Positions 1-48,925 of a stretch of DNA of 48,925 nt are shown here, piece after piece. Each line of letters begins with the position of its first letter. Positions within the stretch are counted from its first letter, which is position 1. The translations under genes and the position numbers were made by a program. The stretch lies in the IMG/VR virus record IMGVR_UViG_3300037991_004941, positions 1-48,925 of that record; one strand, written 5' to 3'. Under the pieces are notes generated by a model, which worked only from the letters and a program-made list of their open reading frames with translations, searched no databases and was not told where the DNA came from. The DNA is from a virus (taxonomy: Duplodnaviria > Caudoviricetes).

Positions 1-1346
1 GAAAAATAGGAACGGACGTTAACATCAATCTCACCAGCGCCACTGTCCCCTGTATTATTAGCGCCAAACAGTAAGTTGCCACTAGTATCATTGATTTTGA
101 TATAGTTGAGATAATCAAAACCAGTATGCGCTGTAGATGTTGTAAGCTCATTATCTAATTCAAAGTCTTGCTTTGTATTGCCATCAGTAAATGAAAGCAA
201 GTTGTTTTGAAGTTGTGTATTATCTACACCTGCGGCGGCGATTGTGACATGCCCGTTGCTGTCAACGTCGAAATCTTCCTGTGCAAAACTAGCCAGTCCC
301 TTCTGCTCCGTTGCCTCATCCGCGAGGTAACGCCATGATCCAGTATCACCACTGGAATGAGTAGGAGCACCAGCACCAGCAGCAATCGTTCCAAGTGCTT
401 GGTATACTTTTGATGCATTCTGGATAATATCATATCTAGAATAAGTTGTCCCTGCAGCATAGTTAGGATACTTACTACCTTCAGTAGCAGTAGCAATAGG
501 CACATTGACAGCGTTCGTTAACCTACCATAAGCATCAACTGTAAATTTCGTAGCGTTTACAGTTTCAGTGCCAAAAGGTTCGCTGTTGCCACCAACACCA
601 GATACAGATGTGAGTGATTCAGTATTATAGTTACCTGCTTGGACAGCAGTAACAATAAGGTCAATAGTTGGATTGCCAATGATACCACCACCATCATTGA
701 TGGCGATTCTACCTGCTGTGCCAGTGATTGTCCTAGTTACAATACTATTAGGAGCATTCCTAGTGAGCATCCCTGTAGTGGTAAGAGAAGCAAGGGAATT
801 CAAGTCACCATCATATGGTTGAGCACCTGTACCTTCAATACTAGTGTCTAATCCATATTCCTGAATTGTGGTTGGGTTGGAAGCATTAATAACCCTACCC
901 TTGGCATCAACTAAAACTTTTGTGTAAGTTGCCGAAGGTACAGACGTGCCATCATAATGAGGAAGCGTTTGTACTAATGATAACTCAGCATTCAGGTTGA
1001 GGTTTGCAGATCCATCAAAAACACCAGAAGCAGTAACATCCGTAGATAATTGGATTTGGCGAGTAGAAGATAATCTAGCAGCAGTAGAAGAATTACCGAT
1101 CAGAGTTGCAGTAATTGTGCCCGCTGCAAAGTTGCCGTCCGCATCTCTCTGGACCAGCGTATTTGCAGTGTTTGATGTAGATTCAATAGGTCTCTCATAT
1201 CTAAGAGAGTTCCATGCGGTCACACCATCACCGATTTTGATGCGACCCGTATCGAGCTCGATCCCCAATTCACCCTGAGCAAGGGTAGGGTTAGCGTTTG
1301 CCCATTCCTGAGCGCCACCTCTTCTAAGTTGAATTCTATTTGCCAT
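1..1346 (-). CDS. Tail fibre protein with N-terminal Mtd_N-like domain (3' end truncated by window)
   Basis: Absent from the ORF track. ATG at 1346 gives MANRIQLRRGGAQEWANANPTLAQGELGIELDTGRIKIGDGVTAWNSLRY, a typical Mtd_N-type start, followed by fibre motifs such as YTKVLVDAKGRV. A late promoter lies just upstream. Confidence 0.8.
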   Translation of the reverse strand, partial: MANRIQLRRGGAQEWANANPTLAQGELGIELDTGRIKIGDGVTAWNSLRYERPIESTSNTANTLVQRDADGNFAAGTITATLIGNSSTAARLSSTRQIQLSTDVTASGVFDGSANLNLNAELSLVQTLPHYDGTSVPSATYTKVLVDAKGRVINASNPTTIQEYGLDTSIEGTGAQPYDGDLNSLASLTTTGMLTRNAPNSIVTRTITGTAGRIAINDGGGIIGNPTIDLIVTAVQAGNYNTESLTSVSGVGGNSEPFGTETVNATKFTVDAYGRLTNAVNVPIATATEGSKYPNYAAGTTYSRYDIIQNASKVYQALGTIAAGAGAPTHSSGDTGSWRYLADEATEQKGLASFAQEDFDVDSNGHVTIAAAGVDNTQLQNNLLSFTDGNTKQDFELDNELTTSTAHTGFDYLNYIKINDTSGNLLFGANNTGDSGAGEIDVNVRSYF

Positions 1347-1382
1347 TTGTTACGACAACCCGATTAGTTAATGCTTCTGAGT

Positions 1383-1389
1383 TATTTAT
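1383..1389 (-). promoter_or_regulatory. T4-like late promoter (ATAAATA)
   Basis: tatttat on + reads ATAAATA on -, in the intergenic gap about 37 nt upstream of the tail fibre ATG. Confidence 0.75.
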
Positions 1390-1395
1390 GCCATT

Positions 1396-1418
1396 AAAAA
1401 GGGGGCATTGTGCCCCCC
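1396..1418 (-). terminator. Rho-independent terminator
   Basis: Minus strand reads GGGGGCA-CAA-TGCCCCC-TTTTT just after the stop of the 70-aa ORF. Confidence 0.85.
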
Positions 1419-1423
1419 TACTA

Positions 1424-1636
1424 TTATTCAGTTTCTTCGTCTGGAGGATGAGACATAGTTTCTTCCTCTGGAGCGGCAAGATACTCAAGAGTTTCCAGTG
1501 CTCCTTGAAGTTTTAATGCAGTAATCTCATTTTGTTTGATCTGCTCTGCAAGTTTTTTATTTTCTTCAATTAGAGCAGTATACCGATTTTTAAAACTCTC
1601 AGCCATTTCTTCCTGAGAGATCTTTTCAATTGCCAT
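1424..1636 (-). CDS. Small coiled-coil hypothetical protein
   Basis: 70-aa ORF with heptad pattern (LIEENKKLAEQIKQNEITALKLQGALETL), packed tightly against its neighbours. Confidence 0.75.
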   Translation of the reverse strand: MAIEKISQEEMAESFKNRYTALIEENKKLAEQIKQNEITALKLQGALETLEYLAAPEEETMSHPPDEETE

Positions 1637-1638
1637 AA

Positions 1639-1866
1639 TTAACCTTTTTGATCTTGGACTAACGTTAGTAAGAGAGACTTGATCTCACTCATATCAGATT
1701 TTAGGTTGGAAACGTCATTTTGTAAAGCTTCCATTTTTTCCTTTTCATCTTTTTCTGCCTGGTAGGCAGCCATATATTTTTTATATGAAGTGGAGTGGGA
1801 AAGATCTATAGCACCAGACTCTAGATCTTTTTGCCACCCCTCATTATCTTTAATTGGTAGTTTCAT
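1639..1866 (-). CDS. Small coiled-coil hypothetical protein
   Basis: 75-aa ORF whose start overlaps the upstream stop; C-terminal heptads (LQNDVSNLKSDMSEIKSLL). Confidence 0.8.
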   Translation of the reverse strand: MKLPIKDNEGWQKDLESGAIDLSHSTSYKKYMAAYQAEKDEKEKMEALQNDVSNLKSDMSEIKSLLLTLVQDQKG

Positions 1867-4800
1867 TATACTGCAAGAGCAATCGCTCTGAAGTCTTTAA
1901 TAATGGGGACAAATGCCTGATTAGGAGAAACAAATACCAGTTTGATTTGGAATGCCGTGAAGTCCAAACCATTCACTTCATATTCATAATCTTGATACAA
2001 CTCATTCTCCGTTGTTGCGGGAATAGTTGCATCACTCGTCGGGAAGAATTCGTAACCAATTGTATCAATCGATTCCGTGGATCCCGTAGGCACCACTCTA
2101 TATAGGGGTTTGATGAATGTATTGGGAGGACGGTAACCCGCAAAGATCAGTTTGATAGAAGATGATGGATTTGTAAGAGTTGCAACTTTAGTAATATATG
2201 CTGCAGTATGATCATCACCAGCAGGCAGAAGTGCGCTATTGGGATTAGAAGGATTGTTGATTCTGTTAGAAACTAACGTCACTGACAGACGATCCGTATC
2301 AATGATGGGAGATACATTTGTCACATCGCTCAGGAGATTCAAATCCATTCTCAAAGATTTAGCACCAGACAATTCGGAAGACTCGTTGATTTGTGAGCAA
2401 ATCAGTTGAGGTGAATTGAAGTAGTTGTCATTATTGAGAAGAATGTCATAGAATTCACCAGTGTTACTGAAGGAATTCTGACTCAAGTTGGTGCTGTCAT
2501 TGATAGATGTGCCCGTAATTGTATTGACTCTACCAGTAACATTTGTTTTAGGAAGTAACAGTCTCTGAATATTGGGAGACATGACTTCATATTGAATATT
2601 CTGAGTAGCAACAATATTACCACCACCAGACTTAATACCCAATCTACCGAGAGATGATGTAGCAACATCATAACTATCAATGGTAGGTGTTAGGATTGCC
2701 TCGTGAGTTTTATTGATCTCAGGAAGAGGAATGCCATCCAAGTTATAGCAATGGACCATTGTCTCATCTGCATGAGATACTGCCGTAGTGCCATCAATAC
2801 CTCTTTCATTAATGGTAATCGTCTTACCATTATTTGTAATTCCACTGTAAGACATAATCTCGTTGTGGATCTTAAGGAATCCGAGGTTGCTTGCACTGAC
2901 CGCAGCACCATTAATAATGGTGTGGAATGCACTTCCATCATTGACCTGAATAGTAGTATCAGTATCAGAGATAGATGATGTCAGGAATGTGGGGGATACC
3001 TCAGACTCAACACCTTCAATAACAACGTTATTGTCAGTATCATTCATTGCATGGTTGTAATGGAAGATTCTAACCTTTCTGTTGGATGCAGTATAAGTTG
3101 GAGTTGTGCTTACATATGCATCATCAACTGCACTACTGCTAGGGGTGGTGTCACCAGAATATGTGATCGTGGCAACTGTAGCAGTGGTATTTGAATCTCC
3201 GCCAGTAATTGTCTCTGTGCCTGGGTTAAACTCAGTTGAGATATAACGTAAGGTCAGAGTATTTGTGTTAGCATCCCAAGTAATGACTTCTGCACTAGGA
3301 GCAGATGCTGAGTTACCACTGATAGTCTCACCAACAGCAAAGTCGGCAGAGGGAGCAGTAACAGTCATGGTTGCAAGAGTCTTAGAAGAAACGACTCTAT
3401 TCAGAATGACTCCACCAGTGTTAGATCCAGCAGCCCAGTTGCCTGAGATGTCATTCACAGTCAAAACTGTGCCACCAACAGTATCTTCAACACCAACAAC
3501 AGTTGCCTGAGCAAGAGTTGTTTCTTGCTTAATTCTGGCACCAATAGTGAAGGCGAGAGTTGAATTCATAACCAGTTGCAATTCTGGTTGGAATGTTTGG
3601 ACAGCATCAATACCAAGATTGACTTTACCTTTGTTACCTCTATCCAGAGGTGCATTATTCAGAGTGATAACAGATGTCTTTGTATTATCGAATACTGCTC
3701 TGTTGATCTGGAATTTCAAGTCCTCATACTGGTCTGCTGTCCATGTAGTAGCGTTTTGAGACTTAAACAGGACACCTGCATATGGTTGCTCGGAGATTGT
3801 GCGGTCTCCAGAAATATCCAATTCACCCATTCTAGAGATCCAAACTTGATAGGAGTTGGAGTCAGAGAAGAGGACAAAGCAGTGCTCAATAGACTGTGGA
3901 ATATAAACGGGTGCTTGGAATACAAATGTAGTTGCAACAGATCCAGTTTCGGAAATCTGGACATCAGCAGGGTTGATAGTAACATCAGAGAAAGGAAGAA
4001 TAGTTGTCGTAGGATAACCATTTTCCATTGTCCTGATCTGCATAGAGATGGGAATATTCTCATCTTTAGCATTGAAGAATACAGAGACTGATGTAAGGAA
4101 TACACCACCTTCTTCATCAACCAGGAAAGATTGTGCAAGAGGGTCCCACCAACCAACCTGTCTAGATTCTGTCCGAGTCGAGCTGACTGTCCGATCTTGA
4201 CTTACAGTATCTCTAACAATATCTGCATTTCTGATAGCAAGGACGTTTTCTTGGACAGTATTCAAGGTACCTGCTGCAGCATATTCTGCCTGTGCGGCAG
4301 ATGCAACAGCACCAGGAAGACGTGAATCATCTTCGTTAGTTGTAAATCTAATGACTCTAGTGCCAGTATTCCAACGAGGATTGGTATCGACACCAGGATC
4401 AGGAATAGCAAAGGATCCTCGGTATTGTCCAAGTCTATCTGTGACGATTCTTCTATTTTGGACAACAGCAGTTGCACCAGATTCACCCTCAAGGATTTCT
4501 CCAACTTGGACATTTCCGAAGAATGACCCCTGTGCTTGCTCTGCAAGAGAAATGGTGTCAATATTCAAGAATGCTGTTGTGGATGAGTATGATGTGGGCA
4601 TAGCAGCATCATCATACGGATTAAATTTGAAGTAGTCATCAGGTGCAGCAACTCTAAACTTACAACCACTAGTAAGACCAGTTACTGTCTCGCCAATAAC
4701 GAAAGGAGTTGAGTTTGTCCGACTATCTGTAGAGGGATCTTTGATCAATTCAATAACCTTGGGGACAAGGAAATCATCAATCTTCTGACCATCAAAGAAT

Positions 4801-7800
4801 GCAAAGAAGGATGTCCGAGGTTTCATACGGACAATATTAACATCAACGTTTCTAGATCTAATCCAAGGAATTGCAGTAGAGGAAAGGACACTATCTCCAA
4901 GAGATTGGCGATCAATCCTGGGGACAACTCTTGTCCGAATACCAGTCCTAGACAGAGATGTAGTGGTGGTGGTTGTGACGTTTTGCATAACTCGTCTACC
5001 ACGACCAGGACGGAAGTTAGCAAACGTATGCTCTCTCCAAGATCCACCTGCAACAGGTCCACTAGTGGAGCTCCAGTTAGTCCTCCAGGCATTCCACTGA
5101 ATAGGTGCAAAACCATTCTGATCAACATTCAGTCTTTCCTGAGTTGCCCTAAAGTCACCTTCCATATTGGTAACTCTAGTTGGCAGACGGTTAGTATCTA
5201 CCCAGTCATCAGATGCAGGAGTAAGATCGATTCTACCAATATAAGCAAAAACGTTGAATGGGTTAACATTCTCAACACGAGATGCATATGGTTGATCAAC
5301 TAATAATTCCTCTTGATATGGAAGAGTGATCAGAGGACCAGTCTTTTGGTAGTTGGCAGAAAGGGACTCATTAAGTACAAGAGGTACGTTTGTAGTGTAG
5401 TGAGAAGGTCTGCAGGTGCCCTCAACATAATCGAGAGCAACACCATAATCTTCAAGACCAACAGCAGATTTTGCATGATCAGTAAAGTCGTCAACCAGGA
5501 AACCATTCTTAAATCTATTCTTACCAGCAGCATCAGTGATCTGGAAGTTGATTGTATCTGCTTCAAGCATGTTGATAGCAGTATAGTATTCAACTTGGTC
5601 AAGACGCTTTTCAATAGATCCAATATCTCTCATTGTATAACGTCTGTTATCAGACTTGACGATGATTACATCATCTTCTGGATCAAAACCATAGGGTCTG
5701 TGTCTGAGCAGAGCAAGTTGCATACCCTCAGCGATGTCATCGGGAGGATTGGGAATCTCTTCAGACTTACCTTTAACAACTTGGAATTCACCATTAGGCA
5801 GCAAGAATAGTTTGTCAATTCTAGGCAGATACCAGTCGAAGTCACAACGGAAGTCGCTATTCAGTTTAGGAATGTCAATCAGCGTTGCTGCAGGTGTAGA
5901 AGAGGTTGGGAATACTCTTGACTTAAAGTCAAATGTGGAGCAATTTACAAATGCAGGAGATGCAACTGTGCCAGATCCACTGTAAAGATTCTTACAACCA
6001 GGACGGAAATCTAGGAAATCTGCAAGGAATGCTTCACCATAGAAAGGCACATCCTCATAATCAGTATCCAGATAAGATTGACCACCAAAATAGTCACCAG
6101 TTGCAGAATGATTGTAGTAATCAAGGACAACTTTTAACTTACGAATAGGTGTTGCAACACCTTTCTGTCTAACCAGAGCAGAAGTTGTATATAAGAAGTT
6201 GGTTTGACCATCGCGAAGTTGATATCTATCGGTGACAACTTTAGATCCAATAACCACAGACCCATCAGAGTCATTGATAATTCCACTGATTGCATTGTTG
6301 CTGCTATCAAAACCATTTACAATTTCACCAGGGACTAATTGACCAGAAAGATATACGATAGTCAACTTAAGGGTGCTGGAGTTGAAGTCTACAACACGAG
6401 CACGAGCACCAGAAGTTTTGCCAATAACAACAGATCCAGTTGCAAAGAAAGACGGCTCAACTAAGGTGACAGAGGGAATTACGGGATCTGCATCATCCAG
6501 TGATTCATAGACAGCATGAATATTATATGCATCAATCAGACCCAAAGAAATCTCTTTGTCTTCAATTCTAGTGCCATACAAGAATGAATGAGTCAGACCA
6601 TAGTTTTGCTTGTCAAGATTACTCTGAGTTTTGTTAACCTTCAGAATAAACATTCTAGAAGGAGACTTAGTTTTTCTTGTGGTAAAGTTTTTGGATACTG
6701 TGCCAGTAACTTTAACAGTGGTAATGTTTGTCAGATTATCGATCTGCAGAGTAGTCCTCTCAGCAGAAGTAAATGATGTATAACCAAATGCACCAGTATT
6801 GGTGTCATCAATAGGAATCTGAGATCCAACAGGATATGATCCGTTGCTGGATGCCATTACGGTAAACGTAAAATGGTTATCAGAAAGTGCAGCAAACTGC
6901 TCATTTTCTGGCAACGTAATTGAGATGGAGTTAGATGCAACAGTCTGTGAATCGAATGTCCTTCTGACAGTCATTGATTCGTCAGAAATGCTCTTGACAT
7001 AAGGTCTAGGCATTCTGCTCATCAGATCTGCATTTTCAAGACCAAACAGTTTTCCTCTATATCTCAGCAATGCTGTATATGTGCCAGCAACAGGAGCAAC
7101 TGCTCCAGGAGTTACATTGACAACCTGAGTTTGATAATTGAAAATTGTGCCTACTCTAGATGCACCAAGATTAGTAGGATCTACTAAATCAACAGTTACA
7201 AACGCAGTGTCCGAGAAGTAAATTTTATCTCCAGGTCTCAGGTCAGCAGCAAAATTACTATTCAGACCAGTAATAGTCTCAGATCCACCAGTTGCATCAT
7301 ATGTAAACGATGCACCTTGCACCAGTTTGATATTCTCAAGCATCAAATCAGCAGTAAATTCTACTGCTTGTGTGATTTCATCCCGAGCAGCAAAAGATCT
7401 GGTGTCAGAATACACATAAGTATGGAAGTGTGTAATAGTATCTAAGTTGAGTCCATCAACTGTTACCATTTCACCTGTTTGGAAGGTGCCTTCTACCTGA
7501 TAGACAGGAATATCATTACTAGAAGAAACACTACTAATTACATATGCTCTAGCACCAGAGTTTACACCAACAATAATAGATCCCTGTTGGACATCAACAT
7601 CACTATTGAGCATCAGGATAGTAACCATCTGGACATCAGACAGATGCAACTTATAGATATCATCTGCGTTACCAAAAACGCCATCAGGATTGGAAGTAAA
7701 CTCGCAAGATTTTACACGAGCATAACCAATCAAGTTGCCACTGATGTCTCCAGGAGTTGCAATCGCATTATCATACAACTCAACCGTTTGATAATGATTT

Positions 7801-9041
7801 GAGATTGTTGCACCAGAGCAATTTGGGAAACCGAAAATATTATTGATGTTTGAGAAGTTGCCCATCTCAAACGGGATAATAACGTTTTGTGCAGCATCAG
7901 TTGATCTTGGTTTGTCAAGATCCAAATAAACTGGACTGAGGTTTTTGATTCTATAACCTCTTACATATGCAACACCAGGACTGAATTCAACTGCATACAT
8001 TGCAGAAGACGCACCATTCCCCTGTGCAGTAGTTTCTCCCTGTGTATATACACCATTATTGAATCCATCATCCAGATTCTCTCTCATGGTGATCTGGAAA
8101 TCATTTACAACATAGTTTCCAGACTCTTCATAAGTCCTGAGAGCCATGGTCTTCTCAATTTCATCGTATGCACTACGATCGACCAATTTTTCAATCTTAT
8201 TGCCGTTAATTCTAAGCAATTCGATGAAGTCTTTATCTGCATCATCAGACAATAACTTCTTAGTAAGATTTGTGCTTATCTTGAATCGGTGAGCACCAGG
8301 AGCAGCATAGTTAGATGTGCCTGCAGCGTTATCATTAAGGGATAAGTCATCTTCTGGGGTGATGATTGACTCAAGGATTTCGAGACCGACTCTGTATTTG
8401 GGGTTAGTTCCATACTGATCAAGGAGGATATACTGATAAGGTACGTCAACAAAGAAACCTCTGATGAAGTATACACCTTCTTGGACATATGCAACAGATC
8501 CTGTTTGAAGTGCATCAGTAGGAAGCAACTGAGCAAACGGAGATCCAACTTCAATGAGAGTAGTGCCGAAAGTAATTTCTGTGTCTGTTACTAACTGCTC
8601 GTTGTTGGTAAATGTATTCTGACTGTTTTGCTCACCACCAGATTCAATATACTTGACGTAAATCGTAATATAACCACGCTCAGATTCTGCAGCAGGAATA
8701 CTATATAAAACTTTTGCTTTGACACCAGATGTTAGACCAGTAATAATTTTGTTGTCTAACTGTGACCGATAGTCCTCAACGTTTGCACCAAGGAAAGATT
8801 CCTGGAGCATGATTGCATTGACATTTAAGTCATAACCCACTTGTCCTGGGATGACCATGGCACCATCCTTAAACAGGTGCGAACCAACACTTTCAACCTG
8901 ATTTTGCAAAATACTTTGCATGGTTGTAAGTTCTCTCGCCTGAATCGGATATCCAGGGCGATACAACACTCGATAAAAGTTTTTCGCCTTATCGAAATCG
9001 TCGTAGTAAGGTGTGACGTTTAGGTTGGTGTTCTGTGCCAT
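1866..9041 (-). CDS. Large virion structural protein, DUF4815/VrlC-like
   Basis: 2391 aa; N-terminus PYYDDFD...LYRPGYPIQARELTTMQSILQNQ, internal NGFLVDDF and DPLAQSF, C-terminal PIIKDFRAIAL; position after gp8 is typical of cyanomyoviruses. Confidence 0.85.
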   Translation of the reverse strand: MAQNTNLNVTPYYDDFDKAKNFYRVLYRPGYPIQARELTTMQSILQNQVESVGSHLFKDGAMVIPGQVGYDLNVNAIMLQESFLGANVEDYRSQLDNKIITGLTSGVKAKVLYSIPAAESERGYITIYVKYIESGGEQNSQNTFTNNEQLVTDTEITFGTTLIEVGSPFAQLLPTDALQTGSVAYVQEGVYFIRGFFVDVPYQYILLDQYGTNPKYRVGLEILESIITPEDDLSLNDNAAGTSNYAAPGAHRFKISTNLTKKLLSDDADKDFIELLRINGNKIEKLVDRSAYDEIEKTMALRTYEESGNYVVNDFQITMRENLDDGFNNGVYTQGETTAQGNGASSAMYAVEFSPGVAYVRGYRIKNLSPVYLDLDKPRSTDAAQNVIIPFEMGNFSNINNIFGFPNCSGATISNHYQTVELYDNAIATPGDISGNLIGYARVKSCEFTSNPDGVFGNADDIYKLHLSDVQMVTILMLNSDVDVQQGSIIVGVNSGARAYVISSVSSSNDIPVYQVEGTFQTGEMVTVDGLNLDTITHFHTYVYSDTRSFAARDEITQAVEFTADLMLENIKLVQGASFTYDATGGSETITGLNSNFAADLRPGDKIYFSDTAFVTVDLVDPTNLGASRVGTIFNYQTQVVNVTPGAVAPVAGTYTALLRYRGKLFGLENADLMSRMPRPYVKSISDESMTVRRTFDSQTVASNSISITLPENEQFAALSDNHFTFTVMASSNGSYPVGSQIPIDDTNTGAFGYTSFTSAERTTLQIDNLTNITTVKVTGTVSKNFTTRKTKSPSRMFILKVNKTQSNLDKQNYGLTHSFLYGTRIEDKEISLGLIDAYNIHAVYESLDDADPVIPSVTLVEPSFFATGSVVIGKTSGARARVVDFNSSTLKLTIVYLSGQLVPGEIVNGFDSSNNAISGIINDSDGSVVIGSKVVTDRYQLRDGQTNFLYTTSALVRQKGVATPIRKLKVVLDYYNHSATGDYFGGQSYLDTDYEDVPFYGEAFLADFLDFRPGCKNLYSGSGTVASPAFVNCSTFDFKSRVFPTSSTPAATLIDIPKLNSDFRCDFDWYLPRIDKLFLLPNGEFQVVKGKSEEIPNPPDDIAEGMQLALLRHRPYGFDPEDDVIIVKSDNRRYTMRDIGSIEKRLDQVEYYTAINMLEADTINFQITDAAGKNRFKNGFLVDDFTDHAKSAVGLEDYGVALDYVEGTCRPSHYTTNVPLVLNESLSANYQKTGPLITLPYQEELLVDQPYASRVENVNPFNVFAYIGRIDLTPASDDWVDTNRLPTRVTNMEGDFRATQERLNVDQNGFAPIQWNAWRTNWSSTSGPVAGGSWREHTFANFRPGRGRRVMQNVTTTTTTSLSRTGIRTRVVPRIDRQSLGDSVLSSTAIPWIRSRNVDVNIVRMKPRTSFFAFFDGQKIDDFLVPKVIELIKDPSTDSRTNSTPFVIGETVTGLTSGCKFRVAAPDDYFKFNPYDDAAMPTSYSSTTAFLNIDTISLAEQAQGSFFGNVQVGEILEGESGATAVVQNRRIVTDRLGQYRGSFAIPDPGVDTNPRWNTGTRVIRFTTNEDDSRLPGAVASAAQAEYAAAGTLNTVQENVLAIRNADIVRDTVSQDRTVSSTRTESRQVGWWDPLAQSFLVDEEGGVFLTSVSVFFNAKDENIPISMQIRTMENGYPTTTILPFSDVTINPADVQISETGSVATTFVFQAPVYIPQSIEHCFVLFSDSNSYQVWISRMGELDISGDRTISEQPYAGVLFKSQNATTWTADQYEDLKFQINRAVFDNTKTSVITLNNAPLDRGNKGKVNLGIDAVQTFQPELQLVMNSTLAFTIGARIKQETTLAQATVVGVEDTVGGTVLTVNDISGNWAAGSNTGGVILNRVVSSKTLATMTVTAPSADFAVGETISGNSASAPSAEVITWDANTNTLTLRYISTEFNPGTETITGGDSNTTATVATITYSGDTTPSSSAVDDAYVSTTPTYTASNRKVRIFHYNHAMNDTDNNVVIEGVESEVSPTFLTSSISDTDTTIQVNDGSAFHTIINGAAVSASNLGFLKIHNEIMSYSGITNNGKTITINERGIDGTTAVSHADETMVHCYNLDGIPLPEINKTHEAILTPTIDSYDVATSSLGRLGIKSGGGNIVATQNIQYEVMSPNIQRLLLPKTNVTGRVNTITGTSINDSTNLSQNSFSNTGEFYDILLNNDNYFNSPQLICSQINESSELSGAKSLRMDLNLLSDVTNVSPIIDTDRLSVTLVSNRINNPSNPNSALLPAGDDHTAAYITKVATLTNPSSSIKLIFAGYRPPNTFIKPLYRVVPTGSTESIDTIGYEFFPTSDATIPATTENELYQDYEYEVNGLDFTAFQIKLVFVSPNQAFVPIIKDFRAIALAV

Positions 9042-10573
9042 TAGAATTCGATTACGATTTTAATATCTTCGATCTGGTCGTTTGCACGACTAATTGCTCT
9101 TCTATTATCTATGTAAATAATATCACCGTCATTTGACTTAATCTCGGGTTTTGCATACCCATTATTAAACTTCATACCCAAGTCATATTCAGTATTGTTA
9201 ATAGTCCTTGAAGAAGAGTTAGGGACTGCTGGGAAGTTTACATCGGGTTGACCTGAGGCACCAGATGTTGCTCCACTAATTACGTTTGATCCATCAAATT
9301 CATTAAGTGTGCCTGTAACTTCGGGGAAAATACCATCAACATTATTTTGATAATACTTCAATACCTTAGTAGTAGCATTCCAAGAAACAACCCGACCTCT
9401 TGCAGTAACATTCTGACCACCAACAACTCTATTTTGAGTGATGATTTCGTCAGGAGTATAGTTACCTTGGAAAGAAGGTGGGAAGATAACTGCTTTAGCA
9501 GCAGATACCGTCAAGTCAGAAAGTAATTCTTCTGTGCCAAACTTCTTAGGGTTAGTAATCAAACCAATACGACGATAGTCGTTATCAATAGGGAAGTCAC
9601 CAGCACCTTCAGCATATGATGTCTTGGAGTTGATCATCACACGGAAAGCACCTAATTCGACAATAGGGTCGAAACCATGACCATTCGGAGGAGGAATGAT
9701 AACGTCAACCTGACCACTGGTCCCTGTGCCAATGCCAGTAATGTTATCAACACTAATCTTACCAAAAGTATATCCTGTGCCACCAGAAGTAACAGTAGCA
9801 GAAATAATCTTACCACCGTCTACAACGATTGATACCCTACCACCTGTGCCATCACCGTTAATTGCAACATTGTCGTATGTGCCGTTGTTATAACCTGTGC
9901 CCGCAGATGTAATAACAACCGTATCAACTTCACCAGATACAGCATTCGTCTTGACCGCATCGTTGACGAAAACTGGCATGTAATCGTTGGAGAAAAACTT
10001 CAAAACAGAAGCAACAGGGATGGTGTAAAGATATTTCCAGCGATAACTATCAGCAGTAGTGATAATAGAAGTAGAAGTGCCAGTCGGCTCAACCGTTGAC
10101 GGTTTACCGTTAGGATCTGATGGAGATGTGCCATTGTAGATACACTTGTATACTTGATACTGAGAATTCACAACATAAAAGTCGGAATCATACAGTTTAG
10201 TAGCACCAGATGAAGCAGTTTTACTTGGAGAGTAATCGTGACGATACATATCGTATGTAAAACCCAAACCACCAGTGGTTTGCTCTGGAGACACCCAGTC
10301 AATTCTACGAACAACCTGAATCGTATCAGATGCCAATACACGCTTTAGCGCGATCATGTCATCGTAAGATCCAGAAAATTCTTGGAAAGAATCAACTGCC
10401 TGCGGCGGTGAATTTTCATTGTCCCATGATTGGGGACGCCCAATAAAGATGTACAAACGATCTCTCGTTGCACCTGCTACATCGTCACTTTGGGTGGCGA
10501 CAGGACCTTCAAGGGCTTTGATAAATTTCTTCGCAGAAAAAATTCTAAATTGATCAGTTAGTAGGGCGGCCAT
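9041..10573 (-). CDS. gp8: Baseplate wedge subunit gp8
   Basis: 510 aa; motifs LYIFIGRPQSW, VYKCIYNG, YRWKYLYTI, NDYRRIGLITNP and C-terminal IYIDNRRAISRANDQIEDIKIVIEF. Confidence 0.9.
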   Translation of the reverse strand: MAALLTDQFRIFSAKKFIKALEGPVATQSDDVAGATRDRLYIFIGRPQSWDNENSPPQAVDSFQEFSGSYDDMIALKRVLASDTIQVVRRIDWVSPEQTTGGLGFTYDMYRHDYSPSKTASSGATKLYDSDFYVVNSQYQVYKCIYNGTSPSDPNGKPSTVEPTGTSTSIITTADSYRWKYLYTIPVASVLKFFSNDYMPVFVNDAVKTNAVSGEVDTVVITSAGTGYNNGTYDNVAINGDGTGGRVSIVVDGGKIISATVTSGGTGYTFGKISVDNITGIGTGTSGQVDVIIPPPNGHGFDPIVELGAFRVMINSKTSYAEGAGDFPIDNDYRRIGLITNPKKFGTEELLSDLTVSAAKAVIFPPSFQGNYTPDEIITQNRVVGGQNVTARGRVVSWNATTKVLKYYQNNVDGIFPEVTGTLNEFDGSNVISGATSGASGQPDVNFPAVPNSSSRTINNTEYDLGMKFNNGYAKPEIKSNDGDIIYIDNRRAISRANDQIEDIKIVIEF

Positions 10574-10601
10574 TTAAATAGGGACTAGTATTCCTCTTGT
10601 C

Positions 10602-10608
10602 TATTTAT
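10602..10608 (-). promoter_or_regulatory. T4-like late promoter (ATAAATA)
   Basis: tatttat in the short gap upstream of gp8. Confidence 0.75.
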
Positions 10609-10613
10609 TAAGG

Positions 10614-13600
10614 TTACTCAGACCTTAATTGTAAATCAAATTCGACACGTTTGATTCGATATCTGGCACCATTGTTTCCGATGAGCATCTCACCACCCAG
10701 AATAGCTTGCAATACTGCACCAGTGCCTGTGGTATCGCTAGGGTCATTGTTGATCGTGATTGTCGGTCTTGTGTTATAGAATCCATCAACATATTGAGAA
10801 TATCCATAACCACCATTATTGACAGTCACAGAAGAGATTTGGTCACCTGCAGTTGTCATGACAGCAGTTGCTGTTGCTTGAATATCGCCTGCATTTTCAA
10901 TAGCAATTGTTGGGGTGAGTGAATAATCATTACCAGGATTCTGGACAATAAAATCAATAATGGTGCCCGTATCAGAGAATTTATATAAGATACCATTGAT
11001 ACCAACATTAAGATTCCCTGTGTTGAAAGGCACAACATTTCTCACGGTAAGAATACCATCCTGATTATTCCAACTGGTAACAGTTGCTCTAACTCCAGAA
11101 ACTTCACCAGTAACTAATTCCTCAGGGAAATAGTTTTGACCGTTATTATCATTACGGTCAATGTATATATTCATGGTAGCAGTATGGGGCACACCCTCAC
11201 TCAAACCACCTGCTTCCAGAATAGTTGCATACTTGAATGGGATAGATGCATCTTTAACCTGATCACCAACTTGGAATAAGGTTGTGTTTTGTCCACCAAT
11301 GGTTTCCTCAATACCATATAGAGAACTGAAGATACCACCATCAAGAGCAATTTGATTCACATAGTCTGTGCCTGTGTTATCGAGATCAGGAATACCATCA
11401 CCAATAAATGTGCCAGGATTTGCAGGGTCTTCTACATTGTCATCATTAAATCTTCTATCAGTCAATAATCCAATAGGTTCTGTCAGCAGGACGATACTGC
11501 TACCAAGCTCTTCTTCCAGGACGTGTGGATTGAAACCAGAAGGTGCAGATGCTGCAACACCAGCGTCAAATTGGACGATAGCATCTTCGGTAGAAGGAAT
11601 GCCACCATCGATGAATGCTAATTCATCAACTTCAAAGGTAACCAGCAATTCTCTGGTTGATGGATTCCAATCATATACTTTAGCAATCTTATTATTTTGA
11701 TTTTCAATTCTACGAATTACTCTATCACCAACATTATAATCATATGTGGAATTGCCATCACTATCATTCTGAGTTGTATCCAGAATGACCCGTTGATCAT
11801 ATTTGAAATTTTTACCTCTAGTTACATTCTGGAATTTTTCTCTTGATTTGGATGTATATGAAACAATTTCATTTCCGATAATCAAGCTACCAGATCCAGG
11901 GAATGCATCAGTGCTATCGACAAAAATATCAGTAGAAGAAGAATCTAGATCTGTTAAAAGACCAGTAATATAATTTTCTACCGAGTTGTTTGCCTGTCTA
12001 GCTCTAATTTTTCTCTTGAGATTGACAAGTTTGGTAAAGATAACATTAGGTGGATTGGTATAGTCATTACCAGGATCAGTAACTGTAATGCCTGTAATGA
12101 CACCCTGATCAACTGTAGCAACTGCCTTAGCGCCGATTCCACCACCGCCAGTAATTAAAATGTAGGGTGCTTCTTGATAGAATTCGCCAGGATCGTTAAT
12201 AGAGATGCTAGTAACTTTACCTGCCGTATTGATCTGCGCTCTACCTCTTGCACCTTGTCCACCACCACCTTCAAAAATAAGTGTTGGAGGTGTAGCAAAA
12301 CTTCTACCTTCTTGGAGCAGAGACAAACTAGTTACAGTTTGGACAACTGGGGACGCTGTAGCGCCAGATCCTTCTCCACCGAGAATTCTTGCCTGTGCTG
12401 GTCCAAAGTATCCATCACCGTTACGAGTCATTTTTACATAACCCACAGTGCCATTATTATTCAAAACAATTTCGCCTTTAGCACCAGATGGGAAACTACT
12501 TGCCAAAGCAGGCACTTCACTTCCAGGATACTGTGGCGTGCTATAAAATTCTGGTCCAATTACATATGGATATACTGGATTGTCACTAGAATCAGTCGTC
12601 ATGAAGTATGCATATGTGCCATTAGGATAATCTGGCGTTACTGCAAACTTTCCATTATGCTTATCAAGATCTCCAAGACCTTCTTCATAGATGTAATCCT
12701 GAATCAGATCTCCCATCAAATATCCATCTTGGACACATCTAAATCCAACACCAACAATAGGATATCCAAAGACGTATAAAAGTCTAGGGGAGTTTGCTCT
12801 AGGAGTAAATCTAACTTCTCTAGTTGTAGAGCCGTTAAACAGCGCAAGATAATTGTCGTAAGTTACTGGAGATCCATCCAGAATATACTCTACACCATCA
12901 GAATACACATAATTTGTATTACCAATATCTACTGATTGACCTGTAGAATGCCAACCATCTTCTGCAGTTGAAAGAAGGAATGGAAGATTTAAGTTTGATG
13001 CATCATCTAAATTGAATACATAAGTCTTGCCACGATCCAAATTCAAAAATGCTGGTGCAGCACCGTCGATCAAATATTGATTATTGTTAGTTGTAACCGT
13101 ATAGTTTACAGTGCCAGCAGTTGTTACTATGGGTCTAGCACCATCAATCTCAGATCCAACCTTAAATCTATAAGAGGAAGACATTCTGACAGCATTGCCA
13201 GAAGCATCATATCCATAAGGACCATAAATCGGATATCCATCAAATGACAATCCTAAGATTCTGGAGTGACCCGTTACATGACGAGAATAATCATTTGTTA
13301 ATCCATCAGTATAGAAATCTGAGATGTAGTAGTTATTAGGTCTTTCTTCATCTTCAATCTCAGGACTGAGGACCATATATCCCTCATCACCTGCTGCACC
13401 TGACATGTAGCGATGGAATTTACAATAGTAATAAATTCTATTTGTCTCATCTTCATTCATAATGAATGTACTACGAAACTCATTTTCGTAGTCTGCAGAG
13501 GGCGCTGCAGACGCTCCAGTGCTGTTGTAATACAGTGTGCCTGGTGATTGATTCAAAGGACCATCAGGGGTGGTGCTAAACTGCATTGGGTGACCACCAA

Positions 13601-14807
13601 GATGGATATCATTCGGTAGATTAGATGTATCCGATTGATTCCAAATAATCAAATAATTTCTTTGAACCTGAATATTTTCAGGTGCCAAATAGTATTGACC
13701 TGGCACGAAGTCACCAAACTCATGTGCTTCATCACCAAAATCAATATAGAAAATACCATTCGGGAATGTAACTGGATCTGCATTTACTTGCATAGTAAAT
13801 CCAGTAGATCCAAGGAGATTGTCTCCATTTTCAAATGTGCCTTGGACTAATCTAAGGTAAATTCTACTGGGATTTCCATTTGAATCATTTACAATTTTTG
13901 CAATTTCGCCTCTCGCAAAAGTGCCATCAACTAAACTACCACCAACCTTTTCTACAACTCTACCAACTTCAACTTCACCCAATTGCTCAACAACGTTGAA
14001 AACTGAGAGCATTATATTATCTAACTCAGTTTTCACATTCCATACGAATTCCTCTTTATTTCCATTTTCAAATACACCATTTGTTTCTGCAAAATGGTTG
14101 ATTAATTTATTGGAAGTGTAGTAATACTGATTGCCATCAACGATACCATCAAAAGCGTCTGCATTTTTTAAGTAATCATATCTAACAGAGTCTACGTTAA
14201 AACCTACTGGAGTGTCATCTGCAATCGCCCAATCGGGAGTATGTAACAGGACACCATTGGACATAATGCCCAGTGCTTTATTTCTTTCTATTGGTCTTTC
14301 ATCAAACCGAGGCACATCTTTGCCGCCTCTATAAACAAATGTTTGATTGAATGTTTGGTCATCCAAAGGACCGCCACCAGGCTCTCTTTCTGTGCCAAAA
14401 TCTGCTGGTTTTGGATGATTGTCAGAAACTACAGTATACCTATCAGTGTCGGTTGCAAAGGTGCCTGTGGTTTGTGAATTTGGATCTGACTGCCAAATTC
14501 TACTAATATCAAAAGAAGACACAACATCAGGTGTGTCTTGCTCAGGAATGATAGCAAGTCTTAAAGGATCATAACCCCTTCCAGAATTTAAAACTCTAAC
14601 ATGAGTAATTCTTCCAGATACATCATCAATAATTGGATATAGCAATGCTTCCTCAACTGGAGTGCCACATCCATTGATAGTTAGTCTCGGTGGGTCTGAA
14701 GAAGTATATTCAGATCCGCCTTCTATTACTTTTACTGCTCTTACGCCAAAAACGTCATTGAAAATTGGCTCAATGACAGCTCCAGATCCAGGGATAGTCC
14801 TTGCCAT
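10614..14807 (-). CDS. Baseplate-associated structural protein with YHYH-type and cupredoxin-like domains
   Basis: 1397 aa; HSRILGLSFDGYPIYGPYGY and DLDKHNGKFAVTPDYPNGTYAYFMT (YHYH family); GxGY..P...GGGG.GA repeats; HPM...YYYCKFHRYM. Confidence 0.75.
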   Translation of the reverse strand: MARTIPGSGAVIEPIFNDVFGVRAVKVIEGGSEYTSSDPPRLTINGCGTPVEEALLYPIIDDVSGRITHVRVLNSGRGYDPLRLAIIPEQDTPDVVSSFDISRIWQSDPNSQTTGTFATDTDRYTVVSDNHPKPADFGTEREPGGGPLDDQTFNQTFVYRGGKDVPRFDERPIERNKALGIMSNGVLLHTPDWAIADDTPVGFNVDSVRYDYLKNADAFDGIVDGNQYYYTSNKLINHFAETNGVFENGNKEEFVWNVKTELDNIMLSVFNVVEQLGEVEVGRVVEKVGGSLVDGTFARGEIAKIVNDSNGNPSRIYLRLVQGTFENGDNLLGSTGFTMQVNADPVTFPNGIFYIDFGDEAHEFGDFVPGQYYLAPENIQVQRNYLIIWNQSDTSNLPNDIHLGGHPMQFSTTPDGPLNQSPGTLYYNSTGASAAPSADYENEFRSTFIMNEDETNRIYYYCKFHRYMSGAAGDEGYMVLSPEIEDEERPNNYYISDFYTDGLTNDYSRHVTGHSRILGLSFDGYPIYGPYGYDASGNAVRMSSSYRFKVGSEIDGARPIVTTAGTVNYTVTTNNNQYLIDGAAPAFLNLDRGKTYVFNLDDASNLNLPFLLSTAEDGWHSTGQSVDIGNTNYVYSDGVEYILDGSPVTYDNYLALFNGSTTREVRFTPRANSPRLLYVFGYPIVGVGFRCVQDGYLMGDLIQDYIYEEGLGDLDKHNGKFAVTPDYPNGTYAYFMTTDSSDNPVYPYVIGPEFYSTPQYPGSEVPALASSFPSGAKGEIVLNNNGTVGYVKMTRNGDGYFGPAQARILGGEGSGATASPVVQTVTSLSLLQEGRSFATPPTLIFEGGGGQGARGRAQINTAGKVTSISINDPGEFYQEAPYILITGGGGIGAKAVATVDQGVITGITVTDPGNDYTNPPNVIFTKLVNLKRKIRARQANNSVENYITGLLTDLDSSSTDIFVDSTDAFPGSGSLIIGNEIVSYTSKSREKFQNVTRGKNFKYDQRVILDTTQNDSDGNSTYDYNVGDRVIRRIENQNNKIAKVYDWNPSTRELLVTFEVDELAFIDGGIPSTEDAIVQFDAGVAASAPSGFNPHVLEEELGSSIVLLTEPIGLLTDRRFNDDNVEDPANPGTFIGDGIPDLDNTGTDYVNQIALDGGIFSSLYGIEETIGGQNTTLFQVGDQVKDASIPFKYATILEAGGLSEGVPHTATMNIYIDRNDNNGQNYFPEELVTGEVSGVRATVTSWNNQDGILTVRNVVPFNTGNLNVGINGILYKFSDTGTIIDFIVQNPGNDYSLTPTIAIENAGDIQATATAVMTTAGDQISSVTVNNGGYGYSQYVDGFYNTRPTITINNDPSDTTGTGAVLQAILGGEMLIGNNGARYRIKRVEFDLQLRSE

Positions 14808-14813
14808 TTTTTA

Positions 14814-16034
14814 TTAACTTACGACTGTGATGGTGCCATTCATAAGAGAATGAAGTGTGCATTGATAATATAAAGTGCTAGGTGCATCCATGGGGACAGT
14901 CCAATAAAGCACACTAGATCCACTACCAGTTTGACCGTCCGTATATGGAGTGCCAGAAAGACCGCTACTAGATTGGATTCTAAAGGGGTGTCCACCACCT
15001 TGCACACTATTGTCAAAAGCATATGTCATACCACGCATGACATATAACGTGGGATCCATAGCAGTGCCAGTAAATCCAGGACCAGCAAAGGTATATGATT
15101 GAATACCGTCAGCATTCAATTCCCACCAAGTAATTGGACTGCGAGTTACAACCCAATCAGATCCATTCCAATAAAGAGAGTCTCCTTGAGTAATACCAGC
15201 AACATCAGTATCTGTCAGAGCAGCAAGAGTTGTGGTAAGCGTGCCATTAAATGCAACCGTTACAGTATCACCAGTAATGGAAGTGGTGATATTAGATCCA
15301 CCTGCAATAGTAAGTGCATCAGACTCACTAGATGCTGTTGTTGTGCCAGTATCAGCATTTACTGTAGCAAAACTAGTGATACTAGATACACCAGCATTAT
15401 CATCACCTGGCACCCAATTAGTGCCATCCCACTTCAAAACTTGATTGTTTGTGGGAGGAGTCGTTGAAACATCAATGTCTGCAAGATCACCAACAGTTGT
15501 ATATTGAGTCAACAATTCAACTCTAGTATCACCAACACCACCCGTGGTGATATTCATATTCACATATGGTTTATCATCACCATCAACCGTAAAGAAATAT
15601 CCAGGATAGGTAGCAGCAGCAGGAGCAGCTGCTAAAGAGGAATACTCGTTTTTATATGAAATTTTCGTAGGAAAATCAACGTTACCCGTGGCACCATCAA
15701 ATATACTTGTTACACTACCAGCAGACAACCGAATATCACCAGTGCCATTAGGAGCAACGGTGACATTCTGATTTGAAGATGAAATGATAGAGTTGCCATT
15801 TACATCTAACGCTGCTGTCAGCGCAGTAAGATCTGCTGACACAAAACTAGTGCCATTATATTTCAACACCTGTCCAGATCCAGCGTTAGCAACGTTAATC
15901 TGGAGGTTGGCACCGTTGCCTATTGCTGAATATAGCTCAGTAAAGTTGTCATTGATCTTAGTGCCGCCAGCGCGGAGGGTGTCCCCCGTGTTGTCGTTGG
16001 CGGCAGAGCCAAGATTAAGTGATTGTTTGGTCAT
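14814..16034 (-). CDS. gp9/gp10-like baseplate-fibre connector with C-terminal cupredoxin-like domain
   Basis: 406 aa; gp9/10-type N-terminus KQSLNLGSAANDNTGDTLRAGGTKINDNFTELY, fibre repeats (QVLKWDGTNWV), C-terminal HPF...LYYQCTLHSLMNGTITV. Confidence 0.75.
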   Translation of the reverse strand: MTKQSLNLGSAANDNTGDTLRAGGTKINDNFTELYSAIGNGANLQINVANAGSGQVLKYNGTSFVSADLTALTAALDVNGNSIISSSNQNVTVAPNGTGDIRLSAGSVTSIFDGATGNVDFPTKISYKNEYSSLAAAPAAATYPGYFFTVDGDDKPYVNMNITTGGVGDTRVELLTQYTTVGDLADIDVSTTPPTNNQVLKWDGTNWVPGDDNAGVSSITSFATVNADTGTTTASSESDALTIAGGSNITTSITGDTVTVAFNGTLTTTLAALTDTDVAGITQGDSLYWNGSDWVVTRSPITWWELNADGIQSYTFAGPGFTGTAMDPTLYVMRGMTYAFDNSVQGGGHPFRIQSSSGLSGTPYTDGQTGSGSSVLYWTVPMDAPSTLYYQCTLHSLMNGTITVVS

Positions 16035-16054
16035 TTCTCGCCACGATTTTTAGT

Positions 16055-16062
16055 TATTTATA
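16055..16062 (-). promoter_or_regulatory. T4 late promoter consensus TATAAATA overlapping the gp7 stop codon
   Basis: tatttata on + at 16055-16062, about 20 nt upstream of the next ATG. Confidence 0.8.
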
Positions 16063-19000
16063 GGATCTCTGGATCGATAATCTCTTCACCATAATCTGCA
16101 AGATTTGGTGCTACCCAATCGTCGGGGACTGTAGTTTCAACTGCGATAGATGGATTTTGATATCCACTACCAGGATTAGAAATAACCACACCCGAAACTC
16201 CAACCAGAGCGCGGATTTGTGCATCGAAACCAGAGATGGAGTCGATTCTTACATTGGGTCTAGATGTGTATCCAGATCCACCTGCGGTAACACTGACACT
16301 CTCAACTCTACCCGAAGTTAGATTTGCAGTTGCGTTAGCACCTTTACCAAAGATTGATCCGAGATAATCGAATGTAATCAGTGAGTTAGAAGATTCAATA
16401 ACTGCAACCTCACGATCGTCAGTTTCACCCTGAATGTCAATGAAGTCACCAGGCTCAATCGGCGGGACAATATCTGCTGCCTCAACGTCCTGATCAGATC
16501 CGATGTAGGAGAATGCTACGAAAGTAGATCCGACACGAGGAATCTCAGAGAAGATGATTCTAGAGCCAACAATCTCAAAACCAACTCCAGGTTCTTGAAT
16601 AACACCATTCAGCGAAATGATGATGTTATTTTCTGGTCTAATGGTGCTGGATACAACACCGTCAGTCAGAGTCAGGGAGTAGAATGTGCCATCACGTTTC
16701 AGGTTGAAAGACTGTCTCAACGAGTCGAAGTCGAAAGAAATATCATCCAACTGTCTGAGTTTACCAACATAGAATCCTGTGAAGGAAGATCCAAGCTCAG
16801 GTGCTTCACTGAATTGAATTTGATCGGAGAATGCTGTGTATGCATTCGTTGCACCAGGAGGTTGCAGGATACCATTGACGAAGATGAGCATATGTCCTGC
16901 GGGATCGGGGAAGTATGGATCACCATTGTTGTTGGTAAGTTTGAATGAAGTCTGGACGCCATCAAATCCTCTGAAGAATCTTCTCACGCGAGCGCGTAAT
17001 ATTTCTCTTTCAACAACTGCTGCACGATAGTTATCAACCGAGATAATCGTATCTCTGTTACTGAAGGTGCCGATGACATCTGTGAGATACAATCTCTTAT
17101 TGACGCCAGCAACTTGAATGTCTTGGACCAGACCTGCGGCGGCACCTGCGACAATAATCTTAGTGCTGACAGTTGCAAATCCAAGAGGCACGTCACCGAC
17201 ACCATAGTCACCAACAAAGTCTCCGTTAGCAATATCACCCGCGACGATCGAAACATAGATGTAGTTATTATCAAGATCGACTTCAGTAATGATGCCGTAA
17301 TTAGAGTTGTCTCTCAAGACACCAGAGATAACTTTGTAGACATAGTTACCAACGACAAAGGTGTTTTGATTGTTGACAATGTTGATTCCGAGTCTAACGT
17401 GACCAGCGGATGCAACTCTATCTCCAACCTTAACATCAAATCCAGCGAATTTAGCAACTTCCAGATATTCAGAAGAACTCTCAGGGTAGACAACCGAAGT
17501 AGTCTCAAATTCACCAACCAAAGACGCAGTGTCAAGAGTCAGTTTACCGCCAGTATTTGTCAGGACTGCACCTTCTGCGAGGTGTAATTCTTCAACATCT
17601 GCGGTAGCACCAGAAGTATAACCCTTAAACTCGATACTTTGATCGAAGGTGCCTCTACGATTAGTTACCTGAATACGATCCTCAATTGCACCAATTTCAC
17701 CAGTCTGACCACTCTCGCCCGTGAGGACATTTAGAGCAGCAAAACTGCCGTTTGTAACGAAAACATCAAAATACTTGTTGTTTTCATCTTCATATTTGGC
17801 GTAGACAGTGCAGGTATTTACACCGCTGCTGAGATCTTCACCGACTGCAAAATCTTCAGGATCTCCAACAATATCACCACTAATTCTAAATCTCTGGTAG
17901 ATCTTAACAACCTTTGCCTCATTCTGACGGATGAATTCAATTTCTGCGTATGCATCACTGGAAAGACCGTAGATATTATCTGCAGGTCCAACATCTCCAC
18001 CCAGTGCGACTGGGATATTGCGCGTGCCATAAGTCTTGCCAGGGACCACCACACCACTGCGGTTATCAATCGTAGTAATGAATGTATCGTTGAGCAACTG
18101 GTTTCTAATGATAGAGAAGTTGCGACGAATAACACTCATCCAAGATGACGTGACATATGTGCTCGCGAGTCCGCCATTCACATATGGAATGAAACTTGCA
18201 AGAGGTGAAGGATCAACCAATGTCTGATTGAGTGCTTGCTCATAGAATTCTTCGAGACTATCAAGAATATAATTCTTAATGTTGAAGTCATTATCAGCAA
18301 AGAATGTAACACCCGATTGAGATACATACGGATCAAGACCACCCTTGACAAGTTTTGCACCCCAGACATAAATGCCGTTGCTGTTATCACCCGCGTAAGA
18401 GATCAAACCATCGTTATTCTTGATAAAGATTTGGTTTCTGATTACGCCAATACCGAAGGAGAATGTCAGCGTAATGAATGCTCTATACCAACCATCACCC
18501 AGAGGGACAGATCCGTATGCTTCCACAGTTGCACCTGCATCAGCAAAGATACTGCCGAAAGATCCATCAGAAAGATTCAAGTCAAATACAACATCCTTAG
18601 AAGTTGCACCAGGATCAAGAATCATTGCAAAACGAATCTTGTCGAAGGGAGCAGCGCCAGGTTTTGCCTTCATAACTGCGGAGAAGGTAAACGTCTGACT
18701 CTCAAATCTAGATCCAGTGTCAAACGTTTCTGTGCCGCTATCAAATCTAGCACCCTCTCCGTCAAAGGTTGTAAACGAAGTCAGATTATAGTCTCTGTAG
18801 ATCAAATGCTGACCAACGGTGGTATTAGGTGCTGCGAGATCTGCGTTAAATTCGCCATCAGGAGCAGTAACAACATCGTCAGTAAATGCACCCTGAGTAA
18901 AGGTCCAATTTGAGCTGTATTGCTCAGGATTGGTAAAGAGGTTAGTGTTAGCAACCTCACCCGACACTGTAGACTGGACTGTGCGAGCATACTTAAGAGT

Positions 19001-22000
19001 TTCTACATTAGAAATTGTGGGATAGTAATTGTAAGTTGCACCTACGCCACTAGCAGCAATCGTACCCGATGCAGCGCCATTAGTTAAAGTTTGACCGTCA
19101 GCAAACGCTGTGCCAACAACAGTGCCAACAATTAACATATCCATTTTAGGATACCACTCAAGAATGGTTGCCTCGCCACCACCCGACGACGTGACAGTGC
19201 CACCAATAGTAAACTCATCACTTACACCCGTAAGCGTAATATTTCTTGCGGTAATATAATTGCTAGCATCTGTGGTAACCATGTCATGGATAGTATTATC
19301 CAACATGTCTGCCAGGAATGAGTCATAAGTCCAAGATCCAGATCCCCACTGACTGGTAACTCTATTTTGGATCTCGTCGCGATAGTAATTCTCATTGAAG
19401 AGCAACATTCTGCCAGATCCTCTAGAAGCAGTGCCTCCAGGAGTCAGCGTGTCGATGATGAGATCCATCAGAGAATCAAATGCTCTGATGACATCTGCAC
19501 ACTCATTATCAGTGTAAGTAGAGTCTCCTGTAGAATCGGTAATAGTGTCGTCGGTATAAGGAATTTCAAACGTATAGACTGCTCTATACTGGTCACCAGT
19601 AGGACCGCCACCACGATCGAGAAGCAGATTTCTAATTGCCTTTCTACCGAGGAATCTTACTTGCTGGAAAGCATAGATGGTAGGCAGAATCTCATCTTCC
19701 ACCTGAGTAATACCACCAGCAGCACTCAGATACAACTCAATTGCTTTAACAGTATTGCTGTTACCGCCTGTGAGTAGATCGCTAATTACGCTATCAAGAA
19801 TATCTTTGATGTCGTCCTTGCAGTTTTCTCTACCCGTAGCATTACCAGAAGGATATGTAAATGCACGATAGGATGATGGTCCGAGATTATATGTAAAGTC
19901 TGCATCCAAAACAAGAGTTGCTTCATCAGAAATAAACTCTTTATTGAAGTGGAGAAGATCACCAGCGTCTCTGAATCTGTCACCTGTAGGTGCGAGCATG
20001 TTATTTGCAAGATCGATAAGAGTATCGATTGCAGAGGTAACGTTAGCGCAACCACCAGGATCATTTGTAATACCCCAGTCACCAACGATAACGGAATCAG
20101 TGTTGTCGGAAGTAAGATCACCAGTAACTGCCTGCTTTGCGTAGAATGCAAGGCGATTGTGTGCGTAAGTAGACTGCAGAAGTTGCAGTCTTACATGTAA
20201 AATTTCATCATTCTGTCCGAGATAGAAACTTACACCTTGGACAGTATTGAAGTTTCCTCCATTTTCGAGGTCTGTAGCAATACCATCCAGGATAATTCCA
20301 AGGTCAGTTTTACATCTCAATGTGCCTGCGCCAGATCCATCACCATTTCTAGGCATCGAGAGTGCCAACTCAGGATATCTATCAATCATGTCTACAGCAG
20401 TCTTATCTACAATAGCAGATCTGTTGAGACGAATAAGACTTGCAGCATCCTTGAATCTGTATCTATCATCACCATCAATCTGGTTTGCATAGATAACTTC
20501 ATCAGGATTGAAGACATCGGTGAGAGGTATTTCAATCTCATAGAGAGCATCAACAAATGCACCCTTCCACTCATATGCAGGAATGACTTTGGTTACAGAT
20601 GCAAGGTGATCTACAGGAGAAGCAGCGTTTGCATTTGTGAGGGTATCAGTCAGAATATCAACTAAGTTGTCGATAGTTGTCTTAACATCTGCACAATCCG
20701 CAGAGGTATAATCAAGCACGTCAACTGCGCCTGTGGTAGCAGAGACAAATGTGTGCGTATATTGATCATCCTGCGAAGAAGGTCCAACATTAACAGTGAA
20801 TGTATTTGTTGTAGTTGCAGTGACTGGTAAGACTCTATTGGCAGCAGGGTCAGTGGCACGAGGATATGCAGTCTGCAGAAGATTGTCATCAGCAGTGCAA
20901 GTGAATGTGAATGACTCAGTATCAAGACTTACTCTGGATGCTGTGGTCAGAGGATGACCAGCAACGGTAATCTCCATATCACCTGTAGCAGGATCATATG
21001 TAGCACCAGTAGGAGTAAGTTGCGTCAGACTGCCATAATTGTTGGAGTCATAGATGGTAGTATCAGTAAACTGTGTCTCACCATGAGGACCAGCGATAGT
21101 AATCAACTCATTGTTAATAACTTTCTTCGCTAACTCAGCATACTTCTCATAAGTCCAGAGGGTCTGATCAATTTCAGTTTCAACGTGATTGAGAATAACG
21201 GGAATAGCAGTCCGATCAACATACAGTGCAGAGGTATCCCAAGTGTAACTATTACTTCCGTTACGGAGATCTCTCAGGATGCTTGCGTTTACATCACGGA
21301 CATCATCTTCACAGTTAATCTTTTCATCACCAATAACGCCGTTAGTGACAGCAGATACAAAGGTGTGGGCATAAGCACCACCAGTAATAACTGCATCAGA
21401 ATCAGCACTCACGAATGTGTGAGCATATTGCTGACCAGCAGGAGATATACCAACGTTAACCGTAACGGTGCCAGTTTGCTTGATTAAAGCACCAGCAGTT
21501 GCAGAAACAAATGTGTGGGTATATTGAGATGCTGGCGGAGACATGCCAACGTTAATAGTAAAGGTATCTGCATCAACAACAGACAAGACCTCTACCCACT
21601 TACCAGAAATTGGATCAGTTGCACGAGGATAGGTATGCTGAGTAGCATTAGAATCCATTGTGCAGGTGAATGTCAATGAATCGGTAGCAATCTGGATCAT
21701 GTTACCAGCAGAAAGACCGTGACCAGTTGACTTGACAGTCAAAACACCAGTGCTTGCAACGTAAGTCGTGCCCGTCGTGATGTTTGCTGTGGTTGTGCCA
21801 ACTGCACTGATATTCAGAGTGGTATTGTATGAAGGATCGGTGGATCTGGGATATTCATGATTACTACCATTGCCATCCTGAGCACAAGTGAATGTAAATC
21901 CACCATTCTTGAGGCGAAGTTTAGTGCCAACATTAAGTGTGTGATTGGCAATAGTCATTACGAAATCGCCAGTAGCGGGATCGTAAGTTGCAGTGCTAGG

Positions 22001-25000
22001 TTGGAAGTAAACGAATGGTGAAGTGCCAACGTTAACTGTCAGGTTTGTGGAGCTAGAAGAGATAATTGGCAGTGCTTGATCCTTAGAAGCAGGATCAGTT
22101 GCACGAGGATAAGTTACCTCAGTCTGGTTATTGTCGCTAGAGCAAGTGAATGTCAGAGCACCATTGACAATCTTAATTCTGTCATTCTCAACTGTGATGC
22201 AATTTGAGACTGCAGAAACGAATGTATGAGCATATTGCTGACCAGCAGGAGATGCACCAACATTAATCTCAAATGTATTTGCAGTTGCGTTGGATACGAT
22301 TAACCATCTGCCTGCAGCAGGATCAGTTGCGCGAGGATAGTCGTGGTTGCTACCATTACCATCTTGAGCACAGGTGAATCTAATTCCATCAACTTTAATA
22401 TTGACTCTCTGACCATCAGTAACACCATGATCTCTCTTGGTAATTACCATTACTCCAGTAGCAGCATCATAAGTTGCACCAGTAGGAGTCAATTGACCAC
22501 CACTTGTCAATGTGTTGTTGCTAACTGTCATAGACAGAAGACCAGTAGATGCATCATAAGTTGCACCAGTAGGTGTAAATCTAGTGCCTGGGATAACCAA
22601 TTCAGGATATTGCTGACGCATCAGATAGACAGACTCTTTTGCTAAGAGATCTGCGTTATTCTCCAGAAGACGTGCAGCATCTGCATATCTATGAGTCTTA
22701 CCATTATATCCAGCAGGAGCACCTGCTTGACGTTGGGTTTCGCGAATTGCATCATTACAGAAGTCATCACCATTATTCCAAGTAGCGACACCAGACCAAT
22801 CATCAGTATACTGCTGACCATAAGTGCCATCGAAGTGAGCAAGCAAGACAGTAGTTGCATCACCCTGATGGATACCAGAAGGAGCAGTAAAGTTTGCAGT
22901 ATAACGAGAATTTGTAGATACTCTTAACTCATCAATGTAACCTGGGAAGACCGAAGATCCAGCATAGTTACCACCAATTCTAATTGGTTTAGTAGATCCA
23001 TAATTGCTGCCATCAGAATAAGTAGTGCCATCCTGAGTGCCATTGACAAACAGTCTAGTATTACTACCATCTCTACACAATGCAATGTGATACCAAGTGC
23101 CAGCAACCAAGTTTGTTGTGCCCGCAATAACGACACTGCCATTGTTGAAGTACTTGACATTTGCACCGTCAAGATAGATATAAGGTGCTAACTCAGTAGC
23201 GGTAGATCTAAGATCAAGGATTGTCTTACTTCCTGCTGCAACAGAGTTGGGGTTAATCCAACATTCGAGCGTGAAGTTATTTGTGCCAAATCCGAATTCT
23301 GTAGATGTGTTGACAGTTACATACTCATCAACAGGGACTGTGCCGACGTTGATGGTAATAGTCGTAGGAGTGACTGCAGTAATTGCAATCTGTTGACCAA
23401 ACTGAGGATCAGTTGCTCTAGGATATGCTTTATTTGATCCGTTATTGTCCTGAGCACAAGTGAATACAACACCATCAGCAGCAATAGTAACAGTGTTGGA
23501 TGTTGTTAAGGAGTGACTGCCAATTTCAACAACCATGACTCCAGTGATAGGATCATATGTTGTGCCAGTTGCTGCAGTGAATGTTGCAGCATTATCTGCA
23601 GTAATAGCATCCGCAACACCACTTACGAAAGTGTGGACAGAAGTGCCAGGAGAAAGTGCCAGAGAAGATGCACCCCATCTCTTATTGTAAGTATTGAGTG
23701 ACGCACCTGCGACAAAGTTGAAAGAATGATAATCTTCACCTGTAGTCTTAGATCTGCCCATTCTGCCAAGATAGACAGTTTGTCTAGCAACGTTATATCC
23801 AACAACTAGTGCTTTACTAGTGGTATTTCTAATTACATTGCCAGCAGAGAAGAATCCATTACCTTGAGTGTTATCCTTATGGGTAAGTTTTCTAACAACT
23901 GCTTCTTCATCCGAGATAAAATCTCCAACTGCGTTACCAATATCCAGTCTATTGTTTCTGATAAACTCACCTTCTTGTAAGGTGCCATTAGTATTAACAA
24001 CATCAATGACAATATTATTGACCAACTCATTTGCAGGGAATTTGGAGTCAAATGCTGTTGCATTATCATCAAAATCTACAATAGAAATTTGAGATGCTGA
24101 GATATCATCCAATACAACATTTTGATAATTGATAGAAGTAATTCTATTAAACAGCAGACCGAAGAAGGACGCACCTTCAGAGATGTTGACCTGAGAAATA
24201 AACTCTTGAGTCGTGGGATCCTGATACGGACTTGTAGCAGTAACTCTAGCAACAACACCAGAGCTTGCTGCAATCAGAATATCATCCAATTGAATGTCAA
24301 ACAGACCAGGAGTGGACTGATATGTGCCAGCAGTCTTACTAAGAATCAAACTGTTAGTAACAGTAATCTCTGTGCTATACAGAGGTGCATTTTGAAGGTG
24401 TGAAATTGCTTGGGTGCCAAGTTGTCCTCTAGTTGCAGTAATTACACTAATACCAGCTTCACCGCCAGCAGCAACGTTTGAAATTGTAAGAATTTCAGAT
24501 GCAATCTGCATATTCTCGCCAACCACAAACTGAGATTGGTCTGAAGTCAATACCTCAAACTGTGCTGTAGATGATCCAATACCATAACGCAATGTGCCAA
24601 GAGGAGTTTCTTGACCCGATTCCAGGTTGATTTCCTCAACAATAGCAGTGTCTCCTTCCAGGTTAGTGACAGTCTCATTGAAAGTAAACAATCCATTGCT
24701 GGTGATGGAGGTTTCAGTATCCAGATTTGCAGAGAATCCAGTTGCACCAACAGTAATCAACTCACCACCAATAAATGCGCCTTCAGTTACAAATGCCTGA
24801 ATGGTATCACCTTCAACCTTAGTTACAGTTGCTCTAGCAGAGCTTGCTGTGCCAACCATCGTGTTACCGATGTTGGGGAAGATTCCACTAATATTAGTAA
24901 AGGTATACAAGACTTGATTGATCTGAGCGATCTCAATCTGTGCATACTTAACACTAGCAGGAGGTTTCGGGGGCTCACTGAATACGATAGAGTCGTTTTC

Positions 25001-28000
25001 TACCTTGAATGAAACCTCAGGTGTTTGGACAACACCATTGAGAATAATCATCAACTGATTAGCAGATGCAATAATGTTTTCACCATTAACTGTTAATGGG
25101 AAAGAAATCTTAACACCATCAAATTGATTGGAAATATTATCGAGTCTCTGGACAACAGAGGTCAGAATATTCTCCGAAGAGGTAAGTCTCTTTTGTCTGA
25201 AGAGCACTTCAGTATTGTTAAACTCTTGATATACAGGCTCAACCAGAGAGAAACTCTGGATGTTGGGGACAATTGCCTCTTGTGCCAATTCAACAGACTT
25301 AGTTAATTCAAACGCAGTCTCTTTGTTAGGAATCAAACTATAATCAGTGATATTTAATTCACCAAATACCTTGAATCCTGCAGGGTGGACATTTCTAATA
25401 AGAATATCTTTCCACTCACTAATGGATACCGAGGACTGCAGAGCATATGAGAAATCCTGATAGAAGTAGGAGTCTTGAATCTTTTGGATGATCTCGGAAG
25501 GTTTGCCAACATCATCAATAAACTGACCTGTAGTTTTGGTGATAGATCCAATCTCAAGGACACCCTTAGCGATCTTAAGATCACTAATAATACCAGAAGA
25601 CTTGGAGATAATACCTGTTACTCTTTCGCCAGAAACAAAATCACCATCATAGTCAACAATCTTAAGGACTCTAGGACCAACCTGCCAACCACTGTTTGTA
25701 GAAACATATCCAGTGGCAGTTGCTGTCTCAAATGTGCTACCTTGATAGACCAATTCACCTTCAAGGAAGGTAGAGGTGATAACGTTTGCAGTTGCTGCAC
25801 CACCGAAAGAAGAAGTCAATACTTGCTGCCTACCTACACCAGCGTTAACGAATCCAATAGAATCGCCCAACTCAGCGTTAGTTGCAGTAATTGCCAGTTT
25901 CAACTGATCATCATCCAGAGATTGTGCAGCACCAGCAATAGCGTAATAAGTAGTGTTTCCATTCAATCTACCGAGAGCGCCAGAAGACAGAGGGAAGTCA
26001 GCACCTTCTCCAGTATCAACAACATTGAGGGTTACTTCTGCTCCATTTTGAATACCATGTGGGAATGCAAACTGGAGAAGTCCGAGGTCAAGGTTGATGA
26101 CATAGTTGAATGAAGATTTCAATTCAACTGCAGGAGTGGAAGAATAACCAGATCCAGGATCTTTAACAAGAATTTGATCAAGTCTACCATTCTTAATCGT
26201 AGATTCTGCAGTAGCACCAAATCCACCGCCACCAGTAATAACAACAGCAGGTGCCTGTGAATAACCAGATCCAGGATCAGTAACAGTAATGCTATCCAGA
26301 ATACTGGTAGACGTTAACTGAGCATTGATCGGGAATGTAATTTCAGGACGCAGCGTATAGTCATGAGGATAATCATAACCAAAGTTGTTATTCTTAAGTT
26401 TCTTAATCTTACCAACTTGACTACCTTGAGTGAAGATGGAAGCACCTGTGCCGAAAGGAGGAATAACAACCTCAAGATCTGCACCAGATCCAGCAAGACT
26501 GGGACCTAAGATACCATTAATAGATGCAATATCAATAAATGCAGTCGTATATCCCTTACCAGAAGATGACACAATTGCTTGTGTAATTTGACCAGGAATA
26601 GTATTTCCTTCATCATCTGTGGTATTTTCAACCGTCAGATTGACCAGACCACCTTCACCATCACCACTAATCGGAATATTATTATATTGACCAGGAGCAT
26701 ACTCAGTGCCAGGCTCATTAATCTGAATTCTTTCAATCTTTCTGTTGGACTGAATACCAGAAACAATAGGAAGTCTTGTATAGAAACCACCTTTGTTAAC
26801 AATACGGATATCGGCAATAGATCCAACTGCCTTCTCAGATCCTGTAGAGTAAGATACATTTGATACATCTGCATCACCTTCAGGCTCATTCAGGAGCGGG
26901 AATCTCAGTGTATCATCACCTCTGGTGATTGTGGCACCAGAAACACCACTGACAGTGAAGTTACCTGCATATGGAGATCCAACAACGTCCAGATAAGATC
27001 CTGCAATAACAGGAGAATCATCTCCAGCTCTAGAAGGATCAAAGTAATATGAGATATTAGTAACAATATTAGGATCAACCTTGAATTTAACACTAGGTGT
27101 GGGCTGTCCTTCTCCAGTTACACCAGGAATGCCAATTCTTTCAATTGAGTTGAAAGAGTATTCCAGTTTATAGAGACTATCTTTGGAGAATGAAAGATTA
27201 CCACCAACCAGTGAAGAGTGACTGAGATCAAAGATATACTGGTGACCATAATACATCTTCAACGTAGGTGACTTAACAAATACACTTACATTGCTAGCAT
27301 TACTTGAAGGAGATGTAATTGCAATATTTGGCAACTTATAGGTAAATTCCTTGACACTGATAACACTATCAACAGGGAAAGCACCATCATACTCATCATA
27401 TACAGTACCACCAGATTCCTGAGAAGGATTACCATCGATATAGATCATTTCGTTGGTATTCAGGTAATGACTATCATCGGTGATGACATATACAATATCA
27501 CTATTAGATACCGCATCGACCTGAAGAATCTTGATTAGATTTGTGGTCAAACTAATCTTACTAACACCAGTCAGACCAGAAATTTGAATTGTATTATAAT
27601 CAGCGTTATATGTAACTGTAGCAGTAGAAAGACTTACGACTGATCCAGGAATGAAGGGAGAAGTGCCAGAGATCTCGTCAATACGGACTCTATACTGATC
27701 ATCTTCAAAAGGTTTGAATTTTGCAAACTCGTGTAAGTTGTTACTACCACCAACATCGGAAGGAGCATCGAAGTTGCTCATATCAATGTTAAATGTGCCA
27801 ATAGTGGTATTGTTGACCTCTGGGAAGAGGTAATTCTTCATTTCATTGATATCTGCAGGAATAGGACCAAGAATTCCGTAAGTAGATTGCTCATTGAATT
27901 GCTCTGTAGACAACTGACCCACATCCAGGTCATTCGTCCACTCATTGTTGTTTACTGCAAGATACACATAACGATTAGCATAATCAATATCAACAATATA

Positions 28001-31000
28001 ACCACTATTGACAAAATTATTATTATTTCTCAATACCAACTTAGAATTCATAGTGAATTCAAAGGGTTGATTGATAGTCAGACGCTGGACGTTATCAATC
28101 TTAATTGTGTTGGTAACCTTGAAGAAATAACGATCTTTAACAACCGCAGTTGCTTTGACCTTTTGAGATCCAGGTGCAGGAATAGTAGCAGTCCTAGATC
28201 CCCAAATATCTTGTGAGATTTCAAGAGATTCTGTATCCTCAGCATGAGTTGTATTAGCATCATTAAAGTCAAGAGCCTGGAATCCTTCTCCACCAAGAGC
28301 ATAACCAGTGGGAGATACATTCAGAGATACTCCAGTCACAGGAGCAACAGCAGTCCTAATGAGACTCAATTGAGAATTTGCTAAGACACCAATAGTGCCA
28401 ATTTTATTAGATTCTGCTTCTTTGTCAACCTTAATGCCTGCACCAACATACTCGATGTAGTCATAGCGATTGAGGTTAGTAGTAAACCAAGCATCATCTG
28501 CCCAATCATAAGTAAGACCAAATCCACCAATAGTTGGCAGAGATGTAATATCAGTCGGGACAGTAGGAGATACGAAACGATTCTTGAGCACAAGATGATC
28601 AATGTAGAATTGACCTTGATATGCAGCATTAAAGTCAGTAGCACCAGCACCCCATCCAATTTGGTTGCCAATGTAAATATCCTTATTGGCAAATTCAGTA
28701 TTAGTTACATTACCATCCAATACTTCAATGCCATTAACAAATGCCTTAAAGTTTGTGCCATTCTTAGTAAGAGTAATGACTTGCCATGTATTTTGAGCAT
28801 ACATGTTAGTCAATGCAGAAGAAAGACCACTTGCAGCGTCAAGTCTTGTAGTATTATTAGAAATAACGAGTTGTAAGGATCCAGATCCACCAGATCCAGA
28901 AGTGTCATATCCCAACCAGAGACCACCAGTGGTATCTTGAGCACCACCAATACCGATTAATGTTTGCTGCGCTTGTGACAGGGTTTGTGCTCCATCTTTA
29001 TAAACAAAGAATTGGAGTGTCCAGTTGCCATTTAACTTTGTGCCCAAAGTTGTGCCAGGGATCTTATAGTAAGAATTTTCCCAGACAGTATTGGTGCCAG
29101 CAGGTTGATAACCGTAAATTTTACCAACACCATTTTCAATGATTGCAGAGTCGCTAGTGCCAACAATCGATACTGAATGGTGACCAGTTAAATCTGTTGC
29201 AGCGGCAGCACTGAAGGTATCAATACATTCTTGTCTATTCCACTTGGTTTGACCATAAATGTGGACATCACCTGAATTGTCACTACCAAGAGTCAAAGGC
29301 ATGAAACCTTCCATGGTATTGGTAGTATTTGCAGCAGTAGTGAAATCATTTTCAGTATTTTTCAATACTGTGCCATCATATTTGATCTTAACTGAGTTGA
29401 ATGTAAGTTTTTTGTTGGTAGTATCTTCTTTAGAGTAAACTACATTCAGATTACCAAAAATATCAATTTCAGACTTATCTACAAGTGTAATATCTCTGCC
29501 TGTGAAATATCTCTTATCCCAGAGCAATTCACCAGCATTATCAAACTTACCTACCCAGAAACCATCTTTAGTAACATCATCAGACTTCAATCTGGTGCCA
29601 GCAACAACATAGAATTCGTTGAATTCATCAACAGCAAGGGAAGAATTCAAGAAGCAATATGTAGCGTTGGTAACCTCCTTAATCCAGTCAATAGAAATCG
29701 AAGAAACACCAGCAGTTGCCTTACCAAAGGATACATTGATATCCATAGAGTTATCTGCAGATGCAGTCTCCATAGTAAAGTAGATTGCACCATCAACAGT
29801 CCTCATAGATGTAATTTTCTCAGAAGAGCTGTCAGAAGCAAGTTTTCTCTTAGCAACAAAGAAACCAGCAGTATCAACGATTGCTAAGAAAGCATCCCAA
29901 GGAGCTCCAGAGTTTGTATTGGTAAAACCACCAAGAAGGAATCTAGTATCAGTAAGTTTCTGTAAAGAAGTGATATTATCAGATCTTGTAGATCCAGAGA
30001 TGCCAGCATAACCTTTCTGGAAGACCAGAGATGCACTCAAACCATTTGCTGCTTCCTCATACTTGACAAGAATGACATCGGGATTGTATGCATCCAATAC
30101 AGGAATATTGGGTCTGTTATTACCAGCAACCCAAATATCATTGCCATCAACATACAGTTTTTGGAATTCTGTATAGTTATCAGATCCTAATACAGTAGTT
30201 TCTAATGTCTTTTCCCACTCCTTAACACCAGTAGCAGATAATTTAGCAAGGAATGCAACATAGTTACCAGAAGCATCTAAGGTTGTGCCACAAGTGTATA
30301 CTTCCTTAGTATCACTAATAAAGATATCATTTACCTTCAACCAATTGTTGTTTTCAAGAAGAGTGACATAATAGTCTGCCTTCTTAAAGACCTGGGGGTG
30401 AGAGAGAATGACACGAGGATTCTTAGTATAGTCAGATCCAGAGTTGAGGATGTTGAAAGACTTGATTGCACCAACTTGATCAACAATCGCTTCAATTTCA
30501 CCACTTTCACCATCACCATCAATAATAATGCTAGGGGGAATATCTGTATTATAACCACTACCATTCTGATCTACGACAATCTCTTCAATACCACGATACT
30601 GTCTAACAGTAAACGTTTTGTTGGTATTGTCCATCAATGGAGTGTAATCAACAAATAAAGTATCGCCAGCAATCAGATTGTGTGGTTGAGTGGTCTTCAG
30701 GACACCAAAGTTTGTGCCTTGAAGAGTTTCATAGGTGTAGTTTAAAACAGACTCACCCTTAATTTTTGAAACTCTAGCAGATACACCAGTACCACCAGTA
30801 TCTTCATTATCAAAGATCAGACGGTCATTGACCTGATAGTTTGTGCCAGCATTCTCAACAGTAAAACCAGTAACAGATGCATTTTCAAACTTACTGATTG
30901 TCTCAACTTCAATATCAACCTTAGAGTCTAATTTGACAGATGGGAAATAATCAAAGAGTTGTAAAGGTGCCTCTTCAAATACCTGATCAGGATCATCAAT

Positions 31001-34000
31001 CTCATCTTGGGTGATAACACCATCTCGGTTTTCGTCTTCGACTTCAAACAGCAATACATCACCATTCTCTAAGGTAAGAGCATTAGTAGAAGCATTAGGA
31101 GTCCTCTCAACATCAATATCAACATTCTCATATGGGTCTCTATAACGGACAACTCCAGTAGGAATGTTTTGCTGGACAGATGAATCCTTAAGATTCCAAA
31201 TATCTACAACAGAGTTATAACTAGGACCAAGAATGTAAGGATATACAGGAAGACCATTTTCAGATGCATCGATAGTAACAAAGTAGCAATATCTACCTTG
31301 GGGATACTCAGGAGTCTTACAGAATCTGCCATTATATTGATCAAGATCACCAGATCCGAAAACATACTCATAGTCTTCAACAAACTTACCTGCAGGCTCT
31401 TCATTCAGAAGAGGACCATCACTTCTTACTGGATATGGGTTTGTAATATCATTAAATACGAGTTGCGTCTTCAGTGAATATGAAGAGCGCATTCTTTGGA
31501 TATTGGAAGATTGATTGGTAGGATCCTGATATCCATAAGGACCATAAATCGGGTTACCATCAAATGCCCAACCAATAATAGGAGAGTGCTCTAACTGAGA
31601 CTCTTGCTCAAGAATTCTACCCAGACTATCCTTAAACAAGTTATCACCAAGAATATATCTCAGTCTTTGTGGGTTAGAGAGGTGTGCATATTCACCACCA
31701 TATTGAATGTTATATCCCTCAAATACGGTGCCCATTGCAGAGTCAAACGGAGTAGTCTCTTGCAGGTTATAATTCCATTGGAATACATCAGCATCAAACA
31801 ATGCATCTTGTCCAACAGATGTCAGATTAATTACAGTAGTGCCCTGATTATATCCAATACCTCTGTTGAGAATTTCAACACCAGTAACACGACCAGCATT
31901 CTCACCATCAGTATCGATGATTGCTCTAGCAATAGCACCAAAACCATCACCCTGAATAGAAACTGTGGGTGCAGTGGTATATCCAACACCAGCAGAAATG
32001 ATAGCAATAGAAATGATTCTACCGTCATTTACAATTGCTTGTGCAACAGCACCTCTACCAGAGCTAAGAGTAACTGTAGGTTTAGAAGTATATGAAGATC
32101 CACCTTCAGTGATATCAACTTGCTGAATGGGTCCTCTGACAGACGCAGTAGCAGTTGCACCAGTTCCTCCACCACCAACAATAGTGATCAGAGGTTGGGA
32201 AGTGTATCCCGATCCGCCACTATTAACAAGAATTCTAGAAACTACTCCTTTGGTAATAATTGCAGTTGCAGATCCACCAGATCCTCCACCACCAACAATA
32301 GATACCAGGGGAGATGAAGTATAACCAGATCCACCATTATTAACCTCAACCTCATAGAGAGATCCATTGACGGTTACTTCCGCTGTAGCACCACTACCGC
32401 CACCACCAGCAATAGTAATTGCAGGAGGACTTGCTGCATCATATTCCTTACCAGCGTTGGTGATGTTAACAGCAGTAACAGCACCAAAAGTGCGACTCAA
32501 TTCAGACTTATAAGACCAAACAGATACACCATTGACCCATGTGCCAATAGGACCAGGGACAATAGCAGTCTTAGTCGAAATAGTAGTGGTAGTTGTATTG
32601 AAACGGTTTAATTTTCTCTGGTTGCCAGGGAGAAGTGCAGATCCAGGGAAAGGACCAATCTCATAGTTAGGAATACCAGTAGAAGCAACATAAACGTATT
32701 GATTATTGAAGAATGTGTTTTGGACGTTAGTAGTATAAGGTCCGATTGCATTTAAAATTGCAGCATTTTCTGACTTGCCTTTGTTAAGGTCAACAGAGAT
32801 AAGAATATTACCTTGTGGCTCAACAGCAGCAGGTTGTGGTAACTGGTATTGGAAGACCGTCTGGGAGTCCCTAGATGTGACAAGGAAAGTGCCGTTATAA
32901 AGAATTGGGTTAGCACCATATACGGTAACCTGATCACCAACCAGGAGACCATGAGGAGCTGAGCAAGTTACAGTAGCAGACTGATTATTAACGCCACCAA
33001 AAGTGATCGAAGAAACTTCAATGAGTTTTTTGACGTTATATAACCACGTTGTCAACTGGGGTAATGTGGAAGTGCCGCCCAGTTTAGAAACTGACAGTTT
33101 ATCACCAGGAAGATAGTAAGATCCAGTATCAGTAAGGTTAGTTTGCTGAGCATCAACAATACCAACAATATTCATTACGACTTCGTTGATCGTGCCGTAA
33201 TTTAAATAAACTCTAAAGTTAGAAGCTACACTAGTTGCAGAATCCCAAATTTGGGGAGCTCCAACAACGCCTCTAGTACACTCAATAAACTGGTTGAGGG
33301 ATTTTTCCTTATATCTTACAGTTTCTGTGCCACCAATTACAATTTCACCGTTTCTTTCAGGCCAACCAATGGTAGAGTCAACGGTAATAATATCACTAGT
33401 TGCAGTAAGTGGCTCAGCAAGTTTAGTTTTATAGGGCACAACAAATGTGCCTTGAATTGTCTCTTCAGACAAGACCAATTCATAAATTTCAGATTCTGCT
33501 GTGTTAATAGCAATGTAGTTTTCAACCAAAGCATTTGCTGCCCGAATATTCGGATCTGCAATGTCAGCAAATTGTTGAATTTGAGCATCTCTAATATTTC
33601 TGGGGTCGCCACTAATAAGTGTTGCTCTCAGAATAGTATTGATCGACCAAGTAGCAGCAGATGGTTTGATAAGTTGATCTTTCGGATAAGAAACCGAAAT
33701 ATCCTCACCATAAAGGAGTTTGAAGAGATAACCAAAGGAAAATGACGTGCCTTTCGTAGAATAGAAAGTTTTGACATTCTTAATGGCAGATCTGACATCA
33801 ATAGACTCATAATCGAGTTGGGGGATGTCAGGAAGATATTCTTCAATGTATTTGTCTAAAACTCTCTTGACAAATACCGCATCCAAGCAAGTTACAACGC
33901 TATTGCTGTCATGAGGTGCAGCATCAGTGTCACCCGAAAAAATTACATCTCCTGTTTCGGTATATCCAGAAATTGCAGACGCTGCTCTAGCACATCCAAC

Positions 34001-35860
34001 AAATTTGCACTTTTCGTAACCATGACCAGGATGAATCAATTCAAAACCAGTAATTTCTCCAAGACCAGTTTCCGTAGATGCTTTTGCGTTGGGAGGTGCT
34101 TGAATTACGATAGTAGGAGGGTGATCAGGGCTATAGTTAGAGCCAAAATTCGTAATATTGATATCAGTGATTTGACCATTGAAAATAGAAGCAGCTGCTG
34201 TAGCGTTTACACCACCAATGTAATTTCCTTGTGCATCGGTGCGATCATCAACAATATAAACCGAAGGGATATCCTCATATCCACTACCACCAGTAAGTAA
34301 CTCAATATCAATAACTCTACCATTACCATCAACCTTTGTTTCAAGGACTTGAGCACCAACAGGGTCAATAACTCTCAGTCTGGGGACCGTTTCATAACCT
34401 TGTCCAGGATTGAGAATATTGACAGCAGTAATTTGACCAAACTCATCTAAAGTAGTAGAGAATGCTGCTTTAATTCCATTTTCGCCAGTAGGCTCGTCAA
34501 CATAGATTGCTGGAGGAGTAGTATAACCAAAACCATCATCGAGAATAGTGATTGGTCCAACTAATGCTCCCGAAATGATTGTCGGGGGTGCAAGTTTGGC
34601 ACCGCCAGGTTGAATGAAGGTAATTCTGGGAGTAAAGGTATATCCACTACCAGAAGAGTGTAATAACAACTCAGTTACAGATCCATCAGTAACAACTGCT
34701 CTAATATTAGCAGGTTTAGATCCATTTTGAGTAGGATTCTCAACACTTACAATTGGTGGGTTAGTTTCACTATAACCTTTACCACCATCAAGAAGTGTTA
34801 CCGACTTAAGACCGTTAATATAGGGACTAACTGCTGCATCTCCTCCAGTAGGTGATTTGATAGTAACTTTAGGAGGATATTCAAATCTATAACCTCCACC
34901 AGTGTTACTGACAACAACTTGAGAGATTTCACCAGAATCATTTACCCTAGAGAAACCAACTGCACCATTACCAAAAGATGGAATTGCAGATTCGATAGAA
35001 TATAATGAAAGTCTTCTACCAATAAGAGGGACAAAGTTGAGAGTAATTCTGCTTCCGTCAAAAGTATAATCAACTTTAGGAATCAGAAGATTGTTATCAT
35101 AAATTGCAATAACATACTCATCAACGATTGGTGCATATCTCTGAGAATTTCTAGTTACCTCAAAGGTGCTCTTATTTTCACCAAAAGCACCAGAAAGATT
35201 ATCTAACTGATAAATCGTATCCTCAATAAAACCATTCAGATAAATGATTTCACAAGATTCGATGGAATCAGCAACTGTAGACGCTCTAGGAGGAGTCGTA
35301 AAGGTAATATTAGTGCCATTGATGACAAAATCATCACCAGGAATCATAATGTCATTATAGAGTTTTACAATGACATGAAAATTGGAAGGAGGTGCAATAG
35401 GAGAATCCTGTGACTGTAAAGGGAAAGTCCTTCTAGTGCCATCAATCTGATCAAAGATATTTGTTAACTCTCTCCACTTCAGTTTTACCTGATCATAAGA
35501 CACACCAGGGCTAAGAGCAATACTTGGCGAAGGGATTGCCCGTTCATAAAAAATTACCTCATTTCCAATGAGAATTGTGCCGTCAGTCTCCAGAAAATTA
35601 TCAATGTTTTCAACAACAATCTCACTATCAAAAGTAGTAGCATCCGCAACCGTAGTAGTGCTACCACCTAGGATATCAACATTTAACTTATCAATATTCA
35701 GTAATTCTACAAAAGAGTTGACGATATTTTGACCATATCCTGTCTTCTCTTGTGATCTATAATAATATTCGACAAACTTCTTGAACAGAGGATGATAATC
35801 CTCTATAAACTGCGGAGTCTGGGTAACTGCGCGACGGGAGACTTTATTTACGGTTGCCAT
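16058..35860 (-). CDS. gp7: Giant baseplate wedge initiator, gp7-like multidomain protein
   Basis: 6600 aa downstream of gp6; IKNVKTFYSTKGT..SFGYLFKLLYGE and IQDSYFYQDFSY..VHPAGFKVFG wedge motifs; also YHYH, beta-propeller-like, two LamG-like (YIDHLVL, YIDELRVS) and repeat domains. Confidence 0.8.
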   Translation of the reverse strand: MATVNKVSRRAVTQTPQFIEDYHPLFKKFVEYYYRSQEKTGYGQNIVNSFVELLNIDKLNVDILGGSTTTVADATTFDSEIVVENIDNFLETDGTILIGNEVIFYERAIPSPSIALSPGVSYDQVKLKWRELTNIFDQIDGTRRTFPLQSQDSPIAPPSNFHVIVKLYNDIMIPGDDFVINGTNITFTTPPRASTVADSIESCEIIYLNGFIEDTIYQLDNLSGAFGENKSTFEVTRNSQRYAPIVDEYVIAIYDNNLLIPKVDYTFDGSRITLNFVPLIGRRLSLYSIESAIPSFGNGAVGFSRVNDSGEISQVVVSNTGGGYRFEYPPKVTIKSPTGGDAAVSPYINGLKSVTLLDGGKGYSETNPPIVSVENPTQNGSKPANIRAVVTDGSVTELLLHSSGSGYTFTPRITFIQPGGAKLAPPTIISGALVGPITILDDGFGYTTPPAIYVDEPTGENGIKAAFSTTLDEFGQITAVNILNPGQGYETVPRLRVIDPVGAQVLETKVDGNGRVIDIELLTGGSGYEDIPSVYIVDDRTDAQGNYIGGVNATAAASIFNGQITDINITNFGSNYSPDHPPTIVIQAPPNAKASTETGLGEITGFELIHPGHGYEKCKFVGCARAASAISGYTETGDVIFSGDTDAAPHDSNSVVTCLDAVFVKRVLDKYIEEYLPDIPQLDYESIDVRSAIKNVKTFYSTKGTSFSFGYLFKLLYGEDISVSYPKDQLIKPSAATWSINTILRATLISGDPRNIRDAQIQQFADIADPNIRAANALVENYIAINTAESEIYELVLSEETIQGTFVVPYKTKLAEPLTATSDIITVDSTIGWPERNGEIVIGGTETVRYKEKSLNQFIECTRGVVGAPQIWDSATSVASNFRVYLNYGTINEVVMNIVGIVDAQQTNLTDTGSYYLPGDKLSVSKLGGTSTLPQLTTWLYNVKKLIEVSSITFGGVNNQSATVTCSAPHGLLVGDQVTVYGANPILYNGTFLVTSRDSQTVFQYQLPQPAAVEPQGNILISVDLNKGKSENAAILNAIGPYTTNVQNTFFNNQYVYVASTGIPNYEIGPFPGSALLPGNQRKLNRFNTTTTTISTKTAIVPGPIGTWVNGVSVWSYKSELSRTFGAVTAVNITNAGKEYDAASPPAITIAGGGGSGATAEVTVNGSLYEVEVNNGGSGYTSSPLVSIVGGGGSGGSATAIITKGVVSRILVNSGGSGYTSQPLITIVGGGGTGATATASVRGPIQQVDITEGGSSYTSKPTVTLSSGRGAVAQAIVNDGRIISIAIISAGVGYTTAPTVSIQGDGFGAIARAIIDTDGENAGRVTGVEILNRGIGYNQGTTVINLTSVGQDALFDADVFQWNYNLQETTPFDSAMGTVFEGYNIQYGGEYAHLSNPQRLRYILGDNLFKDSLGRILEQESQLEHSPIIGWAFDGNPIYGPYGYQDPTNQSSNIQRMRSSYSLKTQLVFNDITNPYPVRSDGPLLNEEPAGKFVEDYEYVFGSGDLDQYNGRFCKTPEYPQGRYCYFVTIDASENGLPVYPYILGPSYNSVVDIWNLKDSSVQQNIPTGVVRYRDPYENVDIDVERTPNASTNALTLENGDVLLFEVEDENRDGVITQDEIDDPDQVFEEAPLQLFDYFPSVKLDSKVDIEVETISKFENASVTGFTVENAGTNYQVNDRLIFDNEDTGGTGVSARVSKIKGESVLNYTYETLQGTNFGVLKTTQPHNLIAGDTLFVDYTPLMDNTNKTFTVRQYRGIEEIVVDQNGSGYNTDIPPSIIIDGDGESGEIEAIVDQVGAIKSFNILNSGSDYTKNPRVILSHPQVFKKADYYVTLLENNNWLKVNDIFISDTKEVYTCGTTLDASGNYVAFLAKLSATGVKEWEKTLETTVLGSDNYTEFQKLYVDGNDIWVAGNNRPNIPVLDAYNPDVILVKYEEAANGLSASLVFQKGYAGISGSTRSDNITSLQKLTDTRFLLGGFTNTNSGAPWDAFLAIVDTAGFFVAKRKLASDSSSEKITSMRTVDGAIYFTMETASADNSMDINVSFGKATAGVSSISIDWIKEVTNATYCFLNSSLAVDEFNEFYVVAGTRLKSDDVTKDGFWVGKFDNAGELLWDKRYFTGRDITLVDKSEIDIFGNLNVVYSKEDTTNKKLTFNSVKIKYDGTVLKNTENDFTTAANTTNTMEGFMPLTLGSDNSGDVHIYGQTKWNRQECIDTFSAAAATDLTGHHSVSIVGTSDSAIIENGVGKIYGYQPAGTNTVWENSYYKIPGTTLGTKLNGNWTLQFFVYKDGAQTLSQAQQTLIGIGGAQDTTGGLWLGYDTSGSGGSGSLQLVISNNTTRLDAASGLSSALTNMYAQNTWQVITLTKNGTNFKAFVNGIEVLDGNVTNTEFANKDIYIGNQIGWGAGATDFNAAYQGQFYIDHLVLKNRFVSPTVPTDITSLPTIGGFGLTYDWADDAWFTTNLNRYDYIEYVGAGIKVDKEAESNKIGTIGVLANSQLSLIRTAVAPVTGVSLNVSPTGYALGGEGFQALDFNDANTTHAEDTESLEISQDIWGSRTATIPAPGSQKVKATAVVKDRYFFKVTNTIKIDNVQRLTINQPFEFTMNSKLVLRNNNNFVNSGYIVDIDYANRYVYLAVNNNEWTNDLDVGQLSTEQFNEQSTYGILGPIPADINEMKNYLFPEVNNTTIGTFNIDMSNFDAPSDVGGSNNLHEFAKFKPFEDDQYRVRIDEISGTSPFIPGSVVSLSTATVTYNADYNTIQISGLTGVSKISLTTNLIKILQVDAVSNSDIVYVITDDSHYLNTNEMIYIDGNPSQESGGTVYDEYDGAFPVDSVISVKEFTYKLPNIAITSPSSNASNVSVFVKSPTLKMYYGHQYIFDLSHSSLVGGNLSFSKDSLYKLEYSFNSIERIGIPGVTGEGQPTPSVKFKVDPNIVTNISYYFDPSRAGDDSPVIAGSYLDVVGSPYAGNFTVSGVSGATITRGDDTLRFPLLNEPEGDADVSNVSYSTGSEKAVGSIADIRIVNKGGFYTRLPIVSGIQSNRKIERIQINEPGTEYAPGQYNNIPISGDGEGGLVNLTVENTTDDEGNTIPGQITQAIVSSSGKGYTTAFIDIASINGILGPSLAGSGADLEVVIPPFGTGASIFTQGSQVGKIKKLKNNNFGYDYPHDYTLRPEITFPINAQLTSTSILDSITVTDPGSGYSQAPAVVITGGGGFGATAESTIKNGRLDQILVKDPGSGYSSTPAVELKSSFNYVINLDLGLLQFAFPHGIQNGAEVTLNVVDTGEGADFPLSSGALGRLNGNTTYYAIAGAAQSLDDDQLKLAITATNAELGDSIGFVNAGVGRQQVLTSSFGGAATANVITSTFLEGELVYQGSTFETATATGYVSTNSGWQVGPRVLKIVDYDGDFVSGERVTGIISKSSGIISDLKIAKGVLEIGSITKTTGQFIDDVGKPSEIIQKIQDSYFYQDFSYALQSSVSISEWKDILIRNVHPAGFKVFGELNITDYSLIPNKETAFELTKSVELAQEAIVPNIQSFSLVEPVYQEFNNTEVLFRQKRLTSSENILTSVVQRLDNISNQFDGVKISFPLTVNGENIIASANQLMIILNGVVQTPEVSFKVENDSIVFSEPPKPPASVKYAQIEIAQINQVLYTFTNISGIFPNIGNTMVGTASSARATVTKVEGDTIQAFVTEGAFIGGELITVGATGFSANLDTETSITSNGLFTFNETVTNLEGDTAIVEEINLESGQETPLGTLRYGIGSSTAQFEVLTSDQSQFVVGENMQIASEILTISNVAAGGEAGISVITATRGQLGTQAISHLQNAPLYSTEITVTNSLILSKTAGTYQSTPGLFDIQLDDILIAASSGVVARVTATSPYQDPTTQEFISQVNISEGASFFGLLFNRITSINYQNVVLDDISASQISIVDFDDNATAFDSKFPANELVNNIVIDVVNTNGTLQEGEFIRNNRLDIGNAVGDFISDEEAVVRKLTHKDNTQGNGFFSAGNVIRNTTSKALVVGYNVARQTVYLGRMGRSKTTGEDYHSFNFVAGASLNTYNKRWGASSLALSPGTSVHTFVSGVADAITADNAATFTAATGTTYDPITGVMVVEIGSHSLTTSNTVTIAADGVVFTCAQDNNGSNKAYPRATDPQFGQQIAITAVTPTTITINVGTVPVDEYVTVNTSTEFGFGTNNFTLECWINPNSVAAGSKTILDLRSTATELAPYIYLDGANVKYFNNGSVVIAGTTNLVAGTWYHIALCRDGSNTRLFVNGTQDGTTYSDGSNYGSTKPIRIGGNYAGSSVFPGYIDELRVSTNSRYTANFTAPSGIHQGDATTVLLAHFDGTYGQQYTDDWSGVATWNNGDDFCNDAIRETQRQAGAPAGYNGKTHRYADAARLLENNADLLAKESVYLMRQQYPELVIPGTRFTPTGATYDASTGLLSMTVSNNTLTSGGQLTPTGATYDAATGVMVITKRDHGVTDGQRVNIKVDGIRFTCAQDGNGSNHDYPRATDPAAGRWLIVSNATANTFEINVGASPAGQQYAHTFVSAVSNCITVENDRIKIVNGALTFTCSSDNNQTEVTYPRATDPASKDQALPIISSSSTNLTVNVGTSPFVYFQPSTATYDPATGDFVMTIANHTLNVGTKLRLKNGGFTFTCAQDGNGSNHEYPRSTDPSYNTTLNISAVGTTTANITTGTTYVASTGVLTVKSTGHGLSAGNMIQIATDSLTFTCTMDSNATQHTYPRATDPISGKWVEVLSVVDADTFTINVGMSPPASQYTHTFVSATAGALIKQTGTVTVNVGISPAGQQYAHTFVSADSDAVITGGAYAHTFVSAVTNGVIGDEKINCEDDVRDVNASILRDLRNGSNSYTWDTSALYVDRTAIPVILNHVETEIDQTLWTYEKYAELAKKVINNELITIAGPHGETQFTDTTIYDSNNYGSLTQLTPTGATYDPATGDMEITVAGHPLTTASRVSLDTESFTFTCTADDNLLQTAYPRATDPAANRVLPVTATTTNTFTVNVGPSSQDDQYTHTFVSATTGAVDVLDYTSADCADVKTTIDNLVDILTDTLTNANAASPVDHLASVTKVIPAYEWKGAFVDALYEIEIPLTDVFNPDEVIYANQIDGDDRYRFKDAASLIRLNRSAIVDKTAVDMIDRYPELALSMPRNGDGSGAGTLRCKTDLGIILDGIATDLENGGNFNTVQGVSFYLGQNDEILHVRLQLLQSTYAHNRLAFYAKQAVTGDLTSDNTDSVIVGDWGITNDPGGCANVTSAIDTLIDLANNMLAPTGDRFRDAGDLLHFNKEFISDEATLVLDADFTYNLGPSSYRAFTYPSGNATGRENCKDDIKDILDSVISDLLTGGNSNTVKAIELYLSAAGGITQVEDEILPTIYAFQQVRFLGRKAIRNLLLDRGGGPTGDQYRAVYTFEIPYTDDTITDSTGDSTYTDNECADVIRAFDSLMDLIIDTLTPGGTASRGSGRMLLFNENYYRDEIQNRVTSQWGSGSWTYDSFLADMLDNTIHDMVTTDASNYITARNITLTGVSDEFTIGGTVTSSGGGEATILEWYPKMDMLIVGTVVGTAFADGQTLTNGAASGTIAASGVGATYNYYPTISNVETLKYARTVQSTVSGEVANTNLFTNPEQYSSNWTFTQGAFTDDVVTAPDGEFNADLAAPNTTVGQHLIYRDYNLTSFTTFDGEGARFDSGTETFDTGSRFESQTFTFSAVMKAKPGAAPFDKIRFAMILDPGATSKDVVFDLNLSDGSFGSIFADAGATVEAYGSVPLGDGWYRAFITLTFSFGIGVIRNQIFIKNNDGLISYAGDNSNGIYVWGAKLVKGGLDPYVSQSGVTFFADNDFNIKNYILDSLEEFYEQALNQTLVDPSPLASFIPYVNGGLASTYVTSSWMSVIRRNFSIIRNQLLNDTFITTIDNRSGVVVPGKTYGTRNIPVALGGDVGPADNIYGLSSDAYAEIEFIRQNEAKVVKIYQRFRISGDIVGDPEDFAVGEDLSSGVNTCTVYAKYEDENNKYFDVFVTNGSFAALNVLTGESGQTGEIGAIEDRIQVTNRRGTFDQSIEFKGYTSGATADVEELHLAEGAVLTNTGGKLTLDTASLVGEFETTSVVYPESSSEYLEVAKFAGFDVKVGDRVASAGHVRLGINIVNNQNTFVVGNYVYKVISGVLRDNSNYGIITEVDLDNNYIYVSIVAGDIANGDFVGDYGVGDVPLGFATVSTKIIVAGAAAGLVQDIQVAGVNKRLYLTDVIGTFSNRDTIISVDNYRAAVVEREILRARVRRFFRGFDGVQTSFKLTNNNGDPYFPDPAGHMLIFVNGILQPPGATNAYTAFSDQIQFSEAPELGSSFTGFYVGKLRQLDDISFDFDSLRQSFNLKRDGTFYSLTLTDGVVSSTIRPENNIIISLNGVIQEPGVGFEIVGSRIIFSEIPRVGSTFVAFSYIGSDQDVEAADIVPPIEPGDFIDIQGETDDREVAVIESSNSLITFDYLGSIFGKGANATANLTSGRVESVSVTAGGSGYTSRPNVRIDSISGFDAQIRALVGVSGVVISNPGSGYQNPSIAVETTVPDDWVAPNLADYGEEIIDPEIL
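20720..23640 (-). repeat. Six intragenic copies of a ~100-aa domain (TYDP.TG / FTC / YPRATDP / HTFVS)
   Basis: The YPR[AS]TDP motif occurs six times. Exact DNA repeats lie at 21420-21446 / 22227-22253 (27 nt) and 22464-22486 / 22551-22573 (23 nt). Confidence 0.9.
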
Positions 35861-35866
35861 TTATAT

Positions 35867-37888
35867 TCAGAAACAAGTGTTATCTGGGATGTCGCCAGGT
35901 CCAGTGAGATCAGGAATTACAATAGTTGTCGGAGCTGATTCAAACTGTCCAGGATTAAGACTATTTATTGGGATAGTGGGAGGTGGAGTCGTGCCAGAAG
36001 GTCTAACTGTAATCTGAGGAACTGGGATTTCGATAACAGTATCTGGCTCAGGTGTGCCAATAATTCCAGGGTTTGCAGGAATTGCTTCTACAGGAATTTT
36101 GGGTTCTCCAATATTATCAATATCATCATCAGTTGGATTAGGTGGTAAGTTATTACCTCCAGTGCCAATAATATTTACAGGTCCAAAACAGACTTTTCCA
36201 GTCTCATAATTGATTGTGCCTGCATTGGTGCTAGTAACAATCTTTCTGTTACCACTGTTATAGAATGTAAGCAGTTTTCCGAAACCATCATCTTCAAAAT
36301 ATTGATCAACATTAGGGAATTCTACCGTGCGGAATCTTCCTGATTGGATAATCGGCTCTTTATTACAGGGGTCACCACTATCACCACTAGGAGCAGGTTT
36401 AGATGGAGCACTATCAAAGAGTGGGTTACCAAAAGTAAAGCAATATGTATTGGTTTCAGTCAGATTCGGATTGACATACTTGAGCATGACAACCTGAGAA
36501 GAAACGTCAGTAATACAAGCATCAGACTCTGTAATTGCTTTATGGAAAGCAGAAAGTTTGAATTGATTACCAAAGTTGTTAATTTCTGTCTGTGCTGCCC
36601 AATTGGTGATTGCATTTTGGACATTAGACTCAATTGCAGTCACATTTCTTGCAGAGCAAGCAGTATCATAAGTAACAAATACTCTAGGATAGATAAAGAC
36701 AGATTTTGCATCTGTAATAACAGGCTCAATAGATGCCATTGCATATCTTCTCATCATGGCAGAGAGAGACTTCTTAGTTGCGTCATTCAACTGAGATCCC
36801 GTCTTAGTCTTGATTGCAATAAAAACCTTTCCGTAGATAGGCGGAGATAACTCATCACCACCAAATGCAACTGCACTCAAAACATTATCATAGATTCTCT
36901 TAATAATGACCTCGTAGTCATTTGTAGTAACTGCTCTGTATTGTGCGCTATACCACCTGGGAGCATTATATTTAATGGACTCAACACTTTCAATAGGACT
37001 ACCAAGTTGACCAGTCTCCATGACGGTCAAACTAATTTTAGATGAATCGCTATTGTCATAGAGACGACCATTACTATCCACCATTTCACCTTTAAAGGCG
37101 AATGACTTAGTGCCGTTTGCTTCTTCACCAGAAGTAACAACATATTCTAAATTAATGATCTCACCATCAGTGAGTTTTCTACCACTAGTGTTGTCACCAA
37201 AAGTAATTTCAAATCTCTGATCCTGATCTTCATCTAGGAAGTAAATACGATCAGTTGCTCTAACACTAGTTAAATTTTCTACTCTATTATAAACATCTGC
37301 ACTAGTGCTAGATGCATTTGCTCTAACACTAACTTTCAATGTTGATGTATCCGCATCAGCACTGGGAATGATATATCTCGTGGGATTAAATGTATCTACT
37401 GTATATTTAAAATTGACAACAGATCCTTCATATGCAGTAACACATTCAAATACAGCACTACAACTTGCAGGATCAACAACTACAGTTTGATCTTCTAAAA
37501 TATTCCAAATATACTTTCCACCCGCAGCAATAGGACCCTTCTTTAGGGTAATATTATTCGGACACACTCCATCATCCCCAGGTACTGTCGTAACAACGAT
37601 GTTAAACGCTGCTCTAGACGCCAGAGGGGACTTTGGCGTGTAGTTAAACATCTTGGCAAGGGAAACGATGTTATCCCTTACTGTAGCGGATTGTAGGAAT
37701 GCCTCATTCAACGACATGTTAGCAAGATATGCCGTATAATAAGTATTATACGCCAACATATCGATGAGGTAGGACAAACCAGATCCCTCAAAGTCATAAT
37801 CAGAGAATTCATCTCTAGTTTTGAGATAACTCTTGATTGATGACTTAATGTCATCAAAATTTAATGCTGTTAAGTTATTGGGGAGCAT
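35867..37888 (-). CDS. gp6: Baseplate wedge subunit gp6
   Basis: 673 aa; LNFDDIKSSIKSYLK..FSDYDFEGSGLSYLIDMLAYNTYY, ESIKYNAPRWYSAQYRAVTTNDY, GKVFIAIK. Confidence 0.92.
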   Translation of the reverse strand: MLPNNLTALNFDDIKSSIKSYLKTRDEFSDYDFEGSGLSYLIDMLAYNTYYTAYLANMSLNEAFLQSATVRDNIVSLAKMFNYTPKSPLASRAAFNIVVTTVPGDDGVCPNNITLKKGPIAAGGKYIWNILEDQTVVVDPASCSAVFECVTAYEGSVVNFKYTVDTFNPTRYIIPSADADTSTLKVSVRANASSTSADVYNRVENLTSVRATDRIYFLDEDQDQRFEITFGDNTSGRKLTDGEIINLEYVVTSGEEANGTKSFAFKGEMVDSNGRLYDNSDSSKISLTVMETGQLGSPIESVESIKYNAPRWYSAQYRAVTTNDYEVIIKRIYDNVLSAVAFGGDELSPPIYGKVFIAIKTKTGSQLNDATKKSLSAMMRRYAMASIEPVITDAKSVFIYPRVFVTYDTACSARNVTAIESNVQNAITNWAAQTEINNFGNQFKLSAFHKAITESDACITDVSSQVVMLKYVNPNLTETNTYCFTFGNPLFDSAPSKPAPSGDSGDPCNKEPIIQSGRFRTVEFPNVDQYFEDDGFGKLLTFYNSGNRKIVTSTNAGTINYETGKVCFGPVNIIGTGGNNLPPNPTDDDIDNIGEPKIPVEAIPANPGIIGTPEPDTVIEIPVPQITVRPSGTTPPPTIPINSLNPGQFESAPTTIVIPDLTGPGDIPDNTCF

Positions 37889-38304
37889 TATGGCCTCTTT
37901 AATACAAAACTAATTTGCTCAGTGATTGGCAATCCAATAATTTCATATTGAATAGACACATTCATTGCGTTTGCATCATAATCTGCGATAACTTCCACCA
38001 ATTCTAAAGCAATTCTAGGCTCAAAGTTTTGAATGGTGTTTGTGATCTCCATTCTAATTCTATCTACCAAGAAAGGATCCATAGGCTCAAACAATAAGTC
38101 TGTAACGCTGGATCCAAATCTAGGATTAAAAAATTTCTCACCAGGAACGGTCAAAATCAGATTTTTGACCGATTGCTTGATTGCATCCTGATTCGTAACT
38201 TTGGTTGTGTCTTTAGTAAAAGGATTTTTCAAGAAATTCATAGAAATATCAGAAAAATTTCTAGATTTCTTAAAATCTTTACTAGTTAACGGTTTTAGAG
38301 CCAT
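37888..38304 (-). CDS. gp25: Baseplate wedge subunit gp25
   Basis: 138 aa; AIKQSVKNLILTVPGEKFFNPRFGS...LLFEP...IQNFEPRI. Confidence 0.93.
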   Translation of the reverse strand: MALKPLTSKDFKKSRNFSDISMNFLKNPFTKDTTKVTNQDAIKQSVKNLILTVPGEKFFNPRFGSSVTDLLFEPMDPFLVDRIRMEITNTIQNFEPRIALELVEVIADYDANAMNVSIQYEIIGLPITEQISFVLKRP

Positions 38305-38459
38305 CTTTCAAGAAAGTTTCCGTGACGGACTTTATTATTAGTCCGCTTTGCCGCCAAATTTAGATAACGATCTGATTTTGGGTCCGTAATTAAGACTACA
38401 GTTCCGAAATCTTTATTCATCATCTCAGGTACATGATCTGGGACGGGATTATTCGCCAT
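38295..38459 (-). CDS. Small hypothetical protein (54 aa)
   Basis: Translated by hand: MANNPVPDHVPEMMNKDFGTVVLITDPKSDRYLNLAAKRTNNKVRHGNFLERWL; follows a late promoter and overlaps the gp25 start. Confidence 0.65.
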   Translation of the reverse strand: MANNPVPDHVPEMMNKDFGTVVLITDPKSDRYLNLAAKRTNNKVRHGNFLERWL

Positions 38460-38516
38460 TTTAGGTTAAAAGCAATGTAAACAGAACTTTTAATGGGGTT
38501 TCTATCCCTCGTGTTT

Positions 38517-38523
38517 TATTTAT
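38517..38523 (-). promoter_or_regulatory. T4-like late promoter (ATAAATA)
   Basis: tatttat overlapping the stop codon of the upstream 54-aa ORF. Confidence 0.7.
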
Positions 38524-38684
38524 GACGGTTCTTCGAGAGACCAAGTAGGTGGGTGAAAATGACAATACTCATTGAAAGTGATTTTCATCTCTTTATTCGT
38601 CAAATTTGCGTGTTTTGCTGCTTTTGGCAAATTCCATTTTGCCGTAAACAGCATTTCCATAGACTCACGGGTCTCAGGTCTCAT
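38520..38684 (-). CDS. Small hypothetical protein (54 aa), possibly HTH-like
   Basis: Translated by hand: MRPETRESMEMLFTAKWNLPKAAKHANLTNKEMKITFNEYCHFHPPTWSLEEPS; ATGA overlap with the upstream stop. Confidence 0.7.
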   Translation of the reverse strand: MRPETRESMEMLFTAKWNLPKAAKHANLTNKEMKITFNEYCHFHPPTWSLEEPS

Positions 38685-38827
38685 TTACCTTGACCACGAT
38701 ACCGCTTTTTCGCCTTGTTACTGGATGTTGCAGCATATTTTGTGTGCTGACCAGATCCTTGACGAGTTTTCTTGGGAATTGAATCGATAAAAACATTACC
38801 AAGAAGCGATTTTTTCATTTTTGCCAT
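38681..38827 (-). CDS. Small highly basic protein (48 aa)
   Basis: MAKMKKSLLG...NKAKKRYRGQGK; start reassigned to the ATG 2 nt after the PAAR gene stop. Confidence 0.75.
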   Translation of the reverse strand: MAKMKKSLLGNVFIDSIPKKTRQGSGQHTKYAATSSNKAKKRYRGQGK

Positions 38828-38829
38828 AA

Positions 38830-39351
38830 TTAAGCTCCAATAAAGACGTTTGCTGATCCTGTAGAGATCAAAGATAGACACGGAGGTCCAAGAGGGTCAC
38901 CAACTCTACATGCTCTCTTACCCATGATAAAGACAGTTGCACTAGTAGCAGTTGCTTTTCTAATATGAGCACCGCCACCCGCAATATCCTCTACACAAAG
39001 ATTCTGTGTTGGACATGGGACAATTGCTGCACAGTTTGGTGGAGTCACCAATGGCACCAACTGTGTGCATGTTGGTGGATGATTGGTCAAAATATCCTGA
39101 TCCAAGATCGGACAGATATTATTGATCAATACTGTAGGGACAATAGGTTGCATGGGCAACTGAGGGAATGGTGGCCACATATTAGTGCCATCCATTGCAG
39201 CAATAGTCAATTTAGGCACTACTGCTGGACATGCAGTGCCACAAGGGTTTTCTTGCCACTTGTTTGCTGGCACACATGTACCATGACCCGTGTCTTTCCC
39301 TGTATAGATTGCTGCCGCACCTGGCAACCCTGTAATTGGACCTGCTGGCAT
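38830..39351 (-). CDS. PAAR-like spike-tip protein (gp5.4-like)
   Basis: DTGHG near the N-terminus; SATVFIMGKRACRVGDPL..C..ISTGSANVFIG at the C-terminus; lies upstream of gp25. Confidence 0.8.
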   Translation of the reverse strand: MPAGPITGLPGAAAIYTGKDTGHGTCVPANKWQENPCGTACPAVVPKLTIAAMDGTNMWPPFPQLPMQPIVPTVLINNICPILDQDILTNHPPTCTQLVPLVTPPNCAAIVPCPTQNLCVEDIAGGGAHIRKATATSATVFIMGKRACRVGDPLGPPCLSLISTGSANVFIGA

Positions 39352-39361
39352 TTTACTTTAA

Positions 39362-42300
39362 TTACTCCGTGATGTCAAAGGGATTTCCGTAGCTTGCTAC
39401 AGTTTGTGCCCAAAGTTGGGCAGATCTAGTCAGATCGTGAAATATCTGTTGAGTGCCGCTAGCAGTCCAGTTAGTACAACCAGGACCCAAAACAGGTGAT
39501 AATGTATATGTATATGTAGTAGTCGCCCCAGTCTCGGGATCAGTCTCTGCAGGAGACGAAGATGGCGCTGTTGGCGCACCAGCACAAGCCACATGACCGC
39601 AACCAGACTCAACAACAAATCCCTTTAGTGTAACCTCTACGGTAGATTTTTGTCTTTCGTCGGGTCTATATTGGGACATGTGATACTTAACCAAGTCAGT
39701 AGCGTGAGGAAGATCACCAAAACGCTCTTGAGTTGTGGAAATTAAGTTTTCCTTATAGATTGCATACTCAGGTATAATCACTTGTTGTAGATTATCTAAT
39801 GCCTGATCAATACTCTTAGTTTGAGAATCGTAGTGTGACTGGTATGCAGTCTGCCAAACTTCGGTCGCACCGATCTTACCAAGTGTTTTTGCTAAGTCAG
39901 CAGGGTCAGTTGGTTTCTTTTCGCGGATTGCTTCTCTAAGAGTGTCAACAACATTCTTACTATACCTAGACTGTGGTAGTTGAATGCGGCGTTGCAACTC
40001 AGGATCCTTCAATTGCTCGGAGGGATCTTGCCTAATAAATTGTTTAAAATCACCACCAACACGATCAACCTGCATCTGATTGACAAAATCTGGGTCTAGT
40101 CCGCCTTTACGCATCGCATCTCGCTGCCTGTCAACGATCTCATCACCCAGTTTCTTCTCAGATCCATCCGCTGCAGTGTATTCAGTATCAGCATCTCTAA
40201 TACTTTGCTCAATAGATCCCGCCCATTGCGGTTTAGATGCCTCTGATCCAGGGATAACTACCGTGGCAATCTCCTTTCTAAGGTCAGGCACGGTAAAAAC
40301 AATGTCATCTCCATTAGAAAGTCCGCGACCAGGATCAACAATTTCGATACCAGTTAGCACTCCATTTGAAAACGTGCCAATAACTTCAGGAATCACGGGA
40401 CGATTGTCCTGGTTTTTGGGGACTTTTACATATTTCCGCACACCATATGTCTGATTAAAGTCTTTGATGTATTCAGGCTCCTCTTCTGATCCCACATTAA
40501 TGAATCCATCAACATGAGATAGAAACTCTGGAGGGTCACTAGGGACCAGATTAGTGCCTAAAAACTCACGAGGAGTTGCATCTGGTCTATTGACGACCGT
40601 TTTTAGCGTCAATGGTTTGTTAACAATGTCAACAACTTGATTGAGTCCCGCACCACCATCAACAATTTGCATGGATACCAACTTACCATTTTCAATTTTT
40701 AGGGTTTGGACCTGTGCATCAGTCTCATAATTGGAGTAATCGAATGGTTGACCAATAGAATTACCATCTTCATCGTAAGATACGGGGTTAAGATTGACAG
40801 GTTGATTCAATGTAACCGTATTTCCGCTCCTAGAAGTGATATATGTGCCAGGACTGAAGAGTGGACCCTTGACAGTATGACCAATTTCAAACTTAGAAGC
40901 GTCAGAAGAGTTGACTACTTCAATCTGATTGCTATCAACATTCATTACTACCCTACAACCATAGTCAAATACGGGTTGTCTGCAAGTGTCAAAGACGTTT
41001 GGCGCAGCAGAATCCCTCAAATGGGTCGTATATTGGAAAGATTTTTGGGTAAATTCGTATAATCCACCATACCATGCACGATTTTTAGCACCAAAACCTG
41101 CTAATGCGGTAATTTGGTGATTTCTACTGGATGTATAACCTTGTCCACCAGTAAATTCAGCGCCAGCTCCGTCCAAATACGCAATATGGTAGTTAAAATT
41201 GTCCAAATCTGTGTGAAACATCCTTGTAATGACGTGACCATTGATCGTATCACCACTTCTGAGGATGTCTCCACCGTTATTTTGCGTTACTTGGATAGGT
41301 CCAGTAGCGGTAATCTTAATATCGACGGTAAATTTAGTAACAGTATTGTCTGCATGGATGTGATCATACTCTAAAGTAAAGACATCATTGACATTATACC
41401 CCTGACCAGGCTCTACTAACTCAAGAATTTCCCATTTTGTGCCAGTAAATGACACTGTAGGAAGCACAGAAAGGTCTTGGACCGCACTAACACGCACTGT
41501 TAAGCGTAATCCTTGTGCAGATCCACTCTCAACATCATTACCTTCGATAACCAAGAATGTATTAAACCCTGCATCACTGCTCTGCCACCCTGTTTGAGTC
41601 GTAATAGTGGGTCCTGCACCAAAATTAGCACTAGACCAAGCAGGTGTATCAATTGCATCGTTACTATAAACGAAGTTAAAGTCCTTTACACCATTAGGAA
41701 GAGTGGTTGAAAACTGATCATAACTAAAAACCAACTTATTGCTAAGTGAATCAATAGCAAATAATGTGGGGAAGGGGCAATCGGGATCTCCAGTCTGGTC
41801 ACCATCAACCTCATCTGCTGTATAATCGATGGTCAGACGGTCCAGGGTGCAACTAAAATCAGTGCAAGGGATACATCTACCCCCACTGTCCGTAGATCCT
41901 GCTGTGCCAAGTCCTGTCTCGGGGTCAGTGCCTGCACTAGTTGACCTATCCTCAGTCTCATACTTATAGCAAGCAGTGCCTACATGACCACCATTACACC
42001 CACTAGTATACAAATAAGAAAACCATGTATCACTAAGCATCAAACCAAATGACAATCCATTCGGCACATAGTCAAAAATAACATAGGTATCACCAATCCC
42101 ACCCGCATCAGCAATAACAACCTTGCCACAGTTTGCTGCAGATTGAGATGAAGCACCAGTAGGAGAAGTATAATTGGATCTACCATACTCTTGAATCACG
42201 GTGCTACCATACATGACAGCATCACGAGGCATATTATCAATGTTTGCCTCACGAATCCTAATCGGTGATACATGACAATCAAACTCTACAGTAACTGCAC

Positions 42301-42421
42301 AAGGATCAACTGGTTTACGAGATTGACAATGGTCGGCAGCACCCCCAGCAAATCCCCAAAGAGGGACATCAAAGATATCGCCATCAGTGTGGCAACCACC
42401 CATTAATTTGATTTCAGCCAT
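39362..42421 (-). CDS. Large hypothetical protein, probably virion structural
   Basis: 1019 aa; beta-rich with PGQGY / IVDGGAG / IVDPGRG motifs like the neighbouring baseplate proteins; Cys-rich ends. Confidence 0.7.
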   Translation of the reverse strand: MAEIKLMGGCHTDGDIFDVPLWGFAGGAADHCQSRKPVDPCAVTVEFDCHVSPIRIREANIDNMPRDAVMYGSTVIQEYGRSNYTSPTGASSQSAANCGKVVIADAGGIGDTYVIFDYVPNGLSFGLMLSDTWFSYLYTSGCNGGHVGTACYKYETEDRSTSAGTDPETGLGTAGSTDSGGRCIPCTDFSCTLDRLTIDYTADEVDGDQTGDPDCPFPTLFAIDSLSNKLVFSYDQFSTTLPNGVKDFNFVYSNDAIDTPAWSSANFGAGPTITTQTGWQSSDAGFNTFLVIEGNDVESGSAQGLRLTVRVSAVQDLSVLPTVSFTGTKWEILELVEPGQGYNVNDVFTLEYDHIHADNTVTKFTVDIKITATGPIQVTQNNGGDILRSGDTINGHVITRMFHTDLDNFNYHIAYLDGAGAEFTGGQGYTSSRNHQITALAGFGAKNRAWYGGLYEFTQKSFQYTTHLRDSAAPNVFDTCRQPVFDYGCRVVMNVDSNQIEVVNSSDASKFEIGHTVKGPLFSPGTYITSRSGNTVTLNQPVNLNPVSYDEDGNSIGQPFDYSNYETDAQVQTLKIENGKLVSMQIVDGGAGLNQVVDIVNKPLTLKTVVNRPDATPREFLGTNLVPSDPPEFLSHVDGFINVGSEEEPEYIKDFNQTYGVRKYVKVPKNQDNRPVIPEVIGTFSNGVLTGIEIVDPGRGLSNGDDIVFTVPDLRKEIATVVIPGSEASKPQWAGSIEQSIRDADTEYTAADGSEKKLGDEIVDRQRDAMRKGGLDPDFVNQMQVDRVGGDFKQFIRQDPSEQLKDPELQRRIQLPQSRYSKNVVDTLREAIREKKPTDPADLAKTLGKIGATEVWQTAYQSHYDSQTKSIDQALDNLQQVIIPEYAIYKENLISTTQERFGDLPHATDLVKYHMSQYRPDERQKSTVEVTLKGFVVESGCGHVACAGAPTAPSSSPAETDPETGATTTYTYTLSPVLGPGCTNWTASGTQQIFHDLTRSAQLWAQTVASYGNPFDITE

Positions 42422-42659
42422 TTACCTTTTCTTCTAATGCGGTTAGTTTATCATAAATCAAATCTAAATTCTCTTTTAGTGACAAGTAATCCTCTACACC
42501 TTTGGGTTTATATAAAATCTTGTCAGGTGTAGGTAGGTTTTGCACATATTCCTCAATACCCTTGATCCTTGATCCAATTGCCTCAACACATTGATTTAAA
42601 GCATCATGAGCCATAGCATTATCATCTGCTAGGATTTGCACATCTCTTTCAATAGTCAT
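42414..42659 (-). CDS. Hypothetical protein
   Basis: 81-aa helical ORF overlapping the start of the next gene. Confidence 0.75.
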   Translation of the reverse strand: MTIERDVQILADDNAMAHDALNQCVEAIGSRIKGIEEYVQNLPTPDKILYKPKGVEDYLSLKENLDLIYDKLTALEEKVNG

Positions 42660-42700
42660 AGAGTGTAAACGCGGTGGTAGGGGTATTCTTGTGGTCGCGG

Positions 42701-42868
42701 TTATGAGTCAACTTTCTTGAGAGTAAAACTCCCAGTGACATCATCAACCTCAAATTCTAATTCGTCTCCAATAGTCCATCCAAGGTCCTCACAGACATCA
42801 TCAGGGATAGGAAGAATTAATTCACCAAATTCATCCTCTTCGATAGTGATTGTGAATCTCTTGGACAT
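42701..42868 (-). CDS. AbrB/MazE/SpoVT-like small protein (55 aa)
   Basis: Translated by hand: MSKRFTITIEEDEFGELILPIPDDVCEDLGWTIGDELEFEVDDVTGSFTLKKVDS; G.L.LPIP.D....LG...GD.L.F pattern; AAGGAGG Shine-Dalgarno upstream. Confidence 0.75.
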   Translation of the reverse strand: MSKRFTITIEEDEFGELILPIPDDVCEDLGWTIGDELEFEVDDVTGSFTLKKVDS

Positions 42869-42878
42869 ACTTGCCTCC

Positions 42879-43097
42879 TTATAACCTATTAATAACTTGT
42901 GGATTGTCTGACGGATGGTCTAACTTCCACTCCTCCCATGTTGCTAAGACATCCTTAGCATCGTTTGTCAGTCCAGCACTGGTGCAATAATCAGCACATT
43001 CATAAATCCGAGGATCTAAAAAACCTTCGTGGCGCAACATCACTTCCAAACACCATACACGGTCGTCTTGACGATCTTGGCGAATTTTCCAATCCAT
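42879..43097 (-). CDS. Hypothetical protein
   Basis: 72-aa ORF in a tightly packed operon. Confidence 0.7.
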   Translation of the reverse strand: MDWKIRQDRQDDRVWCLEVMLRHEGFLDPRIYECADYCTSAGLTNDAKDVLATWEEWKLDHPSDNPQVINRL

Positions 43098-43227
43098 AGT
43101 AAAACCTCAGAGGGTGTTTTTTTGCTGGGAGAATTTTTTTATATAGGCCGTAAAGGGACCCATTCGTTATATATCTGCCTCTCGGGTACCTTTGTAGGTT
43201 AGGGTAGTGGCCGATTTTAATATTTAA

Positions 43228-43249
43228 GGGGGGCGATTTAACTGCCCCC
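43228..43249 (-). terminator. GC hairpin, probable terminator closing the early region
   Basis: GGGGGC...GCCCCC stem about 25 nt downstream of the 107-aa gene; weak U-tract (TTAAATATT). Confidence 0.55.
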
Positions 43250-43274
43250 AGTATAACTTAAGACTGTCAGATTG

Positions 43275-43598
43275 TCAAGAAAAGATATAACCATTGGTGA
43301 AATCTCTCACCACTTTGTTATCCATAATAAACCACTGATAATTCTTCTGAAATACACCATCGGTCACACCATTGCAAAACTCGTTGATAATTGCATTGAG
43401 ACGACTTTTGGTGGTAGTTGTCTGCCAACCGCCATCAAAAATCTCAAGAAAATCTTCTCCGAGCACTGCAATCTTGTTACCGTGAAGACGAACAACTGAG
43501 GTGTTGTTTTCTTCGTTGTATGATACCGAAGTGTTACCAGATTGCCAGGACTTGCTGTTAGCGAGAGCGGCATTCATTTGTGCTTCGATCTTACGCAT
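43275..43598 (-). CDS. Early hypothetical protein
   Basis: 107 aa, MRKIEAQM...VRLHGNKIA...GWQTTTTKSRLNA; has its own early promoter. Confidence 0.85.
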   Translation of the reverse strand: MRKIEAQMNAALANSKSWQSGNTSVSYNEENNTSVVRLHGNKIAVLGEDFLEIFDGGWQTTTTKSRLNAIINEFCNGVTDGVFQKNYQWFIMDNKVVRDFTNGYIFS

Positions 43599-43656
43599 GA
43601 GAGAAGGATTAGAGAGCGTTTATTGTGTGTCGGGGTGCTGTCCCCTCCACTCCTAT

Positions 43657-43711
43657 ACAATACACGATTTGAGGGGCATTGGAAGACCCTCTGTGACACT
43701 CTGTCAACTGG
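43657..43711 (-). promoter_or_regulatory. Early promoter with upstream motif (copy 1)
   Basis: Minus strand CCAGTT-GACAGA-GTGTCAC-30 nt-TATTGT. Confidence 0.75.
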
Positions 43712-43736
43712 TTTGGTCAGCCGCCCTGAGTAACAT

Positions 43737-43934
43737 TTATTCCGTCAATATTTCCTCGTTAATTGTCATATACCATCCGATCGATTTGAGATAATCAAAG
43801 GGAGACATTCTCTGTGTAACAGGATACCTCTCCCCCCGTCCCTCTCTAATACCATCGACAAACAATTCCAGGTCATAGATTGATAGAAACTCTCCGACCT
43901 GTTGTTGTGTGTTATCGTAGATAATGTACTTCAT
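43737..43934 (-). CDS. Early hypothetical protein (65 aa)
   Basis: Start reassigned to MKYIIYD because a consensus promoter lies inside the longer ORF. Confidence 0.7.
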   Translation of the reverse strand: MKYIIYDNTQQQVGEFLSIYDLELFVDGIREGRGERYPVTQRMSPFDYLKSIGWYMTINEEILTE

Positions 43935-43958
43935 GCCCTTATCAACCCTGACAGTGTT

Positions 43959-43987
43959 ATTATATACTATCTCCGAGGATTTGTCAA
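43959..43987 (-). promoter_or_regulatory. Consensus sigma70 promoter
   Basis: TTGACA (43987-43982)-17 nt-TATAAT (43964-43959). Confidence 0.88.
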
Positions 43988-44026
43988 GGGGTTTGTTACA
44001 CATTTGAGATGCTGATTGTTGGGGCA

Positions 44027-44056
44027 TTGACATTCGTTAGGTGACGTGCTAAGACT
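44027..44056 (+). promoter_or_regulatory. Possible divergent sigma70 promoter firing into non-coding DNA
   Basis: TTGACA at 44027-44032, then TGCTAAGACT, giving a non-canonical -10 at 17-18 nt spacing. Confidence 0.45.
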
Positions 44057-44130
44057 ACAATTAGTGGAGATATTTACAGAGAGATAAAACACACACTTAG
44101 ATTTATTTACATATTTAAATCTTTTCCGTG

Positions 44131-44174
44131 TTTTCCACAATGTGTTAGTTTCTTGTGGAAAAGTCTGTGGAAAA
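44131..44174. repeat. Three TTTTCCACA (DnaA-box-like) 9-mers
   Basis: TTTTCCACA at 44131-44139 (+); TGTGGAAAA at 44154-44162 and 44166-44174. Confidence 0.8.
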
Positions 44175-44221
44175 TGATAGAAACTGTTTCTTTGAGAGTA
44201 ATACCAATGTAAGAGAATTGG

Positions 44222-44446
44222 TCATGGAAACTCGTTTGGTAGCGTTTCATCGATTTTAATTAGTTTGTCCCAATAGTGTGCGTAAATGCATAGATTAACT
44301 TGGACATAGTTGCACTTACTATTGCGTCGTAATCTTTCCTCCTTAAGTGATTGTCTAATGCATAGGGTAATGTATTCACTCCCTATGAAATTGATAAAAC
44401 CTTTGTGTTGCTCATACTGGTAAACTTCACCATGCTGAAAGACCAT
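44222..44446 (-). CDS. Hypothetical protein
   Basis: 74-aa ORF, last of a run of small genes. Confidence 0.7.
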   Translation of the reverse strand: MVFQHGEVYQYEQHKGFINFIGSEYITLCIRQSLKEERLRRNSKCNYVQVNLCIYAHYWDKLIKIDETLPNEFP

Positions 44447-44612
44447 TTGATTTGCGATAGAGTTTTCTTTCTAGGATGTAATCGTAGGTATCTGGATCTA
44501 CAATATCGTCCCAATCTCCTTCGTCATTCTTGAAACTGTTTAAGGATTGATTGTAGTTGGGTTTGTAACTCGTTTTGAATGATGATGAGGTTGGATTGAT
44601 AGAGTTTTTCAT
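44427..44612 (-). CDS. Hypothetical protein overlapping the upstream gene
   Basis: MKNSINP...DEGDWDDIVDPDTYDYILERKLY; fills the 44447-44523 gap; A-rich leader before the ATG. Confidence 0.45.
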   Translation of the reverse strand: MKNSINPTSSSFKTSYKPNYNQSLNSFKNDEGDWDDIVDPDTYDYILERKLYRKSNGLSAW

Positions 44613-44730
44613 TGTCTGTTTTTTTGAGATGAATAACAAGATTGTCGATGCATTCTAGGGCGTCCTCTAGATGTTGGCAGTGCTTATCTATTTCCACTAA
44701 TTCACTCCAACTGTAAAGGACAAAATGCAT
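44524..44730 (-). CDS. Hypothetical helical protein
   Basis: 68-aa ORF starting 3 nt after the upstream stop. Confidence 0.6.
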   Translation of the reverse strand: MHFVLYSWSELVEIDKHCQHLEDALECIDNLVIHLKKTDNEKLYQSNLIIIQNELQTQLQSILKQFQE

Positions 44731-44733
44731 AAT

Positions 44734-45006
44734 TTATGACGCATTATTCATAGAGTTATTATAGTCTTCTTTTGTAGTGTTGTCTACATCGGGCAGCAGA
44801 TCTATTAGCGTATCCTCATCATACAAATCAACGATCTCTTCAGTAACATCGTCCCAGGACAATTTCTCATATTCGCGTGTCAACAAATCATAAACCATTT
44901 GCTCCATATCTTTATAGTCGAGACCATCAATAATGTGCATCACATAGTTATCAACCAAACGATCGAGATCTTTTTTGTTGGGGGATTGCTCAGTCATTGT
45001 GATCAT
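44734..45006 (-). CDS. Acidic early hypothetical protein
   Basis: 90 aa, D/E-rich amphipathic helices; start may be at 44997. Confidence 0.75.
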   Translation of the reverse strand: MITMTEQSPNKKDLDRLVDNYVMHIIDGLDYKDMEQMVYDLLTREYEKLSWDDVTEEIVDLYDEDTLIDLLPDVDNTTKEDYNNSMNNAS

Positions 45007-45115
45007 GGGGTTGAATGAATTCAGCAGTTTCGATTAGTTTGTCAGAGATGAATTGTCTAGCGTCTGGTGATTGATAGACCAGCAGCATAATGATAAAAAC
45101 TAAGACTGTTTTCAT
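44990..45115 (-). CDS. Small membrane-anchored protein (41 aa)
   Basis: MKTVLVFIIMLLVYQSPDARQFISDKLIETAEFIQPHDHND; TGATG coupling with the upstream gene. Confidence 0.65.
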   Translation of the reverse strand: MKTVLVFIIMLLVYQSPDARQFISDKLIETAEFIQPHDHND

Positions 45116-45294
45116 CACATTCCATTCATAAACTCGTGAATTGCTTCGTTATACTCTTCTTCGGTATTGTATGTGCGACCGTGAATCGTATAAGGAAAAG
45201 TTTTCTTTTGAAACATCGTAGATGCTGTTTCTACGTCTTTACGATCATATCCCATTTGGACAAGATTTTCGACGTAAGGATTAGTCATTGTCAT
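45115..45294 (-). CDS. Early hypothetical protein (59 aa)
   Basis: MTMTNPYVENLVQMGYDRKDVETASTMFQKKTFPYTIHGRTYNTEEEYNEAIHEFMNGM; A-rich leader. Confidence 0.7.
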   Translation of the reverse strand: MTMTNPYVENLVQMGYDRKDVETASTMFQKKTFPYTIHGRTYNTEEEYNEAIHEFMNGM

Positions 45295-45311
45295 TTGTTT
45301 GTTGTTAATAA

Positions 45312-45551
45312 TCAGTTGATTTGAAAGGCGTTGAGATCGTTACGATTGTCGCATGATTCCCACACATCATAGAAAGAATTCCATGCTGCTTCGTTATCAA
45401 CAAAAGAGTCAATATCGAGCATCTCACATACCCAATCGTATGCCATATCGATGTCGGCATTTGTGTCATCAACGAAGGCAATCATTTGCCCCATGATGTC
45501 ATCCCAGGTGGATTGCATTTCGGGTGAGATTGTGAAGATTGGAGTGGACAT
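45312..45551 (-). CDS. Very acidic early protein
   Basis: 79 aa, rich in D and W, almost no basic residues; directly downstream of an early promoter. Confidence 0.8.
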   Translation of the reverse strand: MSTPIFTISPEMQSTWDDIMGQMIAFVDDTNADIDMAYDWVCEMLDIDSFVDNEAAWNSFYDVWESCDNRNDLNAFQIN

Positions 45552-45578
45552 GTTTTGTGCTTTTTTGATCTTGATAGT

Positions 45579-45634
45579 ATTGTTGCAAATTTTGGGGGCA
45601 ATTACAAGCGGTCTTGTGCCACCTTGCCAACTGG
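45579..45634 (-). promoter_or_regulatory. Early promoter with upstream motif (copy 2)
   Basis: CCAGTT-GGCAAG-GTGGCAC, then TTGTAA-17 nt-(TGC)AACAAT. Confidence 0.7.
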
Positions 45635-45639
45635 TTTTT

Positions 45640-45768
45640 TCAGCGTAGCGCGTTGCCTGCCATGGTGATAACGTTGCCTGTCGCTGCTACAGCGGTGCCA
45701 GTGATCACACGCACGGGAGGAACGAAGATGACGCCAGCAACGAAAGCAACGAGAAGGAAATTTTTCAT
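45640..45768 (-). CDS. Small hydrophobic protein (42 aa)
   Basis: MKNFLLVAFVAGVIFVPPVRVITGTAVAATGNVITMAGNALR; sits alone between two early promoters. Confidence 0.65.
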   Translation of the reverse strand: MKNFLLVAFVAGVIFVPPVRVITGTAVAATGNVITMAGNALR

Positions 45769-45827
45769 GGGATGGGGTGAAATTTTGTGGAGTGGGAGCG
45801 AGGTCGCTTCCCCCCTCCGTTGCTCTT

Positions 45828-45882
45828 ATTGTAGGGCATCAGGGAGACCCCACAACGCCCACTGTGACACCTTGCTGACTGG
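45828..45882 (-). promoter_or_regulatory. Early promoter with upstream motif (copy 3)
   Basis: CCAGTC-AGCAAG-GTGTCAC-30 nt-TACAAT. Confidence 0.75.
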
Positions 45883-45884
45883 TT

Positions 45885-46178
45885 TTATTGTTTACAACAA
45901 CCCGCACCCTGGAAAGTTGTATTCATTGCCTCATGTATTTCTCTCATATATCCCTCATTATTCCACAAATGTTGTCTCTTTTCTCCTGTCGGTTCGTATA
46001 ACGTGCCCAACCAATATGCCATCATATCTAACTGTGGCGGGTTATGATTTGCCAGCATGTCAAACGTTTCCTGAATCAATTTGTCCCAATCAGGTTTATC
46101 GGGTTTTGCTTCATTCTCCCAAAAGTCTTGCCAATCCTCTGGTGAGTTGGTTACATCGTCTGCCATTTGTTTGTCCAT
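45885..46178 (-). CDS. Hypothetical protein (97 aa)
   Basis: Start reassigned to MDKQMADDV, downstream of the helicase stop. Confidence 0.65.
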   Translation of the reverse strand: MDKQMADDVTNSPEDWQDFWENEAKPDKPDWDKLIQETFDMLANHNPPQLDMMAYWLGTLYEPTGEKRQHLWNNEGYMREIHEAMNTTFQGAGCCKQ

Positions 46179-46194
46179 AATGTGTAATAATTTA

Positions 46195-47433
46195 TCAGCA
46201 ATAAGAGAGGGGAGGAATACCTTCGATGAAGATGGCATTAACAACGTTTTGCAATCTTGCAGCGATAGCATTACCCATCTTGTAACCTGTGGGCATGGTA
46301 ACAACACCTTCTTGCTTTTTATAGAGGTGAAATGCACCAGCAGGAATGCGACCTTCACTAACAGCAGCGCGGTCATCTTTGTGGACACGGATAACACGAC
46401 CGATCGTCTGTGCCATCTCAACAATGGGCAAGTTTCTGAGCAGAATAGTGTGAGTCAGACCAGGCACATTGATGCCCTCAGAGAGAATAGAATAGTGGAA
46501 GATTACAAACTTACGAGTATCATCAGCACCCCACTCTTGCAGCGTGGTGAAGAACTCTTCGCGACCAACTTTCTTGTCATTGATGATAGCACCAAACTTG
46601 CTGGTGATGTGCATCACGTCATAACCTTTCTTGTAAAAGTAATCGAGAATATCTGTGTGCCCAAGCATATTGCCAAGGATCTTGCTAGATGGTGCTGCAA
46701 CCAGAACTTTTGGTTTCTGGAATACATCGAGTTGCTCAAACATATCACGCAAGTTGTCAGCATCAACCTCGTGTGCGTTGTGCTTATTGCGGACACGATC
46801 GGTCTCGAAAGGCACAACTTTAGGGGGCACGATTGCACCTGCTTTGATCAACTCTTGTGCAGGGACATTGCAGAGGGTGCCACCATAAACATCGCTATTA
46901 TTCATTCCGCGAGCAACACTCACACCGCGACCAGTGCGCGGAGTTGCTGTGAAATAGTAGCGACGTTTGGCATACTGAGCAACAGCAAATACACTCTTAA
47001 AGAAGTGTTTGCCTGTGGCATTGTGTGCCTCATCATAATAAATGGTATCAATATCAATGCCACTCTCTACAACGCGGTGCAAAGAATGATAAGTGGTGAA
47101 TATAATGCAGGACTCAGATGCTGCTCGCGCAGTGTTAGCGAAGAGAGCAATCTTTTCAGGTTTAGTGCTACTGAAGTGATGTGTTTCACCACTGTGAGCA
47201 TGACAAACATGTGTCCAAGTAGAAGACACAAACTGCATGAATTCTTCGCACAATTGATTAGCGAGAAGAATGCGGGGAGCAACAACAACAGTGACGCTAC
47301 CTTGTGCAGCACGAGCAACACAATCAGCGATCATGATGTAAGTTTTGCCGCCACCAGTAGGCACAATGATTTGACCACAATCGTTGCTTTGCATTGCATC
47401 GAAAGCACGTTGTTGATGGGGGCGGAGTTGCAT
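46195..47433 (-). CDS. Superfamily 2 DEAH helicase (ResIII-like)
   Basis: Q motif LRPHQ, Walker A PTGGGKT, DEAH, TATP, LSEGINVP, QTIGRVIR; start set at MQLRPHQ, downstream of the promoter. Confidence 0.92.
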   Translation of the reverse strand: MQLRPHQQRAFDAMQSNDCGQIIVPTGGGKTYIMIADCVARAAQGSVTVVVAPRILLANQLCEEFMQFVSSTWTHVCHAHSGETHHFSSTKPEKIALFANTARAASESCIIFTTYHSLHRVVESGIDIDTIYYDEAHNATGKHFFKSVFAVAQYAKRRYYFTATPRTGRGVSVARGMNNSDVYGGTLCNVPAQELIKAGAIVPPKVVPFETDRVRNKHNAHEVDADNLRDMFEQLDVFQKPKVLVAAPSSKILGNMLGHTDILDYFYKKGYDVMHITSKFGAIINDKKVGREEFFTTLQEWGADDTRKFVIFHYSILSEGINVPGLTHTILLRNLPIVEMAQTIGRVIRVHKDDRAAVSEGRIPAGAFHLYKKQEGVVTMPTGYKMGNAIAARLQNVVNAIFIEGIPPLSYC

Positions 47434-47453
47434 TGCTTGTTTGTCGATAATTA

Positions 47454-47508
47454 AGTATTGCACGGATGACCGTGCAGGTCAAGTGATAGTGGACAGTTTA
47501 CTAATCGG
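47454..47508 (-). promoter_or_regulatory. Early promoter with upstream motif (copy 4)
   Basis: CCGATT-AGTAAA-CTGTCCAC, then TTGACC-17 nt-(TGC)AATACT. Confidence 0.7.
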
Positions 47509-47576
47509 ACAAAGGTGATTCTCTCTTTGGCATATTGTCGCCATCGATAACACTTTGTACGTAAGCATTTAATCTC

Positions 47577-47738
47577 TTATCTGTATTTGTTGCACATTTC
47601 GTCGTATCCTGCTCCTGCTGGGAGTTGTTTACAGAGTCGTTGTTGTCTTTCATCTTGAATGTTAGAAACAGCATTGATAGCGTTGATGCCAATGTTGGCA
47701 CCAATGATGACTACAATAGCAGCAAGAAAGATTCTCAT
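47577..47738 (-). CDS. Small membrane or secreted protein (53 aa)
   Basis: MRIFLAAIVVIIGANIGINAINAVSNIQDERQQRLC...C; hydrophobic N-terminus and two Cys. Confidence 0.7.
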   Translation of the reverse strand: MRIFLAAIVVIIGANIGINAINAVSNIQDERQQRLCKQLPAGAGYDEMCNKYR

Positions 47739-47757
47739 AATATAAAAAAGAATAAAA

Positions 47758-48024
47758 TTAACAGTAGCAGGGCATATACTCAGACTGAGGCATTTTGTCG
47801 GTGTGGTAGTCAGTAACTGTTGCACCGCTAGCGATACGCTCTGCCCACTCATTACGGGCGGTAAGTGCTGTAACAGTGCTGTAAGACTTAGCACCATTCT
47901 CAATGAATGTCACACGCTTGTTAAAACGACGGATCGTAACTTTCATGCCTTTGACTTCACATGACTCAGCAATAAATGCCTCAGGGAAAAAATCAACGAT
48001 ACAGACGGAGTTAGTGAGTTGCAT
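47758..48024 (-). CDS. Early hypothetical protein
   Basis: 88 aa, MQLTNSVCIVDFFPEAFIAE; directly after an early promoter. Confidence 0.8.
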   Translation of the reverse strand: MQLTNSVCIVDFFPEAFIAESCEVKGMKVTIRRFNKRVTFIENGAKSYSTVTALTARNEWAERIASGATVTDYHTDKMPQSEYMPCYC

Positions 48025-48049
48025 TTGGATCGATTTCCTTGACTCTTTT

Positions 48050-48104
48050 AATATACACGAAAAAGCACCGCTGTGGGGCGGTGCTGTGCCACTAGTTCAA
48101 CCGT
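48050..48104 (-). promoter_or_regulatory. Early promoter with upstream motif (copy 5)
   Basis: ACGGTT-GAACTA-GTGGCAC-30 nt-TATATT. Confidence 0.7.
48060..48085 (-). terminator. Rho-independent terminator embedded in promoter copy 5
   Basis: Minus strand GCACCGC-CCCACA-GCGGTGC-TTTTT after the ParB-like gene. Confidence 0.75.
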
Positions 48105-48925
48105 CACACATATATGAGATTATTACGAGTCATTTCATTAGGGTAAAGTGGCAATCTAGCGTGACGAATGTTAACACCTTTGTCAGTGTCTAACATGTTA
48201 CCTAGACCTGCAATATCTCTGATCATTTCATAGAACTCACTTTTGATAACATTATCTTTTGCTTTGATACTTTCCTCAGTGAAGGAGTTAGCAACCTCAG
48301 GAGAAATGACATGAATCACCATGAAACCTTTGTCAGGATATTGTTGCACCATCTTGGCAAGTTTCAAGACAGTGTGAAGCATAACAGATCCTTTGTCGAT
48401 ATACACAAAACAGATCTGATCTGTCTCGGGGTTTCTGTAAATGCCCTCAGACGTTTTGGCACCGTCCATGATCACCCACCCAGGACGATTGCGGGCAACC
48501 CACTCACTAACTTCAGAAGCGTAGTAACGTTTAATATCGGAGTGATATTCATGCTCTTCACTAGCATTGAAGATACGAAGAACAGCATTGATTTGTGTGC
48601 CATCCACGTCGTAATCTTGCCTGAGTTTATCCTCTAGAATCTCATCAATGCTCTTCCCAGTGTATCCTTCTTCCTTAGTTGCTTCTACTAACTTATGCAA
48701 ATCAGACTCAGGATCGATAACAGTTTTAACCAGTGCATTGGAGATATCTGCATTAGTTCTGGGTTGCACTACATTAGTATCACGATTGCAAAAAGCATTA
48801 CCAAACTCCCAAATCTCTCCCAGATTCATGTCAAGAACCCATGCAAAGATAACATCTTCACCGAGACCCGTGATTGCTTTGAATCGATGATTGCCATCGA
48901 GCAGACCGTAGATAACCTTGACACC
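48104..48925 (-). CDS. ParB/Srx-like N-terminal domain protein (5' end truncated by window)
   Basis: The frame stays open past the tracked Met to the window edge: GVKVIYGLLDGNHRFKAITGLG; LLDGNHR matches the ParB/Srx DGxHR motif. Confidence 0.75.
   Translation of the reverse strand, partial: GVKVIYGLLDGNHRFKAITGLGEDVIFAWVLDMNLGEIWEFGNAFCNRDTNVVQPRTNADISNALVKTVIDPESDLHKLVEATKEEGYTGKSIDEILEDKLRQDYDVDGTQINAVLRIFNASEEHEYHSDIKRYYASEVSEWVARNRPGWVIMDGAKTSEGIYRNPETDQICFVYIDKGSVMLHTVLKLAKMVQQYPDKGFMVIHVISPEVANSFTEESIKAKDNVIKSEFYEMIRDIAGLGNMLDTDKGVNIRHARLPLYPNEMTRNNLIYV

Follow-up and report, generated by a model that had tools for sequence, protein, structure and literature searches.

The closest described systems are chlorovirus restriction-modification, restriction-site avoidance in phage genomes, Dnd phosphorothioation and the ScaI family. 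Chloroviruses are lytic viruses with adjacent nuclease and methyltransferase genes of type II restriction-modification (R-M) systems for short sites (2-4 bp), with early breakdown of the host chromosome as the presumed role of the nucleases (accessible text of PMC7019647). Short sites selected out of dsDNA phage genomes by synonymous change, mainly palindromic type II sites of host-encoded enzymes, are described in the accessible text of Rusinov et al., 2018 (PMC6286503); GAAC as a whole word shows no match in six supplementary files of that work. The phosphorothioation (PT) system DndBCDE-DndFGH uses GAAC/GTTC, a minor GTAC and GATC (accessible text of PMC6435447, PMC9521924 and PMC8569181). 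The ScaI family (PF09569), type IIP with N4-cytosine methylases, shows proteins of near 200 aa with D...ExK followed by GN, and a beta-class SPPY methylase partner.

The gp61/gp62 gene pair of cyanophage Syn9 and its relatives shares the lytic virus, the adjacent genes and a putative short site with the chlorovirus systems, but belongs to tailed cyanobacterial phages, contains a putative nuclease of an unannotated family, and is accompanied by a strong genome-wide site purge. Unlike the cases of Rusinov et al. (2018), site loss is here best predicted by a gene of the phage itself, and the word most strongly purged is not a palindrome. Unlike Dnd-bearing hosts, Cyanobiaceae have neither a dnd cluster nor the associated restriction genes in the 60 rows covered of the 65 in the PMC8569181 table, and the motif likeness to Dnd appears coincidental. 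The pair shares the size, motifs and methylase partner of the ScaI family, and gp62 is 25% identical to a methylase adjoining a ScaI-family gene; however, gp61 gives no HMM match to that family, direct comparison is not significant and its putative site would be a degenerate 4-bp word.

Source phage and gene content of the window

The window is the whole stretch of DNA analysed (48,925 nt) and contains the following features (O/E, observed/expected):

1..48925, no strand: whole window, with GAAC/GTTC O/E 0.09 and GTAC 0.14, loss of CCGG and RGCY, and neutral GATC
1866..42421, minus strand: nine virion/baseplate genes synonymously purged of GAAC, GTTC and GTAC (from annotation, codon shuffles and codon contexts), encoding a 2391 aa protein, gp8, a gp7-like protein of 1397 aa, gp9/10, a virion protein of 6600 aa, gp6, gp25, a PAAR protein and a 1019 aa wedge protein
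46195..47463, minus strand: DEAD/ResIII-type helicase, orthologous to Syn9 gp75, landmark of a variable slot
48104..48925, minus strand: 3'-terminal 273 codons (out of about 421) of an ORF with a DGNHR motif, presumably of a ParB-like family, cut by the window end

Gene content places the window phage among the Syn9-like T4-type cyanophages (Kyanoviridae, near Ormenosvirus syn9), marine and with a cyanobacterial host. Its baseplate gene block is orthologous to and colinear with that of Syn9 (identity of 80.9% for gp6 and 98.0% for gp8), a Kyano_Gp96 profile is matched, and Syn9 is the sister of the window phage in a quick gp8 tree. Relatives carry nuclease-methylase pairs in the variable slot by the helicase; in Syn9, the end of the pair lies 2.9 kb upstream of the helicase gene.

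Depletion of GAAC, GTTC and GTAC

About nine tenths of the GAAC, GTTC and GTAC copies have been recoded away in the phage genes. The plus strand of the window contains 17 GAAC, 17 GTTC, 21 GTAC and 308 GATC. Under a maximal-order Markov model of the window, GAAC/GTTC (34 observed, 359.6 expected, z -21.8) is the lowest of all 4-mers, and GTAC shows 21 copies against 154.2 expected. Thus three GWWC words are purged, including the non-palindromic pair, as the original prediction held from a scan by eye; its report of no copy within 1981-4020 agrees with our recount.

The codon-preserving test that it proposed was run by shuffling synonymous codons 60 times in the nine genes (39,948 nt), and gives O/E values far below 1: 0.05 for GTTC, 0.06 for GAAC and 0.10 for GTAC, or 0.10, 0.10 and 0.15, respectively, when codon junctions are kept. 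Coding strands of these genes contain eight GAAC, eight GTTC and 14 GTAC against 136, 164 and 142 expected, and the depletion is present in all three codon frames. The predicted codon choices are also found: the Gly codon is GGC in 117 of 125 Gly-Thr pairs and GGA in 83 of 90 cases ahead of TC, Glu is GAG in 20 of 23 Glu-Pro pairs, and Val is GTC or GTG in 36 of 41 Val-Pro pairs. Behind a G-ending codon, AAC encodes one of 114 Asn, TTC one of 73 Phe and TAC two of 73 Tyr, whereas ATC is unchanged (48/154 vs 254/790). Site removal uses many different synonymous changes, not a single mutation type. The purge is present at 1866..42421, where it had been placed, but is not confined to that range, since the small genes at 42414-48829 are likewise purged and in Syn9 it spans the entire genome. 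A longer motif was rejected as an account, the residual GAAC and GTAC sites having no fixed flanking bases.

The window is also purged of words absent from the original prediction: CCGG (0 vs 42.7 expected), GGCC (6 vs 39), AGCT (30 vs 110.5) and AGCC/GGCT (39 vs 131). The loss of CCGG and RGCY is shared across the family and is distinct from the purge of GAAC, GTTC and GTAC.

The gp61/gp62 pair

Syn9 gp61 is an unannotated protein of about 200 aa, in which the catalytic-type residues D79, E96 and K98 are kept in 146, 143 and 145 of 147 homologues, and it is a putative PD-(D/E)xK-type endonuclease. No Pfam, PADLOC or PDB match was obtained for gp61, and among 117 homologues searched with HMMs only one shows a weak match, to Eco47II. 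Its language-model neighbours are the ScaI, ThaI, NgoBV and NspV restriction families (scores 0.91-0.93). Aligned by hhalign with a ScaI-family protein, the one member found among 802 genomes, gp61 scores no better than shuffles (probability 0.10, score 10.2 vs shuffled mean 11.6). Directly after gp61, gp62 encodes a beta-class N4/N6 methyltransferase (PF01555, E 9.5e-40) with intact amino-methylase motifs, SPPY and DPFMGAG; its matches in the m4C/m6A comparison span short stretches only. Adjacent nuclease and methyltransferase genes, as in type II R-M systems, are found in relatives, and the pair is absent from the window.

Distribution of the pair and of the purge

A gp61 match is present in 17 of 50,697 phage records, and the methylase gene adjoins it in all 17. 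The nuclease profile (A1) matches in eight of 31 complete genomes. GAAC O/E, calculated on a 40 kb structural region for 21 genomes and on the whole genome for 10, ranges from 0.08 to 0.42 in the eight with the pair and from 0.84 to 1.15 in the 23 without it. The eight purged genomes occupy two separate parts of the gp8 tree, requiring at least three changes. On contigs, the nuclease gene is adjacent at 66 of 80 methylase loci; GAAC O/E is 0.6 or lower in 64 of these 66 against seven of 80 loci picked by gp44, the positives having been selected with the pair known and sharing ancestry, so that p-values exaggerate their independence. The two exceptions, L143 (0.77) and L170 (0.87), carry the nuclease with no strong purge, and in L164, where GAAC is at 0.78, the gp61 match lies at a distance of 8 kb. 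Genome-wide word loss tracks the pair. GTAC is partly independent of the pair: it is 0.00 in Syn1 and 0.27 in MED4-213, which lack it, and 1.32 in L142, which has it. Tryptophan halogenase was rejected as a discriminator, being present in 13 of the 31 genomes, five of them unpurged. In a 10-genome comparison, oxygenase/halogenase genes accompany the pair as well.

Phages sharing one isolation host differ in GAAC O/E. On WH8102, S-H35 shows 0.14 against 1.10 in S-SSM5 and 0.94 in S-ShM2; on WH7803, S-MbCM25 shows 0.19 against 0.91 in S-MbCM100, 0.89 in S-BM1, 0.88 in Syn30 and 0.94 in S-M1; on NATL2A, P-TIM40 shows 0.08 against 1.15 in P-SSM4; and on MW02, S-MS29 shows 0.18 against 1.03 in QB2.

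The purged word set varies with the nuclease subfamily. GATC is at least 0.8 in 25 of 26 subfamily a loci and at most 0.54 in all eight subfamily b loci, so the idea of a GWWC-directed system holds for subfamily b.

GATC and Dam-like genes

The seven GATC reported within 32090-32370 were recovered, and GATC is common in the window, but it is tolerated rather than enriched (O/E 0.97 by Markov model, 1.12 with codon junctions kept). Its excess is confined to one frame (95 vs 31), because GGT-TC (GTTC) and GGC-TC (GGCT) are both avoided and GGA-TC remains as the escape. A candidate for the phage dam gene that had been postulated is found in relatives: a D12 Dam-like gene is present in Syn9 and, irrespective of GAAC purging, in 30 of the 31 complete genomes. 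Dam was rejected as a discriminator of the purge, being present at 68 of 80 gp44 loci (seven of seven purged and 61 of 73 unpurged), where the 12 loci without it all end within 1.3 kb of gp44. A distribution with Dam where GATC is kept and none where it is lost is not found: G038 contains a Dam-like gene with GATC at 0.51, and GATC is lost in those phages that have an additional Dam. S-RIM8, S-RS29 and S-M1 carry a Dam and MutH-like pair in the same variable slot (GATC 0.15-0.26), as does QB2, examined afterwards (0.18). We lean towards GATC being kept in the nuclease subfamily of the window lineage since the enzyme does not read it; masking by the phage Dam-like enzyme ranks below, as a plausible second choice.

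Origin of the purge

The purge is probably avoidance by the phage of its own nuclease sites, those of a phage-encoded two-gene R-M pair upstream of the helicase. A phage nuclease encoded outside the window was the alternative offered in the original prediction, and the comparative data favour it, as GAAC loss follows the pair. We infer that gp61 cleaves DNA, and likewise its cut site and purpose, as follows. The nuclease would be made during infection and would cut unmodified DNA at GAAC/GTTC and GTAC, its targets being the host chromosome and perhaps co-infecting phages, and gp62 would protect phage DNA only in part during fast replication. With shielding incomplete each site would be a liability, and synonymous changes would thus have removed about 90% of them.

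It is improbable that the phages instead avoid a GWAC or GWWC restriction enzyme of an unsampled natural host, with the methylase as anti-restriction and gp61 as a passenger or dead. The evolutionary host may differ from the isolation host, anti-restriction is a common role of phage methylases, gp62 fits an orphan methyltransferase model best in PADLOC, and many 6-bp palindromes are missing from Syn9, which points to ordinary host restriction pressure. However, gp61 retains D-E-K in nearly all 147 homologues and always adjoins the methylase, a working protective methylase is expected to relax the purge rather than deepen it, the word set shifts with the nuclease subfamily, and few of these hosts have active defences (four of 17 strains in the accessible text of PMC6708340).

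Even less probable is removal of sites by the methylase alone, through mutagenic or harmful methylation at GAAC/GTTC/GTAC with gp61 unneeded. The two genes almost always occur together, so their effects cannot be told apart by association, and of the 14 methylase loci that lack a neighbouring nuclease of the family, five retain a partial depletion (GAAC 0.6 or lower), but the other nine do not (0.61-1.13). The variety of synonymous changes noted above also counts against it, and strong mutagenicity is not known for N4/N6 methylation.

The evasion of host Dnd first proposed, in which a phage Dam would imitate the PT mark at GATC, is very unlikely. Salmonella Cerro 87 has the same PT motifs (GAAC/GTTC as the canonical one, with GTAC making up about 6% of sites; accessible text of PMC9521924), G-6mA-TC can stand in for PT against DndFGH with phage use proposed (accessible text of PMC6435447), and Syn9 has its Dam-like gene, but cyanobacterial dnd clusters are limited to Cyanobacteriales and PT restriction genes are absent in cyanobacteria (accessible text of PMC8569181), the 60 Cyanobiaceae rows, including WH7803, WH8102 and NATL2A, show lone dndE matches only, with no dndB/C/D, dptF/G/H or dndFGH, one dndD profile gave no match in the window, phages with and without the purge occur on each of four isolation hosts, Dam-like genes occur regardless of the purge, and the purge tracks a phage gene.

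Probable presence of the pair in the window phage

Under the self-avoidance reading, we infer that the window phage carries the gp61/gp62 pair. Contig L102 carries the pair, is colinear with Syn9 35483-46353 at 84%, and is covered in 30 of 30 bins in each of four runs that contain the window. No physical join between L102 and the window was found, and L102 and L103 share no real overlap with it. Viral and metagenome contigs scanned for exact patterns gave no extension of the window, and protein scans with the window-end ORF matched other phages, not this one. This ORF has no Pfam match. The ParB-like gene is a mobile passenger, and at nine further loci it sits behind another kind of nuclease-methylase pair, in unpurged DNA (GAAC 0.64-0.97); on this basis, the window phage may hold a second or replacing cassette.

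Significance

A literature search outside subscription journals and REBASE returned no paper on GAAC avoidance or on the gp61/gp62 pair in cyanophages, and a marine methylome supplement shows no match to GAAC, GWAC, GWWC or GTWC. Breakdown of the host chromosome is documented for Syn9 and P-TIM40 infection, the enzyme being unnamed in the accessible text of PMC6708340. Both phages carry the pair, which is a concrete candidate for this breakdown in cultured model phages. A 4-bp GWAC or GWWC cutter would, if true, be an unusual specificity. More tentatively, T4-like cyanophages might possess a swappable R-M cassette slot in which each cassette leaves a hole in the word spectrum, the gp61 family having an undescribed specificity that ranges between GAAC/GTTC plus GTAC (GWAC, leaving GATC) and the complete GWWC set, and acting as a weapon that targets the host chromosome and unpurged co-infecting cyanophages. 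Site loss in a phage need not signal host immunity. In the present case an enzyme of the phage itself seems to be its source, and the words that a genome lacks can be used to predict the sites of unannotated nucleases.

Word composition of the window and Syn9

The window comes from a T4-like cyanophage of the Kyanoviridae and carries its baseplate and virion genes; the nearest relative is Syn9 (gp6 80.9%, gp8 98.0%). Its 6600-aa virion protein (16058-35860, - strand) shows YHYH and laminin G domains and exceeds its Syn9 orthologue by about 520 aa. The plus strand contains 17 GAAC, 17 GTTC, 21 GTAC and 308 GATC; the lowest tetranucleotide by z-score is GAAC/GTTC (34 versus 359.6 expected), followed by GTAC (21 versus 154.2). 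The counts of the original prediction are correct: GAAC, GTTC and GTAC are missing from 1981-4020, and GATC occurs seven times in 32090-32370. The depletion remains in all three frames after codon-preserving shuffles, with an observed/expected ratio (O/E) of 0.05-0.10 when protein and codon usage are kept, and 0.10-0.15 when codon-junction bases are also kept. The predicted bending of synonymous codons is present as well: GGC is used for Gly-Thr in 117/125 cases and GAG for Glu-Pro in 20/23, and after G the codons AAC, TTC and TAC are used in 1/114, 1/73 and 2/73 cases, respectively. GATC is abundant, as claimed, but not enriched (Markov O/E 0.97, neutral), its apparent excess arising because GGA-TC is the escape left for Gly-Ser. 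CCGG (0 sites) and all four RGCY words are likewise purged.

Syn9 shows the same spectrum genome-wide (GAAC 0.20, GTAC 0.26, CCGG 0.01, GATC 0.94). Its nine host-like metabolic genes contain 2.8 GAAC/GTTC per kb (20 sites only) versus 1.4 elsewhere, which weakly suggests that newly acquired DNA escapes the purge. Relative to 5-mer expectation, the whole Syn9 genome (L006-L009) contains no or almost no copies of many 6-bp palindromes: GTGCAC (0 versus 65 expected), GCATGC (0 versus 36), TTCGAA (4 versus 45) and GTCGAC (0 versus 23).

Family-wide and lineage-specific loss

Among 80 loci chosen by gp44 (L017-L096), CCGG O/E is 0.00 in all and RGCY words are low in most, while GAAC is bimodal (0.22 or below in seven loci, 0.68-1.20 in the other 73); CCGG/RGCY loss is therefore family-wide and GAAC loss lineage-specific. 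A Dam-like gene adjoins gp44 in both GAAC groups, so Dam does not account for this difference. CCGG is 0.00-0.01 in the window, the 80 loci and 29 of 31 complete genomes, and RGCY is low in most of them. S-CAM9, in which no D12 (Dam-like) methylase was found, and ACG-2014f largely keep CCGG and RGCY; ACG-2014f nevertheless lacks GGCC. The family-wide loss may be caused by a core phage nuclease or methylase, and the many m4C methylases and methylated RGCY described for marine myovirus-like genomes in the available text of PMC8919816 may bear on it. GTAC is partly uncoupled from GAAC, and its baseline across the family is near 0.6. In Syn1 57001-97000 (L346-L347) GTAC is 0.00 and GAAC 1.02, and a PF01555 match is absent from that genome; GTAC is also low without the gp61/gp62 pair in MED4-213, P-TIM68 and genome G046. 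GCGC is 0.00 in P-SSM4, P-SSM7, MED4-213, P-TIM40 and genome G038, mostly Prochlorococcus phages, and CGCG is absent in three.

The gp61/gp62 pair and GAAC loss

Syn9 gp62 is an N4/N6 methyltransferase (PF01555), overlapped by the unannotated upstream gp61. A search of 50,697 phage records gives 17 with a gp61 match, and in every one of these the methylase is adjacent. A gp61 profile of 36 family members matches 8 of 31 complete genomes, and GAAC O/E is 0.08-0.42 in these versus 0.84-1.15 in the other 23, without overlap (computed on 40 kb in 21 cases and on the complete genome in 10). GAAC loss thus tracks the pair (8/8 genomes with it, 0/23 without), which favours the phage-encoded nuclease that the original prediction gave as its alternative. 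The eight genomes had been picked with the pair already known to be present and fall into two clusters in a rapid gp8 tree (3 changes versus a shuffled mean of 7.3), so they represent at least two contrasts, not eight. Of 80 methylase loci on contigs, 66 also carry the nuclease gene; GAAC is 0.6 or less in all of these but L143 and L170 (64/66). The 14 loci without a family nuclease gene divide into five at or below 0.6 and nine above; in one of the five, L160, a distant match to gp61 lies 1.2 kb upstream. In a comparison of 10 genomes, oxygenase and halogenase genes occur together with the pair; the halogenase is also present in five unpurged genomes. In S-MbCM6 (L379, 2274-2693), the gp62 homologue is followed by a second small gene of PD-(D/E)xK type (PDDEXK_5, E 0.002), which bears a methyltransferase annotation.

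G77, D79, E96 and K98 of gp61 are invariant across 36 sequences; among 147, D79 is kept in 146, E96 in 143 and K98 in 145. The D79/E96/K98 spacing fits a PD-(D/E)xK site, making gp61 a putative nuclease. The named atlas neighbours of two gp61 subfamily members are ScaI, ThaI, NgoBV and NspV clusters (0.91-0.93). No match to gp61 was found in Pfam, PADLOC or PDB, and comparison with one ScaI-family protein was non-significant.

Proposed evasion of a host Dnd system

The original prediction was evasion of host phosphorothioate (Dnd) restriction, and the Dnd motifs do resemble the purged words (PMC9521924; PMC6435447, in the portions available). According to the accessible part of PMC8569181, cyanobacterial dnd clusters are restricted to Cyanobacteriales and the restriction genes are absent in cyanobacteria. 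In its source data, all of the 60 Cyanobiaceae rows examined (of 65), a set covering WH7803, WH8102 and NATL2A but not the Syn9 isolation host WH8012, show none of dndB, C, D and dptF, G, H; a separate sheet shows a lone dndD in a few strains and the dndCD pair in none of the marine strains examined. Phages of one isolation host, which need not be the natural host, also differ in GAAC O/E: S-H35 (0.14) versus S-SSM5 (1.10) and S-ShM2 (0.94) on WH8102, S-MbCM25 (0.19) versus four others (0.88-0.94) on WH7803, P-TIM40 (0.08) versus P-SSM4 (1.15) on NATL2A, and S-MS29 (0.18) versus QB2 (1.03) on MW02, pair absence in S-SSM5 and QB2 coming from a single-sequence search. Both the missing dnd genes in those rows and these contrasts argue against host Dnd evasion.

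Nuclease subfamilies and other cassettes

The subfamily comparison used 42 loci: dropping near-duplicates reduced 68 to 45, and a minimum length of 8 kb reduced 45 to 42. GATC is retained in 25 of 26 loci of subfamily a, to which Syn9 belongs (the exception is L146); subfamily b has lost it in 8/8 (0.02-0.54), and subfamily c is mixed. In G038, a complete genome of subfamily b, a Dam-like gene is present, yet GATC is 0.51 and GAAC 0.42. These sequence comparisons, in which most GATC-purging contigs are partial, favour differing nuclease recognition as the reason for GATC retention.

The variable region by the DEAD/ResIII-type helicase (46195-47463, - strand; Syn9 gp75 orthologue) holds further cassettes in relatives. 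In G045, S-RS29 and S-M1 a second Dam is followed there by a protein of 200 aa, which in one relative is annotated as MutH, and GATC is 0.15-0.26 (0.18 in QB2, examined afterwards). By a grouping made post hoc, with the data already seen, GATC is 0.15-0.60 in the seven unpurged genomes whose variable region holds a second D12 methylase and 0.73-0.91 in the other 16; a second D12 match also occurs in Syn30 and ACG-2014f, which have not lost GATC. Other small nuclease-like genes (PDDEXK_11, weak PvuII) also lie beside methylases. Many different pairs of this kind, with nucleases of MutH-like, PDDEXK_11, PvuII-like and, by motif, putatively EcoRI-like types, are found by the helicase (L183 1438-2965; L400, L401, L403, L405, L381, L373, L371). 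In L177-L179, where a distant homologue of gp62 is preceded by a different gene, GACC/GGTC (0.07-0.23) and GATC are depleted, which suggests a further specificity.

Possible presence of the pair in this phage

The window itself does not contain the pair. It runs to 1.5 kb upstream of the helicase, and the pair of Syn9 ends 2.9 kb upstream of that gene. Contig loci L102 and L103 bear the pair and show GAAC at 0.14 and 0.11. Both follow the gene order of Syn9 35483-46353 (84% for L102, 82% for L103; the nearby part of the window is 80-90% to Syn9). Four runs from four studies, examined of 24 listed, contain 0.76-0.85 of the window's sampled words and cover L102:4000-10895 in all 30 bins, coverage being by near-identical long pieces; no physical join of L102 to the window was found. 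L102 and L103 stop just past the methylase at a promoter-like repeat. Such cassettes (GTGTCCAC...TATA/TATT..AAGAGTCAA) are repeated between small early genes of the window (42400-48100, - strand), and both contig breaks fall at one. The window's last gene is:

48104-48925, - strand, truncated ParB-like ORF (DGNHR)

This ORF is absent from Syn9 and was therefore recently exchanged. Its DNA is 87-96% identical to passenger genes in unpurged phages (L421-L430), where the gene lies behind a different nuclease and N4/N6 methylase pair (S-MbCM100 type); judging from this arrangement, a second cassette may therefore exist in the gap between the window end and L102.

Biological meaning

A search of the literature, within the text available to it, returned no report of the GAAC/GTTC/GTAC purge or of the gp61/gp62 pair in cyanophages. 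Chloroviruses are a precedent for virus-encoded restriction-modification (PMC7019647, available part); gp61/gp62 is a candidate system that would work in the same way. The accessible part of PMC6708340 describes host DNA degradation accompanying replication of Syn9 and P-TIM40, and active defences as uncommon in hosts of these cyanophages. The purge is quite probably self-avoidance: a phage-borne type II-like system would cut host or rival DNA, and the phage would avoid its own sites.
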